64,000 nucleotides of DNA from an uncultured Gemmatimonadaceae bacterium (GCA_963829055.1 CAWHHI010000017.1:32001-96000), one strand, 5' to 3'; counted from the stretch's first letter, positions 1-64,000 are shown. Made by a program: numbers and translations. The notes: generated from the letters alone by a model not told the origin.

Positions 1-1569
1 CTTCACGAGCAGCCCAGCCCCGACGACCAGCATCATGGCCAGGCCGACCTCGAGCGCGACGAGCGCGCGACGCAGCGCGTGCGTCGCCAGCGGCACCGGT
101 GTTCCCGCGGCCGCTCTCGCGCAGCGTCCCGGCGACGTTGCCCACGATCGCCCATGACGGGGATCAACCCGAAGACGAGTCCCGTGAGCGCGGACACCCC
201 GAGCGCGAACGCCAACACCGTGCCGTCCACGCGCACGTCGCCGACGGCGGGCAGCCACGGACCGATGAGCGTTACCAGCGCGCGGACGCCCCACGTCGCG
301 AGCAGCACGCCGAGCACGCCGCCGGCGAGCGAGAGCGCGACACTCTCAGTGAACAGTTGCCGCGCCAGCCGCGCGCGACCGGCACCTAACGCGGTGCGCA
401 CGGCGAGCTCCCGCGACCGGCTGCGACGCACGCGCCAGCACGAGGTTCGCCACGTTCACGCACGCCAGCACGAGCGTGAGCACTACTGCGCCGAACAGGA
501 TCCAGCACGCCGCCCTCGGGAGTTGCCGAGGATCTCGTCGCGCAGCGGGACGACGTCGCGCGCGGTCCAACCCGGCGTTCGTGTCGCCGTACTCGCTCGC
601 GAGCCGATTCGTGATGACGGACATGTCGCGATCGCGCACGCGCCGCGGTCACGCCCGGCCGCGAGGCGCGCGATCGCCTCCAGCCACCGCACTCCGCGCG
701 TCCGCGGAATTCCGCTCGCCGGCACGACGGAGATCGGAGTCCAGACTTCCGTATCGCGCTCGGGAAACCGGAAATCCGCCGGCATGACCCCGACGACGGT
801 GAACGGCTCGTCGTTCAGGCGGAGTGTACGCCCGACAATGTCGCGCGCCGACCCATAACGAGTGCGTCCACAACCGGTGCGAGAGCACCACCACGCGATC
901 GCGCCCGTCGACGTGCTCGCTCGGCAGAATCGTTCGGCCGAGGGCGCGCTCACGCCGAGCGTCTCGAAGAAATCGGCGGCGACGAACGCGGTCTTGAGAC
1001 GAACGGGCTCTCCACCATCCACCAGCGCGAGACCGGTGGGCAGCGTGCTGTACGCGGACACGCCGGTCGAAGGCGAGTGCCAAGTCGCCGCCAATCGTCG
1101 AGATCCGGAATGGAGATTGGGCTTCGCGCCTCGTTGCGAGTCGGGATTTGCGAGCCACAGCCTGACGAGTCGATCCGGCGATGCCGAACGGCAGCTCGCG
1201 GAGCAGGACGCCACGCACGACGCTGAAGATCGCGGTCGTCGCACCGACACCGAGCGCGAGCGTCAGGACGACGACGGCGGTGAAGCCCGGGCTGCGCCGT
1301 GCCGCGCGCGCGGCGTACGCGAGATCCTGACGAAGCTGGTCGAGGAGACTGGAAGCCGTGCGCGTCACCGATCTCTTCCTTGTACCGCTGCACGCCGCCG
1401 AACGCGCGCAGCGCAGCGGTCCGGGCCTCATCCGCTCATGCCTCGCGCCACGTTCTCGGCCGTTTGACGCTCGACGTGAAAGCGCAGCTCGTCGTCGATC
1501 TCGCGAGACATGCGGCTCCGAAACACGAGCGACCGGATGCCGCAGAACCAGTCGTTGAAGCCAGAGCAT
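1..1569 (-). CDS. ADOP-family (MacB-like duplicated orphan) ABC permease, N-terminal part; runs off the window; frameshifted
   Basis: Across frames: [95 protein letters not shown]. Confidence 0.9.
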
Positions 1570-1629
1570 ACATTCCTCTGCACGGTGATCGCCCGCATGC
1601 GCCTAACGCGGCATTCGGGCGAGCCAGTC

Positions 1630-1680
1630 TGTAGAACGTCTACAAGAGACTGACCGGTCTCCTGTAGAATGTCAAGGAGA
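1630..1680. promoter_or_regulatory. Tandem palindromic operator-like boxes upstream of the ADOP permease gene
   Basis: TGTAGA-acg-TCTACA (1630-1644) and a related TCTCC-TGTAGA-atg-TCAAGG-AGA (1658-1680). The second overlaps a minus-strand TTGACA (1670-1675). Confidence 0.5.
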
Positions 1681-1760
1681 GCGACGCCTTCTTGCGGTAC
1701 GCGGCAGAACCAGCCGGGTTTCGCGGGTGGACACGACACGTTCCGGTTGCAGAGTACGGC

Positions 1761-2122
1761 ATGACTCCAGCTGATCGCGTCGCGGGGACCGCCGCAGGCA
1801 TCGTCATGACAGGCGGGATCGCCTTCGTCATAGTGATGGCGCGCCGACCCAAGCCTCCCGGCGCCGAAGGCCCGGCGCGCCGCGATCGCTGGTCGATGCT
1901 CTGGATCGCGAACAATGCAGCGCGTGTCGTACGCCGTCGTGTGGTCGCCGAGGCATTGGGCCGGCGCGACTGGCCATCGCGGTCGCCGTCTTCACGCTCG
2001 GCACGGCACTCCGCGTTCGCGCGGAGGAGACGCTGTTACGCGCCGCGTTCGGGGCCACGTTCGACGCGTACGCGAAGCGCGTCCCGGCGGTGGTGCCGCG
2101 TCCCGGCTCGAATCGAGTGTGA
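1761..2122 (+). pseudogene. Isoprenylcysteine carboxyl methyltransferase (ICMT)-like membrane protein, short, frameshifted, possibly internally deleted
   Basis: N-terminal TM segment; another frame ends RVRAEETLLRAAFGATFDAYAKRVPAVVP, typical of the ICMT/PEMT C-terminus; only ~120 codons. Confidence 0.5.
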
Positions 2123-2188
2123 GGCAGCACCCGCAGACCGCGTTGGTGGCGGGTGCGATCTACTTCCGAGAATCGTTATCGTCACGGC

Positions 2189-2865
2189 ATGACCGAGCAG
2201 ACGATGTACCTGGCGGTTGCTGGCTTCGCGGTACTGAGCATCGGGCACTGGCTGTGGCGCCGAAGGCGCGCGCGCGACATCGCGGAACGTTGGCTCGCCC
2301 AGCATCACTACCGTGTTCGGGATCTGCGCCCCGTGTACAGGAGCGGCAGCCCACGCTTTCGCGCGACTCCGTTTCGCAACAACGATTGGGCGGTCGACTT
2401 CACCGCGGAGGTCGACGACATGCGACTCGGCGGCACGGGCGAGGTGCGGCTTCGCGTGTGGACGGACGGGCTCGGCATGATCGATCGCGAACCGGAGATC
2501 TCGTGGGACCGGATGCCGACGGATGACGAGGGCGGCGCGCTGCGCCGGAGTCGCAGTGGGCGAACGCGCAGATCGCGGTGCTCCGTCGAGTAGCGGCGGG
2601 CGAGTCGACATTGCGCCCGGCGGGACGCGATGCGGCGGCGCGTGCGAAGTTCGACGAAGAAGTCGAGCACATCCTCGCGCTCAACCGTCGAGGCCTGGTC
2701 ACTTGCGCGACGCCGATCGCGGAGCTCAGGAGCGACGCGCAGTACGCGGCGATCACGGACGTGGAGCTGACGGCGGACGGCCGACGCATGATCGAGCGGG
2801 CGGACGCGTCGGCGGCAGCGGAGGCACGCGCACGCGACGTACGCACCCCCGATCCAAGCTACTGA
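2189..2865 (+). CDS. Hypothetical protein with N-terminal membrane anchor (frameshift near 2545-2575)
   Basis: MTEQTMYLAVAGFAVLSIGHWLWRRRR joined to ORF 2578-2865; protein-like composition. Confidence 0.6.
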
Positions 2866-2886
2866 GGGCTCAGCCGAGGGTACATC

Positions 2887-3348
2887 ATGCTCGATGCGAT
2901 TCGTTCTCTGTTCAGTGCGAAGTCAGCGGATGCGAAAACGGTGGACGCCACGCCTAACGTCGACCCAGTGCACCTGGCGGCGTGCTCGCTGCTGTTGGAG
3001 GTCGCGTACGCGGACGGCGTCTTCTCTCCGGAGGAGCGGGCGCATCTCGAGCAGGTGCTGGAGCGGCACTTCTCGCTGCCGGCGGACTCGGGGCAGCTCC
3101 TGATCGAGCTCGCGGAGAAGGAGCGGGGTGGATCGATCGACCACTTCCAGTTCACGCGCGTGCTGAACGAGCGCTACGACGTCGGTCAGAAGATGGTGTT
3201 GGCCGAGGTGATGTGGGGGCTCGTGCTCGCGGACGGTGAGATCGCGGAGCACGAGCATTATCTGACGCGTAAGATCGCGAACCTGCTCGAGCTCGAGCCA
3301 GGCTATCTGTCGGCGGCCAAGGCGCGTGCAGCGGGTGAGTCTCTCTAG
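2887..3348 (+). CDS. TerB-family (tellurite resistance-like) protein
   Basis: LAACSLLLEVAYADGVFSPEE and MWGLVLADGEIAEHEHYLTRKIANLL, the duplicated ADG..E motifs of TerB. Confidence 0.9.
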   Translation: MLDAIRSLFSAKSADAKTVDATPNVDPVHLAACSLLLEVAYADGVFSPEERAHLEQVLERHFSLPADSGQLLIELAEKERGGSIDHFQFTRVLNERYDVGQKMVLAEVMWGLVLADGEIAEHEHYLTRKIANLLELEPGYLSAAKARAAGESL

Positions 3349-3941
3349 CTGGCTGCTGCGTGCTGCTTGCTGACATTCGGGATCGCTGTCTTGTCGGCGG
3401 GGGCGTCGCGTCTCCGGCGGCGTAGGCGCTTACACGCCTCGAGCCGACGGGTACCGAACTCCGTGTGAGGCTGAGCTGGCTCGGCCCCGTCGTCTCGGGG
3501 CTACGCGCTAACGCCGCCTACGACGCGACAGCCCCGCCTCCTGGTACGCATCCCGAACCGTCAGGACAAGCAGCGCGCAGCACCCAGCAAGTGCGCGCCC
3601 TAACGCGCGACGGCGCCCGCCCGCGAGCTGGGTTGCACGCACTTGCTGCACGCTGGTTGCTGGGCGCGCCGCTGAGCGGCGCGCGAAGCGGGGTCGCGAT
3701 GCGTGGGCGGTGACGAGCGGCCGGCCCCGGAGCGGCATGCCGTCGGGCGCGGGCGCTCGGCGCAGGCGGCGTCGCGCGTAGCCCCGAGAGCAACGGGGCC
3801 GAGCCACTCTCCCGACACGGAGCCGCGTGCCCGTTGGCTCGAGGCGTGCAAGCGGTGGCCGCCGGAGCCGAGTGCCCGCGCCTAGCGCCGCGATGATCCG
3901 GACCAGCCCCGCGCGCACGGCGAGCACGCAGCAGCAGCTAG
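3345..3941. repeat. ~590-bp imperfect inverted-repeat (fold-back) element, MITE-like, between convergent genes
   Basis: CTAG at both ends; terminal IR CTG(G)CTGCTGCGTGCT; internal arms 3428-3454/3827-3853, 3478-3490/3793-3805, 3493-3508/3774-3789. Confidence 0.75.
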
Positions 3942-6900
3942 AGCTTCGCCTCCGCCGACTGCCGCCTGAGCTGCAGCACGCGGACGTTCGGATCGACCAC
4001 GACGCGCTCGGGCTTGAACGCACGTCCGAATCGTCACCGACTGCTTCTCCTTGCTGCCTAACGTCAACGACACGATCACGACCTGTACGGCTCGGCCGGC
4101 TTCCTGGCCTTCTTCGTCGTGTCCGACGGAAACCGCTCGCCCCGAACCGCCGCCATCTCGATGCGGCATCCGCCCCGTGCCGACGTTCTCGACCTCGGCC
4201 GTCGTCACCCAGCCGCCACCGGGCGCCGCGACGGTCTTCGCGTCGTGCACGCGATACTCCGGAACGACCACCGTGTCGAACCACTGGCGCACGAAATCGT
4301 CGTACGACGCCGTGTCGGGCGCATAACGCCGCATGTGCACCACGAAGTCGTGCAGCACCGGATGGTCCGGATTGCCGTTGTACGCCGCGATGAAGTCCTT
4401 CATGCCGCGCAGCGTCGGCTCGCGCCCCATCCGGTGCATGAGCATCCAGAACACCCAGCCGCTCTTGTCGTACGTGACCGTCTCGTCACCCGCCTTCGAC
4501 CCATCGAGCCGCAGGAGCTTGCGCTCCGCGTCCGCCTGACGCGTGATCGCCATAACGCGACTCGATGCGCTTGCGGAACTCCATCGCGTCGCGCTCGCCC
4601 TTCACCTGCTCGATCAGCAGCGCGGTCGAGAAGTGCGCCATCCCCTCGCTCAGGATGTCGCCGCTCGGTCCCTTCCCCGGCTGCAGCATGTTGCCCCACC
4701 ACTGGTGCGCCGACTCGTGCGCGGTCACGAGGAACGCCAGGTTCGTCTTCGGGTCGCTCTTCGTCAGGAAGCCGATGCCCTCCGAGAACGTGATGTTCGT
4801 CGGGAAGCCCTGCGCGTACGTCGCGAGCGCCGGGAACTCGCTGATCTTGAGCTCCTTCCACGGGAACGCGCCGAACCACTCGCCGTAGTACTTGCGCGCG
4901 GCGTCGAGCGCCTCGCTCATCTCCTTCACGTTGTACGGGTGGTCCGTCGTAGTAGTAGAGCGCCGTGCCGTTGCCGCGCTTCACCTGCCAGCGGCCGGCC
5001 ACGACGTTGAACGCCATGACCGGGTGGTCGCTCTTCCACACGACCGTGCGCCGTCCGTTCGACGTCGAGTCCGAGATCTTCTCGCCCACCGAGTTCGCCG
5101 TGAAGTCGGCCGGCGTCGTGATGCGGATCCGCGTCGTGGTCGGCAGCTCGCTGCCGAACGCCGGCTCGGTGATCCCCTCGTAGAAATCGTCGGGGTACTG
5201 TCGCGGCTCGTAGTCGTTCTTCCCTTCCTTGCGGCCGATCTCCTCGAGGTAGCCGACCGTCGGGAAGTAGCGCGGCGAGAAGCTCGTCATCACCACGCCC
5301 GACGGCACGCACGAATTCCCCCGCTCCGCCGCCGTTCTTGCGTCGCGCCCGTTTCCGTCCCCGTGTAGCTGAAGCCGAGACGCAGCGTGTCACCCGGCAT
5401 GAGCGGCTTGGGTGGCGTGAAGACGTGCAGCAGCGACGCGGTGTCGGGCGTGTACGCTACGCCGTTCATCGTCCACTTGAGATCACGCCACGACGGCGAG
5501 ATCGTGACCGGCACCTTGTCGCAGCTTCCGATCGTGCTTGTTCACGAGCACGTACGTGCCCTTCACCGTCCACGATCGCTCGTTCGGCTCGAGCACCGAG
5601 GTCCATGTCCACGTCCGGCGAGTGCGGGCACCGGGGCGTCCTTCCAGGTCGCGAGGTTCTTCTTCCAGTAGTCGCTTCGCCTTCTTGTCCGTCGGCCCGC
5701 CGTCGGGGCCATTCTCGATCTGGCGCCAGAGCATTCCGCCGGCGATGACCGGGACGAGCAGCGCCGGCGCCGCGCGAAGGAGCGACGTCCGCAGCGCCGA
5801 CGGCCGCAGTCCGATGCATGACGCGGATCGCGTCGCGGTCCTGTCGCGGGTACTGACGAATCGCGATCACGCAGGAAGAACGCGCCAAGCGCCGAGCACG
5901 AACAGGCGACTCAGCACGAGCGCGGTCCGGTCGATCTCGAGCGTGCTCATGTCGCTCCACCGCACCGCGTTCCACAGCGGCCAGTTGCCGAGCCAGTTCA
6001 GCTTGTTCGTCAGCGCGAGGTACGCCGTGTAGCCGAACGCGGCGAGCGAGACGCCGTAGGCCGAGAAACGGTTGCGCGTCACCGAATAGGCGGCGAATGA
6101 CGAACGCGGTCCACGCGAGGAACGTCGGGACGACGAGCCCACCCCAGACGAGCACGAACGGCAGCACGCTCGAAGCCGACGCGCCCCTGCACGAGCAGCG
6201 CGATCCAGCACGCGAGCAGGCACGCGACGCCGACGATGACGCCGATCGCGCACAACGCGACCACCTTGCCGATGACCAGCGCCGACGTGCGAATCGGCAA
6301 GCGCGTTGGCGATCGCGCTGAACCCGGTCGACCGCTCGCGCTCCATGCTCTCCACCGCGTAGAAGACCAGCAGGAGGCTGAGCAGCGTCGTCATGAACTG
6401 CATCTGCGTTCACGGCGAGCGTGCCCGGCGTGAGCAGCAGCGGCGTGTCGAACGCACCTAACGCCACGAGCGAGTTGCCGATGGTCTGGAACAGGATCAG
6501 CGGCACGAACAGGTAGAGACCCGGCTGGCTCCGAAGCTCGCGCATCTCCGAGCGTGCGACCTGCCACACCGTCTGCCAGAATCCGGCCGCGCGACGAGCG
6601 CATCCCGAGCTCCGCCAACGTGTCGACGCGACGCGGCACCGGCTGTCGCGAACTCACCGACGGCGGTCGGCTCGGCGACGCCCTTGCGCGGCTTTCACCT
6701 TCCCTGACTGACGCAGCGTCTGCGCGAACCGGGCGCCCGCCGGCCACCACCGCACCCAAGCCCGAGCAGCACGAGCGTCAGGCGACTGAGCAGGAACGGC
6801 GACATCGAACCCGATGCGCTGCGTGTTGTAGTAGTCCGCGCCACGATCGACCTTGAGGTACGTCTCGTTGAGCCAGCGCACCCCGCCGGGATCGATCAGC

Positions 6901-7574
6901 ATCAGCAGCCGGTTGATGCGGAGGTCCAGCCAGCTCGGCGACCAGTTCCAGAGGAAGAAGAACCCGCCGAGCACGAGCACGATCGGCAGCACGAACACGA
7001 GAATCGGCTTCCGCGTCCAGGCACCGAGCGCGAACGCGGCCCCGGAGATGAACACGAGCATCGGCAGCGCGAATCACGAGCGCCGGCCGCAGGTAGTTCG
7101 TCAGCACGAGCGGCCCGCGCGTCTCGGCCATCTCGGCGTTCGGGATCGCGTGGAAGAACAGCAGCATCAGCGCGATGACCGCGGCGAGCGAGCCCAGAGC
7201 GCCGTGACGAGCGTCGCGGCGTACTTCCCCGCAATGTACTCGCCCGGCGTGAGCGGCGTCGCGTGCAGCAGCTCGCCCGACGCGAAGCTCGCCATCGCGG
7301 ATGACGCTCATGCCCGCCGCCGCGGCGATGAAGAACGACATCAGCGTCGCGACCGTGATGGCGAGGATCTGTGCGGCGCGAACTCCGACGTGATGAACGC
7401 CTTCTTCCCACCGACGCGTCGCGTCGCCCGACGCGATGACGATCGAGACGTTGCCGGTCGAGAGGCCCCAGACGATGAAGCCGAACGACGAGACAGGCAG
7501 ATGTAGAACATCGGACGACGCGCGTTGAACGCCAGCTCGTTTCGCGCGACGAGCCACAACCGGCGGAGGCTCAT
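3938..7574 (-). CDS. ABC-2 type permease fused to M1-family aminopeptidase (multiple frameshifts)
   Basis: Two ABC-2 membrane modules (MSLRRLWLVARNEL; WQVARSEMRELRSQPGLY), then TAHESAHQWW...LSEG (HEXXH-18-E), YDKSGW, ending [21 protein letters not shown]. Confidence 0.9.
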
Positions 7575-8543
7575 CGCACCACCTCCCGGTCGGCGCCGAC
7601 GCGGCACTGACGTCCTGGAATACGCGCGCATCGCTCGGCACGGCAGAGCCGGCTCCGTTCTTCGCGTTAGGCCTGCCGTGCATGAGGACGAAGTAGGCGT
7701 CCTCGAGCGTCGGCACCGCCGGCTCGAACCCGGGCGGCGCCTCGCGACTCGGCTCGTGGATCCGGACGCGGTTCCGTCCTTCGACGAGCACGGCCTGCGT
7801 CACGCGCCGCGCGCGTCTGCAGCGTCGTCCAGCTCGGCCGCCGCGACCGCGCCCTCGAAGATCGTCCCGGCGAGCATGCGGCGCGCTTCCGTCGGTGACG
7901 TCTCCGCGACGACCTGCCCGTTGCGGATGACGGCGAATCGCGGGCAGAGCACGGCGACGTCCTCGACGATGTGCGTCGACAGCAGCACGGTGCGCTGTTC
8001 CGCGAGCTCGGCCAGCATGCGGTAGAAGCGGTGGCGCTCTTCGGGGTCGAGGCCGGCCGTCGGCTCGTCGACGATGATGAGTCGCGGGTCGCCGGCGACG
8101 GCCTGGGCGATGCCGAGTCGCTGACGCATGCCGCCGGAGTAGTCCTTGACCTTCCGCTTCGCGGCGTAGGCGAGGTTCACCCGCTCGAGCAGCGACGCCG
8201 CGAGCTTCCGCGTCTCCTTGCCGCTCGCGACGCCCTTGAGCTGCGAGCAGATACTCGAGCATCGCCTCGCCCGTGAGGTGCGGGAAGAAGCCGAAGTCCT
8301 GCGGCAGGTAGCCGAGCACCGACCACAGCGCGCTCGGGCTCGGCGAGCACATCGCGACCGTCGAGCGTGACGGATCCCGACGTCGGCTCGAGCACTCCGG
8401 CGAGGATGCGCATGAAGGTGGACTTGCCCGGCCCCATTGGGGCCGAGCAGCCCGAACATGCCGGTGCCGATGTCGAGCGAGACGCCCTGGAGGGCGGTGA
8501 CGGGGCCGGGATAGACCTTCACGAGGTTGCGAACGCTGAGCAT
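7571..8543 (-). CDS. ABC transporter ATP-binding protein (frameshifted)
   Basis: GPNGAGKS Walker A, YSGGMRQRLGIAQA signature, IVDEPTAGLDP, LSTH; ATGA overlap with the permease gene. Confidence 0.95.
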
Positions 8544-8693
8544 TGGCGGAGAGCGGAAAGGGAAGCCTGAGTCTACGGCGTGGAGCACGAGGCGCAACAG
8601 CTAGCAACTGCCGGCGCCGAGCTGACGGGTCAGACCCGAGTACGCTCGGTGCCGCGCTGTTGGTACCTGAACCTTCTGAGCCCGTCGCCTGTC

Positions 8694-8714
8694 TCACCTT
8701 GAAACCTTAGGTGA
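8694..8714. promoter_or_regulatory. Palindromic operator-like site upstream of the padR-family gene
   Basis: TCACCT-tgaaacctt-AGGTGA ~85 bp before the PadR start. Confidence 0.35.
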
Positions 8715-8796
8715 AGCGTCGCCGTTCTAGCCTAAGAACGTTATGTCTCGCGCCCATGCCGGCCTCCGTTCCCATGATCCTCCGATTCCGCAATCC

Positions 8797-9139
8797 ATGG
8801 CTGACCCCGATCTCGATCTGCTCCGCGGCACTCTCGATCTCCTGATCCTCAAGACGCTGAGCTGGGGTCCCATGCACGGACTCGCGGTACTCCGCTGGGT
8901 CGAGCAGGTGACCGAGCAGCCGGCTCCAGATCACCGAGGGCGCGCTGTACCCGGCGCTCCACCGGATGGAACAGAAGGGTTGGCTCGACGCGGATTGGGG
9001 TTATACCGACCGGAATCGCGAGGCGAAGTTCTACAAGCTCAACGCCGCCGGCCGGCGTCAGCTCACCGCGGAGTTCTCGAAGTGGTCGCGCTACACCGAG
9101 GCGGTGAACCTCGTGATCACGGCGCAGGGGGCGAGATGA
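8797..9139 (+). CDS. PadR-family transcriptional regulator (Acidobacteria-type), frameshifted
   Basis: LLRGTLDLLILKTLSWGPMHG...EGALYPALHRME...NREAKFYKL; ATGA coupling to the permease. Confidence 0.92.
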
Positions 9140-11905
9140 GCGACGCGACTCGAAGGACAGGCCGGCCCAGGCTCTTTCGTCTGCCGACCGCGCGGCGACC
9201 GCCTCCGCGCGCGACATCGATCGCGAGCTGCGCTTCCACATCGAAGGGCGGATCGAGGAGCTGATCGCGCAGGGCCTACACGCGCGAGCAGGCGGAGCGC
9301 GAGGTCAGTGAACGCTTCGGAGACGTCTCGACCGTACGCGACGAGCTGCGAGGAGATCGACACGATGACACACCGGAAGACGCGAGCTCGGCGAATGGCG
9401 GAGCGCACTCGCGCGCGATTTCGGCTACGCGATTCGCGGTCTCGTTCCTTCGTCCCGGCGTTCGCCGCCGTCGTCGTGCTGACGCTCGGGCTGGGCATTG
9501 GAGCGACGACGGCCATCTACGCGCTGCTCGACGCCGTGGTTCTGCGGCCGCTGCCCTACCCTAACGCGGAGCGCCTGGTCTACATCGACCATCCCGTCCC
9601 GGGCGTCGAGACGAACGCGAATTGGCGCATGTCGCAGGCGGGCTACTTCTTCTTCCGCAAGAACTCCAAGCCGCTCGAGAACATCGCGCTCTTCAACCGC
9701 AGCGAAGCCACGTCTCGTCACGCGCGGACGCCGCCGAGCGCGTGCGGGCCGCGGCGGTGAGCGAGCAACTTCTTCGACGTCGTCGGCGCTCGGCCGTTCC
9801 TCGGCCGATCTTCACCGCTGCCGACAACCGACCTAACGCCCACCAGTCGTCGATGCTCGGGTACGACTTCTGGCGTCAGCGATTCAACGGCGATCCACGC
9901 ATCGTCGGGACGAGCGTCAACCTTGGCTCGGCGCCGTCGACGATCATTGGCGTGGCGCCGCCGAAGCTCGACCTCCCGGACTATCAGGTGCAGGTCTGGC
10001 GCCCTCTGGAGCTCGATCCGGACGCGCCGGCCGTCAACTCGCACTACCTCGACGCGGTCGCGCGGCTCGGCCCCGGCGTGACGGTGGCCGCGGCGCAGGC
10101 AGACGCGGCCGCCTGACGAGTCGGTTGCCCGAGGAGTCTTCCCTCGCGCCTACAGCCCCGGCTTCATGCGCGAGTCACGCTTCGCCGTGCTCGTCAGCGC
10201 CACTCCGTGACATCGGTGATCGGCGGCATGAGTCGCACGCTGTGGATCCTGCTCGCGGCCGTGTCGATCGTGCTGCTCATCGCCTTCGCGAACGTGGCGA
10301 ACTGTTTCTGGTGCGCGCGGAGTCGCGGCGGCGCGAGACTCGACGATTCGCACTCGCGCTCGGTGCCGAGCGCCTGCACCTCGCCGGTCACTACCTCTCC
10401 GAGAGCATTCTGCTCTCGCTGGTCGGCGGGGCGCTCGCCGTCGGCTCGCGTACGGCGCGTCCGGTTCCTCATCGTCCTCAATCCGTCGTCGGTTCCGCGA
10501 CTCGCCGAGCTCTCGTTCGGCTGGCGGCCGCTGCTCGCCGCGTTCGTCGCTGTCGTTAGGCGCCGGGATCGTGCTCGGACTGTTGCCGCTGACACGCCTG
10601 GCCGTCGACCGGCGACAGACGTGCCGACACTGCGCGAAGGCGGACGCACGCAGACGGCATCACGTCGGCCAGCTCAGCGCGCGCTCGGCGCTCGTCGTCG
10701 CGCAGATGGCGCTTGCGGTCGTGCTGCTCGCCGCGGCCGGGCTCATGCTGCGAAGCTTCCAGCGGCTCCGATCCGTCCAGCCCGGGCTCGAACGCGTCCG
10801 GGCGTGCTGACGTTCGAGGTCGCGCTGCCGTGGACGCGGTACGGCAACGCTCCGCGTGCCGGGGCCCGAGCGGCGTACCTGCCGTCGTTCCGCTTCTATC
10901 GCGAGCTCGCGCAACGCCTCGCAGCAGCTGCCCGGCGTGACGCAGCGTCGCCATGACGTCGGCGCTCGCCATCAAGGACGGCGATGGGTGCGCGCTCGTG
11001 TTCGCGAAGGGAACGCAGCTACACACGCGAGACCGCTCCCTGCGTCGGCGACTGTCATCGCTGGTCCGGGCTACTTCTCGACCTTAGGCATCCCGGTGCG
11101 CGGCCGGACGCCGACGTGGGCCGACGTCGAAGAGAAGAACGGCGCGGTCGTGGTGAGCAAGGCGTTGGCCGAGCACATGTGGCCCGGCGCAGGATCCGAT
11201 TCGGCAAGGAGCTTCGGCCTAACGGCGTCGGCTGATCCATGGTATCACGTCGTCGGCGTGACCGGCGACGTGCTGACGCGCGGCCTCGACCAACCGCCGA
11301 GCGAGATCGTGTACTACCCGATGGTGCCGATGGAGGGCGCGCCGCTCTGGTCGCCGCCGTTGCACGTGACCGTCGTGATCCGTACTCGCGCCGACGGACC
11401 CGTTGTCGCTCATGGCGCCTGTGCGTCGTATCGTGACGGCGCTCGACCGAGAGATCCCGATCGCCAACGCGCAGACGATGGAAACGATCGTCGCGACGTC
11501 GACGGCGAAGAGCGACGTTCGCGATGCTGCTGCTGGCGATCGCGGGCGGGATGGCGCTGGTGCTGAGCGCGGTCGGGATCTACGGCGTGATCTCGTACAC
11601 GGTGAATCAGCGTCGCGCGGAGATCGGCGTGCGGATGGCGTTAGGCGCGCACGCGTCGCAGGTCGGTCGGATGGTCGTGGGCCAGTCGCTGCGCGTGGCG
11701 GCTGTCGGCATCGCGATCGGACTCGCGGGCGCGCTCGCCACGACGCGCGTCCTGCAATCACTCCTGTTCGGCGTGAGCCCGACGGACCCGCTTACACTCG
11801 TCGGTGTGACGGTGCTCCTCACCACCCTCGGCGCGCTGGCAAGCTATATGCCCGGCGCGCAGGGCGACGAAGGTCGATCCGGTCGAGGTGCTGCGGAGGG
11901 AGTAA
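9136..11905 (+). CDS. ADOP-family ABC permease (many frameshifts)
   Basis: DRELRFH, LTLGLGIGATTAIYALLDAVVLRPLPY, LLIAFANVAN, VAQMALAVVLL, GIYGVISYTVNQRRAEIGVRMALGA, ending VDPVEVLRRE*. Confidence 0.92.
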
Positions 11906-12045
11906 GGGACTGCACTGAGGAGCGCGGCGGCGAACGGAGGGACCTGCTGGGATGCCATCGCAGCCGTCACTCGCCGAGCGTCCGCGACTCGGAACGGCGG
12001 AACGCAGAGCGCTCTGAACGCGCAGACTACGCAGAAAACAACGTT

Positions 12046-12173
12046 TGTCATCCCGAGCGACAGCGAGGGATCTTCTCCAACGTCCTCATGGCCGGTCCGG
12101 CCACGATGACATCACAGAAGATCCCTCGCTGCGCTTCGCTGCGCTCGGGATGACACGCGTCCTCGGGATGACA
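12046..12173. repeat. REP-like palindromic element, family A (GTCATCCCGAG...CTCGGGATGAC), right arm duplicated
   Basis: GTCATCCCGAGCG..GAGGGATCTTCT..AGAAGATCCCTC..CTCGGGATGAC between convergent genes. Confidence 0.9.
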
Positions 12174-12177
12174 CCAG

Positions 12178-12807
12178 CTAGAAACTGAACCCGAGCACCA
12201 CCGGGATGAACTTCGTCCTGTCCGGCGTCGTCGCGACCGAGACGTAGCGCGCCTCGAGGAAGAACGACGGACCAAGGCCGCCGATCGACAGGCCGATACC
12301 GCCGTTGTAACCAACGTCGGTTTGCTCATCGCGGAGATTCTGGAACTCGTCGATCGTGCCGCCGACGTCTTGCGACACACGACGATTGTACACGCCCACT
12401 CCGCCGATCAGGTATGGCCGAACGACCGACTGCATGAGCGGCAACACGAGATTCGCCGCCGCGCCCACGAGGTTCACGTTGCCCGTCACCGTGCCCAGGC
12501 CTTCAGACGGCAGCACGTCGTTCCCCACCTTTCGGATGAACGGGTTGTCGAGATCGCTCCGGCTCCAGAACAGCTCGCCGCGCAAGCCGAATCGACCCGT
12601 GCCAACGCCGACGAACCCGTTCGCCACGAGCCCGGTTTTCGCGCCGTCGGCGAATTCGCCATTGGGAAGATTCGCCCCAATCGATGCGCCAAAGCCGATG
12701 CCCGTCTTCTGCGCGGCGAGCGGCGACGTCGCCGTGACCAGTGCCATCAGCGCGACGCCGAACGTCGCGGCCGAGATGCGTGTAGGTATGCGTGTGCGTG
12801 CGTCCAT
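12178..12807 (-). CDS. Outer membrane beta-barrel protein (OMP_b-brl type)
   Basis: Signal peptide ending LAAQ, amphipathic strands, RPYLIGGVGVY, GYNGGIG, C-terminal Phe. Confidence 0.85.
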   Translation of the reverse strand: MDARTRIPTRISAATFGVALMALVTATSPLAAQKTGIGFGASIGANLPNGEFADGAKTGLVANGFVGVGTGRFGLRGELFWSRSDLDNPFIRKVGNDVLPSEGLGTVTGNVNLVGAAANLVLPLMQSVVRPYLIGGVGVYNRRVSQDVGGTIDEFQNLRDEQTDVGYNGGIGLSIGGLGPSFFLEARYVSVATTPDRTKFIPVVLGFSF

Positions 12808-13437
12808 GAAACTCGAGCTCCGGTATGCTGGGTGTAAAGGTGCGTCGTCCCGCGAGTGCAGCAACCACACCATCATGACCCCGGAGCGTCAAGTTGGTTC
12901 GGTCATCAATATGATCATCGAATGGCAGCGGTTGTAGTGTGACGCACCTCACATCGATACGGCCGTGCTTGCACCGTCACGGTCGCTGACCCGCCTCTTT
13001 CTCGCTCATCGCGGCGAGCGTTGCTGTGCCGGCCGATCGGATCATCCGCGCATAAACACCGAACATCGCGCAGATCTCGACGACCCGAACGGCTCGGCCT
13101 GCGTCAGCCTCAGCTCCGAAGCGGTCGTCGTCCGACACGCGGCACGGTGACGTTAGGCACGTCGGCGCCGATGAGCCGCGCGCCGCGCCGAGCAGCGGGA
13201 TGCGTCCATGGTCCCTCGAGCGAGATACAGATGCCGGACGGGCATTCACGTAGTACCCTGCCGTGGCGCCGCGCGTCACCCGACTCGGACCCGATCCGGA
13301 ACGGCTCGTCCCAGACATCTGCCCACGTCGTGACCAGGCATTGCATCACCGAGGTTCGGCAGTCAAAGTGAGACGAAGCGTCGCCGCGCGGCGACGCCTG
13401 ATCAGTCTATGCACGCCGCCCGGTCGGAGAGCGCCGC

Positions 13438-14723
13438 ATGTCGAACGGATCGAAGCGATCGAACGGATCGCATAGGGTGGCCTCGCGCATCTCGCATCGG
13501 ACGCTCGGGGTCATGGCGTGTCTCGTCGCCACACTCGGATGCGCGCACGCGCTGTCGGCACAATTCGCGTCGGCGATCGATCTCTCGTCGCGCGCCGCGC
13601 GGCCCGGCGCGGGCGAGTGGCAGAGCCAACTCGCCTTGTCGCCGTTCGCGCGCTTCGATCATCCACGACTGACGGTCGACGGGCGCTGGACGGCCATCGG
13701 CGGCGATGGACAGCGGTTGAACGGCTTCGGTAACCTTGGCGCCACCTACTTCTCGCCGACGCGCGGCGGACTCCAACTCTCGGTCGCCGGGTTCGCGGAC
13801 CGCGCGATGCTGAACGAGACATTCGCCGTCACGAGCCTCGGCGCGGACACTCGGCTCTCGTACCGCGCCGGAGCGTCCGGCGCGTGGCTCGGACGCGAAG
13901 TCATGCGGGACAACAAGCCTACACCCGTTTCGCCCGTGCCTCGAGTGTCGGCAGGCGGCTGGCATCAGTGGGGCGCCACAGTGTTGACGGTTTCGTTGTC
14001 GTCGTTCGAATCGCGCGAGGGCGCACGCGGACCGAGAACGTGGCAGGAGGTCAGAACGACATCGAGACCGTCGTCCAATCCGGGCGTCTCCGACAGCGGT
14101 CGCACGCTCGACACACTGACGTTCGGCGACAGCGGGAGCACAGGCACGCCACGCCGACTGGAACGACGCCGAGGTCGCGCTGCACTGGAGCGCGGGCCCG
14201 GTCGCGCTACGTGGCGTGGTCGGCACGCGTGTGTTCACGGCCCGTCAGCCTAACGAGACGTGGGGACAGGTGCAGGGCTCGCTGGCGTTCGCACGCGACT
14301 TCGCGCTCATCGCCGCAACAGGCGTGCATCCCGCGAGCGCCGCGTACGGCATCTCCGCGAGCGCGCTTCCTCGAGCTCGGATTTCGAGTAGCGCCAAGCG
14401 TGCTCCGGCGCCCGCGTCTGCCAACGGGCGTGCGTCCGGTCGCGGTGGCGTTCGCCGTGGAAGATCGCGCGAGCGGCCAGCGAACGCTGCGCATTCGCGT
14501 GCCGAGCGCACGAAGCGTGGAGCTGAGTGGTGACTTCACAGGCTGGAAACCGATCACGCTCACCCACGCGGACGACGATCACTGGGAAACGACGCTCGCG
14601 ATCGCACCCGGGATGCACCGTGTCGTTATTCGCGTCGATGGTGACGCGTGGACACCGCCGCCTGGTGTCTCGTCGGTGCCGGATGAGTTTCAGGGGACAG
14701 TCGGCGTCATCGTCATCAAGTAG
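13438..14723 (+). CDS. Exported beta-strand-rich (barrel-like) protein with C-terminal glycogen-binding (AMPK-beta/CBM48-like) domain; frameshifted
   Basis: Signal peptide (AHALSAQ); C-terminus ARSVELSGDFTGWKP...WETTLAIAPGMHRVVIRVDGDAWTPPPG...DEFQG. Confidence 0.8.
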
Positions 14724-14727
14724 ACGG

Positions 14728-14912
14728 CGTGCAGCGCGTATAGCTGCACGCTGGGCACATCTGCCGACGGCTGCATGCTGCGGCCGCACGCCGCGCAGCT
14801 ACCAGCCGTCGGTACATCACGCGCTGCCCGCCGTGCGAAAGCACCCAGCGTCACCCAGCAACAAGCACGAGCACCCAGCCACCAGCGCAGTTCTCAGTCC
14901 CCAGTTTCTCGT
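14728..14912 (+). repeat. Intergenic repeat, family D, copy 1
   Basis: Shares TGCCGACGGCTGCATGCTGCGGCCGCACGC (30 nt) and GCACCCAGCGTCACCCAGCA with 49225-49410. Confidence 0.85.
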
Positions 14913-14949
14913 GACGATGCGATGGCATGCGGGGTTCAACTCCGTACCA

Positions 14950-15486
14950 ATGACGGATGCCACGCTCGTGCGCCGGGTGCTCGAGGGCGACACGGCCGCG
15001 TTCACGACTGCTCGTGGACCGGCACGCCGCGGCATGCACGCGGTTCGCAACGCGGATGCTCGGCAACCGCGAGGACGCCGAGGACGCGACGCAGGAGAGC
15101 TTTCTCCGAGCGTATCGGTCGCTCGCGCGCTACGAGGAACGACAGGCCTTTCGAACGTGGCTGTTCCAGATTCTCGTGAATCGATGCCGCACCGCGGCCG
15201 TTCGACGACAGCGCCGTCACCGTATGTTCCTCGTGGACGACAACGCGATCGCGTCGGCCAGCGTGCGACCGGCCGCCGACTCCACCGAGCTGCGCGCGGA
15301 GTTGCAGCGTGCCATCGACGCACTCGACCCCGACCAGCGCGAGGCGTTTCTCTTGAAGCACGTCGAGCAGCTCAGCTACGATGAGATGGCGGAGGCGACC
15401 GGGGTCGGCGTGTCGGCGCTGAAGATGCGCGTGAAGCGCGCGTGCGATCGAATGCAGTGGTACTGCTGGCGGCGAGGGAGAGGTGA
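14950..15486 (+). CDS. ECF-type sigma-70 factor (frameshifted)
   Basis: MTDATLVRRVLEGDTAAF; DAEDATQESF, FRTWLFQILVNRC; QREAFLLKHVEQLSYDEMAEATGVGVSALKMRVKRA. Confidence 0.95.
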
Positions 15487-15489
15487 GCG

Positions 15490-16150
15490 ATGTCGGAACC
15501 TGACGACCCGCGCTGGCTGGACGAGATCGGCGATGAGCTGCGCGAAGAGGTGCCGGTGCGCGCCGCGTGGCGCTCGCGTCTGCTGGACGATGTCGCACGC
15601 TCGCGCCGCCCAGCACTGGGTGACGACGTACGATGACCGCGTTCGATGACGCGAGCGCCGCGATAGCGGACGCTACTCCGCGTCGACGCCGCATCGTCCT
15701 CACAGCCGATCGCCAGCGTCGCGGCAGCGCTGCTCTTCGTGGCACTCGGCGCGGGCGTGACGTACGTGGCGCTGTCAGGTCGCGAGCCAGCACGCTGGCG
15801 CCGATCGCGTCAGCCTCTCGGGACAGCGCAACGCGCACGACGACCACACTCGTGTCGACTCACGACGCCCGCGGAGCGCGAGGTCGTGCGGTTCGAGCTC
15901 TCGGCCCCGAACGCGTCGCGCGTCGCGCTCGTCGGCAGCTTCAACGAATGGAATCCGGTCGCGACGCCACTCTCGCGCGATCCGGCGACGTGGAACGTGG
16001 ATGGTCTCGTTACGTCTTCCACCGGGTCGCCACGTGTACGCGTTCGTCGTCGATGGTGACGTGACGGCCGATCCCGCCGCTCCGCGCGCGGCCGACGACG
16101 ACTTCGGCTCGGCGAACTCGGTCGTGCTCGTGTCGGGGAACGCGTCATGA
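15490..16150 (+). CDS. Putative anti-sigma factor with one TM helix and C-terminal glycogen-binding (CBM48/AMPK-beta-like) domain; frameshifted
   Basis: MSEPDDPRWLDEIGDELREEV; hydrophobic AAALLFVALGAGVTY; VRFELSAPNASRVALVGSFNEWNP...LPPGRHVYAFVVDG...DPAAP...DDFGSANSV. Confidence 0.8.
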
Positions 16151-16802
16151 TCGCTCGGATGCCGTCGGCCATCTCCACGCGCATCGGTCATGGTGTCGCT
16201 CATCGTGGCGTTCTCGGCTCGCCACGAGCGCGACACGGCCGTGCGCAGGAGAGTCGATCGTACACTTCCGTGCGCAGCTCTCGGCGCGACGCGCGCGACG
16301 CTCGAGCGCCTGATCGACTCGGCGCGCGTCGCGGGCCTGCCGGTCGACCCGCTGTACTCGAAGGTGCGCGAGGGTGTCTTTCGCTCGGCGGACGAGGCGC
16401 GCGTCGTCGCCGCCGTGCAGCGACTCGCGCCGCGATCTCGGCGACGCCCGTTCGGCGTTAGGCGACAGCGCCGGCGCCGAGGAGATCGCGGCCGGAGCGA
16501 ACGCGCTGCGCGCCGGCGTCCGACCGGCTGACCTGTCGCGACTGCGCGATTCGCGCGGCCGGCGTGGCGATCATCCGCTGACGGTCGCGCTCGTGGTGCT
16601 CGCCGATCTCGCGACGCGCGGCGTCCCGCCGGCGATGGCCGCGGCGTCCGTGAACGAGCTCGTTGCGCGCAACGTGTCCGACGGCTCGCTGCTGTCGTTC
16701 CGTCAGAACGTCGAGCGTGACCTCGTCGGCGGCCGTTCGGCGGCGTCCGCGCTTGATGCGCGAACGAAGTCCATGATCGACGACGAGCGACGACGGCCGT
16801 AG
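16147..16802 (+). CDS. Hypothetical alpha-helical, probably exported protein; frameshifted
   Basis: ATGA-coupled to the previous gene; IDSARVAGLPVDPLYSKVREG...EIAAGANALRAGV...VALVVLADLATRGVP. Confidence 0.7.
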
Positions 16803-16809
16803 GGAATCG

Positions 16810-16970
16810 GCGCAGCTGGGCCTCGGGACTGGGGCCTGGGGACTCGGCACTGCAGACAGAGGACGCCAACCAGCCATCCCGGTCGGACTCGTTGCGACAA
16901 TAGCAGCAGCTCGCAGCTCGAAGCAGTAGCCCGCAGCCGTCGGCAAACAGCAAGCAGCTGCGGCAGCCCC
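16810..16970 (-). repeat. Intergenic repeat, family D, inverted degenerate copy
   Basis: GCAGCCGTCGGCAAA is the reverse complement of the TTTGCCGACGGCTGC core; heptamer-like G-rich tail at the left. Confidence 0.6.
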
Positions 16971-17050
16971 AGAGTACCATAGCGCAACCGCGCTGGTACC
17001 CGCTCTGCACGCTCCATACATTGCGCTCGGCCATGCGACGACGACGCGAG

Positions 17051-20000
17051 ATGACCGAGCTGCGAGACCGCCTTCAGGCCAGTCTCGGCGAGAGCTACCG
17101 GCTCGACCGTGAGCTTGGCGGCGGCGGCATGTCGCGCGTGTTCGTCGCCCAGGACACGCGACTCGGTCGCGAGGTCGTCGTCAAGGTGCTGTCGCCCGAC
17201 CTCGCCGCAGGGGTCAACAGCGAGCGGTTCCATCGCGAGATCCTCGTCGCGGCGCAGCTGCAGCACCCGCACATCGTGCCCGTGCTCGCCGCCGGCGAGA
17301 CCGATGGGCTGCCGTACTTCACGATGCCCTACGTCGCCGGCGAGTCACTGCGTCGCCGGCTCGACGGTGGGAAGCCGCTGCCGGTCGTCAACGCCGTCGC
17401 CGTGCTGCGCGACGTCGCGCGCGCGCTCGCGTACGCGCACGAGCATGGCGTCGTCCATCGCGACATCAAGCCGGACAACGTGCTCGTCGCCGGCGGTTCC
17501 GCGGCGGTCACGGACTTCGGCATCGCGAAGGCGCTGTCGTCGTCGCGCACGTTCGGCGCGGCGAGAACCTGACGCGCGATCGGTAACTCACTCGGCACAC
17601 CGGCGTACATGGCGCCCGAGCAGGTAGCCGCCGACCCGAACGCCGATCATCGCATCGACATCTACTCGTTCGGCGCGATGGCGTACGAGCTCCTCACCGG
17701 GCAGTCGCGCCGTTCGACGGGCGACCGCCGCACGCGGTGCTGTCCGCGCACCTGACCGAGTCAGCCCGCGCCCCTCGAGACGCGAGCGCCGGACGTACCG
17801 CCGGCGCTCGCGGCGCTCGTGATGAAGTGTCTGGCGAAGAATCCCGCCGATCGTCCGCAGACCGCCGACGAGATCGTGCGCGCGCTCGAGCGCGTCGACC
17901 TCTCGGGCGACTGGCGTGCGCCGCCGGCCGAGACGGCCGCGACAGGCGGCGTCACGCACGTCGTACGGCGGCGATCGTCGCGGCCGTCGTGATTGCCGTG
18001 GCTGCTGGCGGCTGGGCGATGCTGGGAGCGGTTTCGCACGCGCGGCACCCGCCCCCAATCGCGACATGGTCGCGGTCGTTCCGTTTCGCGTCGCGACGGC
18101 CGACCCCGCGCTGCACTACCTGCGCGAAGGGATGCTCGACCTGCTCGCGGCGAAGCTGACCGGCGAGGGCGGGCTGCGCGCGACCGACCCGCGGCAATTG
18201 CTCGACGCGTGGCGAACGGCCGGCGGAACCGAATCGTCGGAGCTGCCGCGCGATGACGACGCTCGCGCTCGCGCGCCGCCTCGGCGCGGGACGTCTCCTG
18301 CTCGGCGACGTCGTCGGGACGCCGAATCGGATCGTGCTCACGGCGTCGCTGCTCGGCTCCGCGCGCGGCGACTCGATCGCGAAGCTGAGCGTCGAGGGTC
18401 CGCCCGACAGCCTCGCGTGGCTGGTGGACCGACTCGCCGCCCGACTGCTCGCCGAGACGTCGGCGGAAGGCGCGAGCCGGTCGCGCGAGCCTAACGAGTA
18501 CGTCGCTGCCCGCGCTGCGCGCGTACCTGGACGGCCAGACGAAGATGCGACGCGTGGATGTCGTCGGCGCGGCGAAGGACTTCGAGCGCGCGCTCGACGC
18601 CGACTCGACGTTCGCGCTCGCCGCGCTCGGGCTGCGCATGGCGTCGTCCTGGTACGGCGACGCGACGCTGCAGCAGCGCGGGCTCGACATCGCGTGGCGC
18701 GAACGCGCGCGACTCAGCCAGCGCGACCAGGCGCTGCTGCTCGCCGTTGGCGGGCCCTCGCTACCCCGAAGCGCCAACGGCGCAGGAGCTGCTCGAGGCA
18801 CGCGAGCGCTACCTCGCCGTCGCACCGGACCGCGCGGACGCCTGGTACTTGTTAGGCGACCACGTCTTCCACTACGGCTGGGTGCTCAACGTCCCGAACC
18901 CGGAGGAGCGCGCGCTCGAGTCGTTCCGCCGCGCGTCGGAGATCGACTCGAGCTACGTCGTCGGCTACCTCCACGCGCTGCCGCTCGCGCTCTCGCTCGG
19001 CGACACGGCCGCGGCGCGACGGTTCGAGCGGCTGCGACTCGCGTCGGACACGTCGCGCTACTGGTACGTGCTGCACCGCTGGCAGAAGGCGTACGCGCTG
19101 GGCGATTCCGCGCGCGGCCGCGCGATCGCCGACTCGATCGATCTGTCGCAGTACGTCTACGGGATGGATCAGATCGCGTTCTACGACGGCACCGGCGCGC
19201 CTGACGTGCAGGCGCGGCATCGACACCGCGCTGCAAGAAGGCGACCGGACGATCCGGCGCGCCGCGGGATCGAGCGGCTGGCTCACGATTTCGAGCTCGT
19301 GGCGGGACGCCGTCGGCGGCGCTGGCGCACCTCGTCGCGTCGGCGGATAGCGCCGACCGACGTGAACATCCCGATCCTCGAGGTCCGCGACGCCCTCATC
19401 GCCGACGGCGACACGACCGCGGCGCTGGAGGGCGCGCGCGCGCTTGCAGCGCTGGGAGGCGGCGTCCCATCTCGAGCGACTCGGCGCGACGCGCCAACCA
19501 GCGCGCGGCGACGCGCGTGCTCGAGCCGTGGCGTCTCTCCCACGGCGATACGTCGCAGACGCGCCGAAGCATCGATCGCCTTCGCTCCATCGCGCGCCCG
19601 CTCACGGGCGCGCGCAGAGTCGACGCCGAGGTCGAGATCGCGGCGATCGAGGCGATGCATGCGGATGTCGACGCGCAGCCCGGACCTTCGTGCGGCGACG
19701 TTGCGACTTGACTCACTGCTCCGCGTGCTCGACTACGCCGACAGCGAACCCGGGGCGAACGTCGTTCGCGAATCTCGTCGCGGCGCGATTGCTGGAGAAG
19801 CTGGGCGACATGCGCGGGGCGCTCACCGCGGCCCGCCGCCGCACGGACGCGTGGGTGCAGAACAACCCGTATCTCGGCGACGCAGCTCCGCGAGCAGGGT
19901 CGCCTCGCGGCGCTCGCCGGCGAGCGAGAGGAGGCGATCAGGGCGTATCGGCATTACCTCGCGCTACGAGCGCGATGCGGAGCCCGCGATCAGGCCGCAG

Positions 20001-20057
20001 GTGGAAGCCGTTAGGCGAGAGCTCAAGCAGCTCGAGAAGTCGAGCGGCGGGAAGTAA
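17051..20057 (+). CDS. Ser/Thr protein kinase with TM helix, TolB-like and TPR-like domains (frameshifted)
   Basis: [46 protein letters not shown]; helical repeat C-terminus. Confidence 0.93.
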
Positions 20058-20310
20058 CGTCCGAGCCGCGAGCCGGGAGCGCTGGCGAGACGCGCGAGGA
20101 TCGCAGAGTCATCCCCAGTCGCTGAGCACGCGGACCGGCGTCAGCATGGATCCGCTCGACTCGCTGTCGCTCGCTCGGCATGCAGAGCCGAGCGGATACG
20201 GGGACTGAAACCTGATGACTCGACTGAGTGACTGGCCCACTTGGTACTGGCCATGCCGTCGCCGGATTCCAGCCGTCTCGGGCCGCTCACCCAGTCTCTC
20301 CAGCGACTTC

Positions 20311-21969
20311 CTAACGCGGACACCGCCGCAACAAGTCGCTTCGGCTGCGGCGCGTTCGGGTAGAGCTCGCGCGCCGCGCCGGCGTACTGACGCACGTGCT
20401 TGCAGTCCGCCTCGCGCCGCGTACGACTCCGCCAGTCGCATGTTGATCCGGTAAGCTGCCCGGATCGAACAGCGCCGCCCGCGTCGCCTGCGCCGTCGTC
20501 GTGGCCGACGTGTAGACCGACATCGCGGCGATCTGGCCGCTCGCGCGCAGCACGATCGAGCACCGCGATCACGACTGCCGCGCCAACGACTGGACCGCGA
20601 ACTGTCGCCGGCAAGCGTGGCTCGCGGTCTTGCCCGGCGGGGACAGCGCTCCGACGATCGACCAGAGAAACAGACTCGGGATCGCGATCAGCACCACCGC
20701 GTCGAACGCGCCGACGATCGCGGCGATCACCACCGTCGCCGCGAGCGCAACGGCACCGAGCCGTTCGTGCGACGTCGACGCTGCACGCGCGCGCATCCAC
20801 GCGCCGACGAGCGAGTCCGAACAAGCGCGAACGCGTACATCACGACCGCGGCGAACCCGCGCTCCGCCACGAACGCGACCCAGTCGCTGCTCGGCCACGG
20901 GTTCGACGTCATGCCCTTCGTCGTTGAGCGACGGATCGTTGCGCGACGCGAACTTCGGGTATTCGACCGACCAGTTGCCCGGCCCAACGCCTAACAGCGG
21001 ATTCGCGACCGCCATGCGGAGCGAGTTGCGATACTGCACGAGCCGGCCTGCGCCGCTTCCTTCCTTGTAGTTCACGACGCCGCGGACGGAATCGAGGTAC
21101 GGCGAGTCGCTCTTCCACTCGAGCGCGTTCGGGAGCACGAGGGCGCGCGACGACCGCCAGCGCGCGACACCCCGGCCAGCACGACGAGTCGGCGACGTCG
21201 CACCGCGTCGGCTCCAGGCATCGCGCATGCGCCATCCGAGGAGCACCATGAGCGCGCCGCCGACCATGAGCGCCAGCCACGCTGCTCGCGAGCGCGACAG
21301 CACGAGCGCCGCCGCCACGAATGCCATCCCCGCGGTACCAAGTGAAAAGCCCCACGTCCGTCGCGCCTCGATGGCGCACAGGAGCACGATCGGCGTGCCG
21401 ATCGCCGACAGGTGCGCCATGAAGTTCCGATTGCCGAACGTCCCGCCCGGCGCTCGACTCAGGCTCATGTACTCCGGCTCGACGCCGTACGCCTGAAGGA
21501 GCGCGGTCATCGCACCGGCAACGATCGCGACCGCCAGACCGGTAACGAGCGCGCGCTCGTAGCCGGCGCGGCGAGTGCGCGCGCGACCCAGAAGACGTCA
21601 GGCCACTGCGCCGTGATCGCGAGCGCTCGTGTCGCCAGCCACCAGTTCGTGGCGAACAGCGCCAGACACGACGCTCAGCACGAGGAACGCGACGAGGAAC
21701 GTGTCCACGCGAGAGAGTACGGGACGCGGCCGCTTCGCCAGCGCGATGAGCCCGGTGATCGCCGCCGTCGCGTGCAGCGCGAGCTCCTTCGGCACGAAGA
21801 AGCGATCGAGATCGAACGACTTGTACGGCAGCGACAGCAGAACGACCGCGAGCGCACCGATGATGACCGTCGTGAGAGCAACGACATCAGCCGCCGAGCG
21901 TGTGGAAACGCTCGTCGTCGTGTGCTTCACGCGGATGTCATCGATCGCGAGGACCGAGTTTGCTGCCAT
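20311..21969 (-). CDS. O-antigen ligase (Wzy_C) family membrane protein with TPR-like tail; frameshifted
   Basis: FFVPKEL, GTFGNRNFMAH, LSRSRAAWL, GRL..YRNSLRM..NPLLGVGPGNW, VAERG. Confidence 0.85.
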
Positions 21970-22112
21970 GTCGTCCACCAGTGCCAAGCGCAGTGCGACG
22001 GTTCGACGGGGAATCGCGCGCCCGGGTAACTTATCCGCGCTCGCGGGTTGCCGCCGCTGCGGGGCCTGAGGAAGGAGCTGGACGGCGGACTGGCGGATGG
22101 CGGTGAAAAGCG

Positions 22113-22245
22113 TGTCATCCCGAGGAGTGAAACGACGAGGGACCTTCCATGATGTCATCGTAGCCAGTCCGGCCACGAGTACTTCATAGGAGGTCCCTCG
22201 TCATGCACCCGCCTGCGGCGGGTTCCCGCGCTCCTCGGGATGACA
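22113..22245. repeat. REP-like palindromic element, family A
   Basis: GTCATCCCGAGGAG..GACGAGGGACCT..AGGTCCCTCGTC..CTCCTCGGGATGAC. Confidence 0.9.
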
Positions 22246-22261
22246 ACCTGCTTCCTACGGC

Positions 22262-23731
22262 CTAGCTCATCCCCCACAACGACGCGGTTTGCTTCCGCAC
22301 CGGCTGCGGGATCAGCTCGGACTCGACGTCGCCGCGCGGGAGCGTCAGCGTGAACGTGGAGCCCTGACCGTACACGCTCGTCACTGCAAGGTCGCCGCCC
22401 ATGGCGCGCGCGAGCTCACGGCTGATCGACAGGCCGAGGCCAGTGCCGGCGGACGCCCGCGTTAGGCCGTTGTCGAGCTGCACGAACGGCTCGAAGATCG
22501 CATCGAGCTTCTGCGGCGGAATCCCCGGACCCGTGTCGGTCACGCGGATCTCGATCGCATCGATCGAGTCGAACGCAATCGACGTCGATGGCGCCGTGGC
22601 GCGGCGTGAACTTGCACGCGTTCGACACCAGGTTCACGACGATCTGTCGCACCTTCTCGCGATCGGCGCGGACGATCAGCTGATCCGCGGCCGCACGCCA
22701 ACCGTACGTCGAGCTCCTTCGCATCGATCAGCGGGCGACAGAGGGGGTCCACCGCGAGGCGAATGTCGCGGACCGGCAGCGGCCGTGATCCGCAGCTCGA
22801 CCCGGCGCGCGTCCACTCGCGCGAAGTCGAGCAGGTCGTTGATGATCGCGAGCAGGTGACGCTCGTTCGACTCGATGCGCTTGAGGATCGAGAGCTGCTC
22901 CTCGCTCAATGCCACCGTAGATCCCCATCTCGAGCAGCTCGAGGTAGCCCTGGATCGCGGTGAGCGGCGTGCGCAGCTCGTGGCTCATCATCCGCAGGAA
23001 GTCCGTCTTCGCGCGGTTCGCTTCCTCGGCCGCTGTGCGCGCCGTCTGCTCCTGCTCGAGGACCGCGGTGCGCTGCAGTTCGAGCTGACGCCGATCGGCG
23101 ATGTAGCGACGAATGTTCGCCAGTGCGAGCGCGGCGGCAATGAACGAGACGAGCAACCCGATCGCGAGCAGGATGCCGGCGTCGCTCGCACGCGCAGCCT
23201 GCTCGCGGGACCGCGCGGCGAACAGGATTCGCTGGTCGTCGCGGAACTCACGAAGCAGCGCGTCGACACGATCGTGCATGTCGGTGATGTCCTCGATCTC
23301 GCATCGCGATCGCCGCGGAGTCCAGTCCGCGCTGCTGCCGGAGGTTCGCGATGCTGCTCGAGATCATCGAGATGGGCCGCAAGCACGGGCGCGAGTGAGT
23401 CCGCGCGGGCGCTCGAGGCAGCATCCATAGTGCAGCAGCAATGGCGCGGAGCCGCTCGACGTTGCGCTCCGCGCTGCACGCGCGCCTGCTCGAATCGATC
23501 GCGGTCGTCGACGTTGCCGCCTAACACGTAATCACGCTGCGCGATTGCGGCGTCATCGATGCTGGCGCGCAGCATGTCGACCTGCTCGATCACGGCCTCG
23601 GTGTCGCCTGCGCTGCGCGTCGCCACCGCGAGCTTGCCCAGGCTGACGTATGAGAGCGTACCAATCAACGCGACAGCGACGACGCCGGAGCCGAAGTTGA
23701 GGCTGACTTTTTCGTAAAGCGTGAGCGTCAT
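22262..23731 (-). CDS. Sensor histidine kinase with CHASE3-like periplasmic domain; frameshifted
   Basis: Two TM helices, [15 protein letters not shown] (H box), [25 protein letters not shown]. Confidence 0.92.
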
Positions 23732-24199
23732 GTGCGCTTACCCGTTTCAGACGCCGAGATGCATTTCAGCGACGTCTACCACAGGAGCGGTGAGACGATC
23801 GCGTTCATTGTCGCTGACAGAATCAGTCGTGGTCCGCCCAGCGCTGTATACGTTTGCCCCGGGCGCCGGACTATGCAACCCTCGGTCGCAGTGACCGAAC
23901 TACGGAAGTCGCCCAGCCGGCCAGGAGAATTCTCTCATCTAACCAACCGACGTGCGAAAAGTCGCTGCGTCACAAATTAGGATAACGTGGACGGCACGCT
24001 AGTACCGTGATGTACGTCGCAAGGTGGCTCCAAGCACACTGATGCAACGGATGCGGAATACTTGCTAACCACGGCCTAACTCTGCCGAACCCGGGCTCTG
24101 CGACCATCATTGCGCCTGATCATTGCAAGCGCGTTGTCGCGTTTCGAGCCGCCTGGTATCGATTGGGTACCGGCGGCGCCCACTAGCGAGGAGCAGCCA

Positions 24200-24367
24200 A
24201 TGCACGCACGCACTGACCCCAATCCGTGGCCCGAGCCGGACCCGAATCCGACCCCAATGCCCGATCCCCGTCCCGATCCAGTCCCTTACCGGGGCGACCC
24301 TCCGGTGCGGATCGTCGACCTTCCGCCTAACACGCCCACCCCCGGCATCCCCGTGGAGCCGACGTAG
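24200..24367 (+). CDS. Small proline-rich hypothetical protein (55 aa)
   Basis: GAGGAG RBS at 24188-24193; MHARTDPNPWPEPDPNPTPMPDPRPDPVP. Confidence 0.6.
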   Translation: MHARTDPNPWPEPDPNPTPMPDPRPDPVPYRGDPPVRIVDLPPNTPTPGIPVEPT

Positions 24368-24373
24368 GGTGAC

Positions 24374-24407
24374 CAGTTGGGGTCAGACTCGAGTCTGACC
24401 CCAACTG
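24374..24407. repeat. 34-bp perfect palindrome (family C)
   Basis: CAGTTGGGGTCAGACTC|GAGTCTGACCCCAACTG; related units at 32707-32765 and 8627-8641. Confidence 0.9.
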
Positions 24408-24500
24408 CGACCAGAACCATCAGCCCGGACGCCCTGTCCAAGCCTCTGACCTGACCGGCACGTCGCCGATCCAGACTCGAGCACCTCGGACGAGGGAGTC

Positions 24501-26951
24501 ATGCGCGACATCCTGCACGACCTTCGCTATTCCGTTCGGAGCCTCGCCCGGACGCCCGGCTTCGCCCTGCTCGCCATCCTGACGCTCGCGCTCGGCATCG
24601 GCGCCAACAGCGCCATCTTCAGCGTCATCAACGGCGTCATCCTCAAGCCGCTCGGCTACCCCCAGTCGGACCAGCTCGTGATGATCACGAGCCAGTTCCC
24701 TACCCTGGGGTTCGACAAGTTCTGGGTCTCACCACCCGAGTATTTCGACCTCCGCGAGCGCGCAAAATCGTTCAGCGAGATCGGCGCCTACCGATCGACC
24801 GCCGTGAACCTCAGCGAGGGGGATACGCCGGAGCGGGTCAACGCCGTCAGCGCGAGCTCGTCCCTCTTCAAGGTGCTCGGCGTCCCGGCCTACCGCGGGC
24901 GTGTGTTCAACGAGCAGGAGGACCTCCCGAACAGCGAACCGGTCGCGCTGGTCTCGTACGAACTGTGGCAGCGCGCGTTCGCCGGGAATGCAGGGTTGGT
25001 TGGGAAGCAGATCGATATCGAAGGCCGCAAGGTGCTGGTCCTCGGCATCATGCCCCGCGGCTTCGACATCCACGATGCCAAGGCCGAGGTCTGGTTTCCG
25101 CTGGGGCTCGACCCCGCGAACCGCCAGAATCGAGGCTCCCACTTCCTCTATCTCGTAGGACGGATGAAGCCGGGGGTGGGACTCCGTCAGGCGAACGCCG
25201 AGCTGAATCCGATGCTCGCGCAGTGGGGGCAGATCACGCCCAACACGCACGTACCGGATCCCGTGAACCATCGGATCCAGTACGCGTCGCTGCAGAGTGA
25301 CGTCGTCGGCAACATCGTGCGCGCACTGTGGGTCCTGCAGGTCGCCGTCGGATTCGTGCTGCTCATTGCCTGCGCGAACATGGCGAACCTGCTGCTCGCT
25401 CGCGCCGAATCCCGGCACCGCGAGTTCGCGATCCGCACGGCGCTAGGCGCGGGTCGTGGCCGTCTGCTGCGACAGTTCATGGCGGAAGGCGTGACGCTCG
25501 CGGTGCTGGGCGGCGCGGCTGGTCTCGCACTCGCGTACGGCGGGCTCAAGGCACTGATCGCGGCCAACCCGAACAGCCTTCCGCGATCCGCGGACATCGG
25601 GCTCGATGGGTCGGTGGTGCTGTTCACGGTGCTGACCGCCCTGCTCACGGGCGTCGTCTTCGGCCTCGCGCCACTCCTTCACGTTGGACAGCGTGCCGTG
25701 AGTCTCGCGCTCAAGGAAGGGGGGACGCGCACGACGGCGACCATCACGCGCAATCGTGTGCGTCGAGGTCTCGTGGTGACGGAGGTCGCGCTGGCGGTGA
25801 TGCTGGTGGTCGGCGCGGGGCTCATGCTCAAGAGCTTCTGGAAGCTCATGCGCTTCGATTCCGGCTTCGATCGTGCGAACGTGTCCACCTTCGGGCTCGT
25901 ACTCCCGGCGTCGAAGTATCAGGACCAACAGCGACGCGTCGCGTTTTTCCGCGACCTCACGAACCGGCTCAAGGAGACGCCCGGCGTGCAGGCCGCGGCG
26001 GCAATGCAGGGGCTGCCGCCGTTCCGCCCGGTCGACGCGAACGACACGCAGTTCGAGAACTACCAGCATGTGCAGGGTGGGCCGCCCGCGAACGTCGACT
26101 ACTACCAGTCGGCGACAGTCGACTACACGACGGCGATGAAGATTCCGGTGCTGGAAGGGCGAACGTTCGGGCCGCAGGACGGTGCGACGACGACACCGGT
26201 GGTGCTCGTCAACGAGACGCTCGCGAAGCTGTACTGGCCCAAGGAGAGCGCGCTCGGACATCGCATTCGCACGTGCTGCGGCGACAAGATCCCGTGGGCA
26301 ACGATCGTCGGTGTCATGAAGGACGTGAAGCAGGGCGGTATCGATCAGAAGACGGGCACGGAGCTGTACTTCCTGTACGATCAGACGGTGGCACTCTTCG
26401 GCGCCGCGCCGCGCAACATGAACGTCGTCGTGCGGTCGACGCTCCCGCTCGAATCGCTCGGCCGCGTGGTGCGTGAGCACGTGAACGCCATGGACCGCAC
26501 GCTTCCGATCGTGCAACTACGGACGATGGACGACGTGTTCGCCGATTCCGTGGCGCGGCAGCGGTTCCTCGCGCAGTTGCTCGCGATCTTCGGTGGGCTC
26601 GCGCTCGTGCTCGCCGCGGTCGGGACGTACGGCATCCTGTCGTATCTCGTGACCGAGCGGCAGCGAGAGATCGGCATCCGGATGGCGTTAGGCGCGGATC
26701 GTGGTCGCGTGCTGTCGATGGTGCTGCAGCAGGGTTTGTCGACGACCGTAATCGGTCTCGTGCTCGGCGTCGGCGGCGCACTCGGCCTCACGCGCCTGGC
26801 ATCGTCGCTTCTGTTCGAGGTCAAGCCCTCGGATCCGCTCACGTTCGTGGCAGTCGCGGGGATGATCACGCTCGTTGCCTTGCTGGCGTGTGTGGTTCCA
26901 GCGCGCCGAGCGACGCGGGTGGACCCAATGGTGGCACTGCGCGAGGAGTAG
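24501..26951 (+). CDS. ADOP-family ABC permease, intact (816 aa)
   Basis: DLRYSVRSLARTPGF, LLIACANMANLLL, two MacB_PCD/FtsX modules, ending RVDPMVALREE. Confidence 0.97.
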   Translation: MRDILHDLRYSVRSLARTPGFALLAILTLALGIGANSAIFSVINGVILKPLGYPQSDQLVMITSQFPTLGFDKFWVSPPEYFDLRERAKSFSEIGAYRSTAVNLSEGDTPERVNAVSASSSLFKVLGVPAYRGRVFNEQEDLPNSEPVALVSYELWQRAFAGNAGLVGKQIDIEGRKVLVLGIMPRGFDIHDAKAEVWFPLGLDPANRQNRGSHFLYLVGRMKPGVGLRQANAELNPMLAQWGQITPNTHVPDPVNHRIQYASLQSDVVGNIVRALWVLQVAVGFVLLIACANMANLLLARAESRHREFAIRTALGAGRGRLLRQFMAEGVTLAVLGGAAGLALAYGGLKALIAANPNSLPRSADIGLDGSVVLFTVLTALLTGVVFGLAPLLHVGQRAVSLALKEGGTRTTATITRNRVRRGLVVTEVALAVMLVVGAGLMLKSFWKLMRFDSGFDRANVSTFGLVLPASKYQDQQRRVAFFRDLTNRLKETPGVQAAAAMQGLPPFRPVDANDTQFENYQHVQGGPPANVDYYQSATVDYTTAMKIPVLEGRTFGPQDGATTTPVVLVNETLAKLYWPKESALGHRIRTCCGDKIPWATIVGVMKDVKQGGIDQKTGTELYFLYDQTVALFGAAPRNMNVVVRSTLPLESLGRVVREHVNAMDRTLPIVQLRTMDDVFADSVARQRFLAQLLAIFGGLALVLAAVGTYGILSYLVTERQREIGIRMALGADRGRVLSMVLQQGLSTTVIGLVLGVGGALGLTRLASSLLFEVKPSDPLTFVAVAGMITLVALLACVVPARRATRVDPMVALREE

Positions 26952-27025
26952 GGGCTCAGGAAGGAGGCCGGAGGCCTCAGGAAGGAGGAGGGCGGAAGGC
27001 GGGTGGCGGCGGCGGTGAAGCAAGC

Positions 27026-27162
27026 GTCATCCCGAGCGACAGCGAGGGACCTTCTCGAACGCTCTTGTGGCCGGCAGACCTACGATCGCGTCACAGCAGG
27101 TCCTCGCTTCGCTCGGGATGACACGCGGTCGCTCGGGATGACAACGCTTCCGCGAGGATGAC
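27026..27162. repeat. REP-like palindromic element, family A, right arm reiterated
   Basis: GTCATCCCGAGCG..GAGGGACCT..AGGTCCTCGC..GCTCGGGATGAC twice plus GAGGATGAC. Confidence 0.9.
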
Positions 27163-27212
27163 ATATTGGGCGCGGGAGCCATATTGGAGTAATGCCCAAA
27201 CCCCGGTGCGTC

Positions 27213-28449
27213 ATGCCCATCCGTCGGTCCTTCCGGTTCGTCGCTGCCGTGCTGCTGACCCTCCTCGTCCCGAGCCGAGTCCGGGCGCAGGAACCCGTGA
27301 CCGTCATCCGCGCCGCGCGCGTGCTCGACGGGACCGGGCGCGCCGTCCCGAACGCCATCATCGTCGTCCGCGGCTCGCGCATCGTCGCGCTCGGGCCTAA
27401 CGCGAGCATTCCCGCCGGCGCGCGCGTGTACGACCTCGGCGCGCTCACCGTGCTGCCCGGCATCATCGACGCGCACGACCACCTGGCGTGGCACTTCAAT
27501 CCGCAGGGCCGCTACCACGCCGGCAACGACGGCGAGACCGAGTTCGAGGGCGCGCTGGCGATTGCCGGCAACGCGAACGAGACGCTCCGCTCAGGCATCA
27601 CGACCGCCCAGAGCCTCGGCTCGCGTGAGGACAAGGCGCTGCGCGCCTCGATCGCGAGCGGCGCGATCCCCGGACCTCGACTGCTGACGTCACTCGTTCC
27701 GCTCACCGAGCGGAGCAGCCCGGACACGCTCCGCCAGCTCGTGCGCGAACGAAAGCAACAGGGCGCGGACGTGATCAAGCTGTTCGCGTCCAAGAGCATT
27801 CGCGATGGCGGCGCCCAGACCATGACGGACGAGCAGCTCGCCGCGGCCTGCGGTGAGGCGAAGAGCGTCGGTCTGCGCAGCGTCGTTCACGCCCATAGCG
27901 CGGAGAGCATGCGGGCGGCCGCGCTCGCCGGGTGCTCGCAGATCGAGCACGGTGTATTCGCCACGCCAGAGGTTCTCAAGCTGCTGGCCGAGCGGAAGGT
28001 GTACTTCGATCCGCAGGTGTGTCTCGTCTTCCGCAACTACCTCGACAACCGCGCGAAGTACAACGGCATCGGCAACTACAACGATTCCGGGTTCGCGTCG
28101 ATGGAGCGCGCGCTGCCACTGGCGGCGAAGATGTACAAGCAAGCGATCGCCACACCGGGGCTCGACGTCGTGTACGGCACCGACGCCGTCGCGGGCGCGC
28201 ACGGCCGGAACGTGGAGGAGCTGGTCTGTCGCGTACGCGACGGTGGCCAGAAGCCGATGGACGCGATCGTTGCGGCGACGTCGCTCAACGCGCGCGCGAT
28301 GGGAATGTCCGACTCGTTAGGTACGATCGCCGTCGGGCAAGCTCGCCGACATCATCGCCGTCGATGGCGATCCGTCGCGCGACATCGAGGCGTTGAGGCG
28401 CGTCCTGTTCGTGATGAAGAATGGCCGAGTGTACCGGAACGACCGTTAG
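27213..28449 (+). CDS. Exported metal-dependent amidohydrolase (imidazolonepropionase/prolidase-like); frameshift near 28340
   Basis: Signal peptide; [37 protein letters not shown] in the shifted frame. Confidence 0.92.
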
Positions 28450-28461
28450 GCAGGCCGCACA

Positions 28462-29441
28462 ATGCCACTGAGCGGCTACAACTTCACCGAGCGAGTGAGA
28501 AAGGTCCTCGCGATGGCACGCGAGGAGGCGGCTCGTCTTCACCACGAGTACGTGGGGACCGAGCACATCCTGCTCGCGTTAGTCCGCGAGGGCGAGGGCG
28601 TCGCCTCGACCGTCCTGCAGAATCTCAGCGTGCGATCTCGACGAGGTTCAGCAGAAGGTCGAAGACATCGTCAAGACGGGGAGAGCGTCGACGCGACGAC
28701 GGGGCCCGACTTGCCGTACACGTCGCGCGCCAAGAAGGTGCTCGAACTGGCCATGGCGAGGCCCGCGAGCTGAGTCACAGCTACGTCGGCACCGAGCACC
28801 TGCTCCTCGGTGTCATCGCCGAGGACAAAGGGATTGGCGCGCAGGTGCTGCAGTCTCAGGGGGTGACGCTCGAGCGTGCGCGCGCCGAGACCGTGAGGCT
28901 TCTGGGCCCCGAGCTGGCGCCGGCAACGTCTCGCCGATGCCGGCCGCGGCGCACCCGGCGGCGTCCAGGGTACGCGCGCTCGCGCAGTCCGTACGGCGTG
29001 GCGATCGTCGAGGACTTCACGGGCCGCGCACGCGACGCGCTCCGCGCGGCGTACGACGAGGCGAACAGCCGCCACCACGACGCGGTCGAGCTGTCGCACG
29101 TGCTGCTGGCGCTCGCGTCACGCGAGGACGGCATGGCGGCCGTGCTGCTCGATCAGGTCGATGGGCTCGCGGAAGCGGCGTCGTCGAGGCGCTGGTCGAG
29201 CGTCTGCCCGACAAGGAGAAGCCGCGCCGACCGCCAGCCGGTGCAGCTGTCGCCAGACACGCAGCAGGTGCTCGACAACGCGCTGGTCGAGGCGAGCAAG
29301 GACGGCCATCGTCGCGCGGGAACGCAGCATCTGCTGCTCGCGGCGCTCGATGCACTGCCGATTGCTCTGGCCGCCGCGTGCGCTCAGCTCGGGCTTACGG
29401 CGAAAGCGACGCGTACGGTGTATGAGAGAATGAGGGAGTAG
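28462..29441 (+). CDS. Stand-alone Clp protease N-terminal (Clp_N repeat) protein without AAA+ domain; frameshifted
   Basis: YNFTERVRKVLAMAREEAARLHHEYVGTEHILL; YTSRAKKVLE..HSYVGTEHLLLG; FTGRARDAL..VELSHVLLAL; GTQHLLLA; no Walker motifs. Confidence 0.88.
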
Positions 29442-29446
29442 AAGGC

Positions 29447-29572
29447 CGGGAACGGGGAACCGGGAGACGGGAACGGGGACTGGACGTGAAAACCCTCGGG
29501 AGGCTCACTCTCGCGAGAGAAGCGTCCCGAGGGTTGTCCCGTTCCCCGTTCCCAGTCTCCCAGCTTCCCGTC
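29447..29572. repeat. Inverted arrays of degenerate heptamers (GGGAACG-like) between convergent genes
   Basis: GGGAACGGGGAACCGGGAGACGGGAACGGGGAC on the left, TCCCGTTCCCCGTTCCCAGTCTCCCAG on the right. Confidence 0.7.
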
Positions 29573-30504
29573 TTACTGCTCGACCAGAATCAGATACTTC
29601 GATCCGCCCCAGAAGGCGTTCGGGTCCGAGATCTTGAGCGAGCCCTTCACCATGCCCTTCTTCGGATCCATGCGGCTCGGCGAAGTGCATGTCCTGCCGA
29701 GTCACGATGCGGTAGGTCTTGTTCGGATTCGGCAGGCTCGATGCGTGAGGTCCTTGAGCTTCGAGATCGTCTGGAACTGCGCCGGCTCGAGGTGCCGAGC
29801 GGCGACGATCGTCTTGCCACGGCCGAACATCAGCTTCGTGCCGCCTTCCTTCTTGATCACGCCGCGCTTGATCAGATCCTTCTCGGAACCGATCGCGACG
29901 AAGACCGAGTCCTCACGCGCCGTCATCTCGGTCGTGCGGGCGATGAGCACCGTGTTCGCGCCGGTCAGGCTGTCGACGCGCTGCGTGAGCGACGACGATC
30001 TCGGCCTGCTGACGCTCGACGGTCGCCTTCATGTCCTGGATCGAGCGCTCGTACTCGGCGAGCCGCTGAACCTGCTGCGAATCGACCTGCGCGTGCGCGA
30101 GCTCGTCCTGGCGCATCTTGCGGACGCGCGCTTCGCTGGCGTTGAGCCGCGAGATGAGCGCGCGGACCTTACCCTGAATCGTCTCGAGCTTGCTCGAGGC
30201 GTTCGCTTCGGTCTCGGCGACGTTCGAGACGGTCGATTTCTTGCTGGCCTTGATGCCGCGGACGGCGGAGAGGTCCTTGTCGATCTCGCTGATGAGGCGC
30301 GCGCTCGTGGCGGCGTCGCCGATGATCGCGCTCTGCTCGCTGAGCTGGCGCGTCTTCTCGGCGATCAGGCTGTCCTTCTGCCTGAGCAGTGAATCCTGGC
30401 CGGCGTAGCTGAGGGCGGGCGTGCCGTCGGCGTTGCTTACGGGGTTGCTCCTTGCACGCGACGGCCGTCGCGGCGAGAGCGAGGGCGAAAATTCGTCGGT
30501 TCAT
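29573..30504 (-). CDS. Coiled-coil lipoprotein, hypothetical; frameshifted
   Basis: Lipobox MNRRIFALALAATAVAC; long coiled coil; GSEKDLIKRGVIKKEGG; ends ISDPNAFWGGSKYLILVEQ. Confidence 0.8.
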
Positions 30505-30691
30505 GCGGTCTCCACGATTAGTGCCTGTATTTGATCGATCGAGACGACGAGGGCTGCGAATCGCGCCCAGGTCGATATTGTGACGATCGAAGCCTGAGTT
30601 GTGATACCAAGGTTGCTGTTTCGGCGCCGCAAACGGAGTGACGGCGGTCACAGCCGAATGGCTGAAATTTGTTAGGCGTGGCTAATCGGCT

Positions 30692-30847
30692 GTCATTCCG
30701 AGCGGAGCCATGTCATTCCGAGCGAGCGCCGGAGGCGCGGAGTCGAGGAATCGCGATCGTCCCGGTAGAGGGCCCTCTACCGGGACGGTCGTCGATTCCT
30801 CGACTGCGCTGCTCGCTCGCTCGGAATGACAACCCGCTCGGAATGAC
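30692..30847. repeat. REP-like palindromic element, family B (GTCATTCCGAG...CTCGGAATGAC), both arms duplicated
   Basis: GTCGAGGAATC..TCCCGGTAGAGGGCCCTCTACCGGGA..GATTCCTCGAC core. Confidence 0.9.
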
Positions 30848-31003
30848 CCTCTGCCTAACGAACAGGTCAGGTCGACCGGTCAAGCTTGGCTGAGCCGGAC
30901 GGACCGACCACGAATCGCGTAGCTCCGATCACCGCCTGGTGAGCTCGAGCGGTGGCATCGTCAACGATACTCGCGTCGACAGTGCCCTGATCCGGAGCTC
31001 CGC

Positions 31004-31460
31004 ATGCGCTCGATCATCCAATGCGGCGGCACCATAACGCTGCTCGCAACGCTGCTCGCGATCCCAACTGTCGCCCGCTCACAGGCGACCACCGCGCCAC
31101 ACACGCCGCGGGCACCGGTGTGGGCCACGCTCTCGCTCGGACGGGGCGACCTCAAGGTGAACTGTGCGATCTGCCGCACCACGGACCAGACCTCGTGGGC
31201 CGCGGATGTCACCGTTGGCGGGTGGATCAATGCGCGGACGACCCTCGGCGGCGAGCTCGGGGCATGGCGGCTCGCAGGCGACGAAGCCACGCAGCGGGTG
31301 ATGATGGTCAGCGCGGTGAGCCAACTCTATACGTCGTCGTGCCTCACGCGACACTCGTGCAGGGCTTCAACAGGCGCCTGTACCTCGACGACGAGAAGGT
31401 GACGAGCGGCTCGCAGTTGAAGCTCGTCCGCTTCGGTCTTGGGGTGGGGTGCGTCGATGA
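31004..31460 (+). CDS. Exported beta-strand protein (OMP-like) with CxxC; frameshifted, possibly internally deleted
   Basis: Signal peptide, NCAIC, VGGWINARTTLGGE, LVRFGLGVG. Confidence 0.55.
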
Positions 31461-32761
31461 GCCGCGCTGTTCGATGGGCTGTCACCGCCGTGGCCGTGTT
31501 CACTGGTGCCGTCGCCTGCGCGAGCGACGAAGTCGCCGCGCCAATGCCCGCGGTCGCAACCGATCCGTCCCGCGCGTTCAGCCTCTGGGCGCCAGGGCCT
31601 AACGACACATGCACGAAGGAGCAGCACGATGCGTACTCCGTCGTCGGCCCCGACGGCAAGCTGTATCCGACGTGGCATCCACCGGTCGATCCGGCATCCG
31701 GGTGTTCGTTCGGCCACGAGCATGGACGCGATCCGCACGGCTCGCATCTCTACCGACTCGTCGGTGACATGCCGTTAGGCGTCGCGAACGAGGCGCTGGA
31801 GACGTTCGACCCCGCGAATCCCCGCCGCGAGGACCACGTCGGTCACAAGATCGAGTGGGAGAACGACGTCCCAATGCGCGTGAACGCCGGCGTCGCGTCG
31901 GCCATCCTGCAGGTGACGTGCGACGTGATGATCAAGCTGCACCAGGGCACTCATTCGAAGGACGCATTCACGAACAACCTGCACGAGATGGTCTATCACA
32001 TCCGTTGCAACGACGGATCCGAGGCGCACCTGACGTTCATGGCGGCCATCGGAACGCCGGGCGAGTTCGTGCGCTCGTGCAACCAGGAGCAGAGCGTGAA
32101 GGTCGGCCCGGCGACGCCGCCGAACTCGCCTAACGGCGGCGGCCGGCGCATCATCCCGGACGCGGCGTGCGTGCAGCAGTTCCTCGTCATGAACGACGGC
32201 AACAGCTCGGACTTCGGCTCAGGCTTGCACGAGAGTTGGCAGACGTCGAACGACATCAGGACGGCCGACGGTCGCTCGATCGCGTCATTCGATCCGTACT
32301 TCCAGGTCAACTTCCCGAGCCGGTACTACGACCCTGCCCTGCCCGGCATCACGGCCGGCCTGTGGACCTTTGCTTCCTCCGACGACGCGCGCGCGGGCGG
32401 CGCGTGCCAGGAGTCGATCCGGAACGGCGCGACGGCCGGCGTCGCATACGACGACCCACGCTCGGCATTCAACGGCGTCGAGCGGTTCATCGACGTCAAC
32501 TCGATTCGTATCGACAACCGCGACGGTCCGGCGGTGTGGTACACGAACCCGTTTGGCCGAGGCGGCCGAACGGAGCCGTTCCCGGGCTCGGTCCGGCAGG
32601 TGCTCTCGAAGGTGAACAACAGCGCACTCCGGATCTCGGGCCCTGGCTTGGGCTTCGATCGATTCTACGGCGGCGCGAAGACGCACGCGCCGAACCCCGT
32701 CAGTGCGAGTCAGACTCGAGTCAGACGTCGGAACGATCAATCGAGTCAGACTCGAGTCTGA
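31457..32761 (+). CDS. Hypothetical His/Cys-rich lipoprotein
   Basis: Lipobox GAVAC; YPTWHPP, CSFGHEHGRDP, EDHVGHK, KLHQGTHS, NNLHE; intact ORF. Confidence 0.85.
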   Translation: MSRAVRWAVTAVAVFTGAVACASDEVAAPMPAVATDPSRAFSLWAPGPNDTCTKEQHDAYSVVGPDGKLYPTWHPPVDPASGCSFGHEHGRDPHGSHLYRLVGDMPLGVANEALETFDPANPRREDHVGHKIEWENDVPMRVNAGVASAILQVTCDVMIKLHQGTHSKDAFTNNLHEMVYHIRCNDGSEAHLTFMAAIGTPGEFVRSCNQEQSVKVGPATPPNSPNGGGRRIIPDAACVQQFLVMNDGNSSDFGSGLHESWQTSNDIRTADGRSIASFDPYFQVNFPSRYYDPALPGITAGLWTFASSDDARAGGACQESIRNGATAGVAYDDPRSAFNGVERFIDVNSIRIDNRDGPAVWYTNPFGRGGRTEPFPGSVRQVLSKVNNSALRISGPGLGFDRFYGGAKTHAPNPVSASQTRVRRRNDQSSQTRV

Positions 32762-32765
32762 CCCC
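32707..32765. repeat. Family C repeat cluster (GAGTCAGACTC units)
   Basis: GAGTCAGACTCGAGTCAGAC...GAGTCAGACTCGAGTCTGACCCC. Confidence 0.85.
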
Positions 32766-32900
32766 GTCTTCCGGGACGATAGCACGTCGCGCTCCGACAG
32801 CCGTCGTTCGAAAGAACGTGGGACGAACCGGCCAGGTATGGAAACCCCGACATGGGGTCGCGCCGTAGAGGAGGGACTCTGATCCCGCCGAGGCCGGAGC

Positions 32901-35330
32901 GTGCATCTATCTCGTGGGGTGGTAGTTCTTGGATTGCTGACCGCTGCCTTTGCTGGCCATACCCGTTCACTGATTGCTCAGGCGGCGCAGACCGACGGCC
33001 GAGCCCGCGCCGACTCCGCGCGCACGCGCATCGTGCGCCCCGAGCGGGCACGCCAAACGCCAAGGCGCAGACCGGACGCGTCACCGTGGCACTCCCGCCG
33101 CGGGCGGCTGCCCGACCTGGAACCTGCCATCGCCGCGGCCGCGTACCGCGATGCACGAGCGCGCGAGATCATCGACCACGCCCGCCTCGCCCGCGTGCGC
33201 CAGGACTCGACCCTAACGAGCTACGACGCGACGGTGAAGCAGCGCCTCTCGGCCGGCCTCAACGTCAAAGCGATCGGCCGCGACCGGCTGCTCTTCCGAT
33301 CCGAGCTCGCCGCACGCGTACGGTGGAACCAGGCGAACCGCGTGTGGGTGGACGTCCTCGGTGCGCGCACGGCAGTCCCTGTGTCGTTCGCCGGAGTGAA
33401 GGTGCTCACCGGCATCGCCGAGCTCGTCCCGATTCCGTACTTCGCCGGCAGCGAGCGGCTGATGTGGTGGGTCAACATGGACGAGGACAAGGATGACGAC
33501 GAGGACATGTTCTCGTACGTGCACCCGCTCGAGCGTGGCGCCGAGGCGGTCTACGAGTACCGCTCCGGCGACTCCGCTCTGATTCGTCTGCCGGGCGGCA
33601 AGGAAATCTCACTGCGCGAGGTGACCATCCATCCGCGCGAGGCGAGTCCCGACCTGATCGTCGGCTCGCTGTGGTTCGAGGCGGCGGGCGGGCAGCTCGT
33701 GCGCGCCGCATTCAAGCCCGCGGCACCGATGGACATGATGAAGGTCATTGGCGAGGACTCGTTCGAGGACGTCCCGGCGCCGATACGTGCGACCTTGCTC
33801 ACGCCGGCCGAGTTCACGGTCGAGTCGTTCACCATCGAGTACGGACTCTACGGAGAACGTTGGTGGCTGCCGCGTTCGCAGACGGCGCGCGGCGAGATGC
33901 ACATGGGGTTCACTCGCTCGGTCGCGACCATCGATCAGAGCTTTCGCTACGCCTCGGTAAACGGCACCGACTCGCTTCCCACCGTCCCTGCGTCCGCGCG
34001 GCGATTCGGAGCGGACTTCGGCAAGGATGTCGGGACCGTCGTCGGCGGCGTGGTCGATGGCGTCGTGCCGGGGAAGCAGTTCAAGCGACGCGATGACACG
34101 CTCGACTGCGCGAAGGGCGACACCGCGGTGCACCGCGAGCGTCGCGGCGACGTTCGCATGACGATCAGCATGCCATGCGACACCGACGCGCTGATCCACT
34201 CGCCAGAACTGCCGAAGTCGATCTTCGACGCAGGCGAGGAGCAATTCGGTCTCGCCGATGCGCGTGCGCTGGCGAAGGATCTCGGGCTGGATACCGAGCT
34301 GGCCGAGTTGTCAGGCTCATCGTCGTCATCGACGACGACGACGGTCTCGTACGGCTGGCGGCGCGGCCTGATGCGGTACAATCGAGTGGAGGGTCTCTCG
34401 GTCGGGGCGTTAGGCGAGCGCGCGCTCGGGAAGCGCTACGACGGCAGCGCGCTCGTGCGTTTGGGGACCGCGGACCTCATGCCTAACGTCGAGCTGCGCG
34501 TCGCCCGTGGTGACGAGCGTCGGTCCATTGGCCTGACGGGATATCACCGCCTCGACAGCGCGAACGACTGGGGAGACCCATTCGGCATCGGTGGATCGCT
34601 CTCGGCGCTCGTGTTCGGTCGCGACGAGGGCTACTACTACCGGAGCTCGGGTGTGGAGATGACGGGAACGCGAGCGCCGGAAGCGTGGTCGAGCATCACG
34701 TGGCGCGTGTTCGTGCAGCGCGAGCACGACGCGCCCGCCGAGACGGACATCTCGCTGCCGAACGCGTTCCGCGGCGCGACGTTCGAGCCTAACGTGACGG
34801 CGATTCCCGCCAGCGAAGGTGGGGCGAACGCTCGGCTCCGAGCCGCACACGGGCTCGACCCGCGCGGCCTTCGCCTCTCCGCCGACCTGCGCGCCGAGGC
34901 AGCCGCGGGCACGTTCGACTACACGCGTGTGGCCGCGGACTTCACGGCGTCGCGGTATCTGTTTCGCAATGTCGGGCTGGCGCTCATGGGCGGCGCCGGT
35001 ACAAGCGGAGGAACGCTCTCGCCGCAGCGGGAGTGGTTCATTGGGGGAACGCATACGGTTCGCGGATTTGCGCCGGGAACGTTGACGGGCGACTCGTACT
35101 GGCTCGCGCGCGCCGAGCTCGGGTTCGGCGGCTCGGTCATCCGGCCCATTGTCTTCTATGACGCGGGCTGGGCGGGATCTCGCTCGGAGTGGAGTCGATC
35201 GTATGGAAACATTCGTGGCGCCGGCGCGGGGCTGTCGTTCCTCGATGGATTGGCGCGGATCGATCTCGCTCGCGGCGTAGACCCGCGCACGGTGTGGCAC
35301 GGGCATCTGTATGTCGAGGCTTCGTTCTAG
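32901..35330 (+). CDS. Outer membrane protein with C-terminal Omp85/ShlB-like beta-barrel (809 aa)
   Basis: Signal peptide; RYNRVEGL; GGTHTVRGF (VRGF lid motif); FYDAGW; C-terminal Phe. Confidence 0.82.
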   Translation: MHLSRGVVVLGLLTAAFAGHTRSLIAQAAQTDGRARADSARTRIVRPERARQTPRRRPDASPWHSRRGRLPDLEPAIAAAAYRDARAREIIDHARLARVRQDSTLTSYDATVKQRLSAGLNVKAIGRDRLLFRSELAARVRWNQANRVWVDVLGARTAVPVSFAGVKVLTGIAELVPIPYFAGSERLMWWVNMDEDKDDDEDMFSYVHPLERGAEAVYEYRSGDSALIRLPGGKEISLREVTIHPREASPDLIVGSLWFEAAGGQLVRAAFKPAAPMDMMKVIGEDSFEDVPAPIRATLLTPAEFTVESFTIEYGLYGERWWLPRSQTARGEMHMGFTRSVATIDQSFRYASVNGTDSLPTVPASARRFGADFGKDVGTVVGGVVDGVVPGKQFKRRDDTLDCAKGDTAVHRERRGDVRMTISMPCDTDALIHSPELPKSIFDAGEEQFGLADARALAKDLGLDTELAELSGSSSSSTTTTVSYGWRRGLMRYNRVEGLSVGALGERALGKRYDGSALVRLGTADLMPNVELRVARGDERRSIGLTGYHRLDSANDWGDPFGIGGSLSALVFGRDEGYYYRSSGVEMTGTRAPEAWSSITWRVFVQREHDAPAETDISLPNAFRGATFEPNVTAIPASEGGANARLRAAHGLDPRGLRLSADLRAEAAAGTFDYTRVAADFTASRYLFRNVGLALMGGAGTSGGTLSPQREWFIGGTHTVRGFAPGTLTGDSYWLARAELGFGGSVIRPIVFYDAGWAGSRSEWSRSYGNIRGAGAGLSFLDGLARIDLARGVDPRTVWHGHLYVEASF

Positions 35331-35441
35331 GTACGGCGATGCTGGGCACGGCCTTGCATTTCGGCACCGTCGCGCCACGGCCGGTGGGAACTGCGATTGA
35401 ACGGATTTACACGGAAACGGCCGGATACTCGCTCAGATGTT

Positions 35442-35633
35442 GTCATTCCGAGCGGGGCCGCGGAGCCATGTCATTCCGAGCGAGCCGAAGCCGAGTCGAG
35501 GAATCGTCGATCGTCCCGATAGAGAGGCCCTCTACCGTATGACAGTCGCGATTCCTCGACTGCGGCCCTTCGGGCCTTCGCTCGGAATGACATAGCCCTC
35601 GACTGCGGCCTGACGGCCTCCGCTCGGAATGAC
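35442..35633. repeat. REP-like palindromic element, family B, arms duplicated
   Basis: GTCATTCCGAGCG twice, GTCGAGGAATC..GATTCCTCGAC, CGCTCGGAATGAC twice. Confidence 0.9.
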
Positions 35634-35653
35634 AGCAACCGGCCGATGGCGTC

Positions 35654-36956
35654 TCACGCGCCCATCGTTTGCACTCGGCGGAGCAGCGCGGCCGCCTGGC
35701 TCGGGGCCGGGCCGTCGATCAGGTCGAAGGCCAGGGCTACCTCCAGCGCCTGCTGCACCAGCTTCACGTTGCCGCGCGTCCGCGCGCGGCGGAGAACGAT
35801 CGTCAGCAGCAGCGATGCGAGGGCGTCGCGTTGATCCGGCGCGAGGGCGACCAGCGGCTCGACCCAGCACGGACTCGAGCCGTCATCACCGATGAGTGCC
35901 ATCACGGCCGCGGTGGCGCCGCGCGCAGTAACGCGCCGGTCGTACGATGGCCGGCGGCTCGCGGCCCGGGGCCAGCGCCGCCGCGCAGAGGGCGCCCATC
36001 ACGTACGTGCTGTGATAGGACGTCTCCAGCGCGATTCGCGCTCGATCATCACCCGCGAACGGCCTGTACCGCGTCTCGCCTAACGCGGCGCCCGGCAGGA
36101 AGCCGAGCGTGTCCTGGAGATTGGCGACGATGCTGAACGCGAACGTCGCGGCCGGCGTCCACGCGAGCCCGAGCATCGGCCACGTCATGAGTACTTCCGC
36201 CGTCAGGTCGAAGTCGTTCGAGTCGAGGCTCAACGCCAGCGCGGCATCCGCGTCCGCGGTAATGGCCGCTGGCGACCGCAACCCGGCAATGCGTTGGCGG
36301 CCCACGTCGCTGGCGTACATGACGGCACGCGTGAACGAGCAAATGTCGTGACGTGTAGCGCCAAGCGCGTCGATCGGCCTGCCGAGCATGGAGTCGGCGA
36401 CGAGATCGGCATCGCGACGCGTGGGTGGCTCGACGGCGCTCCAGAGCCGCGCCAGCCACGCCTGTTCCAGCACGCGATGCGGCAGCCGTTCGGGTCCGAA
36501 GTTCGGACCCATGGCCAGGCTCCGCGAAAGCAGCGCGTCGACGCGTGGGTCGGGGAACCCGAGGCGACTGAGGATGATGTGTCCGATCGAACGGTCGCGA
36601 GCCGTGGCCGGATCGAGGCACATGCCGGCAAGGACATCGTCGTGGCGCGCGTGCGGAAGCAGCAGCACGGCGAGCGTTTCGAATCGCTCACGGATCCGTT
36701 CGTCCAGCGTCGAGAGCGGCTCGACGCAGAGCAACAGCATTGCCGTATCGGAGACGGCCTTCTCGCGCATCCGTCCAGCAACGCTGACGTCTCGCGTAGC
36801 GGGGACAGGCGCTGCGGTCGTGTCGGCCATGGACCGAACCATTCGCAGCGCCAGATCGAGGACATCCACGACTCTGCGGATCAGATCCGCATGATCCCAG
36901 CGAACGACAGGATTGGCCGGCATGGACACGGCCGCTGTTGCGTTAGGCAATGACAT
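35654..36956 (-). CDS. Hypothetical alpha-helical protein (DUF6895-like); frameshift near 35930
   Basis: EKAVSDTAMLL, PERLPHRVLE, FTRAVMYASD, DFDLTAE, SYHSTYVMG; continues into ORF 35654-35905. Family call from memory of motifs. Confidence 0.65.
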
Positions 36957-37249
36957 ATGCCTGCACATCGCTGGGGGAGCCCGTCATCCCTTCACCCGGG
37001 CATCGTATTGCGACAGGAGCGTCCCGGTGCCCGAAATCGATCGCATTGCTGCACACGAACGCTTCGGTGGCTTCCCGGTGGCGTTCCGTTCGTACGTCCG
37101 GCATGACACCAACCTCCTACGGAGTTGAACCACTCGACGCCGCACGACGTCACTCGGCTGTCGAGTGCCCTGCAAGATCAACTCGGCTATGGCGTCTGAT
37201 AACTGGGGGAAACCCTAGTCACGAGCTTCCGGGCGCCGACAGGAAACGG

Positions 37250-37645
37250 CTGGAACTGCGGAACGGCAACTGCAACTGCAACTGCAAGACAGGATGGCCA
37301 GGATTGGCAGGATTAACACGATGACGGCCTCACGTCGAGCGGCGACTCGGCGGGGCCTAACGAATGTGGGAACAGCATCTCAGCGAGAGTGGCGTCCCGA
37401 GCAGCCGTTCCTCTCATACCTGGGCTCGTTGCGCGAGGCCGAGCGCGAACGGAGGCTCTGTTCAATCCTGTCCATCCTGCCAATCCTGTCATGCAGTTGC
37501 AGTTGCCGGACGTTTTCGAAACGGCTCTCGGGGAGAGTAGCATCCCGAGCGGCCGTTGCCCTATTCCCGGCTCATTGCGACAGCAAGCGTGGATGTAGAG
37601 CCGTCATCCTGTAAATCCTTGCCATCCTGGCTATCCTGTCGTGCT
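37250..37645. repeat. Composite repeat of CAACTG hexamers and CAGGAT-containing 9-mers in inverted arrangement (family E)
   Basis: CAACTGx3-GACAGGATGGCCAGGATTGGCAGGATT; AATCCTGTCCATCCTGCCAATCCTGTC-CAGTTGx2; CATCCTGTAAATCCTTGCCATCCTGGCTATCCTGTC. Confidence 0.8.
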
Positions 37646-37715
37646 GTTCTTTCACTATTGCAGCACTCGAGACCCCGTGCGATCGTTCCACTCACCTGGT
37701 GACTGGAGCGAACGC

Positions 37716-38048
37716 GTGGCACGAACTCCGCCCGAAATGCTTCAGGGCACGGTCGACATCCTCATCCTGCGCACGCTGGCGTGGGAGCCCATGCACGGCT
37801 ACGCCATATCGCGCTGGCTCGACGCCCGCAGCGACGGCGTCCTGACCGTCGACGGTGCCGCGCTCTACCAGGCCCTCCACCGCCTCGAGAACCGCAAATG
37901 GGTCTCGGCCACGTGGGGTGTATCGGAAAACAACCGCAAGGCGAAGTACTATGCGCTGACGGCGGCGGGAAAGGCGCAACTCAGAGCCGAGTCGGCAGTG
38001 TGGAAGACGTACGCCGAAGCGGTCGCCAAGGTGCTGAGCCCAGGGTGA
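37716..38048 (+). CDS. PadR-family transcriptional regulator
   Basis: MLQGTVDILILRTLAWEPMHGYAI, ALYQALHRLE, WGVSENNRKAKYY. Confidence 0.95.
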   Translation: MARTPPEMLQGTVDILILRTLAWEPMHGYAISRWLDARSDGVLTVDGAALYQALHRLENRKWVSATWGVSENNRKAKYYALTAAGKAQLRAESAVWKTYAEAVAKVLSPG

Positions 38049-38058
38049 GGATGCGGTC

Positions 38059-38796
38059 ATGCCTAACAAGCCATCACGGATCTTCCAGCTGCCGTGGCGC
38101 ACACGCAATCAGATCGTGCGCGACGTGGACGCCGAGCTGGCCTTCCACCTCGAGATGCGCGTGAGCGAGCTCGTGGCCGCCGGTGCCGATCCCGAGCAGC
38201 GCGCGTCGCCGAGCAGGCGAGGAGTTCGGCGATCTGGAATTCACGCGCGCGTACTGTCGTGAGGTCGACGAGCGAACGAATCGCGAGACCTGGCTCGCGG
38301 ATACGCTGACCGAATGGCGCCAGGATATCCGCTATGCGTGGCGCACCATGCGGTTCGCGAACCCGTCGTTCGCCATCGTGTCGCTCGTGACGCTCATGCT
38401 GGCAATCGGGCGAACACCGCGATTTTCAGCGTCACGCGTGCGGTGCTGCTCAGTCCCCTGCCCTACGGACGCCGTCGTCACTCGTGGCGGTGTACGAAAC
38501 GCCACGCTCCGCGCCCGCGAGCCGCAATCCGCTCTCGGTACCGAACCTCGTCGACTACAGGGCGGCACAGCACACGCTGACGGGGCTGGCCGCGTATGAC
38601 GATCGCTCGATCACGTGGCGTCCGACGATCGGACCCCGGTTGCTGACGAAGCATGCTCGGTACGGGGCAACCACGGTTCGAGCTGTTGCAGGTCGCCGTG
38701 GCGTTAGGCCTGGTGAGCGTGGTCGTCGTCGCGTGTCTGGTCCCGGCAGCACGTGCCATGCGCGTCGATCCCATCACGAGCCTGCGCGCCGAGTAG
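38059..38796 (+). pseudogene. ADOP permease remnant with large internal deletion
   Basis: N-terminus (DVDAELAFHLEMR, QDIRYAWR, ANTAIFSV) joined near 38630-38690 to the C-terminus (ACLVPAARAMRVDPITSLRAE*); 738 bp versus 2.4-2.8 kb for paralogues. Confidence 0.8.
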
Positions 38797-38823
38797 GTAG
38801 TTGAAACACTACTGCGGAGGCGG

Positions 38824-39789
38824 CTATTGTGGCGGCGTGTAGCGCTCGTTCGTGGGCGCCGCGCCAAAGCCCGCCTGTGTGCCTCCGCCGATGACGTAGA
38901 TCGCCTTCCCGACAGTCGCCGCGCCGAGGCCGTGTCGCGGCGTCGGCATGTCGGCCACGCGCCTCCAGGAATTGCGAGCGGGATCGTATTCCTCGTTATG
39001 CGGAAACACTCCGGGCGCTTCGCCGCCGAATACGTACAGCTTTCCGCCCGACGCGGCGGCACCCAACCCACCGCGCGCGGTCGGCATGTCAGTCAGGCGT
39101 TGCCATGTATTCGTCGCCGGCGAGTACGCTTCGAGCGTGGCAAAGTTGGCCGGCGCCCGCCCGCCGGCGACGAAGACGCGGTCGCCTATGACAGCGGCGG
39201 CCAGATGCTCGCGCGGCGTCGGCATCGGTGCGAGCGACGTCCAGCTGTCGGTAGCCGGATCGTAAACCTCGTTGGTCCCGACGACGCCTCCACCACTCAC
39301 GCCGCCGATCGCGTAGATCTTCCCTGCGTACTCGACGGTGACGTGCGCCGCACGAGGCGCTGGCATGGCGCGGCGCGAGGTCCACGTTCGCGCCCCCGGG
39401 TTGTACGCGAACACGCTTGCCGACGGTGGACCGGCGCTCGTGTAGCCGCCGGTCACGATCACCTGACCTCCAACCGCGGAGACGCCAGGGTGATTACGAC
39501 CTTCGGGCATCGCCGGACCGGGTGTCCAACGATCCGCGGCGACGTCGTAGATCTCGAGCGTGGCAACGGTCGCGCGCTGGGCGTCGTATCCGCCCGCGGT
39601 ATAGATGCGCCCGTCAATGAGCACCGAAGGCATTTCCTGTCGCGCGGTGAGTAGCGGCGCGCGGGCGTCCCAGCTCCCGACGCCGGGCTGCGATTGGTCG
39701 GTCGACGGGCCATCGTCATCGCCGCACGCAACGGCGAGCGAGAGGGCCATCGAACAGATGACCGTGTGCGCTGCGTGCCGTGCACGCAT
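38824..39789 (-). CDS. Kelch-repeat beta-propeller lipoprotein
   Basis: Lipobox LAVAC; six repeats of IY..GG...Y.P....W....MP..R. Confidence 0.92.
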   Translation of the reverse strand: MRARHAAHTVICSMALSLAVACGDDDGPSTDQSQPGVGSWDARAPLLTARQEMPSVLIDGRIYTAGGYDAQRATVATLEIYDVAADRWTPGPAMPEGRNHPGVSAVGGQVIVTGGYTSAGPPSASVFAYNPGARTWTSRRAMPAPRAAHVTVEYAGKIYAIGGVSGGGVVGTNEVYDPATDSWTSLAPMPTPREHLAAAVIGDRVFVAGGRAPANFATLEAYSPATNTWQRLTDMPTARGGLGAAASGGKLYVFGGEAPGVFPHNEEYDPARNSWRRVADMPTPRHGLGAATVGKAIYVIGGGTQAGFGAAPTNERYTPPQ

Positions 39790-39826
39790 GGTGGTCAAGC
39801 CATCAGCTCCGTACACGCGGCTCGCT

Positions 39827-40806
39827 CTAGTTCCAGCGCAGGCCGCGCAGCTGGTCGAGGTTCAGGTTGCCCCCCGAGAGCACGACCGCGACGCGCGAGC
39901 CCGCCGGCAGCCTAACGAGCCCGTGCAGCAGCGCCGCGACCGGCGCCGCCGCCGCGCCTTCGACCACGAGCTTGCAGCGCTCCATCACCCAGATCATCGC
40001 GTCGAAGATGTCGCGGTCGGGCAGCGCCACGATCTCGTCCACGAACCGCTGCACCACCGAGAAGTTGAGCTCACCCGACGCGACGCACGCGCAGGCCGTC
40101 GATGATCGTGCGGCAGTCGATCGTCTCGAGCCGTCCGGCTTCGACGCTGCGCTGCATCGCCGGGCCGTCCGACGACTCCACGCCGATCACGCGGACCTTC
40201 GGGTTGTGACTCTTCACCGCCATCGACACGCCGGCGATGAGTCCGCCGCCGCCGATCGGCACGACGATCGCGTCGAGCTCCGGCCAGTCCTGCACGATCT
40301 CCAGGCCTAACGTGCCCTGCCCCGCGATGAGCTGCTCGTCGTCGAACGGGTGCACGTAGGTCAGCCCTTCCGTGCGAACGAGCTCCTTCGCCTTCTCGTT
40401 CGCTTCATCCCAGATGTTGCCGTGCAGCACCACCTCGGCACCGTAGCCCTTGCGTCGCCGCGATCTTCGCCGGCGTCGCGTTCGTGGCCATGCACACCAC
40501 GGCACGAATGCCGTGGATCTTCGCCGCCAGCGCCACGCCCTGCGCGTGATTGCCCGCCGACGAGCAGACGACGCCGCGTCGCTTCTGCTCTTCGGGCATG
40601 AGCGCGAACTTGTTGAGCGGTCCGCGGATCTTGTACGACCCGACGCGCTGGAAGAGCTCGGCCTTGAGTCGCACGTCGAAGCCCGTTCGCTCGCTCAGCT
40701 GACGCGACGTCAGCAGCGGCGTGTGCTTGATGTGCTCGGCGATGCGGGCACGCGTCTCCTGGAAGTCGGAGAGCGTCAGCGCGAAGAGATCGGCGGTTTG
40801 CGTCAC
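39827..40806 (-). CDS. ilvA: PLP-dependent threonine/serine dehydratase (short form); frameshifted
   Basis: KAELFQRVGSYKIRG, SAGNHAQG, HPFDD..IAGQGT, PIGGGGL, VVEGAAA, LSGGN. Confidence 0.9.
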
Positions 40807-41088
40807 GGGTTCTCGGATTGGCGTTACAGCGTTTGTTCGACAGGAAGCGTGAATCCCGCAGATACGGCGGGTACAGCGGGCGCCGCGGTCGTGTGGCGAG
40901 CGAAGGTAGGCGCGGGCCGCGGCGGCGTCGAGGGTCGCCTCATGTGGGGCAGCGACGGTGCCACGATTTCGCGGAGCGCGGCATCAGATCATCACTCCCC
41001 ACGAACAGCGCAGTGCGGTATCGTATTGCACACTGCAGTCCGCCACGTCAAACCACCACTGTTGGAGTCAATCGAGGAGTCATTGGCA

Positions 41089-41650
41089 ATGCGTCAATCT
41101 GTTCGGTTCACAGTGCTCAATTGCGCCCTGGTGCTGGCGTGCGCCGCTCCGGCCGTCGCGCAATCCAGCGGTGGCCTCACGGCCGACCTCGTCAGCGACG
41201 TCACCGAGGCGCAGAAGAAGTTCGTCGATCTCGCGAAGGCCATTCCGGCGGAGAAGTACGACTGGCGCCCGAGTGCGGGCGTGCGCTCGGTGGGCGAGGT
41301 GCTGCGCCACGTCGCGAGCGACAACTATCTGATCCCGGCCGCGCTGGGCTTCAAGGCCGATCCGTCGACGGGCATCAAGGGCGAGGACTACAAGACGGCG
41401 CAGGCGTTCGAGAGCGAAGAAGTCGACGAAGGAGCAGACGGTCGCGGACCTCGAGAAGTCGTTCGCGCACCTGAAGCAGAGCATGCAGGCGACTCCGGCC
41501 TCGAAGCTCGGCGATCAGGTGAAGATGTTCGGCCAGTCGTTCACGACGCAGCGCGCGTGGATCCTCGGCACGACGCACCTCCACGAGCATCTGGGCCAGT
41601 TGATCGCGTACGCGCGGTCGAACAACGTGAAGCCGCCCTGGAGTCAGTAG
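41089..41650 (+). CDS. DinB-family protein with signal peptide; frameshift near 41415
   Basis: AIPAEKYDWRPSAGVRSVGEVLRHVA; HLHEHLGQLIAYARSNNVKPPWS. Confidence 0.9.
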
Positions 41651-41716
41651 GCCGGCCGGGAAGGAGGCCGTAGGAAGGAGGAGGACGGCGGCGGGCGGAC
41701 GGCGGAGAAACGGCGT

Positions 41717-41812
41717 GTCATCCCGAGCGGCGGAGCGAGCGATGTCCTGTGACGTCATCGTAGCCAGCCTGGCCACGGTACTCACGGAGATCCCTCGCTG
41801 TCGCTCGTATGC
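41717..41812. repeat. REP-like element, family A, degenerate, flanked by inverted GGAAGGAGGCC units
   Basis: GTCATCCCGAGCGG..ATCGTAGCCAGCCTGGCCACG..AGATCCCTCGCTGTCGCTCG. Confidence 0.8.
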
Positions 41813-41842
41813 CAGCCTCCTTCCCGGCCTCCTTCCTATGGC

Positions 41843-42305
41843 CTATTTCTTTCGCCGCGGCCGTGCACTCGATCTCGATCAGTGCGCCTGGCACCACGAG
41901 GCCCGCGACGCCCACCGTTGTGCGTGCCGGAGGATCGTTCGGGAAGAACTCGCGGTAGACCCCGTTCATCGCCTGGAAGTCCTTCACGTCGGCGAGGAAC
42001 ACGGAGCACTTCGCGATGTCCTGCATCGTCCCGCCGGCGAGCGTCACCGAGGCCTTGATGTTCTCGAGCGCCTGACGCGTCTGGCCCTCGATCCCGCCCT
42101 CCGCGAGTCCGCCACCACCCGGCTTCGTCCCGAGCGCGCCGGAGAGAAAGACGATGTCGCCGACCTTCACGGCGGTCGACAGCACGCCCGGGCGGGCGTT
42201 AGGCGCGTTGATCACCTGCTTGGCGGCCTGGCCGAATACCGGCGCGGCGCTGAACATGCCCGCGATGACGGAGCAGGCAACGATCGCTCTACGATTTCTC
42301 TTCAT
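41843..42305 (-). CDS. ridA: RidA/YjgF-family protein with N-terminal signal peptide
   Basis: VFLSG, QTRQALENIK, DFQAMNGVYREFF, PPARTTV, LIEIEC; stop inferred with a 1-nt indel. Confidence 0.9.
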
Positions 42306-42525
42306 GGGAGGCACCTCGTTAGGAGAACTCTTGTCCAATGGATTCCTTGTGGATTTGTATTCACGCATCTTCGCGCCAGGGCCGGTGGGAACTACGATTC
42401 GGGCGGAATGGAACCCTCGGAAAACAGCCGGATGCTGTCGAGTCAGTCGCTCTGTATCCGGTGATTCATCGGCTTCTGTCCGCAAAATCGTAGTTCCCAC
42501 CGACCGCAGCGCGACGATGTATCGC

Positions 42526-43486
42526 TCAAATCAGCACACGCAACGCACCCGGCATCACCCGGACCTCGAACTTCGTCCCCTCGGCCATGAGGTCCCCGCA
42601 CCCGAAGAACGCCGATCGTTTCTCCGTTTCTATCGTCACGCGCACGGCGCGCCACGCCGAGAAGACATTGGACGCGATCGCCGACCCGCGCAACAGGCGC
42701 GTCAGCGCCGAGAGGAGTCGGACGCGGGCGACGTCGTGCACCACACACACGTCCAGCGCACCGTCCGCGTTGTCCGCGGGCACGGGCAGCGCCAGCCCGC
42801 CACCTAACGTCCGCTGGTTCGCGATGAACACGCCCTGCGTGCGGACTTCCGTGCTCTGATCCGTCGCTTCGCCGGGCACGCGCCACGTCAGGCGGACGGT
42901 CTCCGTGAGGCCTGGCCGGAACAGCACGTTCGCGCCCGCGGATATCCGATAGACGCCGCTGCCAAGCGAGTCGGCGGCCATGCGCGCGAGTGGATGGAGC
43001 GCCTTGATCCATGGCACGACGAGCGCGCTGTGCGCCCCAATGCCGATTCCGCCCGCGGTCACGAACGGTCGCCCGTTCACCTCGAGCAGGTCGATCGCGC
43101 GGGTGCTGCGCCTGACGATGCGGTCGATCGCGCCGGCAATGTCATCCGGAATGCCATTCGCTCGCGCGAAATCATTGGCGGTCCCTAACGGGATGACGCC
43201 GAGCGGAACGCCGGTGCCGGCCAGCTCCTGCGCCACGAGTCTGACGGTGCCATCACCCCCGGCGGCAATCACTACCGCGGGTCGTTGCTCGGCCGCCATG
43301 CGCTCGTGCACGAGCGCCGCCGCTTCATCAGCGGAGCGCGGCGAGACGATCTCGATACCATAACGCCGCCCGAGCGCGCGCTCCGCCGGCTTGCGCCAGT
43401 CATCGCCGGCGAACACGGCGTGCGTGCGGATTGGCGACGACGAGCGCTGCGGCGGTCGCGCCAATCGGCGTTGGGCGGTGGACCAC
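42526..43486 (-). CDS. Diacylglycerol/lipid kinase family (YegS/DAGK); N-terminal frameshift
   Basis: LVVANPHA, AAGGDGTV, IPLGTANDFAR, IAN..GGG, DGALDV. Confidence 0.9.
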
Positions 43487-43782
43487 GGGATTAGCCGCCG
43501 TCGAATGAAGGCGCCCGCGTAAGGCGAGGTCTGGATCACGGGGCGGTAAGCTAACCTCACTCGCGGCCCTTGCCAGCCATAGCCTGCGACGCGTACGATA
43601 TGCCCCCCGCGGGTTCGCGTTCGCGATCGTCGTCGAACGCAGTAGCGGGTTGCCTCCTCGCAGTCCGGAGTGCACCCACCGCAGGGCGCACGTCTCACAG
43701 CGCCTCACCTCACCGCACGCCACTTGCCGCCCGCGCCCTTTGGCGCGTGTCGCGGCGCAGGCGTCTCCGCAGGAGGGCAGGA

Positions 43783-46700
43783 ATGTTTCCACGCGAAGTA
43801 CGCACCACACTCATGACGATGGCGGCACTGGCTTGTCTGGTGCCGATCCGTTCCGTCATCGGCCAGCAGTCCGGCACCGTACGCGGACGCGTCACGGAAG
43901 CAGGCTCGCAGCGCCCGGTCTCCGACGTCCAGATGACTGTCGTAGGAACGAGCTTTGGGGCTTTGACCGGACAAAATGGCGAGTACACGATCACGAACGT
44001 TCCGGCCGGACCAGCGCTCGATTCGCGCGCGCCGACTGGGGTTCAATCCGCTCGACAAACCGGTCACGGTGACCGCGGGCTCCGCCGCAGCACTCGACTT
44101 CGCGCTCACGCAGTCGGCGACGCAGCTCGAGCAACTGATCGTCACCGGCACCGCCGGTGCCGCCGAACGGAAGACCATCGGCAACTCCGTTACGCAGCTG
44201 GACGTCGCCGACATCACGCAGAAGCAGGCCGTGCTCAACGTGAGCGAGGTGCTGCAGTCGAAGACGCCGGGCGTCACGATCCTGCCCGGTTCCGGCGCGC
44301 CGGGAACCGCGGGCGAGATCCGCATCCGCGGCTCCGCATCGATCAGCGGCTACAGGCCCGTCGTGTTCATCGACGGCATTCGCTACAGCATCGATGACCT
44401 CGGCAGCTTCGCGGCGACGGGCGGCGGCACGTTAGGGCTGGCGCAGTCGACGCAGGTCACGTCGGCGCTCAACTTCCTCAACCCGAACGACATCGAGTCG
44501 ATCGAGGTGATCAAGGGGCCAGCCGCGGCGACGCTCTACGGCGCCGAAGCGGCGAACGGCGTCATCCAGATCATCACGAAGAAGGGGACGCGCGGCCAGC
44601 AGAAGCTGCAGTTCGGCGTGAGAGGCGAGCGTGGCACGAACGACATGACGCTCGACCAGCCCACGAACTACACGACCTGCGATGCGACCAAGCGCGCGCA
44701 GCTCGAGACGGGATCGACGACGCAGCTATCATGGCCCGGCTGCCAGAACGTGGCGGATCGAACACGATCCTCACCGACAACCCGATCGCGCGCGATCCGC
44801 TCGCCGTGCGCAGCGGCGAGCTGTCGATCGTGCAGATGAACGTGCGCGGCGGCGGCGACCGCTACTCGTTCTATCTCTCGGGCGACCGGAGCGTCGAGCA
44901 GGGCGTGTTCTTCAACAGCGACAACAGTCAGAAGTCGGTCCGTACGAACTTCACCGTGAACCCTAACGAGAAGCTCGATTTCACGGTCAACGTGAACTGG
45001 CAGGATGGCCGGCTGCGCCTCCCGATCCAGGACGAGTCCGCGAACGGACTGCTCCTGAGCGGTTCGCGCGGACAGCCGGGTCACTTCCGGCCCCCGGCGA
45101 ATCAGGGGTGGCGCGAGATCGGGCCGACGGCCGCGAACCGCTACAAGAACTACACCGACTCCGACCGCCTCACACTTGGCGGCACGGCCAACTACAACCC
45201 CTTCTCCTGGTTCCACAATCGGGGGACCGTCGGCATCGACGACGACGCAGTCGCAGGCACAGTTGCTCTTCCTCCCCGGCGACATTGATCCGGCGCAGGA
45301 TCCGGATGCCGCCAGCGGCGCCAACCTTCGCAAGACGCCGAGTCGGCAAGTCGTGACGCTGGATTACTCGGGGAGCCTGCTCTTCCAGCCGCTCAAGTCC
45401 CTGCAGTCCACGACGTCGTTCGGGTCGCAGGTCGTCGCCGACAAGCTCGAACAGATCAGCGCCACCGGCATCGGCATCGGCGCGGTCGACGTGACGCGCG
45501 TCGATCTCCTGCAGCGTTCGACCGGCGGCGAGCTATTCAGCGAGAACAACTCGGTCGGGTACTACGTGCAGGAACAGGTCGGCCTGAACGATCGCCTCTT
45601 CCTCACTGGCGCCGTCCGCGCTGACGACCATTCGTCGTTCGGTAAGGATTTCGACATCGTCATCTACCCGAAGCTCTCGCTGGCCTACGTGGCTTCGGAA
45701 GAACCAGCGATCCGCGGTATTCTCGACGCGGCGCGGGTGAGCACGCTCAAGCTCCGCGGCGCATGGGGACAGGCGGGTCGTGCGCCAACGGCGTTCTCGG
45801 CGACCCAGACGTACACGGTGAGCCGCGTGACATTCGGCCACGACCACCGCCTCGGCGATCAACACGTCGATCTACGGCAACCCGAATCTCGAAGCCGAGC
45901 GCGGCTCCGAGATCGAGCTCGGGTTCGACGCCGGCGTGTTCAGCGAGCGGCTCGGCATCGACTTCACGTACTACAACAAGACGACCTCGAAGATGTTGCA
46001 GGCGGTGTCGATCGCACCGTCGACGGGGTTCATCGGGACGCGGCTCGCCAATCTCGGTGAGGTGACGAACAAGGGCATCGAGCTCTCAGTGTTCGGTGCA
46101 CCGGTGCAGCTCAAGAACTTCGGTTGGGACATGCGAGTCAACGTCGCGACGAACGCGAACAAGCTGACCAGCTTCGGCGTCGTCGGAAAGACGGTGGACA
46201 CCCCAACCGGTCAGCCGTTCGCCACGGTGCAGCAGCACCGACCCGGCTACCCGTTAGGCGGGTACTGGGTCACGCCGCCACAGCGCGCCGCGGACGGGTC
46301 GCCGATCATCGTCAACGGTGCGCCGGTGTACAACGCCGGCGATACCGCGCGCCGCTACATCGGCCCGTCCACACCAACGCGCGAGGTCGGGTTCTCGAAC
46401 ACGTTCAGCCTGTTCCGATACATCCGCGTGTATACGCTGCTCGACTACAAGGGCGGCCACTACATCTTCAACCAGAAGGAGCGGAGTCGCTGTCAGGCGG
46501 CGAACGACAACTGCGCCGCGAACAACGACCCGCGCGCGCGGTTCCCGGTGACGGCGGCCGACACGATCCTGTCCAAGGAGCTCATTCTCCGTCGTGTGGC
46601 AAACGTGTCGCCCGAGTGGATCCAGAAGGCGGACTTCGTGAAGTTGCGCGAGGTCTCGCTGACCGTGGATGTGCCGTCGCAGTGGATGCGACGCACCGGC

Positions 46701-46871
46701 GCCTCGTCAGCCAGCTTCGTGTTGTCCGGACGCAACCTCGCGATCTGGAGCGACTACGATGGCGTGGACCCCGAGGTGAACTCGTACGGCGGACGCAACT
46801 TCGTACGTATCGATGCGTACGCGCTGCCAATGGTCCGTCGGATGTCCGTCGGTTTCAACCTCCAATATTGA
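43783..46871 (+). CDS. susC: SusC/RagA-family TonB-dependent outer membrane receptor; frameshifted
   Basis: Carboxypeptidase-regulatory-like N-domain; LNPNDIESIEVIKGPAAATLYGAEAANGVIQIITKKG; ADFVKLREVSL; GVDPE. Confidence 0.95.
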
Positions 46872-46872
46872 C

Positions 46873-48249
46873 ATGAGCGAGCCGACACCTATGACGCATC
46901 CATTCTCGAAAACCGACCGGCTTGCGCGCCTGACGTCGCTGGGGGCCCTCGCCCTCGCGCTCGGCACCGCCGTTGCCTGCGAGAATTTCCTCACCGCCGA
47001 GAACCCCGGCGCCGTCGAGGCCGAAGACCTGAATGACCCGTCGTACGCGGGACTCATCGGCGCCGGGCCCATCTTCGCTTTTCAGGATTCGTGGGACGAC
47101 ATCACGTACTGGAACGGACAGCTCACCGACGAGATCATCAACCGGAACGGCCCGAACCCGTTCATCGAGGAAGGGCAGATCGACCGACGTGAGCTGTACT
47201 CGGATATGACGTACATCCCGGCGTTCATCTACTCGCCGGTCCAGCGCGCCCGGTTCCTCGCGGAGGACGCGGTTCGACGACTGACGGTGATTCTTGGCGA
47301 CACCGTCGGACGTGATCTGCGCGTTGCACGAGCGCTGGCGTACGGCGGGTATACGTACATCGGCCTCGGCGAGATGATGTGCACGACACCGATCGACCGC
47401 GGTGTGCCGAAGTCGTGGGAGGAGATGATGACGGATGCCGTGACGAAGTTCGACTCGGCAGTCGTGATCGCGAACGCCGCGAAGGCATACTACGCCACGC
47501 TGACGCCGGCGCAGCCTAACGCCATCCTCGCGGCGGACTCGGTGATCAACTTCGCGCGCGTGGGGGCGGCGCGGGCGTCGTTGAACAAGAACGACAAGGC
47601 GAAAGCAACGACGTACGCGCAGCTCGTGCCGGCCGCCTTCGTGTTCAATGCGTACTACACCGACAACACGACCGGGCAGATCCATCGCACCTACAACCGC
47701 ATCGGGACCGGCAACGGCGTCGGGACGCTAGGCGGAACCCCGTTCGAAGCGATGGCGGCGGACCCTCGCGTTCCGCGGGCCACGACGCCGGCGGCTCGCG
47801 CTGGCACGCCGCTCTCGCCACCATCGTACAGCTCGTTCAACAACACCGTCGCTGGCGCGAACTTCACGCCCGTAACGGCGGTGCGCGTCGCGTCGGGTCT
47901 CGAGGCGCGGTACATCATCGCTGAAGCAGCGGGTCCGACGGCGGCAACGTTGGCGTTCGTGAACGAGCGCCGCGCGGCAGGCCTGCAGACGCCGACGGCG
48001 GTCACGGGCGATGCGCTGATGGCCGAGCTGCGCGACCAGAAGTCGCGCGACTTCTATCTCGACAACCACCGGCTCGGCGACCTGCGCCGGTACAAGAAGT
48101 ACTACACCGTCGATCTGTTCCCGAAGGGTCCGTACCCTGGCTCGACGACGGGACAGGTCTACAACGAAACGATCGACTGCTGGCCGCTTCCGACGAACGA
48201 GATCAACGACAATCCGAATATTCCGCAGAGTAGCGGAAATCGGGAATAA
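46873..48249 (+). CDS. susD: SusD/RagB-family lipoprotein
   Basis: Lipobox AVAC; EARYIIAEA, VNERR, DFYLDNHRLGDLRR, WPLPTNEINDNPN; directly after susC. Confidence 0.92.
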   Translation: MSEPTPMTHPFSKTDRLARLTSLGALALALGTAVACENFLTAENPGAVEAEDLNDPSYAGLIGAGPIFAFQDSWDDITYWNGQLTDEIINRNGPNPFIEEGQIDRRELYSDMTYIPAFIYSPVQRARFLAEDAVRRLTVILGDTVGRDLRVARALAYGGYTYIGLGEMMCTTPIDRGVPKSWEEMMTDAVTKFDSAVVIANAAKAYYATLTPAQPNAILAADSVINFARVGAARASLNKNDKAKATTYAQLVPAAFVFNAYYTDNTTGQIHRTYNRIGTGNGVGTLGGTPFEAMAADPRVPRATTPAARAGTPLSPPSYSSFNNTVAGANFTPVTAVRVASGLEARYIIAEAAGPTAATLAFVNERRAAGLQTPTAVTGDALMAELRDQKSRDFYLDNHRLGDLRRYKKYYTVDLFPKGPYPGSTTGQVYNETIDCWPLPTNEINDNPNIPQSSGNRE

Positions 48250-48484
48250 ACGGCAGCTGGTACGCTGGTCGCTCGTGCTTGTAGCTGGTCGGAACAGCAG
48301 ACCCCGGGATGCCTATTCGCGGCAGTCCCGGGGCTCATGCTCTGGAACAGGATCCGGCACGGGCCGTCGTAACGCATTGGTTCGGCGCCGTCCAGTCGGA
48401 CCAGGCGGCATTGGCGCCCGGGAACGGTTGAGCGGAGATTATCCGGCGACGGGTGGCCGCCGGCGCAGTCACATGCCGACCATC

Positions 48485-48520
48485 GATTCCCGATTCCGAT
48501 TCCCTATTCCCGATTCCCGA
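48485..48520. repeat. Short heptamer tandem array (CGATTCC)
   Basis: CGATTCCCGATTCCGATTCCCTATTCCCGATTCCCGA. Confidence 0.8.
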
Positions 48521-48522
48521 CG

Positions 48523-49224
48523 ATGTATCGACAGCTCGACGACGACCGCATCATCGAGACACTGGAGCGCCTCCGCGACCGAATCATGGAGCGATTTCCG
48601 GCGTCGAGCCTTGCGCGCGTGAGCGAGGAGCTCCTCTCGATCGCTCACGAGTCCGCCTCGCACGTCGCCTATCTGGCGAAGCCGAGCTGGCCGGTTCGCG
48701 TGAGCGTGGGAATCGCGATCATCGCAATGGTCGCGGTCCTCGGCGCGGCGGCCTCACAGATTCGAGTGAGCGGTGGATCGGCGGGTTGGACGGACATCGT
48801 GCAGGGTGTGGAAGCGGCCATCAACGACGTGGTCTTCCTCGGCATCGCGGTCTTCTTCATGCTGACGATCGAGACGCGACTCAAACGCCGCCGCGCGCTC
48901 CGGGCGCTGCATCAGCTGCGGAGCATTGCGCACGTCGTGGACATGCACCAGCTCACGAAGGACCCGGAGCAGTTGGTCTCGAACCCGCCGGCGACGGCCT
49001 CGTCGCCGACGCGCACGATGACCCGCGGCGAGCTCGGACGCTATCTCGACTACTGCAGTGAGCTGCTGTCGGTGACGAGCAAGATCGCGGCGCTGTTCGT
49101 CGAGCGGTTCGACGATCCGGTCACGTTAGGCGCGGTGAACGAGATCGAGTCGTTGACGGCGGGACTGTCGAGAAAGATCTGGCAGAAGATCAGCATGCTG
49201 AACGGAGCATCGAGCGTCGGATAG
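48523..49224 (+). CDS. Hypothetical two-TM membrane protein
   Basis: Intact 233 aa ORF; LHQLRSIAHVVDMHQLTKDP, RYLDYCSELL, LSRKIWQKI. Confidence 0.88.
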   Translation: MYRQLDDDRIIETLERLRDRIMERFPASSLARVSEELLSIAHESASHVAYLAKPSWPVRVSVGIAIIAMVAVLGAAASQIRVSGGSAGWTDIVQGVEAAINDVVFLGIAVFFMLTIETRLKRRRALRALHQLRSIAHVVDMHQLTKDPEQLVSNPPATASSPTRTMTRGELGRYLDYCSELLSVTSKIAALFVERFDDPVTLGAVNEIESLTAGLSRKIWQKISMLNGASSVG

Positions 49225-49410
49225 ATGCAGCAGCTGCACGCTGCTTTGCCGACGGCTGCATGCTGCGGCCGCACGCTGCCCGCTGCTGCTATTAGCACCC
49301 GAACGACCCACGCGCTGCTCGCTGCACGCAGCGGCGCACCCAGCGTCACCCAGCACACCAGCACGAGCCACCCAGCAACCAGCCGCAGTTCCCCGTTCCC
49401 CCGTTCCCGC
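49225..49410 (+). repeat. Intergenic repeat, family D, copy 3
   Basis: 30-nt and 20-nt identity blocks with 14728-14912; ends in TTCCCCG heptamers. Confidence 0.85.
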
Positions 49411-51670
49411 CTAGCGAGTCACTCTCACCACCGGACGAACGAGCTTCACCCCCGATCGCGCGTCAGGCGTCGCCGGCGCCGCCGCCGCGGCGAGCATTGC
49501 CTCATCGCTCGGCACCTGGCCGTCCACGCGCCACTGCCAGACATAGCGGCCCTCGACCAGCGGCAATTCCACCAGCCACACATCGCCCGTCCGCGTCGCG
49601 GGCACCGGCTTGGCCGAGACGTTGCCGGTCAACTCGACGACCTTCGCGTCAGGCACCGCGGAAGCCGGAAGCTCGAACCGGACCACCTCGCCGAGGTATC
49701 GCTGCAGCAGGAAAAAATGATCGGGGTCGACGCGCGCATCGGTCACCGAGCCCAGGTCCGCGACGCGCACCGTGTCCGCGCGATGCGTGAGGTGCACCGA
49801 CCGCTTCACCGTCCCGGTGGCTGTCGTGAGGACGAGGTCGAGCGGAAGATCGAACACCACATCCGGCTGGCTTCTGCGTCACGATCACGCGATCGCCATC
49901 GACTCGCGCTTCGACGTCCGGGATGTACTTGCCGCTGAGCCAGGGGAGAATGAACGGCGTCATGTCCCGGCCCGCCGCTCGCGACATTGCCGCGATGAAT
50001 TCCTCGTAGCCGGCCGCGCGGCCCTGACGCCGGATCGCGATGTAGTCGCGCATCCCGCGGTCGAATGTCGCGGCGCCTAACGTGCGTTCCAGCGACCGGA
50101 ACACCCATGAGCCCTTCACGTAGTGAATGCGCCCATTGTCCGGGTTTCCTAAAATGCTCTGGCGTCCCTCGAACCCCGTCAGCCCCGAACGATCCTGACC
50201 CGCCGCGTATGACGTGCGCTGACGCTCCCAGAACGCCCGCTCCACATCCTTGCCATAGACGTCGCCGAGTACGGTGCCTTCCGCGAACGTGGCCCAGCCT
50301 TCCTGCAGCATGTTCGCCGCGAAGCCACTCGCGTTCATCGTCCACCCGTGCGAGATCTCGTGCGCGAGCACGTAGGACGGACCGAGCAGAACGTCGTCGA
50401 GAAACCTGGCGCCGGAACCGCCAGTCACGGCGTTGTTCATGCGCACCGAGAAGCCGCCGCGACCGAGCGCGCGATTCGCGATGATCGCCAGATACCGCGT
50501 CGGTGCCTGCGGCTCGCCGAACCGCCGCCCCAACACCCGATACACGCGCTCGGCGACCTTCGTGAGTGAGTCGTGCGTGAAGCGAAAGTCCGACGGGAGA
50601 AACGTCTCCACGCGTACCGGACCAACCGGCGTAGCGATCGTCGAAGACTCCACCCGCCAATCACGATCGTACGCCAGCGCGAGCAGGAACTGCGGGTGCA
50701 TGCTTCGAGCAACGACCGTGCGCACACCGTTCGCGACCGATTCGGTCTGCGGCACGCTCGTCGTTAGGCGATACGCCGCCGGAATGGTGATCGTCGCGCC
50801 GAGCTGAGCGAAGCTGTTGCCGCTGTCATACCCGAAGAACGGGAGCCAGGCATTGGTATTGTGGTATGCACCGAACGCGGGCACGGCGGGCGTCGTATCG
50901 CGCGGCGTCGCAGCGGAGTCACGCGCGGGCCTCGGCGCGTCCGGTCGGCTCTCGACGAGCGAGTACCGCATGACGAGCCTCGCGCCTCGCTTCGGCTTCG
51001 CGTCGAACCAGAAGACGCCGCCGCCGACCGTGTACACGACGGGTCGTCCATCGAGCGTCATCGACGCGATTCGCGCGGCGGTATTGAATCGCGCGACGAA
51101 ACCGTACGGGCTGCCAATGTCGAGCGTCAGCGTGTCGACGGCGTCGAGTCCCTGCCCCGGCGTGACGTTCGCATGCACGGTCTGCGCGCGGATGAAGTTC
51201 AGCGTATCGAGCGGGATCTGCCGCCCGAGCACCCACCTGTCCGCCGTCTTCGTCGCCTCGTACAGCCCAGAGAAGCGACGGACGCGGTTCGTCTCGTCGC
51301 TCCCGGCCGCGGCGTCGAGCGGCATCGGTCGCTCGCGTGCCGGGTACACGGTGCCGGCGAGCAGCAGCACCGCGCGCTCGGGTCCCTGCCAGATCACGCG
51401 CTGGATGTCCCCTCGCCTGAGCGAGCGCTGCTGCCCGGCGGACCGCACGACGTCACGGCCGAGCGGGTCGACGTACACGCTGTCGAACGCGTCGGGCGAT
51501 GCGCTCGCGAACCGAGCCATCACGAGGTGCGCGAGCGAGTCCGGCGTTGGGGCACCGAGCGTCGCCGCGGTCTGCGCCCGTGCTGGCCGCGCGGCCGCGG
51601 ACAACGCGACGAGCGGCGCGAGAATCGCTAGCACGCAGGCGATAAGTGTGGCCGAGCGTATGGCCTTCAT
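49411..51670 (-). CDS. Exported M1-family (gluzincin) metallopeptidase with C-terminal CBM48/E-set-like domain; frameshift near 49870
   Basis: Signal peptide; LAHEISHGW...LQEGWATF; YVKGSW; tail AKVVELTGNV...WLVELPLVEGRYVWQWRVDG. Confidence 0.88.
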
Positions 51671-51791
51671 TGAGTACACGATTGGTGACAACCTTCCAGG
51701 GTCCGACGCGTCAGGCGAGCGGGCGCTGCAGTATAGCACGCGCTGAAGCACGCGCCACGCAGGCTGTTTCTACTACCACGAACTGTTCGAG

Positions 51792-52766
51792 ATGACCGAT
51801 CGCATGACGGACCGCGCGGACAGCAGTAAACCCGAGACCGGCTCGAACGTCGCGATCTACGCGTCCATAGTGGCGAACGTCGCCATTGCCGCAACGAAGC
51901 TGACCGCGGCCACGATGAGTGGCAGTTCGGCCATGGTTGCCGAAGGTATGCACTCGCTCGTTGATGCCTCGGACGGCACGCTCCTGCTGATCGGCCGGCG
52001 TCGTAGCCTGAAGCCGGCGGACGCGTCGCATCCATTCGGATACGGCAAGGAGCTGTACTTCTGGACGCTCATCGTGGCGGTCGTGTTCTTCGCCGTCGGC
52101 GGCGGGATGTCCGTGTACGAGGGCATTCTCCACATCCTCCATCCCGAGCCGATCAGCGACCCGACGCTGAACTACATCGTGCTCGGCGTCGCCGCGCTGT
52201 TCGACGGCACGTCGTTCGTCATCGCGCTACGCACGCTGCGACGCGAGGCACCCGGGCAGAGCGTGATGCACGTCGTGAGGCACGGGAAGGACCCGGCGCT
52301 GTTCACCGTCGTGCTGGAGGACTTCGCGGACCTGGCGGGGCTCGCGTTCGCGTTCCTCGGCGTGTGGCTTGGACACTACTTCGCGAATCCCTATCTCGAT
52401 GGCGTCGCATCGATCGCGATTGGGCTGCTGCTGGCGGCCGTGGCGCTCGTGCTCGTCGCCCAGAGCCGCTCGCTGCTCATCGGGTCGCGCGCGAGCGGCG
52501 ACGTCCTCCGCGCCGTGAACGAGGCGGCCGAGGCGGACCCGAACATCGAGTTCGCCGATTGTCCGTTGAGCATGCAGCTCGGGCCTAACGAGGTACTCCT
52601 CGGCGTGAAGGCCCGGTTCGCACCGCATCTCTCGCGCGCCGAGATTGGCGCGTCGATTCGTGGGTTCGAGGATCGGCTGCGCGCCGCTCGCCCCGAGGTC
52701 CGGTACATATCCGTGGAGCCGGTCGCCGCGACGGATGCGTCGCGGCCTCCCGTCCTTGCGCGCTGA
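51792..52766 (+). CDS. Cation diffusion facilitator (CDF) transporter
   Basis: SGSSAMVAEGMHSLVD, HPFGYGKELYFW, LEDFAD. Confidence 0.95.
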   Translation: MTDRMTDRADSSKPETGSNVAIYASIVANVAIAATKLTAATMSGSSAMVAEGMHSLVDASDGTLLLIGRRRSLKPADASHPFGYGKELYFWTLIVAVVFFAVGGGMSVYEGILHILHPEPISDPTLNYIVLGVAALFDGTSFVIALRTLRREAPGQSVMHVVRHGKDPALFTVVLEDFADLAGLAFAFLGVWLGHYFANPYLDGVASIAIGLLLAAVALVLVAQSRSLLIGSRASGDVLRAVNEAAEADPNIEFADCPLSMQLGPNEVLLGVKARFAPHLSRAEIGASIRGFEDRLRAARPEVRYISVEPVAATDASRPPVLAR

Positions 52767-52840
52767 ACACGCCTCGACGCACGTTCCGCGATTCGACGGA
52801 CCAGTGATTCGCGGAGGCTCGTGATGAGCAGGGCAGTGTC

Positions 52841-54233
52841 ATGGCGATGAAGCGAGTGAAAGCCGAGGAAGATGCGGAGATCATCACGGTCGACGGCCGA
52901 GAGGTCCGCGTCACGCATCCCGACAAGCCGTACTTCTCGCGCGAGGTCACGCTCTCGAAGCTCGACCTCGTTCGGTACTACCTCTCCGTCGCGCCGGGCG
53001 CGGTCGCCGGAATTCGCGATCGCCCCGTCGTGCTCAAGCGATTCGTGAACGGCGCGGAGAGCCCGCCGTTCTACCAGAAGCGTGCGCCGGAAGGCCGGCC
53101 GACGTGGCTGCGGACGGTCACGCTGTCGTTTCCATCAGGACGTACGGCGGAAGAGATCGTCGTCGACGACGCGGCCGGTCTGGCGTGGATCGTCAACCTC
53201 GGCTGCCTCGAGCTGCATCCGCACGCGGTGCGCACGGGCGACCTCGATCATCCGGACGAGCTGCGCATCGATCTCGATCCCGGGCCCGGGCGTTTCGTGG
53301 GACGACGTGCGTCGCGTCGCGATGGAAGCGAAGGGGCTGCTCGAGGAGCTGGGGCTGCGCGGCTGGCCGAAGACGAGCGGCTCGCGCGGCATGCACATGA
53401 ACGTGCGCATTGAACCGCACTGGACGTTCACCGAGGTGCGCCGCGCCGCGCTCGCGTTCTCGCGCGAGATCGAGCGGCGCGCGCCGGCGCTCGCGACGTC
53501 GAAGTGGTGGAAGGAGGAGCGGCGCGGCGTGTTCCTCGACTACAACCAGAACGCGAAGGACCGCACGACCTGCTCGGCCTACTCGGTGCGTCCGCTGCCT
53601 GACGCGCGCGTGTCGGCGCCACTCGAATGGTCGGAGATCCCCGAGTGCGATCCGGCGGACTTCAACACGCTGCACGATGCCGGCGCGGCTGGCGAAGATC
53701 GGCGATCCGCACGCGGGCATGGATGACGCGGCGGGCTCGCTGGACGCGATTGCTCGAGCTCGCGGCACGCGACGAGGCGGCGGGACTCGGCGACGCGCCC
53801 TGGCCGCCGCACTTCCAGAAGATGGATGGCGAGGCGACGCGCGTAGCGCCGTCACGCGCGAAGGGTGCCGCGAAGAAGAAGACGGCTGCGGCTCCGCGCG
53901 CGAAGATGCCGCTCATCGTCGTCGCGAACTCGCCGGACAAGGACGCGGCGCTGGCGGGGCTCGAGCGGTGGAAGGCGAAGCACCCGGACGTCGCGGCGCA
54001 CCTCGCCGCCGGACGACGTGCTGGTCGATTCGATGCGCGGCCGGTCGTCGACGTGGACGCGCATTCGCGTGAACCTGCGCAACGTTCCGGAGGCGGACCG
54101 CCCACCGCAGGAAACGCCGGATCCGGATGACGATCCGACGCGCGAGTGGCGTGAGGCTATGCTGCGTGCCAAGAAAAGCAGGCCGGCATCTCAGAAGAAG
54201 GGGCAAACGGATGCCGCGGATCTGTCGGATTGA
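52841..54233 (+). CDS. Stand-alone LigD-type primase-polymerase (AEP) with C-terminal extension; frameshifted
   Basis: THPDKPYF, KRFVNG..FYQKR, PDELRIDLDP, KTSGSRGMH, KWWKEERRGVFLDYNQN. Confidence 0.93.
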
Positions 54234-54240
54234 CTCAGGT

Positions 54241-54355
54241 GTCATCCCGAGGAGCGCGAGCGACGAGGGACCTTCTGTGATGGCATCGTAGCTGGTCTGG
54301 CCACGAGTAACTCACAGAAGATCCCTCGCTGACGCTCGCTGACGCTCGGGATGAC
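54241..54355. repeat. REP-like palindromic element, family A
   Basis: GTCATCCCGAG..GAGGGACCTTCTGTGA..TCACAGAAGATCCCTC..CTCGGGATGAC. Confidence 0.9.
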
Positions 54356-54364
54356 ATTGCTCCA

Positions 54365-55452
54365 TCAACGCCCTCGGCGAAGATCTCCGCCAGCTCGTGC
54401 GGCGCGACGACCTCGAGCTGCGCGAACGTGCAATCGCTCGGGCGCTTGTCGGTGCGCCAGCGACGGAACTGCGCCGTGTGCCGGAAGCGGCCGCCCTGCA
54501 TGTGGTCGTACGCCACCTCGACCACGAGCTCCGGGCGCAGCGGCTCCCACGAGAGATCCTTGCCCTGGCTCCAGCGGCTCAGCGCGCCCGGCCGACGCTG
54601 CGTCGCGGCGGTCGCCGGCTCCGCCTCCGCCCACGCGCGCCACGGGTGATCGTCGAGCGCGTTCTCGCGATAGGGCTCGAGGAACGTGACGAGCTCCCGC
54701 CGCTTCGCCGCCGTGAAGCTCGCGCAGACGCCGACGTGCTCGAGGTTGCCGCTGTCGTCGTAGAGGCCGAGCAGCAGCGAGCCTAACGCGACGCCTTCTC
54801 CGTTCTTGTGCCAGCGGAAGCCGGCCACGACACAATCGCAGTCGCGCTCGTGCTTCACCTTGAGCATCACGCGCTTGTTCGGCTCGTAGGTGCCGTTCGG
54901 CGCCTTCGCGATGACGCCGTCGAGCCCCGCGCCCTCGAAGCGCTTGAACCAGTCGGCGCCGACGACGCGGTCGCGCGTCGCCGGCGTGAGGTGGAGCGGC
55001 GGGGCCGCGTTCGCGAGGATCGACTCGAGCGCGGCGCGGCGTTCGCGAAAGGGCGTCGTCGCAGAGGTTGCGGTCGCCCTCGCACAGCAGGTCGAAGAAC
55101 ACGATCGACGCCGGCGATCTCCGTCGCCAGCATCTTCACGCGTGACGCCGCCGGGTGCAGGCGCAACTGCAGCGCCTCGAAGTCGAGCCCGCCCGTCTCG
55201 GGCGATGACGATCTCGCCGTCGAGCACGCAGCGCTCGGGCAGCTGCGCCTTCAGCGGCTCGACCAGCTCCGGGAAGTAGCGATCGAGCGGCTTCTCATCG
55301 CGGCTCTGGATGAACAGCTCGTCGCCATCGCGGAAGACGAGCGTGCGGAAGCCGTCCCACTTCGGCTCGAAGATCCACCCTTCGCCGGGTGGAAGCTCGC
55401 TCACGCGCTTGGCGAGCATCGGCAGCACGGGCGGATTGACGACGAGATTCAT
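54365..55452 (-). CDS. ligC: ATP-dependent DNA ligase, LigC type; frameshifted
   Basis: EPKWDGFR, LDGEIV, FFDLL, EGAGLDGVIAK, GFRWHK, SRWSQGKDLSW, RFRHTAQF. Confidence 0.93.
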
Positions 55453-55518
55453 GCCCCATGGTAAACCGGCGACGGCCGCTACGGAACACCATCGCCAGGT
55501 CCCGGCATCAACCCAGGG

Positions 55519-56004
55519 TCAATCGAGGCTCAGCTTCATCCCGACGTGCGATGGGACAAATCCCAGGCGCTCGTAGAAGCGGAGCGCATCGACCCGCGTG
55601 CGGTCGCTCGTGAGCTGGACGAGCCGGCAGCCGAGGGTCCGGGCTCGCTCGATCGCTGCTCGCATGAGGTGCTCACCGATGCCGTGCCCACGATGCTGCG
55701 AGCTCACACGCACGCCCTCGAACTGGCCGCGCGTCAGCCCCGCTCGGCTCATTCCCCGGATGATGGTGAGCTGAAGGCAGCCAACAACCTCACCTTCCAT
55801 TTCCGCAACCAGATACTCGTTGCCGGGGTGCTGCATCATCGCATCGAATGCGTCCCAGTACACCTGCGCCAGCGGCTCACCAACTGCCCCGACGATCTCG
55901 CGGGTTGCGCCGAGTCGGTCGTCGGCGAGCAGGCGGACGATGGCGGGTACGTCGGCGCGTTCGGCGCGTCTCACGCGAACATCGCTGGAAATCTTATCGG
56001 GCAT
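55519..56004 (-). CDS. GNAT-family N-acetyltransferase
   Basis: VRVSSQHRGHGIG, QLTSDRTR..ALRFYERLGF. Confidence 0.95.
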   Translation of the reverse strand: MPDKISSDVRVRRAERADVPAIVRLLADDRLGATREIVGAVGEPLAQVYWDAFDAMMQHPGNEYLVAEMEGEVVGCLQLTIIRGMSRAGLTRGQFEGVRVSSQHRGHGIGEHLMRAAIERARTLGCRLVQLTSDRTRVDALRFYERLGFVPSHVGMKLSLD

Positions 56005-56019
56005 GTGATTGAACCGCGT

Positions 56020-56050
56020 GACAGGATTGCAGGATTGACAGGATTGGACG
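56020..56050. repeat. Family E half element (CAGGATT x3)
   Basis: GACAGGATTGCAGGATTGACAGGATTGGAC. Confidence 0.7.
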
Positions 56051-56150
56051 GCGGTGCCGCGCGGTGCGTGACATTGCCAACGTATCGCGCCTAACGGTCG
56101 TCAGGCCATATTACCCGAGCGCAGCCGACTCGTGAACAGGAATCCCTCGA

Positions 56151-56843
56151 ATGAACGACGTGAAGACCGCCCTCGCCTGGCTCGAGCGGCACGCCAGCAA
56201 AGCCACGCGCGACGGCATGGCGCGCTACGGTGTGCCGTCCGACACCGCGATCGGCGTGACGATGGCGAACATGAAGGTGCTCGCCAAGCAGATCGGACGG
56301 AATCACGAGCTGGCCGAAGGGCTCTGGAAGAACGGGATGTACGAGGCGCGCATGGTCGCGGGGCTCATCGACGAGCCTGCGCGTGTCACCGCGGCGCAGA
56401 TGGATCGTTGGGCGAAGGACTTCGACAACTGGGGCATCTGCGACACCGTCTGCTTCGCGCTCTTCGATCGCACGCCGCACGCGTGGAAGAAGGTCGCGCG
56501 CTGGCACGATCGGCGAGAGGAATTCGTCAAGCGCGCCGCGTTCGCGTTGCTGTGGGGACTCACCGTCCACGACAAAGAGGCTGACGACAACGCGTTCGTC
56601 GACGGGCTGGGGTTCATCGAGCAGGGAGCTACTGATGAACGGCACTTCGTCAAGAAAGCGGTCAACATGGCGCTGCGTGCGGTCGGCAAGCGGAACGCTA
56701 CGCTCAATGCCGCGGCGACGAAGACGGCACAACGCCTGGCTACGTCGTCGGACGAACACGCGAAGTGGGTCGGCAAGGACGCGCTCCGGGAGCTCACGAG
56801 CCCGGCGCTCGCCCGTCGCCTCGCTGCCAAACCCAAGCGGTGA
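56151..56843 (+). CDS. DNA alkylation repair protein (AlkD-like HEAT-repeat family)
   Basis: YEAR, DFDNWGICD, EFVKRAAF, DERHFVKKAVNMALRAVGKR. Confidence 0.92.
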   Translation: MNDVKTALAWLERHASKATRDGMARYGVPSDTAIGVTMANMKVLAKQIGRNHELAEGLWKNGMYEARMVAGLIDEPARVTAAQMDRWAKDFDNWGICDTVCFALFDRTPHAWKKVARWHDRREEFVKRAAFALLWGLTVHDKEADDNAFVDGLGFIEQGATDERHFVKKAVNMALRAVGKRNATLNAAATKTAQRLATSSDEHAKWVGKDALRELTSPALARRLAAKPKR

Positions 56844-56870
56844 ACCAGGCGAAGGACGCGACTGACTTCT

Positions 56871-58256
56871 TCAACGGGGCTTTGAAGTAGCCAGCGGAAA
56901 CTCCGCGACCCCAATGCGCACGATCGTGTTCCGTCCGCGTCGCCCGTTCTCCACGCGCGCCGGAGTCTGCGCCTCCTCGGGCCAGATGCCATACACCTTG
57001 CCCTCGAGCGCGGCGAGCCCGTTGTAGTCGCCGAGGAACGAGGACTCGCGCGGGTCGAACGAGACGTCCGTCCAGGCGTAGTTCGTGAACGTGCGCGCGC
57101 CGTCCGTCGATCGAGCGAGCACGACGATCGGCCTGACGTTCGTCGAGTCGCCGCGGCGATCGTAGAACATGACGTACGCCGAGCCGTCGGCTGGATCGAC
57201 CGCGACCCACTGCATGAACTGATCTTTCCCGTTATGCACCGGATCGTCGTTCACGCGCGTCGGCTTCGACCACGTGCGGCCGCGATCGGCGCTCGAGGCG
57301 ACGAAGATGTCGATGTCGCCGTTGCGGTAGTCGCCCCACGAGACGTAGAGGCGCTGGCTCTTCGGCTCGATCGCAATGTTCGGGAATCCATTCCCGCGCG
57401 AGAAGTTCGCGATGTTGAAGTACGGCGGTGCCGTCTCGATCACGCGACGCGATGGCGTGAACGTCTTGCCGCCGTCGCGCGACGTGGTGAACACGATGCC
57501 TTTGCCGTCGTGCCAGGTGGCGTAGAGCGTGCCATCGTCCGCGATCGCGGCGCGGAAGCCGACGAGGCCGCCGGTGTCGTCGCGTGGGAGACCGGGCTCT
57601 GTGCTCACGACCTTCGGCGTGCTCCACGTTAGGCCGTCGTCGGTCGAGCGGGAGAACAGCATCACGGTGCGATCGACCTGGAACTGGATCCAGCCGATGT
57701 AGAGATTGCCAACGTAGGGGCTCTTCTCGCGCGTGTCGGCGACGATGGACGGCATGTCCTCCCACGGGAGGCCGGGTTTCGTCTCCGGATGTTCGACGAC
57801 GACGTTAGGCTCCTTCGCCCACGTCTTGCCGCCGTCGGGCGAGCGCCGCACGAAGATCCCGCCGCGCGAGCCGCCGAGCGCCCAGTAGGACGTCACGCCG
57901 GTGCGGTCGAACGCGATGTAGCAGAGGAAGGCATGACCGTGCCGGTCGATGGTGACAGACACGTCGCCGGCGACCTTGTAGTTGGGCGGGACGGTGCCTT
58001 CCGCGCCGATCCATGTGGCGCCGCCGTCGGTCGACCACGATGCGCTCGCCTGATTCTGATACACGCCGACGACGTGCCGCGCGTTGCGTGGGTCGATGGC
58101 GATGCCGGGCTCGGTGAATGGGCCGGGTTCGGTGATGGTACTCACGCGCGCACCGGGTGCACGCGGCAGCGGCTCGCGCACGAAGCTCTGCCCGCTCGCC
58201 GCGGACGACGCGAGCGCGACGATTGGAACGAGACTACTCAGGCGAAGAGTTGTCAT
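56871..58256 (-). CDS. Exported sialidase-like BNR (Asp-box) repeat protein
   Basis: Signal peptide; Asp boxes STDGGATW, SPDGGKTW, STDDGLTW, SRDGGKTF, SADRGRTW, STDGARTF; FLGDY. Confidence 0.92.
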   Translation of the reverse strand: MTTLRLSSLVPIVALASSAASGQSFVREPLPRAPGARVSTITEPGPFTEPGIAIDPRNARHVVGVYQNQASASWSTDGGATWIGAEGTVPPNYKVAGDVSVTIDRHGHAFLCYIAFDRTGVTSYWALGGSRGGIFVRRSPDGGKTWAKEPNVVVEHPETKPGLPWEDMPSIVADTREKSPYVGNLYIGWIQFQVDRTVMLFSRSTDDGLTWSTPKVVSTEPGLPRDDTGGLVGFRAAIADDGTLYATWHDGKGIVFTTSRDGGKTFTPSRRVIETAPPYFNIANFSRGNGFPNIAIEPKSQRLYVSWGDYRNGDIDIFVASSADRGRTWSKPTRVNDDPVHNGKDQFMQWVAVDPADGSAYVMFYDRRGDSTNVRPIVVLARSTDGARTFTNYAWTDVSFDPRESSFLGDYNGLAALEGKVYGIWPEEAQTPARVENGRRGRNTIVRIGVAEFPLATSKPR

Positions 58257-58408
58257 TCCGAGCGGAGGGTTGTCATTCCGCAGTCGAGGAATCGGTTGTC
58301 ATTCCGAGCGAAGTCGAGGAATCGCGATCGTCCCGGTAGAGGGGTCCCTCTACCGGTACGAGTCTCGATTCCTCGACTTCGCCGCTTCGCGGCTCCGCTC
58401 GGAATGAC
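58252..58408. repeat. REP-like palindromic element, family B, left arm triplicated
   Basis: TTGTCATTCCG three times; GTCGAGGAATC..CCGGTAGAGGGGTCCCTCTACCGG..GATTCCTCGAC; CTCGGAATGAC. Confidence 0.9.
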
Positions 58409-58483
58409 GGCCGTGAATTGCCAAGCAAGCATGGATGTCGTATCTGCTATTCGCAATTCGACCTGCCACCGGAGTTTGTTCTT

Positions 58484-59537
58484 ATGCGCGTTTCCAACAT
58501 GGTACACGCCGTCGATGCCCACGCGTGCGGCGAGCCGGGACGCGTCATCGTCGGCGGCGTGCTCGACGTGCCCGGCAAGACCATGTACGACAAGATGTGC
58601 CACCTCCGCGATCACGCCGACGGCCTGCGCAAGCGCATGCTGCGCGAGCCGCGCGGGTATCCTGCCGCGAACTGCAATCTGATCCTCCCGTCATCGAACC
58701 CCGAGGCGGACGCCGGCTACGTCATCATGGAACAGGTCGAGTATCCGGGCATGTCGGGCACGAACACGATCTGCGTCACGACCGTGCTGCTCGAGACGGG
58801 AATGCTGCCCATGCAGGAGCCGGTCACGGAGCTCACGCTCGAGAGTCCCGCGGGACTCATCCGCGTGCGCGCCGACTGCGTGAACGGCAAGGTCAAGCGC
58901 GTGACGTTCCGCAACGTCCCCGCGTTCGCCGCCTACCTCGACACGAGCATCGAGGTTCCGCACCTCGGCACCGTCGTCGTCGACGTCGCCTACGGCGGCA
59001 TGTTCTACGTCATCGCCGACGCGACGCAGTTCGGCCTTCGCCTAACGCCTGACGAGGGCGGCGACATCGTGCGCATCGGCGAGATGATCAAGGCCGCCGC
59101 GCGCGAGCAGTGTCCCGATCGTTCACCCGGAGCAGCCGGGATTCGAGGGCGTGACCATCGCGCAGCTCTCCGGCCCGCCGCTCCGCGACGATGCCGACTG
59201 GCAGAACTGCGTCGTCGTGTCTACCGGAGAGCTCGACTGGAACAAGCCGAGCACGTGGACGGGGGCGATCGATCGATCGCCGTGCGGCACGGGAACGTGC
59301 GCGAAGATGGCGACGCTCCACGCCAGAGGGAAACTCGCGCTCAATCAGGACTTCCGACACGCCGGCGTGTTCGGCACCGTGTTCACCGGTCGTCTCGTCG
59401 AGGAGACGAAGGTCGGCAAGTACACGGCGGTCGTCCCGACGCTCGGCGGCCAGGCGTGGATCACGGGCATGGCGACGTACGTCGTCGATCCGGATGATCC
59501 CTTCCCCGACGGATTCACGGTCGGCGACATCTGGTAG
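58484..59537 (+). CDS. Proline racemase superfamily protein (Ser/Cys active-site pair); frameshift near 59115
   Basis: DAHACGEPGR, REPRG, GMSGTNT, DVAYGG, IDRSPCGTGT. Confidence 0.93.
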
Positions 59538-59555
59538 GACCCGCGGCCATACCGC

Positions 59556-60374
59556 CTAACGTTCGGCCGGCGCGTCGTCGCGAGGCGTCGCGTTCGCCTC
59601 GCCAAGCAGGAGCGGCAGGCGGTCGCGGTAGCTCCGACTCAGCCGCAAGCGTGCGCCGCGCCGAGTCCGGATGATGTACTCGCCGTGGTAGTACGGCTCG
59701 AGCGACACGATGCTCGACCGACGCACCAATGCCGACCGGTGTACGCGGACGAAGTCCCGAGGATCGAGACGCTGTTCGAGCGCCGAGAGCGTCGATCGAT
59801 AGAGGTGAGACTTGGCCGTTGTATGCAGGCGCAGATAGTCACCGTCCGCTTCGACCCATTCCACGTCCGCGACCTCGACGAACGTGATCTTGCCGGTGGC
59901 TCGGATCGGGATTCGCACGAGCGGCGTCACGCTGGGCGTCCCCGCGGCCGACGAGGACGCGGGCGCCACAGCAGGGAGCGATCCAGGGGCGGTGCTTGAT
60001 TCTCGCGCCGCGCGCTCGGCGAGCCGCTCCCGCACCCGGACCAGCGTGCGGTTGAAGCGCTCCTCGCCAACGGGCTTCAGGAGATAGTCGATCGCTTCGT
60101 GCTCGAAAGCACGGACGGCATGCGCGTCGAACGCAGTGACGAAGACGACCGCCGGAACGGCCCGCGGACCGAGCGCTTCGAGCACACCGAGACCGGAGAG
60201 GCCGGGCATCTGTACGTCGAGGAACAGCGCGTCCGGATCGTGCTGATCGACCGCGGTGACCGCTTCGGTTCCGCTGCCGCACTCGGCCACTACAACCACA
60301 TCGCTGTGGCGCCCGAGCAGTACACGAAGCCGTTTTCGCGCGAGCGGTTCGTCGTCCACGATGATCACGCGCAT
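59556..60374 (-). CDS. LytTR-family response regulator
   Basis: IVDDEPLAR, FLDVQMP, DYLLKP, FVRVHRS, LSRSYR. Confidence 0.95.
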   Translation of the reverse strand: MRVIIVDDEPLARKRLRVLLGRHSDVVVVAECGSGTEAVTAVDQHDPDALFLDVQMPGLSGLGVLEALGPRAVPAVVFVTAFDAHAVRAFEHEAIDYLLKPVGEERFNRTLVRVRERLAERAARESSTAPGSLPAVAPASSSAAGTPSVTPLVRIPIRATGKITFVEVADVEWVEADGDYLRLHTTAKSHLYRSTLSALEQRLDPRDFVRVHRSALVRRSSIVSLEPYYHGEYIIRTRRGARLRLSRSYRDRLPLLLGEANATPRDDAPAER

Positions 60375-61498
60375 CACGACGGCATCTCCTGCGACACCGA
60401 TGCGCGACGCAGCGGCAAGACAACAGTCGCGCGCGTGCCGCCACGCGGCCCAGCCATCACGCGCAGCGACGCGGCTGCTCCGTACGATCGAACCAGGCGC
60501 TCCGCCGTGTTCCGGAGCCCGAGGCCGCGTGAGCCGGCGAGCGAGAACGCCGGCGAGACACCCACACCGTCATCCGTTACCTCGACGCGAAGCCCTGCGC
60601 CGTCGGCACAGGCGTGGACGCGTACAATGCCGCCCTCGACAGATGGCTGTATGCCATGGCGGACCGCGTTCTCGACAAGTGGTTGGAGAATGAGCATCGG
60701 GACGAGCGCATCGTCGAGCGTGCCGTCGACGTCAATGTCCACCGCGAGACGCCCGCTGAACCGGACGCGCTCGATCTCCAGGTAGCTCCTCACCAGCGCA
60801 ATCTCATCTGCCAGCGTGATCTCGGCGTGCTCGGCATGCTCGAGTGTCTGGCGCAGGAAACCGCTCAGGTGCTCGATCATTCGCTGAGCGGCGACAGGAT
60901 CGTCATCGACGAGCGCGGAGATGGCGTTGAGGCTGTTGAAGAGGAAGTGCGGATCCAGCTGCATGCGCAGCACCTGCAGCTGCGCTCGCGACGCCTCGTC
61001 GCGCAGCAGCGCCTCCCGTTGCCGACGCGTTCGGGCAGCGTACTCGTGCTCCAGTGCGTACGCCATGAGCGCCACGATAATGCCGACGAGCGCGTCGTGC
61101 CTAACGACCACCCGGAATAGCGCCGGAGCACTCGCGGTACCATCGAACGTCGCGCGCAGCGCGGGCCACGCGTGCGACAACGCCGTCACCACGACGGCGT
61201 GCACGACGATCGTCGCGAGCACCAGCCCGCCCAATGCGAATGTGGTCGCGGCACGGTGCCACGTAGCACCGAGCGCGCGACGAAAGAGGCGGGCCTGCGG
61301 TAGCGTCACCACTACCCACAGCGCCACGATCGCGACCAACACCCCAGTCGGTGGCGCCCCAGGCACGCCCGCCGCGCCACCGGCCTCGCCGCGCCCCACA
61401 GTCAACTCCGCTGCCGCGGCGCCGCACGCGATGACGAGCAGTAGCACACGATCGACTCGTCCGGGCGGCATCTGCGGGTTGGTCGTCGCTGGAGGCAT
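60374..61498 (-). CDS. LytS-type sensor histidine kinase
   Basis: Membrane N-terminus; QLDPHFLFNSLNAI, YLEIERVRF, LQPLVENAVRHG, GLGLRN. Confidence 0.93.
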   Translation of the reverse strand: MPPATTNPQMPPGRVDRVLLLVIACGAAAAELTVGRGEAGGAAGVPGAPPTGVLVAIVALWVVVTLPQARLFRRALGATWHRAATTFALGGLVLATIVVHAVVVTALSHAWPALRATFDGTASAPALFRVVVRHDALVGIIVALMAYALEHEYAARTRRQREALLRDEASRAQLQVLRMQLDPHFLFNSLNAISALVDDDPVAAQRMIEHLSGFLRQTLEHAEHAEITLADEIALVRSYLEIERVRFSGRLAVDIDVDGTLDDALVPMLILQPLVENAVRHGIQPSVEGGIVRVHACADGAGLRVEVTDDGVGVSPAFSLAGSRGLGLRNTAERLVRSYGAAASLRVMAGPRGGTRATVVLPLRRASVSQEMPS

Positions 61499-61670
61499 GG
61501 CTACACGATGCGTTCGAAGACTCGGCGCGGAAAGCCTGCTCGACGTGCGGTAAGGCCGGTTCGTCGATCCGCCGCGCCGGCCGGCCGAGTCGACGCGGAA
61601 GCAACCGGGCGTCGACACGATCGTAGCGCCGTTCACTCGCGCAGCATCCGCAAACACAGGAGTTACACCA

Positions 61671-63211
61671 GTGCTCATTGCTCGCCCTACCTCTCGCACT
61701 ATTGTCATCGCCGCGGCGGTGACTCTTCTCAGTAGTCCCGTCCCAGCAGGCGCCCAACCGCAGTGCTCCGCGCGCACGTTCACCGCGTGCGGCGTACGCG
61801 TCGAGAACAGTCGCGTCATCGTGCAGGGGGCTGCTGCACAGCCCATTGGATTGTTAGGCTGGCGCGGCACCGGACTCGCGCCTCGGTCGGCCGCCAGCTT
61901 CCCAAGCGATTCAGCCGTGCTCGGACCACTCGGCCCGCTCATCGACGCCATGCCTGGCGCCGGTATTGTGATCGGGCTCCTCGAGCCGGACGGCCGTACG
62001 CGCGTCATCACGCATGGCACGTCGGGACGCCATGGCGTGCCGTTGAGCGACAGCACCGTATTCGAGATTGGATCCGTGACGAAGGTGTTCACCGCCGTCG
62101 TGCTCGCCGATATGGTGGCGAAGCGCGAGGTCCGGCTCGATGACCCGGTCGCGAATTATCTGCCGCCGTCCGTTCGGATGCCGTCGAGAGATGGCCGAGC
62201 AATAACGCTTCTCGATCTGGCGACTCATACGTCCGGTCTGCCACGCAACCCGACGAACCTCGCAGCTGCGGATTCCGGCGGTCCCTACGCGCGCTACGAT
62301 GTCGGCAACCTCTACGCGTTCCTGTCGTCCTATGGCCTAACGCGTGCGCCAGCGACGCAGTTCGAGTACTCGAACGTCGGCTTTGGGCTTCTCGGGCACG
62401 CGCTCGCGCGCCACGCCGACACATCGTACGACGCGCTCGTCCGCGCACGACTGCTCGACCCGCTCGGCATGCGCGACACACGCATCGCGCTCGACGCCGA
62501 GCGTGAGGCGCGGTTTGCGGTGGGGCACGCGGTTGATGGCACGGTCGTGGGTCCGTGGGAGTTGCCCGCGCTTGCCGGCGCCGGTGCCTACCGCTCGACG
62601 GTCGCAGACCTCCTTCGCTTCGTGAAGGCGAATCTCGCAGTCGGACGCCAACCCGCTCGGCCTAACGCTGGCAAGTGCGCGTCTCGCGCGGCGAGCCACC
62701 CCGGTTTCCGGCATGGGCATGGCCCTCGGCTGGCAGACGCATCTTCCGGACAACGACACGGTGCCCGCGTTCGTCTGGAAGGACGGTCAGACCGGCGGCT
62801 TTGCCTCGTTCATCGGCGTCGACGTCGCGCGGCATTGAGGCGTGGTGATGCTCGCGAACGTCGCGGGAGCGGAAGCGCTGGACGCGGTCGGCATCGGTCT
62901 ACTGAGCGACAAGAACGCGGGAAACCTGGCCGTCCGGGGCATCGGTTCCGACGGACAGCGTGTTGGATACGTACGTCGGCGAATATGAACTCGCCCCAGC
63001 GTTCCACATGGTGGTCACGCGAGCGAAGCACACGTTGTATGTCCAGGCAACGGGGCAGAATCGCCTGACGCTCCTGGCTCGAAGCGATCGGGAGTTCGAC
63101 GTCGTGGGTGTCGCGGCGCGCGTCCGATTCGACATCGACGCCGGCGGTCACGTGACGTCGCTCGTTCTGGAACAGGGTGGGAAATCGTCGGCCGCCCGCC
63201 GCATACGGTGA
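61671..63211 (+). CDS. Serine hydrolase (class C beta-lactamase/PBP-like) with C-terminal DUF3471-like domain; frameshifted
   Basis: FEIGSVTK (SxxK), LATHTSGL, YSN, WKDGQTGGF; LDTYVGEYEL. Confidence 0.92.
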
Positions 63212-63223
63212 GCGAAGCCTCGC

Positions 63224-63638
63224 TCAGGCGGAAAGCGGGTGCCCGATCTCCCAGTGGTGACCGAATGGGTCGACGACGCGGCCGAGCCGCCATCCATAAT
63301 CTTCCTTCACCGCGACGATCTCGCGCGCACCCGCGGCCTTGGCTCGCTCGACCATCGCATCGGGATCCGGCACGGTCAGGATCATCCGAGTCGTCGATCC
63401 GTTCAGCGACTCGGGGCTGAAGTTCGCGTGCTCGGGAGACTCGTCGGCGACCCAGAACTCGGCGCTCTCGAGGGCAAGCCGCGAGACCACGGCACCATTG
63501 GGAGACTCAACGCGGAACACCTCGACCGCTCCGAAGGCAGACTTGTAGAACTCCACCGCGCGCGCGCCGTTTCGAACGGACAACATCGGGGCGACGGAGT
63601 ATGCGACCGAAGCGGCGTGAACTAACGTCAGGACTCAT
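63224..63638 (-). CDS. VOC/glyoxalase (PhnB-like) protein
   Basis: AVEFYKSAFGA, FWVADE, GWRLGRVVDPFGHHWEI. Confidence 0.92.
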
Positions 63639-63673
63639 CGATTCCCTCAGCCGGAATGGGCGGGCGAGAACGT

Positions 63674-63826
63674 CTAGAACGAGCTCCCGACCGCCTGCCG
63701 CAGCTCCTCCGCGAGCGACGCGTCGAGAACGTGAAAATACCACCCCTCGCGCTGAACGACATACTGCGCATTGTTGGCGTCCACCACCGTGCGCGCGGCG
63801 TGCAGACCGCGCTTCGAGTACGTCAT
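63674..63826 (-). CDS. Short hypothetical protein or fragment
   Basis: MTYSKRGLHAARTVVDANNAQYVVQREGWYFHV; no family recognised. Confidence 0.3.
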   Translation of the reverse strand: MTYSKRGLHAARTVVDANNAQYVVQREGWYFHVLDASLAEELRQAVGSSF

Positions 63827-63900
63827 GCGATACCCCCGCGGCGTTTGCTTCTCGCTTACCTGCACTGCGCGAGCGGGCGTGAGATGTCCAGCTCGCAACG

Positions 63901-64000
63901 TCAGGATCGGACAACCCGACACGGATTGCCAGCGGCCACCACGCCACTCGGCACATCACGCACGACGACACTTCCCGCCCCCACGATGCTGTCCGCGCCG
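63901..64000 (-). CDS. Sugar O-acetyltransferase (maltose/galactoside, hexapeptide repeat), C-terminal end only
   Basis: Own translation, absent from the ORF track: [32 protein letters not shown]. Confidence 0.85.

Follow-up and report, generated by a model that had tools for sequence, protein, structure and literature searches.

What maintains one short, non-palindromic DNA word about once per kilobase in the ordinary genes of a bacterium? The question arises from a stretch of 64,000 nucleotides (the window) of a 7.8-Mb Gemmatimonadaceae genome, for which the original prediction counted about 66 copies of CCTAAC/GTTAGG, about 41 on the plus and about 25 on the minus strand. A recount confirms 66, 41 and 25 at the coordinates given, far above chance, with dinucleotide shuffles giving a mean of 5.7 and a maximum of 13 copies and 0 of 100 reaching 66. 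The 3' extensions are also as described (CCTAACG 58, CCTAACA 7, CCTAACT 1), and the zero-order estimate of ~7 heptamers is sound (7.2 computed), although GC content is 67.3% in the window and not ~69%. Giving the motif as CCTAAC(G) overlooked a 5' G. The full word is the 8-mer GCCTAACG (reverse strand CGTTAGGC) with CCTAAC as its invariant core, and it makes up 45 of the 66 hexamers in the window and 5,004 of 7,103 genome-wide. Genome-wide density on both strands is 0.64 per kb for the exact word and 0.94 with variants. One-off variants are tolerated mainly at the first and last base, leaving the 6-bp core almost invariant, and one internal variant, GCATAACG, is tolerated as well. No description of the word was found in the published literature searched.

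The 66 copies of the core form a field of solitary sites (384..62667) in both orientations with a mean spacing of about 970 bp, as part of the genome-wide pattern. Positions are those of the whole window, coding context is a Pfam hit or gene model, and sites are GCCTAACG unless another form is given. The original prediction placed most copies in coding sequence, which applies to 41 of 66 found inside ORFs; the remaining 25 fall between genes or in genes that are frameshifted or were not called. The frames it named (xCG-TTA-GGC, CCT-AAC and CTA-ACG) are all present, together with GTT-AGG and stop overlap. Ala-Leu(TTA)-Gly is found in an FtsX-type permease piece (11639..11646, -), a MacB-type permease (26686..26693, -), an Omp85-like gene (34408..34415, -; in 3/10 aligned relatives), a DUF6895 gene (36078..36085, +; kept in L147) and an ATP-dependent ligase gene (54781..54788, +), and GCG-TTA-GGT in a minus-strand model ORF (ACCTAACG, 384..391, +). 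Thr-Leu(TTA)-Gly occurs at 40305..40312 (+) and 49124..49131 (-), in a lipid kinase gene (ACCTAACG, 42802..42809, +), a TonB receptor piece (CCCTAACG, 44430..44437, -) and an M1 peptidase gene (50075..50082, +). Pro-Leu(TTA)-Gly occurs at 31773..31780 (-) and 46252..46259 (-), in the amidohydrolase gene (28444..28451, -) and in the lipid kinase gene (CCCTAACG, 43183..43190, +). The TTA codon follows Ser in the amidohydrolase gene (ACCTAACG, 28315..28322, -) and Leu in a Wzy_C gene (GCCTAACA, 20989..20996, +), with Gly after it in both. Pro-Asn sites lie in genes for TerB (2952..2959, +), amidohydrolase (27395..27402, +), Omp85-like protein (34481..34488, +, in 6/10 aligned relatives; 34787..34794, +, core in 6/10), RidA/L-PSP (42197..42204, -), SusD-like protein (47514..47521, +), cation efflux (52583..52590, +) and BNR repeats (57803..57810, -), in a model ORF (CCCTAACG, 9559..9566, +), at 31597..31604 (+; kept in L148) and 32128..32135 (+), and, as the Pro-Asn frame, in a histidine kinase ORF (GCCTAACA, 61852..61859, -) and a beta-lactamase-fold ORF (62660..62667, +). 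Leu(CTA)-Thr is used in the Omp85-like gene (CCCTAACG, 33211..33218, +; core in 8/10 aligned relatives), after Gly in a model ORF (22460..22467, -), the BNR-repeat gene (57627..57634, -) and the beta-lactamase-fold ORF (62335..62342, +), and after Arg in the M1 peptidase gene (50762..50769, -) and a proline racemase ORF (59040..59047, +). Val(GTT)-Arg(AGG) is encoded at 39910..39917 (+) and in the histidine kinase gene (61099..61106, +). Two sites overlap stops, the TAA of a model ORF (14248..14255, +) and the TAG of a minus-strand LytTR gene at 59556-60377 (59554..59561, +). The RidA/L-PSP ORF also contains TCCTAACG (42317..42324, -) and the frameshifted TonB receptor gene CCCTAACG (44961..44968, +). 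The site at 36941..36948 (-) is kept in L147 and that at 56089..56096 (+) is intergenic. No ORF is called at 1601..1608, 4056..4063, 11217..11224, 18489..18496, 30853..30860 (kept in L148) and 37355..37362 (kept in L147) on the plus strand, at 7665..7672, 10554..10561, 13151..13158, 16456..16463, 20009..20016 and 38702..38709 on the minus strand, or around CCCTAACG at 3598..3605 (+), ACCTAACG at 6456..6463 (+) and 9831..9838 (+), GCCTAACA at 18850..18857 (-), 23519..23526 (+), 24325..24332 (+), 30670..30677 (-; kept in L148) and 38061..38068 (+), TCCTAACG at 20309..20316 (+) and GCCTAACT at 24074..24081 (+).

The proposal of a selected or propagated non-palindromic signal is supported genome-wide by a codon null, silent-site conservation, the filling of available contexts and congener comparison. 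The 8-mer is 25 times as abundant as in a codon-shuffle null, so the predicted enrichment withstands a codon-preserving check, and the word supplies 71% of all TTA codons. Coding copies are spread over four reading frames with biased use, and the codons involved are rare elsewhere. Near-identical strains keep 14/14 window sites in two independent contigs, all six congeners carry 2,500-5,100 copies each, and a congener at 78% identity has 225 of 406 sites in common. The word is retained at 79 of 114 coding sites with conserved amino acids, while the same codons outside the word, with the amino acid conserved, are kept in 0/15 (TTA), 29/110 (CCT), 63/204 (GTT) and 19/60 (AGG) cases. Where a site is not shared, the sequences differ by substitutions, and a gap falls within the 8 columns in 29 of 261; sites are inherited and new copies arise by substitution. 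A 49.6-kb block of foreign look in the same assembly contains 0 copies of the 8-mer, low-GC3 genes are poorer in it (0.66 vs about 1.0 per kb), and protein stretches with sites are slightly more variable (amino-acid mismatch 0.21 vs 0.18). The same trends in variable stretches and low-GC3 genes are reported for DUS (PMC2397512). Distribution is patchy: in a phylum survey, 13 of 250 genomes have the word in abundance, dispersed across the order, and among relatives density varies continuously between about 0.03 and 1.25 per kb, with most lacking the word. No alternative word turned up when 3-24 kb samples were taken from 20 related loci.

Copies exclude one another over about 400 bp irrespective of orientation. 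Pair correlation, computed out to 5 kb, rises from 0.17 at <50 bp to about 0.9 by 300-400 bp in all four orientation pairings; it is flat for control 8-mers, and a short-contig congener shows the same short-range exclusion. Pro-Asn contexts are filled in 80% of cases if isolated and in 23% if within 50 bp of another site; relative to background odds, convertible contexts are filled 58-302x when isolated and 4-16x at <50 bp from a site. Above 3.2 kb, gaps are only slightly fewer than expected (O/E 0.73-1.0). There is no excess of close inverted pairs, opposite-strand pairs at <100 bp (14 and 16) being depleted like same-strand ones. Replichore polarity, suggested as a check at the outset, is absent, with 50.2% of copies on the leading strand (2,003 vs 1,990; six large contigs). 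In C16, 52-58% of copies point one way, tracking gene orientation.

Our preferred, still tentative explanation is a DUS- or HIP1-like self word maintained by recombination-linked drive, with a repair ratchet and a chromosome-protein site as close rivals. The word would be the recognition site of a sequence-specific DNA-handling protein, and a segment bearing it would gain an edge in uptake or in recombination into the chromosome, a molecular drive of the DUS/USS kind. Because of this edge, point mutations completing the word at cheap coding positions would be fixed, and those destroying it resisted, codon preference notwithstanding. A single site may serve about 0.4-0.6 kb, so that a second nearby site would gain little and be rare. 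Molecular drive is now also proposed for HIP1. Codon-null excess, conservation, context filling, exclusion, the siting in variable stretches, the dearth in low-GC3 genes and an intact ComEC, found over cut-off in this genome, all favor drive. Relatively even spacing has been described as an expected outcome of uptake drive (PMC7811141). Counting against drive are the absence of inverted pairs, the lack of any match over cut-off to ComP_DUS (PF16732) in 5/5 genomes searched and, in a comparison of 27 motif-rich with 43 motif-poor genomes, the equal frequency of ComEC (23/27 vs 36/43). DUS/USS are missing from genes without homologues (PMC2817400), whereas genome G001 has 1.01 sites per kb in DNA unaligned to this genome and 0.82 in aligned DNA, relative to a reference only 86% complete, which may also weigh against drive. 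Retention is independent of neighbors (22/36 with a neighbor at <100 bp vs 123/197 isolated; both pair members kept in 6/27 close vs 50/161 distant pairs, p 0.5), implying, on small numbers, less decay than saturating drive predicts. Several tailed phages carry the word within structural genes at 0.9-1.05 per kb, like host density. The complete phage G398 has 32/33 copies one way regardless of gene strand, and phage G395 switches orientation from 21:5 to 5:16. Phages at host density count against drive, as does the single-orientation phage, which orientation-blind uptake does not explain.

Uptake sequences and HIP1 were among the analogies offered at the outset and fit best, whereas the host data do not fit Chi or KOPS; integron core identity, mutual exclusion and phage copies did not feature in the original prediction. 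Similar to DUS (Neisseriaceae) and USS (Pasteurellaceae), the word is non-palindromic, lies on both strands and in coding sequence at about 1/kb, favors certain frames, is conserved in permissive stretches, is spaced relatively evenly and is less frequent in foreign-looking DNA. Unlike them, it has 8 bp instead of 9-12, no inverted terminator pairs and no ComP family receptor, appears equally dense in unaligned accessory stretches, is polyphyletic within one order, occurs in phages, once fully polar, and equals an integron core site. It resembles HIP1 (GCGATCGC) and the alternate HIPs of cyanobacteria as an octamer at about 1/kb with a 6-bp core, tolerant first and last bases, conservation beyond codon constraints and patchy loss across the tree. 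It differs in not being palindromic (GCCTAACG vs CGTTAGGC), in that no alternative word was seen in the related loci sampled and in that neither of two candidate methyltransferases matches. The suggested methyltransferase site found no backing in the genome comparison: neither the D12-type enzyme (rich 11/27 vs poor 12/43) nor the Eco57I-like enzyme (26/27 vs 40/43, following family taxonomy in both halves) tracks the word, in a motif screen that may miss others as the assembly is frameshifted and 86% complete. We infer that a reader protein would act at uptake or recombination.

An intracellular ratchet, as proposed for HIP1 (PMC4390886), is possible but less probable. A factor would mark or nick one strand at the word and bias mismatch or damage repair toward it, so that word-creating errors are kept and word-destroying ones undone, while a site within about 400 bp would direct normal repair and block new sites. 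The near-invariant core with variants mostly at its flanks, saturation near 1/kb, equally dense accessory DNA and neighbor-independent retention are consistent with this. Phage DNA would gain the word as it replicates in the cell, and a strand-asymmetric mark could give phage polarity. Against it, divergence at four-fold sites does not change with distance from shared sites (residuals within 0.017; 43,678 sites; saturation 0.62), core precursors one base off are not drained (O/E 0.78-2.1), neither candidate methyltransferase tracks the word and the host lacks leading/lagging bias.

Direct selection is a rather unlikely alternative, in which a chromosome-organizing or DNA-protecting protein, required about once per kb, would bind the word, and phages would copy the word to pass as self. 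The sharp consensus, conservation, even short-range spacing and phage densities agree with such a site, and so does a weak tendency for sites specific to one lineage to compensate for one another 200-300 bp away (34 vs 26 and 48 vs 38 of 169; p 0.04 and 0.01), a tendency absent at 50-100 bp. If a directional machine ran into the bound protein, the one-way orientation in a phage would be accounted for. The mild depletion of long gaps, the continuous densities of relatives, most without the word, and the lack of an identified candidate protein speak against it.

The word fits the attC core GTTRRRY (PMC3053210), whose inverse core is RYYYAAC, and is identical to the commonest attC end of the lineage. 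In two relatives, 41 of 102 attC ends are the word and a further 38 are GCCTAACA. The tolerated variants TGTTAGGC, GTTAGGT and GTTATGC are likewise similar to cassette ends. An integron is present in this genome, and the few copies in motif-poor relatives are attC ends. Integrases are reported to insert at chromosomal GWT sites (10.1101/2022.09.11.507474). That an integrase, or cassette insertion and excision scars at secondary sites, seeded the core site is nevertheless improbable. Unlike attC sites, the word is solitary and inside genes, with no partner arm: an attC-like hairpin (inverse core 57-141 bp away) is found at 0/66 window copies. The substitutions at unshared sites also count against it, and an origin in cassette scars is already largely refuted. 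GTTAGAC represents 17/102 attC ends, yet is not iterated, with 24 copies of GTCTAACG genome-wide. The word is independent of integrase presence, the integron integrase over cut-off tending in the opposite direction (rich 13/27 vs poor 31/43; p 0.07).

A polar signal for a helicase-nuclease (Chi, RecBCD/AddAB) or for FtsK (KOPS) is about as improbable. The word is a short non-palindromic chromosomal octamer like these, and G398 and the switch in G395 show phage polarity, but it is far denser, lacks host replichore skew and excludes neighbors irrespective of orientation. Canonical KOPS, GGGNAGGG, is a separate word that already provides polarity in the host, where it is strongly polar with a sharp flip at 557-572 kb. 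The AddAB/RecB nuclease family (PF12705) occurs in 9/27 rich and 23/43 poor genomes and was not found in several 99-100% complete rich genomes. Base-calling or assembly artefact, an early concern for which the many single-base indels of this assembly against a near-identical contig would speak, and plain codon or peptide bias are refuted by the independent contigs, the congeners, the empty 49.6-kb block and the four frames of otherwise rare codons.

The word marks a soil bacterium, scattered relatives and some phages about once per kb in ordinary genes, akin to the self tags of Neisseria, Haemophilus and cyanobacteria. More speculatively, a mobile factor recognizing the integron core, perhaps a cassette-catching uptake receptor or an integrase-derived binder, may have spread among soil lineages and drive the word through their chromosomes, and phages of those hosts, possibly in a second phylum, would write it into their genomes, some one-way, to pass as self. 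If true, integrons, transformation and phage-host self-marking would be tied to one eight-letter word.

The octamer GCCTAACG (the word), which is non-palindromic and has the hexamer core CCTAAC (GTTAGG on the other strand), is abundant throughout the source assembly G000 (7.78 Mb, 20 contigs), in which the window spans G000:C17:32001-96000 and whose nearest RpoC relatives carry the Gemmatimonadaceae label. The original prediction counted 66 hexamers in the window, and we confirmed this number together with the strands and coordinates; shuffled sequences contained a mean of 5.7 and 0 of 100 reached 66. Genome-wide, 7,103 hexamers occur at 0.75-1.2 per kb on every one of the 20 contigs, preceded by G in 79% and followed by G in 90% of cases. 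With 5,004 copies, or 49 times the order-2 Markov expectation, GCCTAACG is the top 8-mer by that ratio. An Rfam search of the window returned no match. The original prediction had allowed for a base-calling artefact that would be absent from assemblies of relatives, but all 6 congeners, assembled independently, hold 2,500-5,100 copies, and two JGI contigs of near-identical strains retain the core at 14/14 window sites covered. Contigs of four studies also cover the window region at ~99% identity, with 782 differences reported without site detail. Many single-base indels separate window:28696-30961 from the near-identical contig L148, and assembly errors probably account for the split genes in the window. 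A 49.6-kb block of housekeeping genes at G000:C6:5440-55037 (GC 70%) contains 0 copies of the 8-mer; for 15/26 of its proteins, the same assembly encodes another, more distant homologue outside the block, which probably stems from a chimeric join or from recent large-scale transfer. Foreign-looking contig starts are found at G000:C19:1-9500 (GC 55% at the start) and G000:C4:1-2850, where the start cuts an integrase gene.

The word is embedded in genes and is strongly enriched beyond codon usage. Gene calls on G000, an assembly with many single-base indels, come from our own gene model (6,495 genes, 71% coding), and coding statistics were restricted to 3,992 better-supported genes. These contain 2,701 copies vs 106 in synonymous-codon shuffles, and the predicted enrichment thus holds under a codon-preserving null. 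Four reading frames are used, namely xCG-TTA-GGC (1,100), CCT-AAC (738), CTA-ACG (498) and GTT-AGG (365); 1,608/2,251 TTA codons lie inside the word, and of the 6,495 genes called, 387 have the word at their end. Strong enrichment extends to GCATAACG and to one-off variants that differ at the first or the last base. Under a masked null, which gives no expectation for the word itself, the remaining core variants show observed/expected ratios of 0.78-2.1, compared with a range of 0.76-1.25 covering the central 90% of values for 305 random 8-mers. No precursor drain, that is, loss of one-off core precursors, was seen; the apparent depletion under a first null was discarded because that null redistributes the word's own rare codons.

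Sites are inherited at the nucleotide level and turn over by substitution. Alignment with the congener G001 (472 kb, 78.4% identity) revealed 225 common sites, 181 specific to G000 and 156 specific to G001. As expected for conservation at synonymous positions, 79/114 coding sites of the first, pooled set whose amino acids are unchanged kept the word; the same rare codons outside the word were kept at 0/15 (TTA), 16/51 (CTA), 29/110 (CCT), 63/204 (GTT) and 19/60 (AGG). Unshared sites are 1-5 core substitutions apart, with a gap within the eight columns in 29/261, and insertion scars were rejected as their origin. Four-fold-site divergence is flat with distance from shared sites, indicating no lower mutation rate nearby. 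Compensatory turnover reached significance in one set alone, which was pooled and non-independent; it was absent in the first G001 set and weak at 200-300 bp in a larger one.

Copies of the word avoid each other. The pair correlation in successive 50-bp steps is 0.17, 0.26, 0.39, 0.52, 0.73, 0.81 and 0.92, with short-range avoidance alike for all orientation pairs. Avoidance is common to ACCTAACG, CCCTAACG, GCCTAACA and GCATAACG and absent for GCCTGACG and GCCGAACG. Occupancy, defined as the filled share of contexts convertible to the word by synonymous change, depends on whether the next site lies 400-1,200 bp or less than 50 bp away: 80% vs 23% for Pro-Asn, 58% vs 7% for Leu-Gly, 53% vs 6% for Leu-Thr and 13% vs 1% for Val-Arg. 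Existing close sites are retained relative to G001 about as well as isolated ones (22/36 and 123/197), which, on these small numbers, hints that the neighbour block acts on the gain of sites. Our leading, still tentative, reading is that a recombination-linked drive maintains the word. A repair ratchet, in which biased repair would create and keep the sites, is possible, though we regard it as rather unlikely.

Among the genomes surveyed, the word is abundant in part of one order, and it tracks none of the candidate readers compared. At a threshold of at least 100 copies per genome, it is abundant in 15/40 relatives and 13/250 phylum genomes; all 13 belong to the same order, with 8/53, 5/113 and 0/3 in its three families and 0/81 outside. 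Four unpublished genomes (G013, G085, G124, G203), all motif-poor, are counted in these tallies, and no conclusion depends on them. On a tree of one vertically inherited gene, rich genomes are interspersed among poor ones, and 20 loci from motif-poor relatives (3-24 kb each, one without ORFs) showed no conspicuous alternative word. A methyltransferase motif screen of G000 gave 15 candidate ORFs, six of which were scanned and two of which, Eco57I-like and D12-like, resemble DNA methyltransferases. Comparing 27 rich with 43 poor genomes, we found no significant difference for the Eco57I-like (26/27 vs 40/43) or D12-like enzyme (11/27 vs 12/43), neither of which co-occurs with the word in the way originally envisaged for a methyltransferase, nor for IntI (13/27 vs 31/43), ComEC (23/27 vs 36/43) or PF12705 (9/27 vs 23/43); ComP_DUS exceeded the cut-off in 0/5 genomes. 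All of these, including ComP, were rejected as not tracking the word. A protein site under direct selection is, in our estimate, improbable. The Eco57I-like methyltransferase (~1,070 aa; contig locus L128:7552-12318), located beside a helicase-like ORF, is present in 66/70 Gemmatimonadales genomes, and its inheritance follows family taxonomy, as judged for the C-terminal half from an identity matrix, which is unusual for a restriction-type enzyme. An AddAB/RecB-type nuclease domain was not found in 38/71 genomes searched (G121, G193, G021 and others), several of them 99-100% complete. The window encodes a LigD primase-polymerase and an ATP-dependent ligase for end joining (window:52841-55452).

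Integron recombination sites can carry the same sequence. RYYYAAC and GTTRRRY form the boundaries of attC sites, according to the available text of PMC3053210. Motif-poor relatives have few copies, many of which are co-oriented, ~550 bp apart, and represent attC hairpin ends; among 102 such ends, 41 read GCCTAACG, 38 GCCTAACA and 17 GTCTAACR. The G000 integrase on contig C20 adjoins a short array whose left ends are mostly GCCTAACG. The locus L007:2712-10959 is a chromosomal integron with its attC array at the 3' end of intI and cassettes pointing toward intI. However, none of the word copies in the window lies in an attC-like hairpin, GTCTAACG has just 24 copies in G000 and integrase presence does not track the word, making an integrase origin very unlikely. 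Because transformation can supply cassettes to chromosomal integrons, according to the accessible part of PMC12614218, a cassette-catching uptake receptor is conceivable.

A Chi- or KOPS-like role is very improbable: GGGNAGGG, which we take to be the KOPS word, is strongly skewed in G000, where its orientation and the GC skew flip sharply at G000:C16:557577-572672, the likely terminus, and define replichores (dnaA at ~530 kb on C3), whereas the word shows no leading-strand skew (2,003 vs 1,990 on six large contigs other than C16) and its 52-58% bias on C16 tracks gene orientation, so that it is neither Chi nor KOPS in the host and the analogy drawn originally is not borne out. A one-strand run in the host genome G121 was ruled out as both strands carry copies there. 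A search for a dif-like pattern found no match.

Several phages carry the word. IMG/VR pattern scans yielded at least 120 and 37 loci, picked for holding two copies, and among the matches listed chance pairs and cassette-like arrays make up the majority. Contigs L267, L208, L241, L243, L220 and L221 contain co-oriented attC-like arrays, which may be cassette arrays carried by phages or host DNA that was misclassified. Five records counted whole, with lengths of 41, 28.6, 25.5, 57.8 and 20 kb, contain 43, 26, 26, 18 and 10 copies, respectively; the reversed control occurs 2, 0, 2, 12 and 1 times in them. All four annotated records are tailed phages with the word within head, tail or terminase genes. 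GCCTAACRA is preferred by two of the phages, and for one such phage the word is patchy among its 45 capsid relatives. The complete 57.8-kb phage G398 (L412-L414) has 32/33 GCCTAAC in one orientation, which persists over 18 kb of oppositely directed genes (p 8e-9); in the 41-kb record G395, orientation shifts from 21:5 to 5:16 near a GC-skew flip. G398 also encodes queuine tRNA-ribosyltransferase-like, GTP cyclohydrolase, Erf-like and anti-restriction proteins. The recombination-linked drive, our best model, leaves this one-way orientation in phages without explanation. No close capsid or terminase relatives were found in 301 genomes of the order, and portal relatives (34-37% identity) occur in 2/251 genomes only. 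The nearest named terminase (79%) comes from a Chthoniobacterales MAG, and a second host lineage is therefore possible.

Most features of the word match uptake sequences as described in the available text of PMC2817400, PMC2397512 and PMC7811141, and most also match HIP1 as described in that of PMC4390886 and PMC5861425. HIP1 itself has now been tied to transformation, as far as the accessible text of PMC13756078 and 10.1101/2024.09.10.611283 states. The word works like DUS and HIP1 yet belongs to neither. No published description in bacteria appeared among the hits listed from the full-text literature searched, which covers few subscription journals and no supplements. To our knowledge, short self words iterated through genes are confined to few lineages (Neisseriaceae, Pasteurellaceae, cyanobacteria), and their origin is still debated. 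In the present case, close genera have the word fully, partly or not at all, local saturation is measurable codon by codon and phages carry copies, so that drive, selection and repair bias can be tested against one another by comparison. Either the word equals the integron crossover core by striking coincidence, or cassette traffic is linked to chromosome evolution. In practice, the word is a sharp marker for binning and host assignment, and it could be relevant to the transformation of these soil bacteria.
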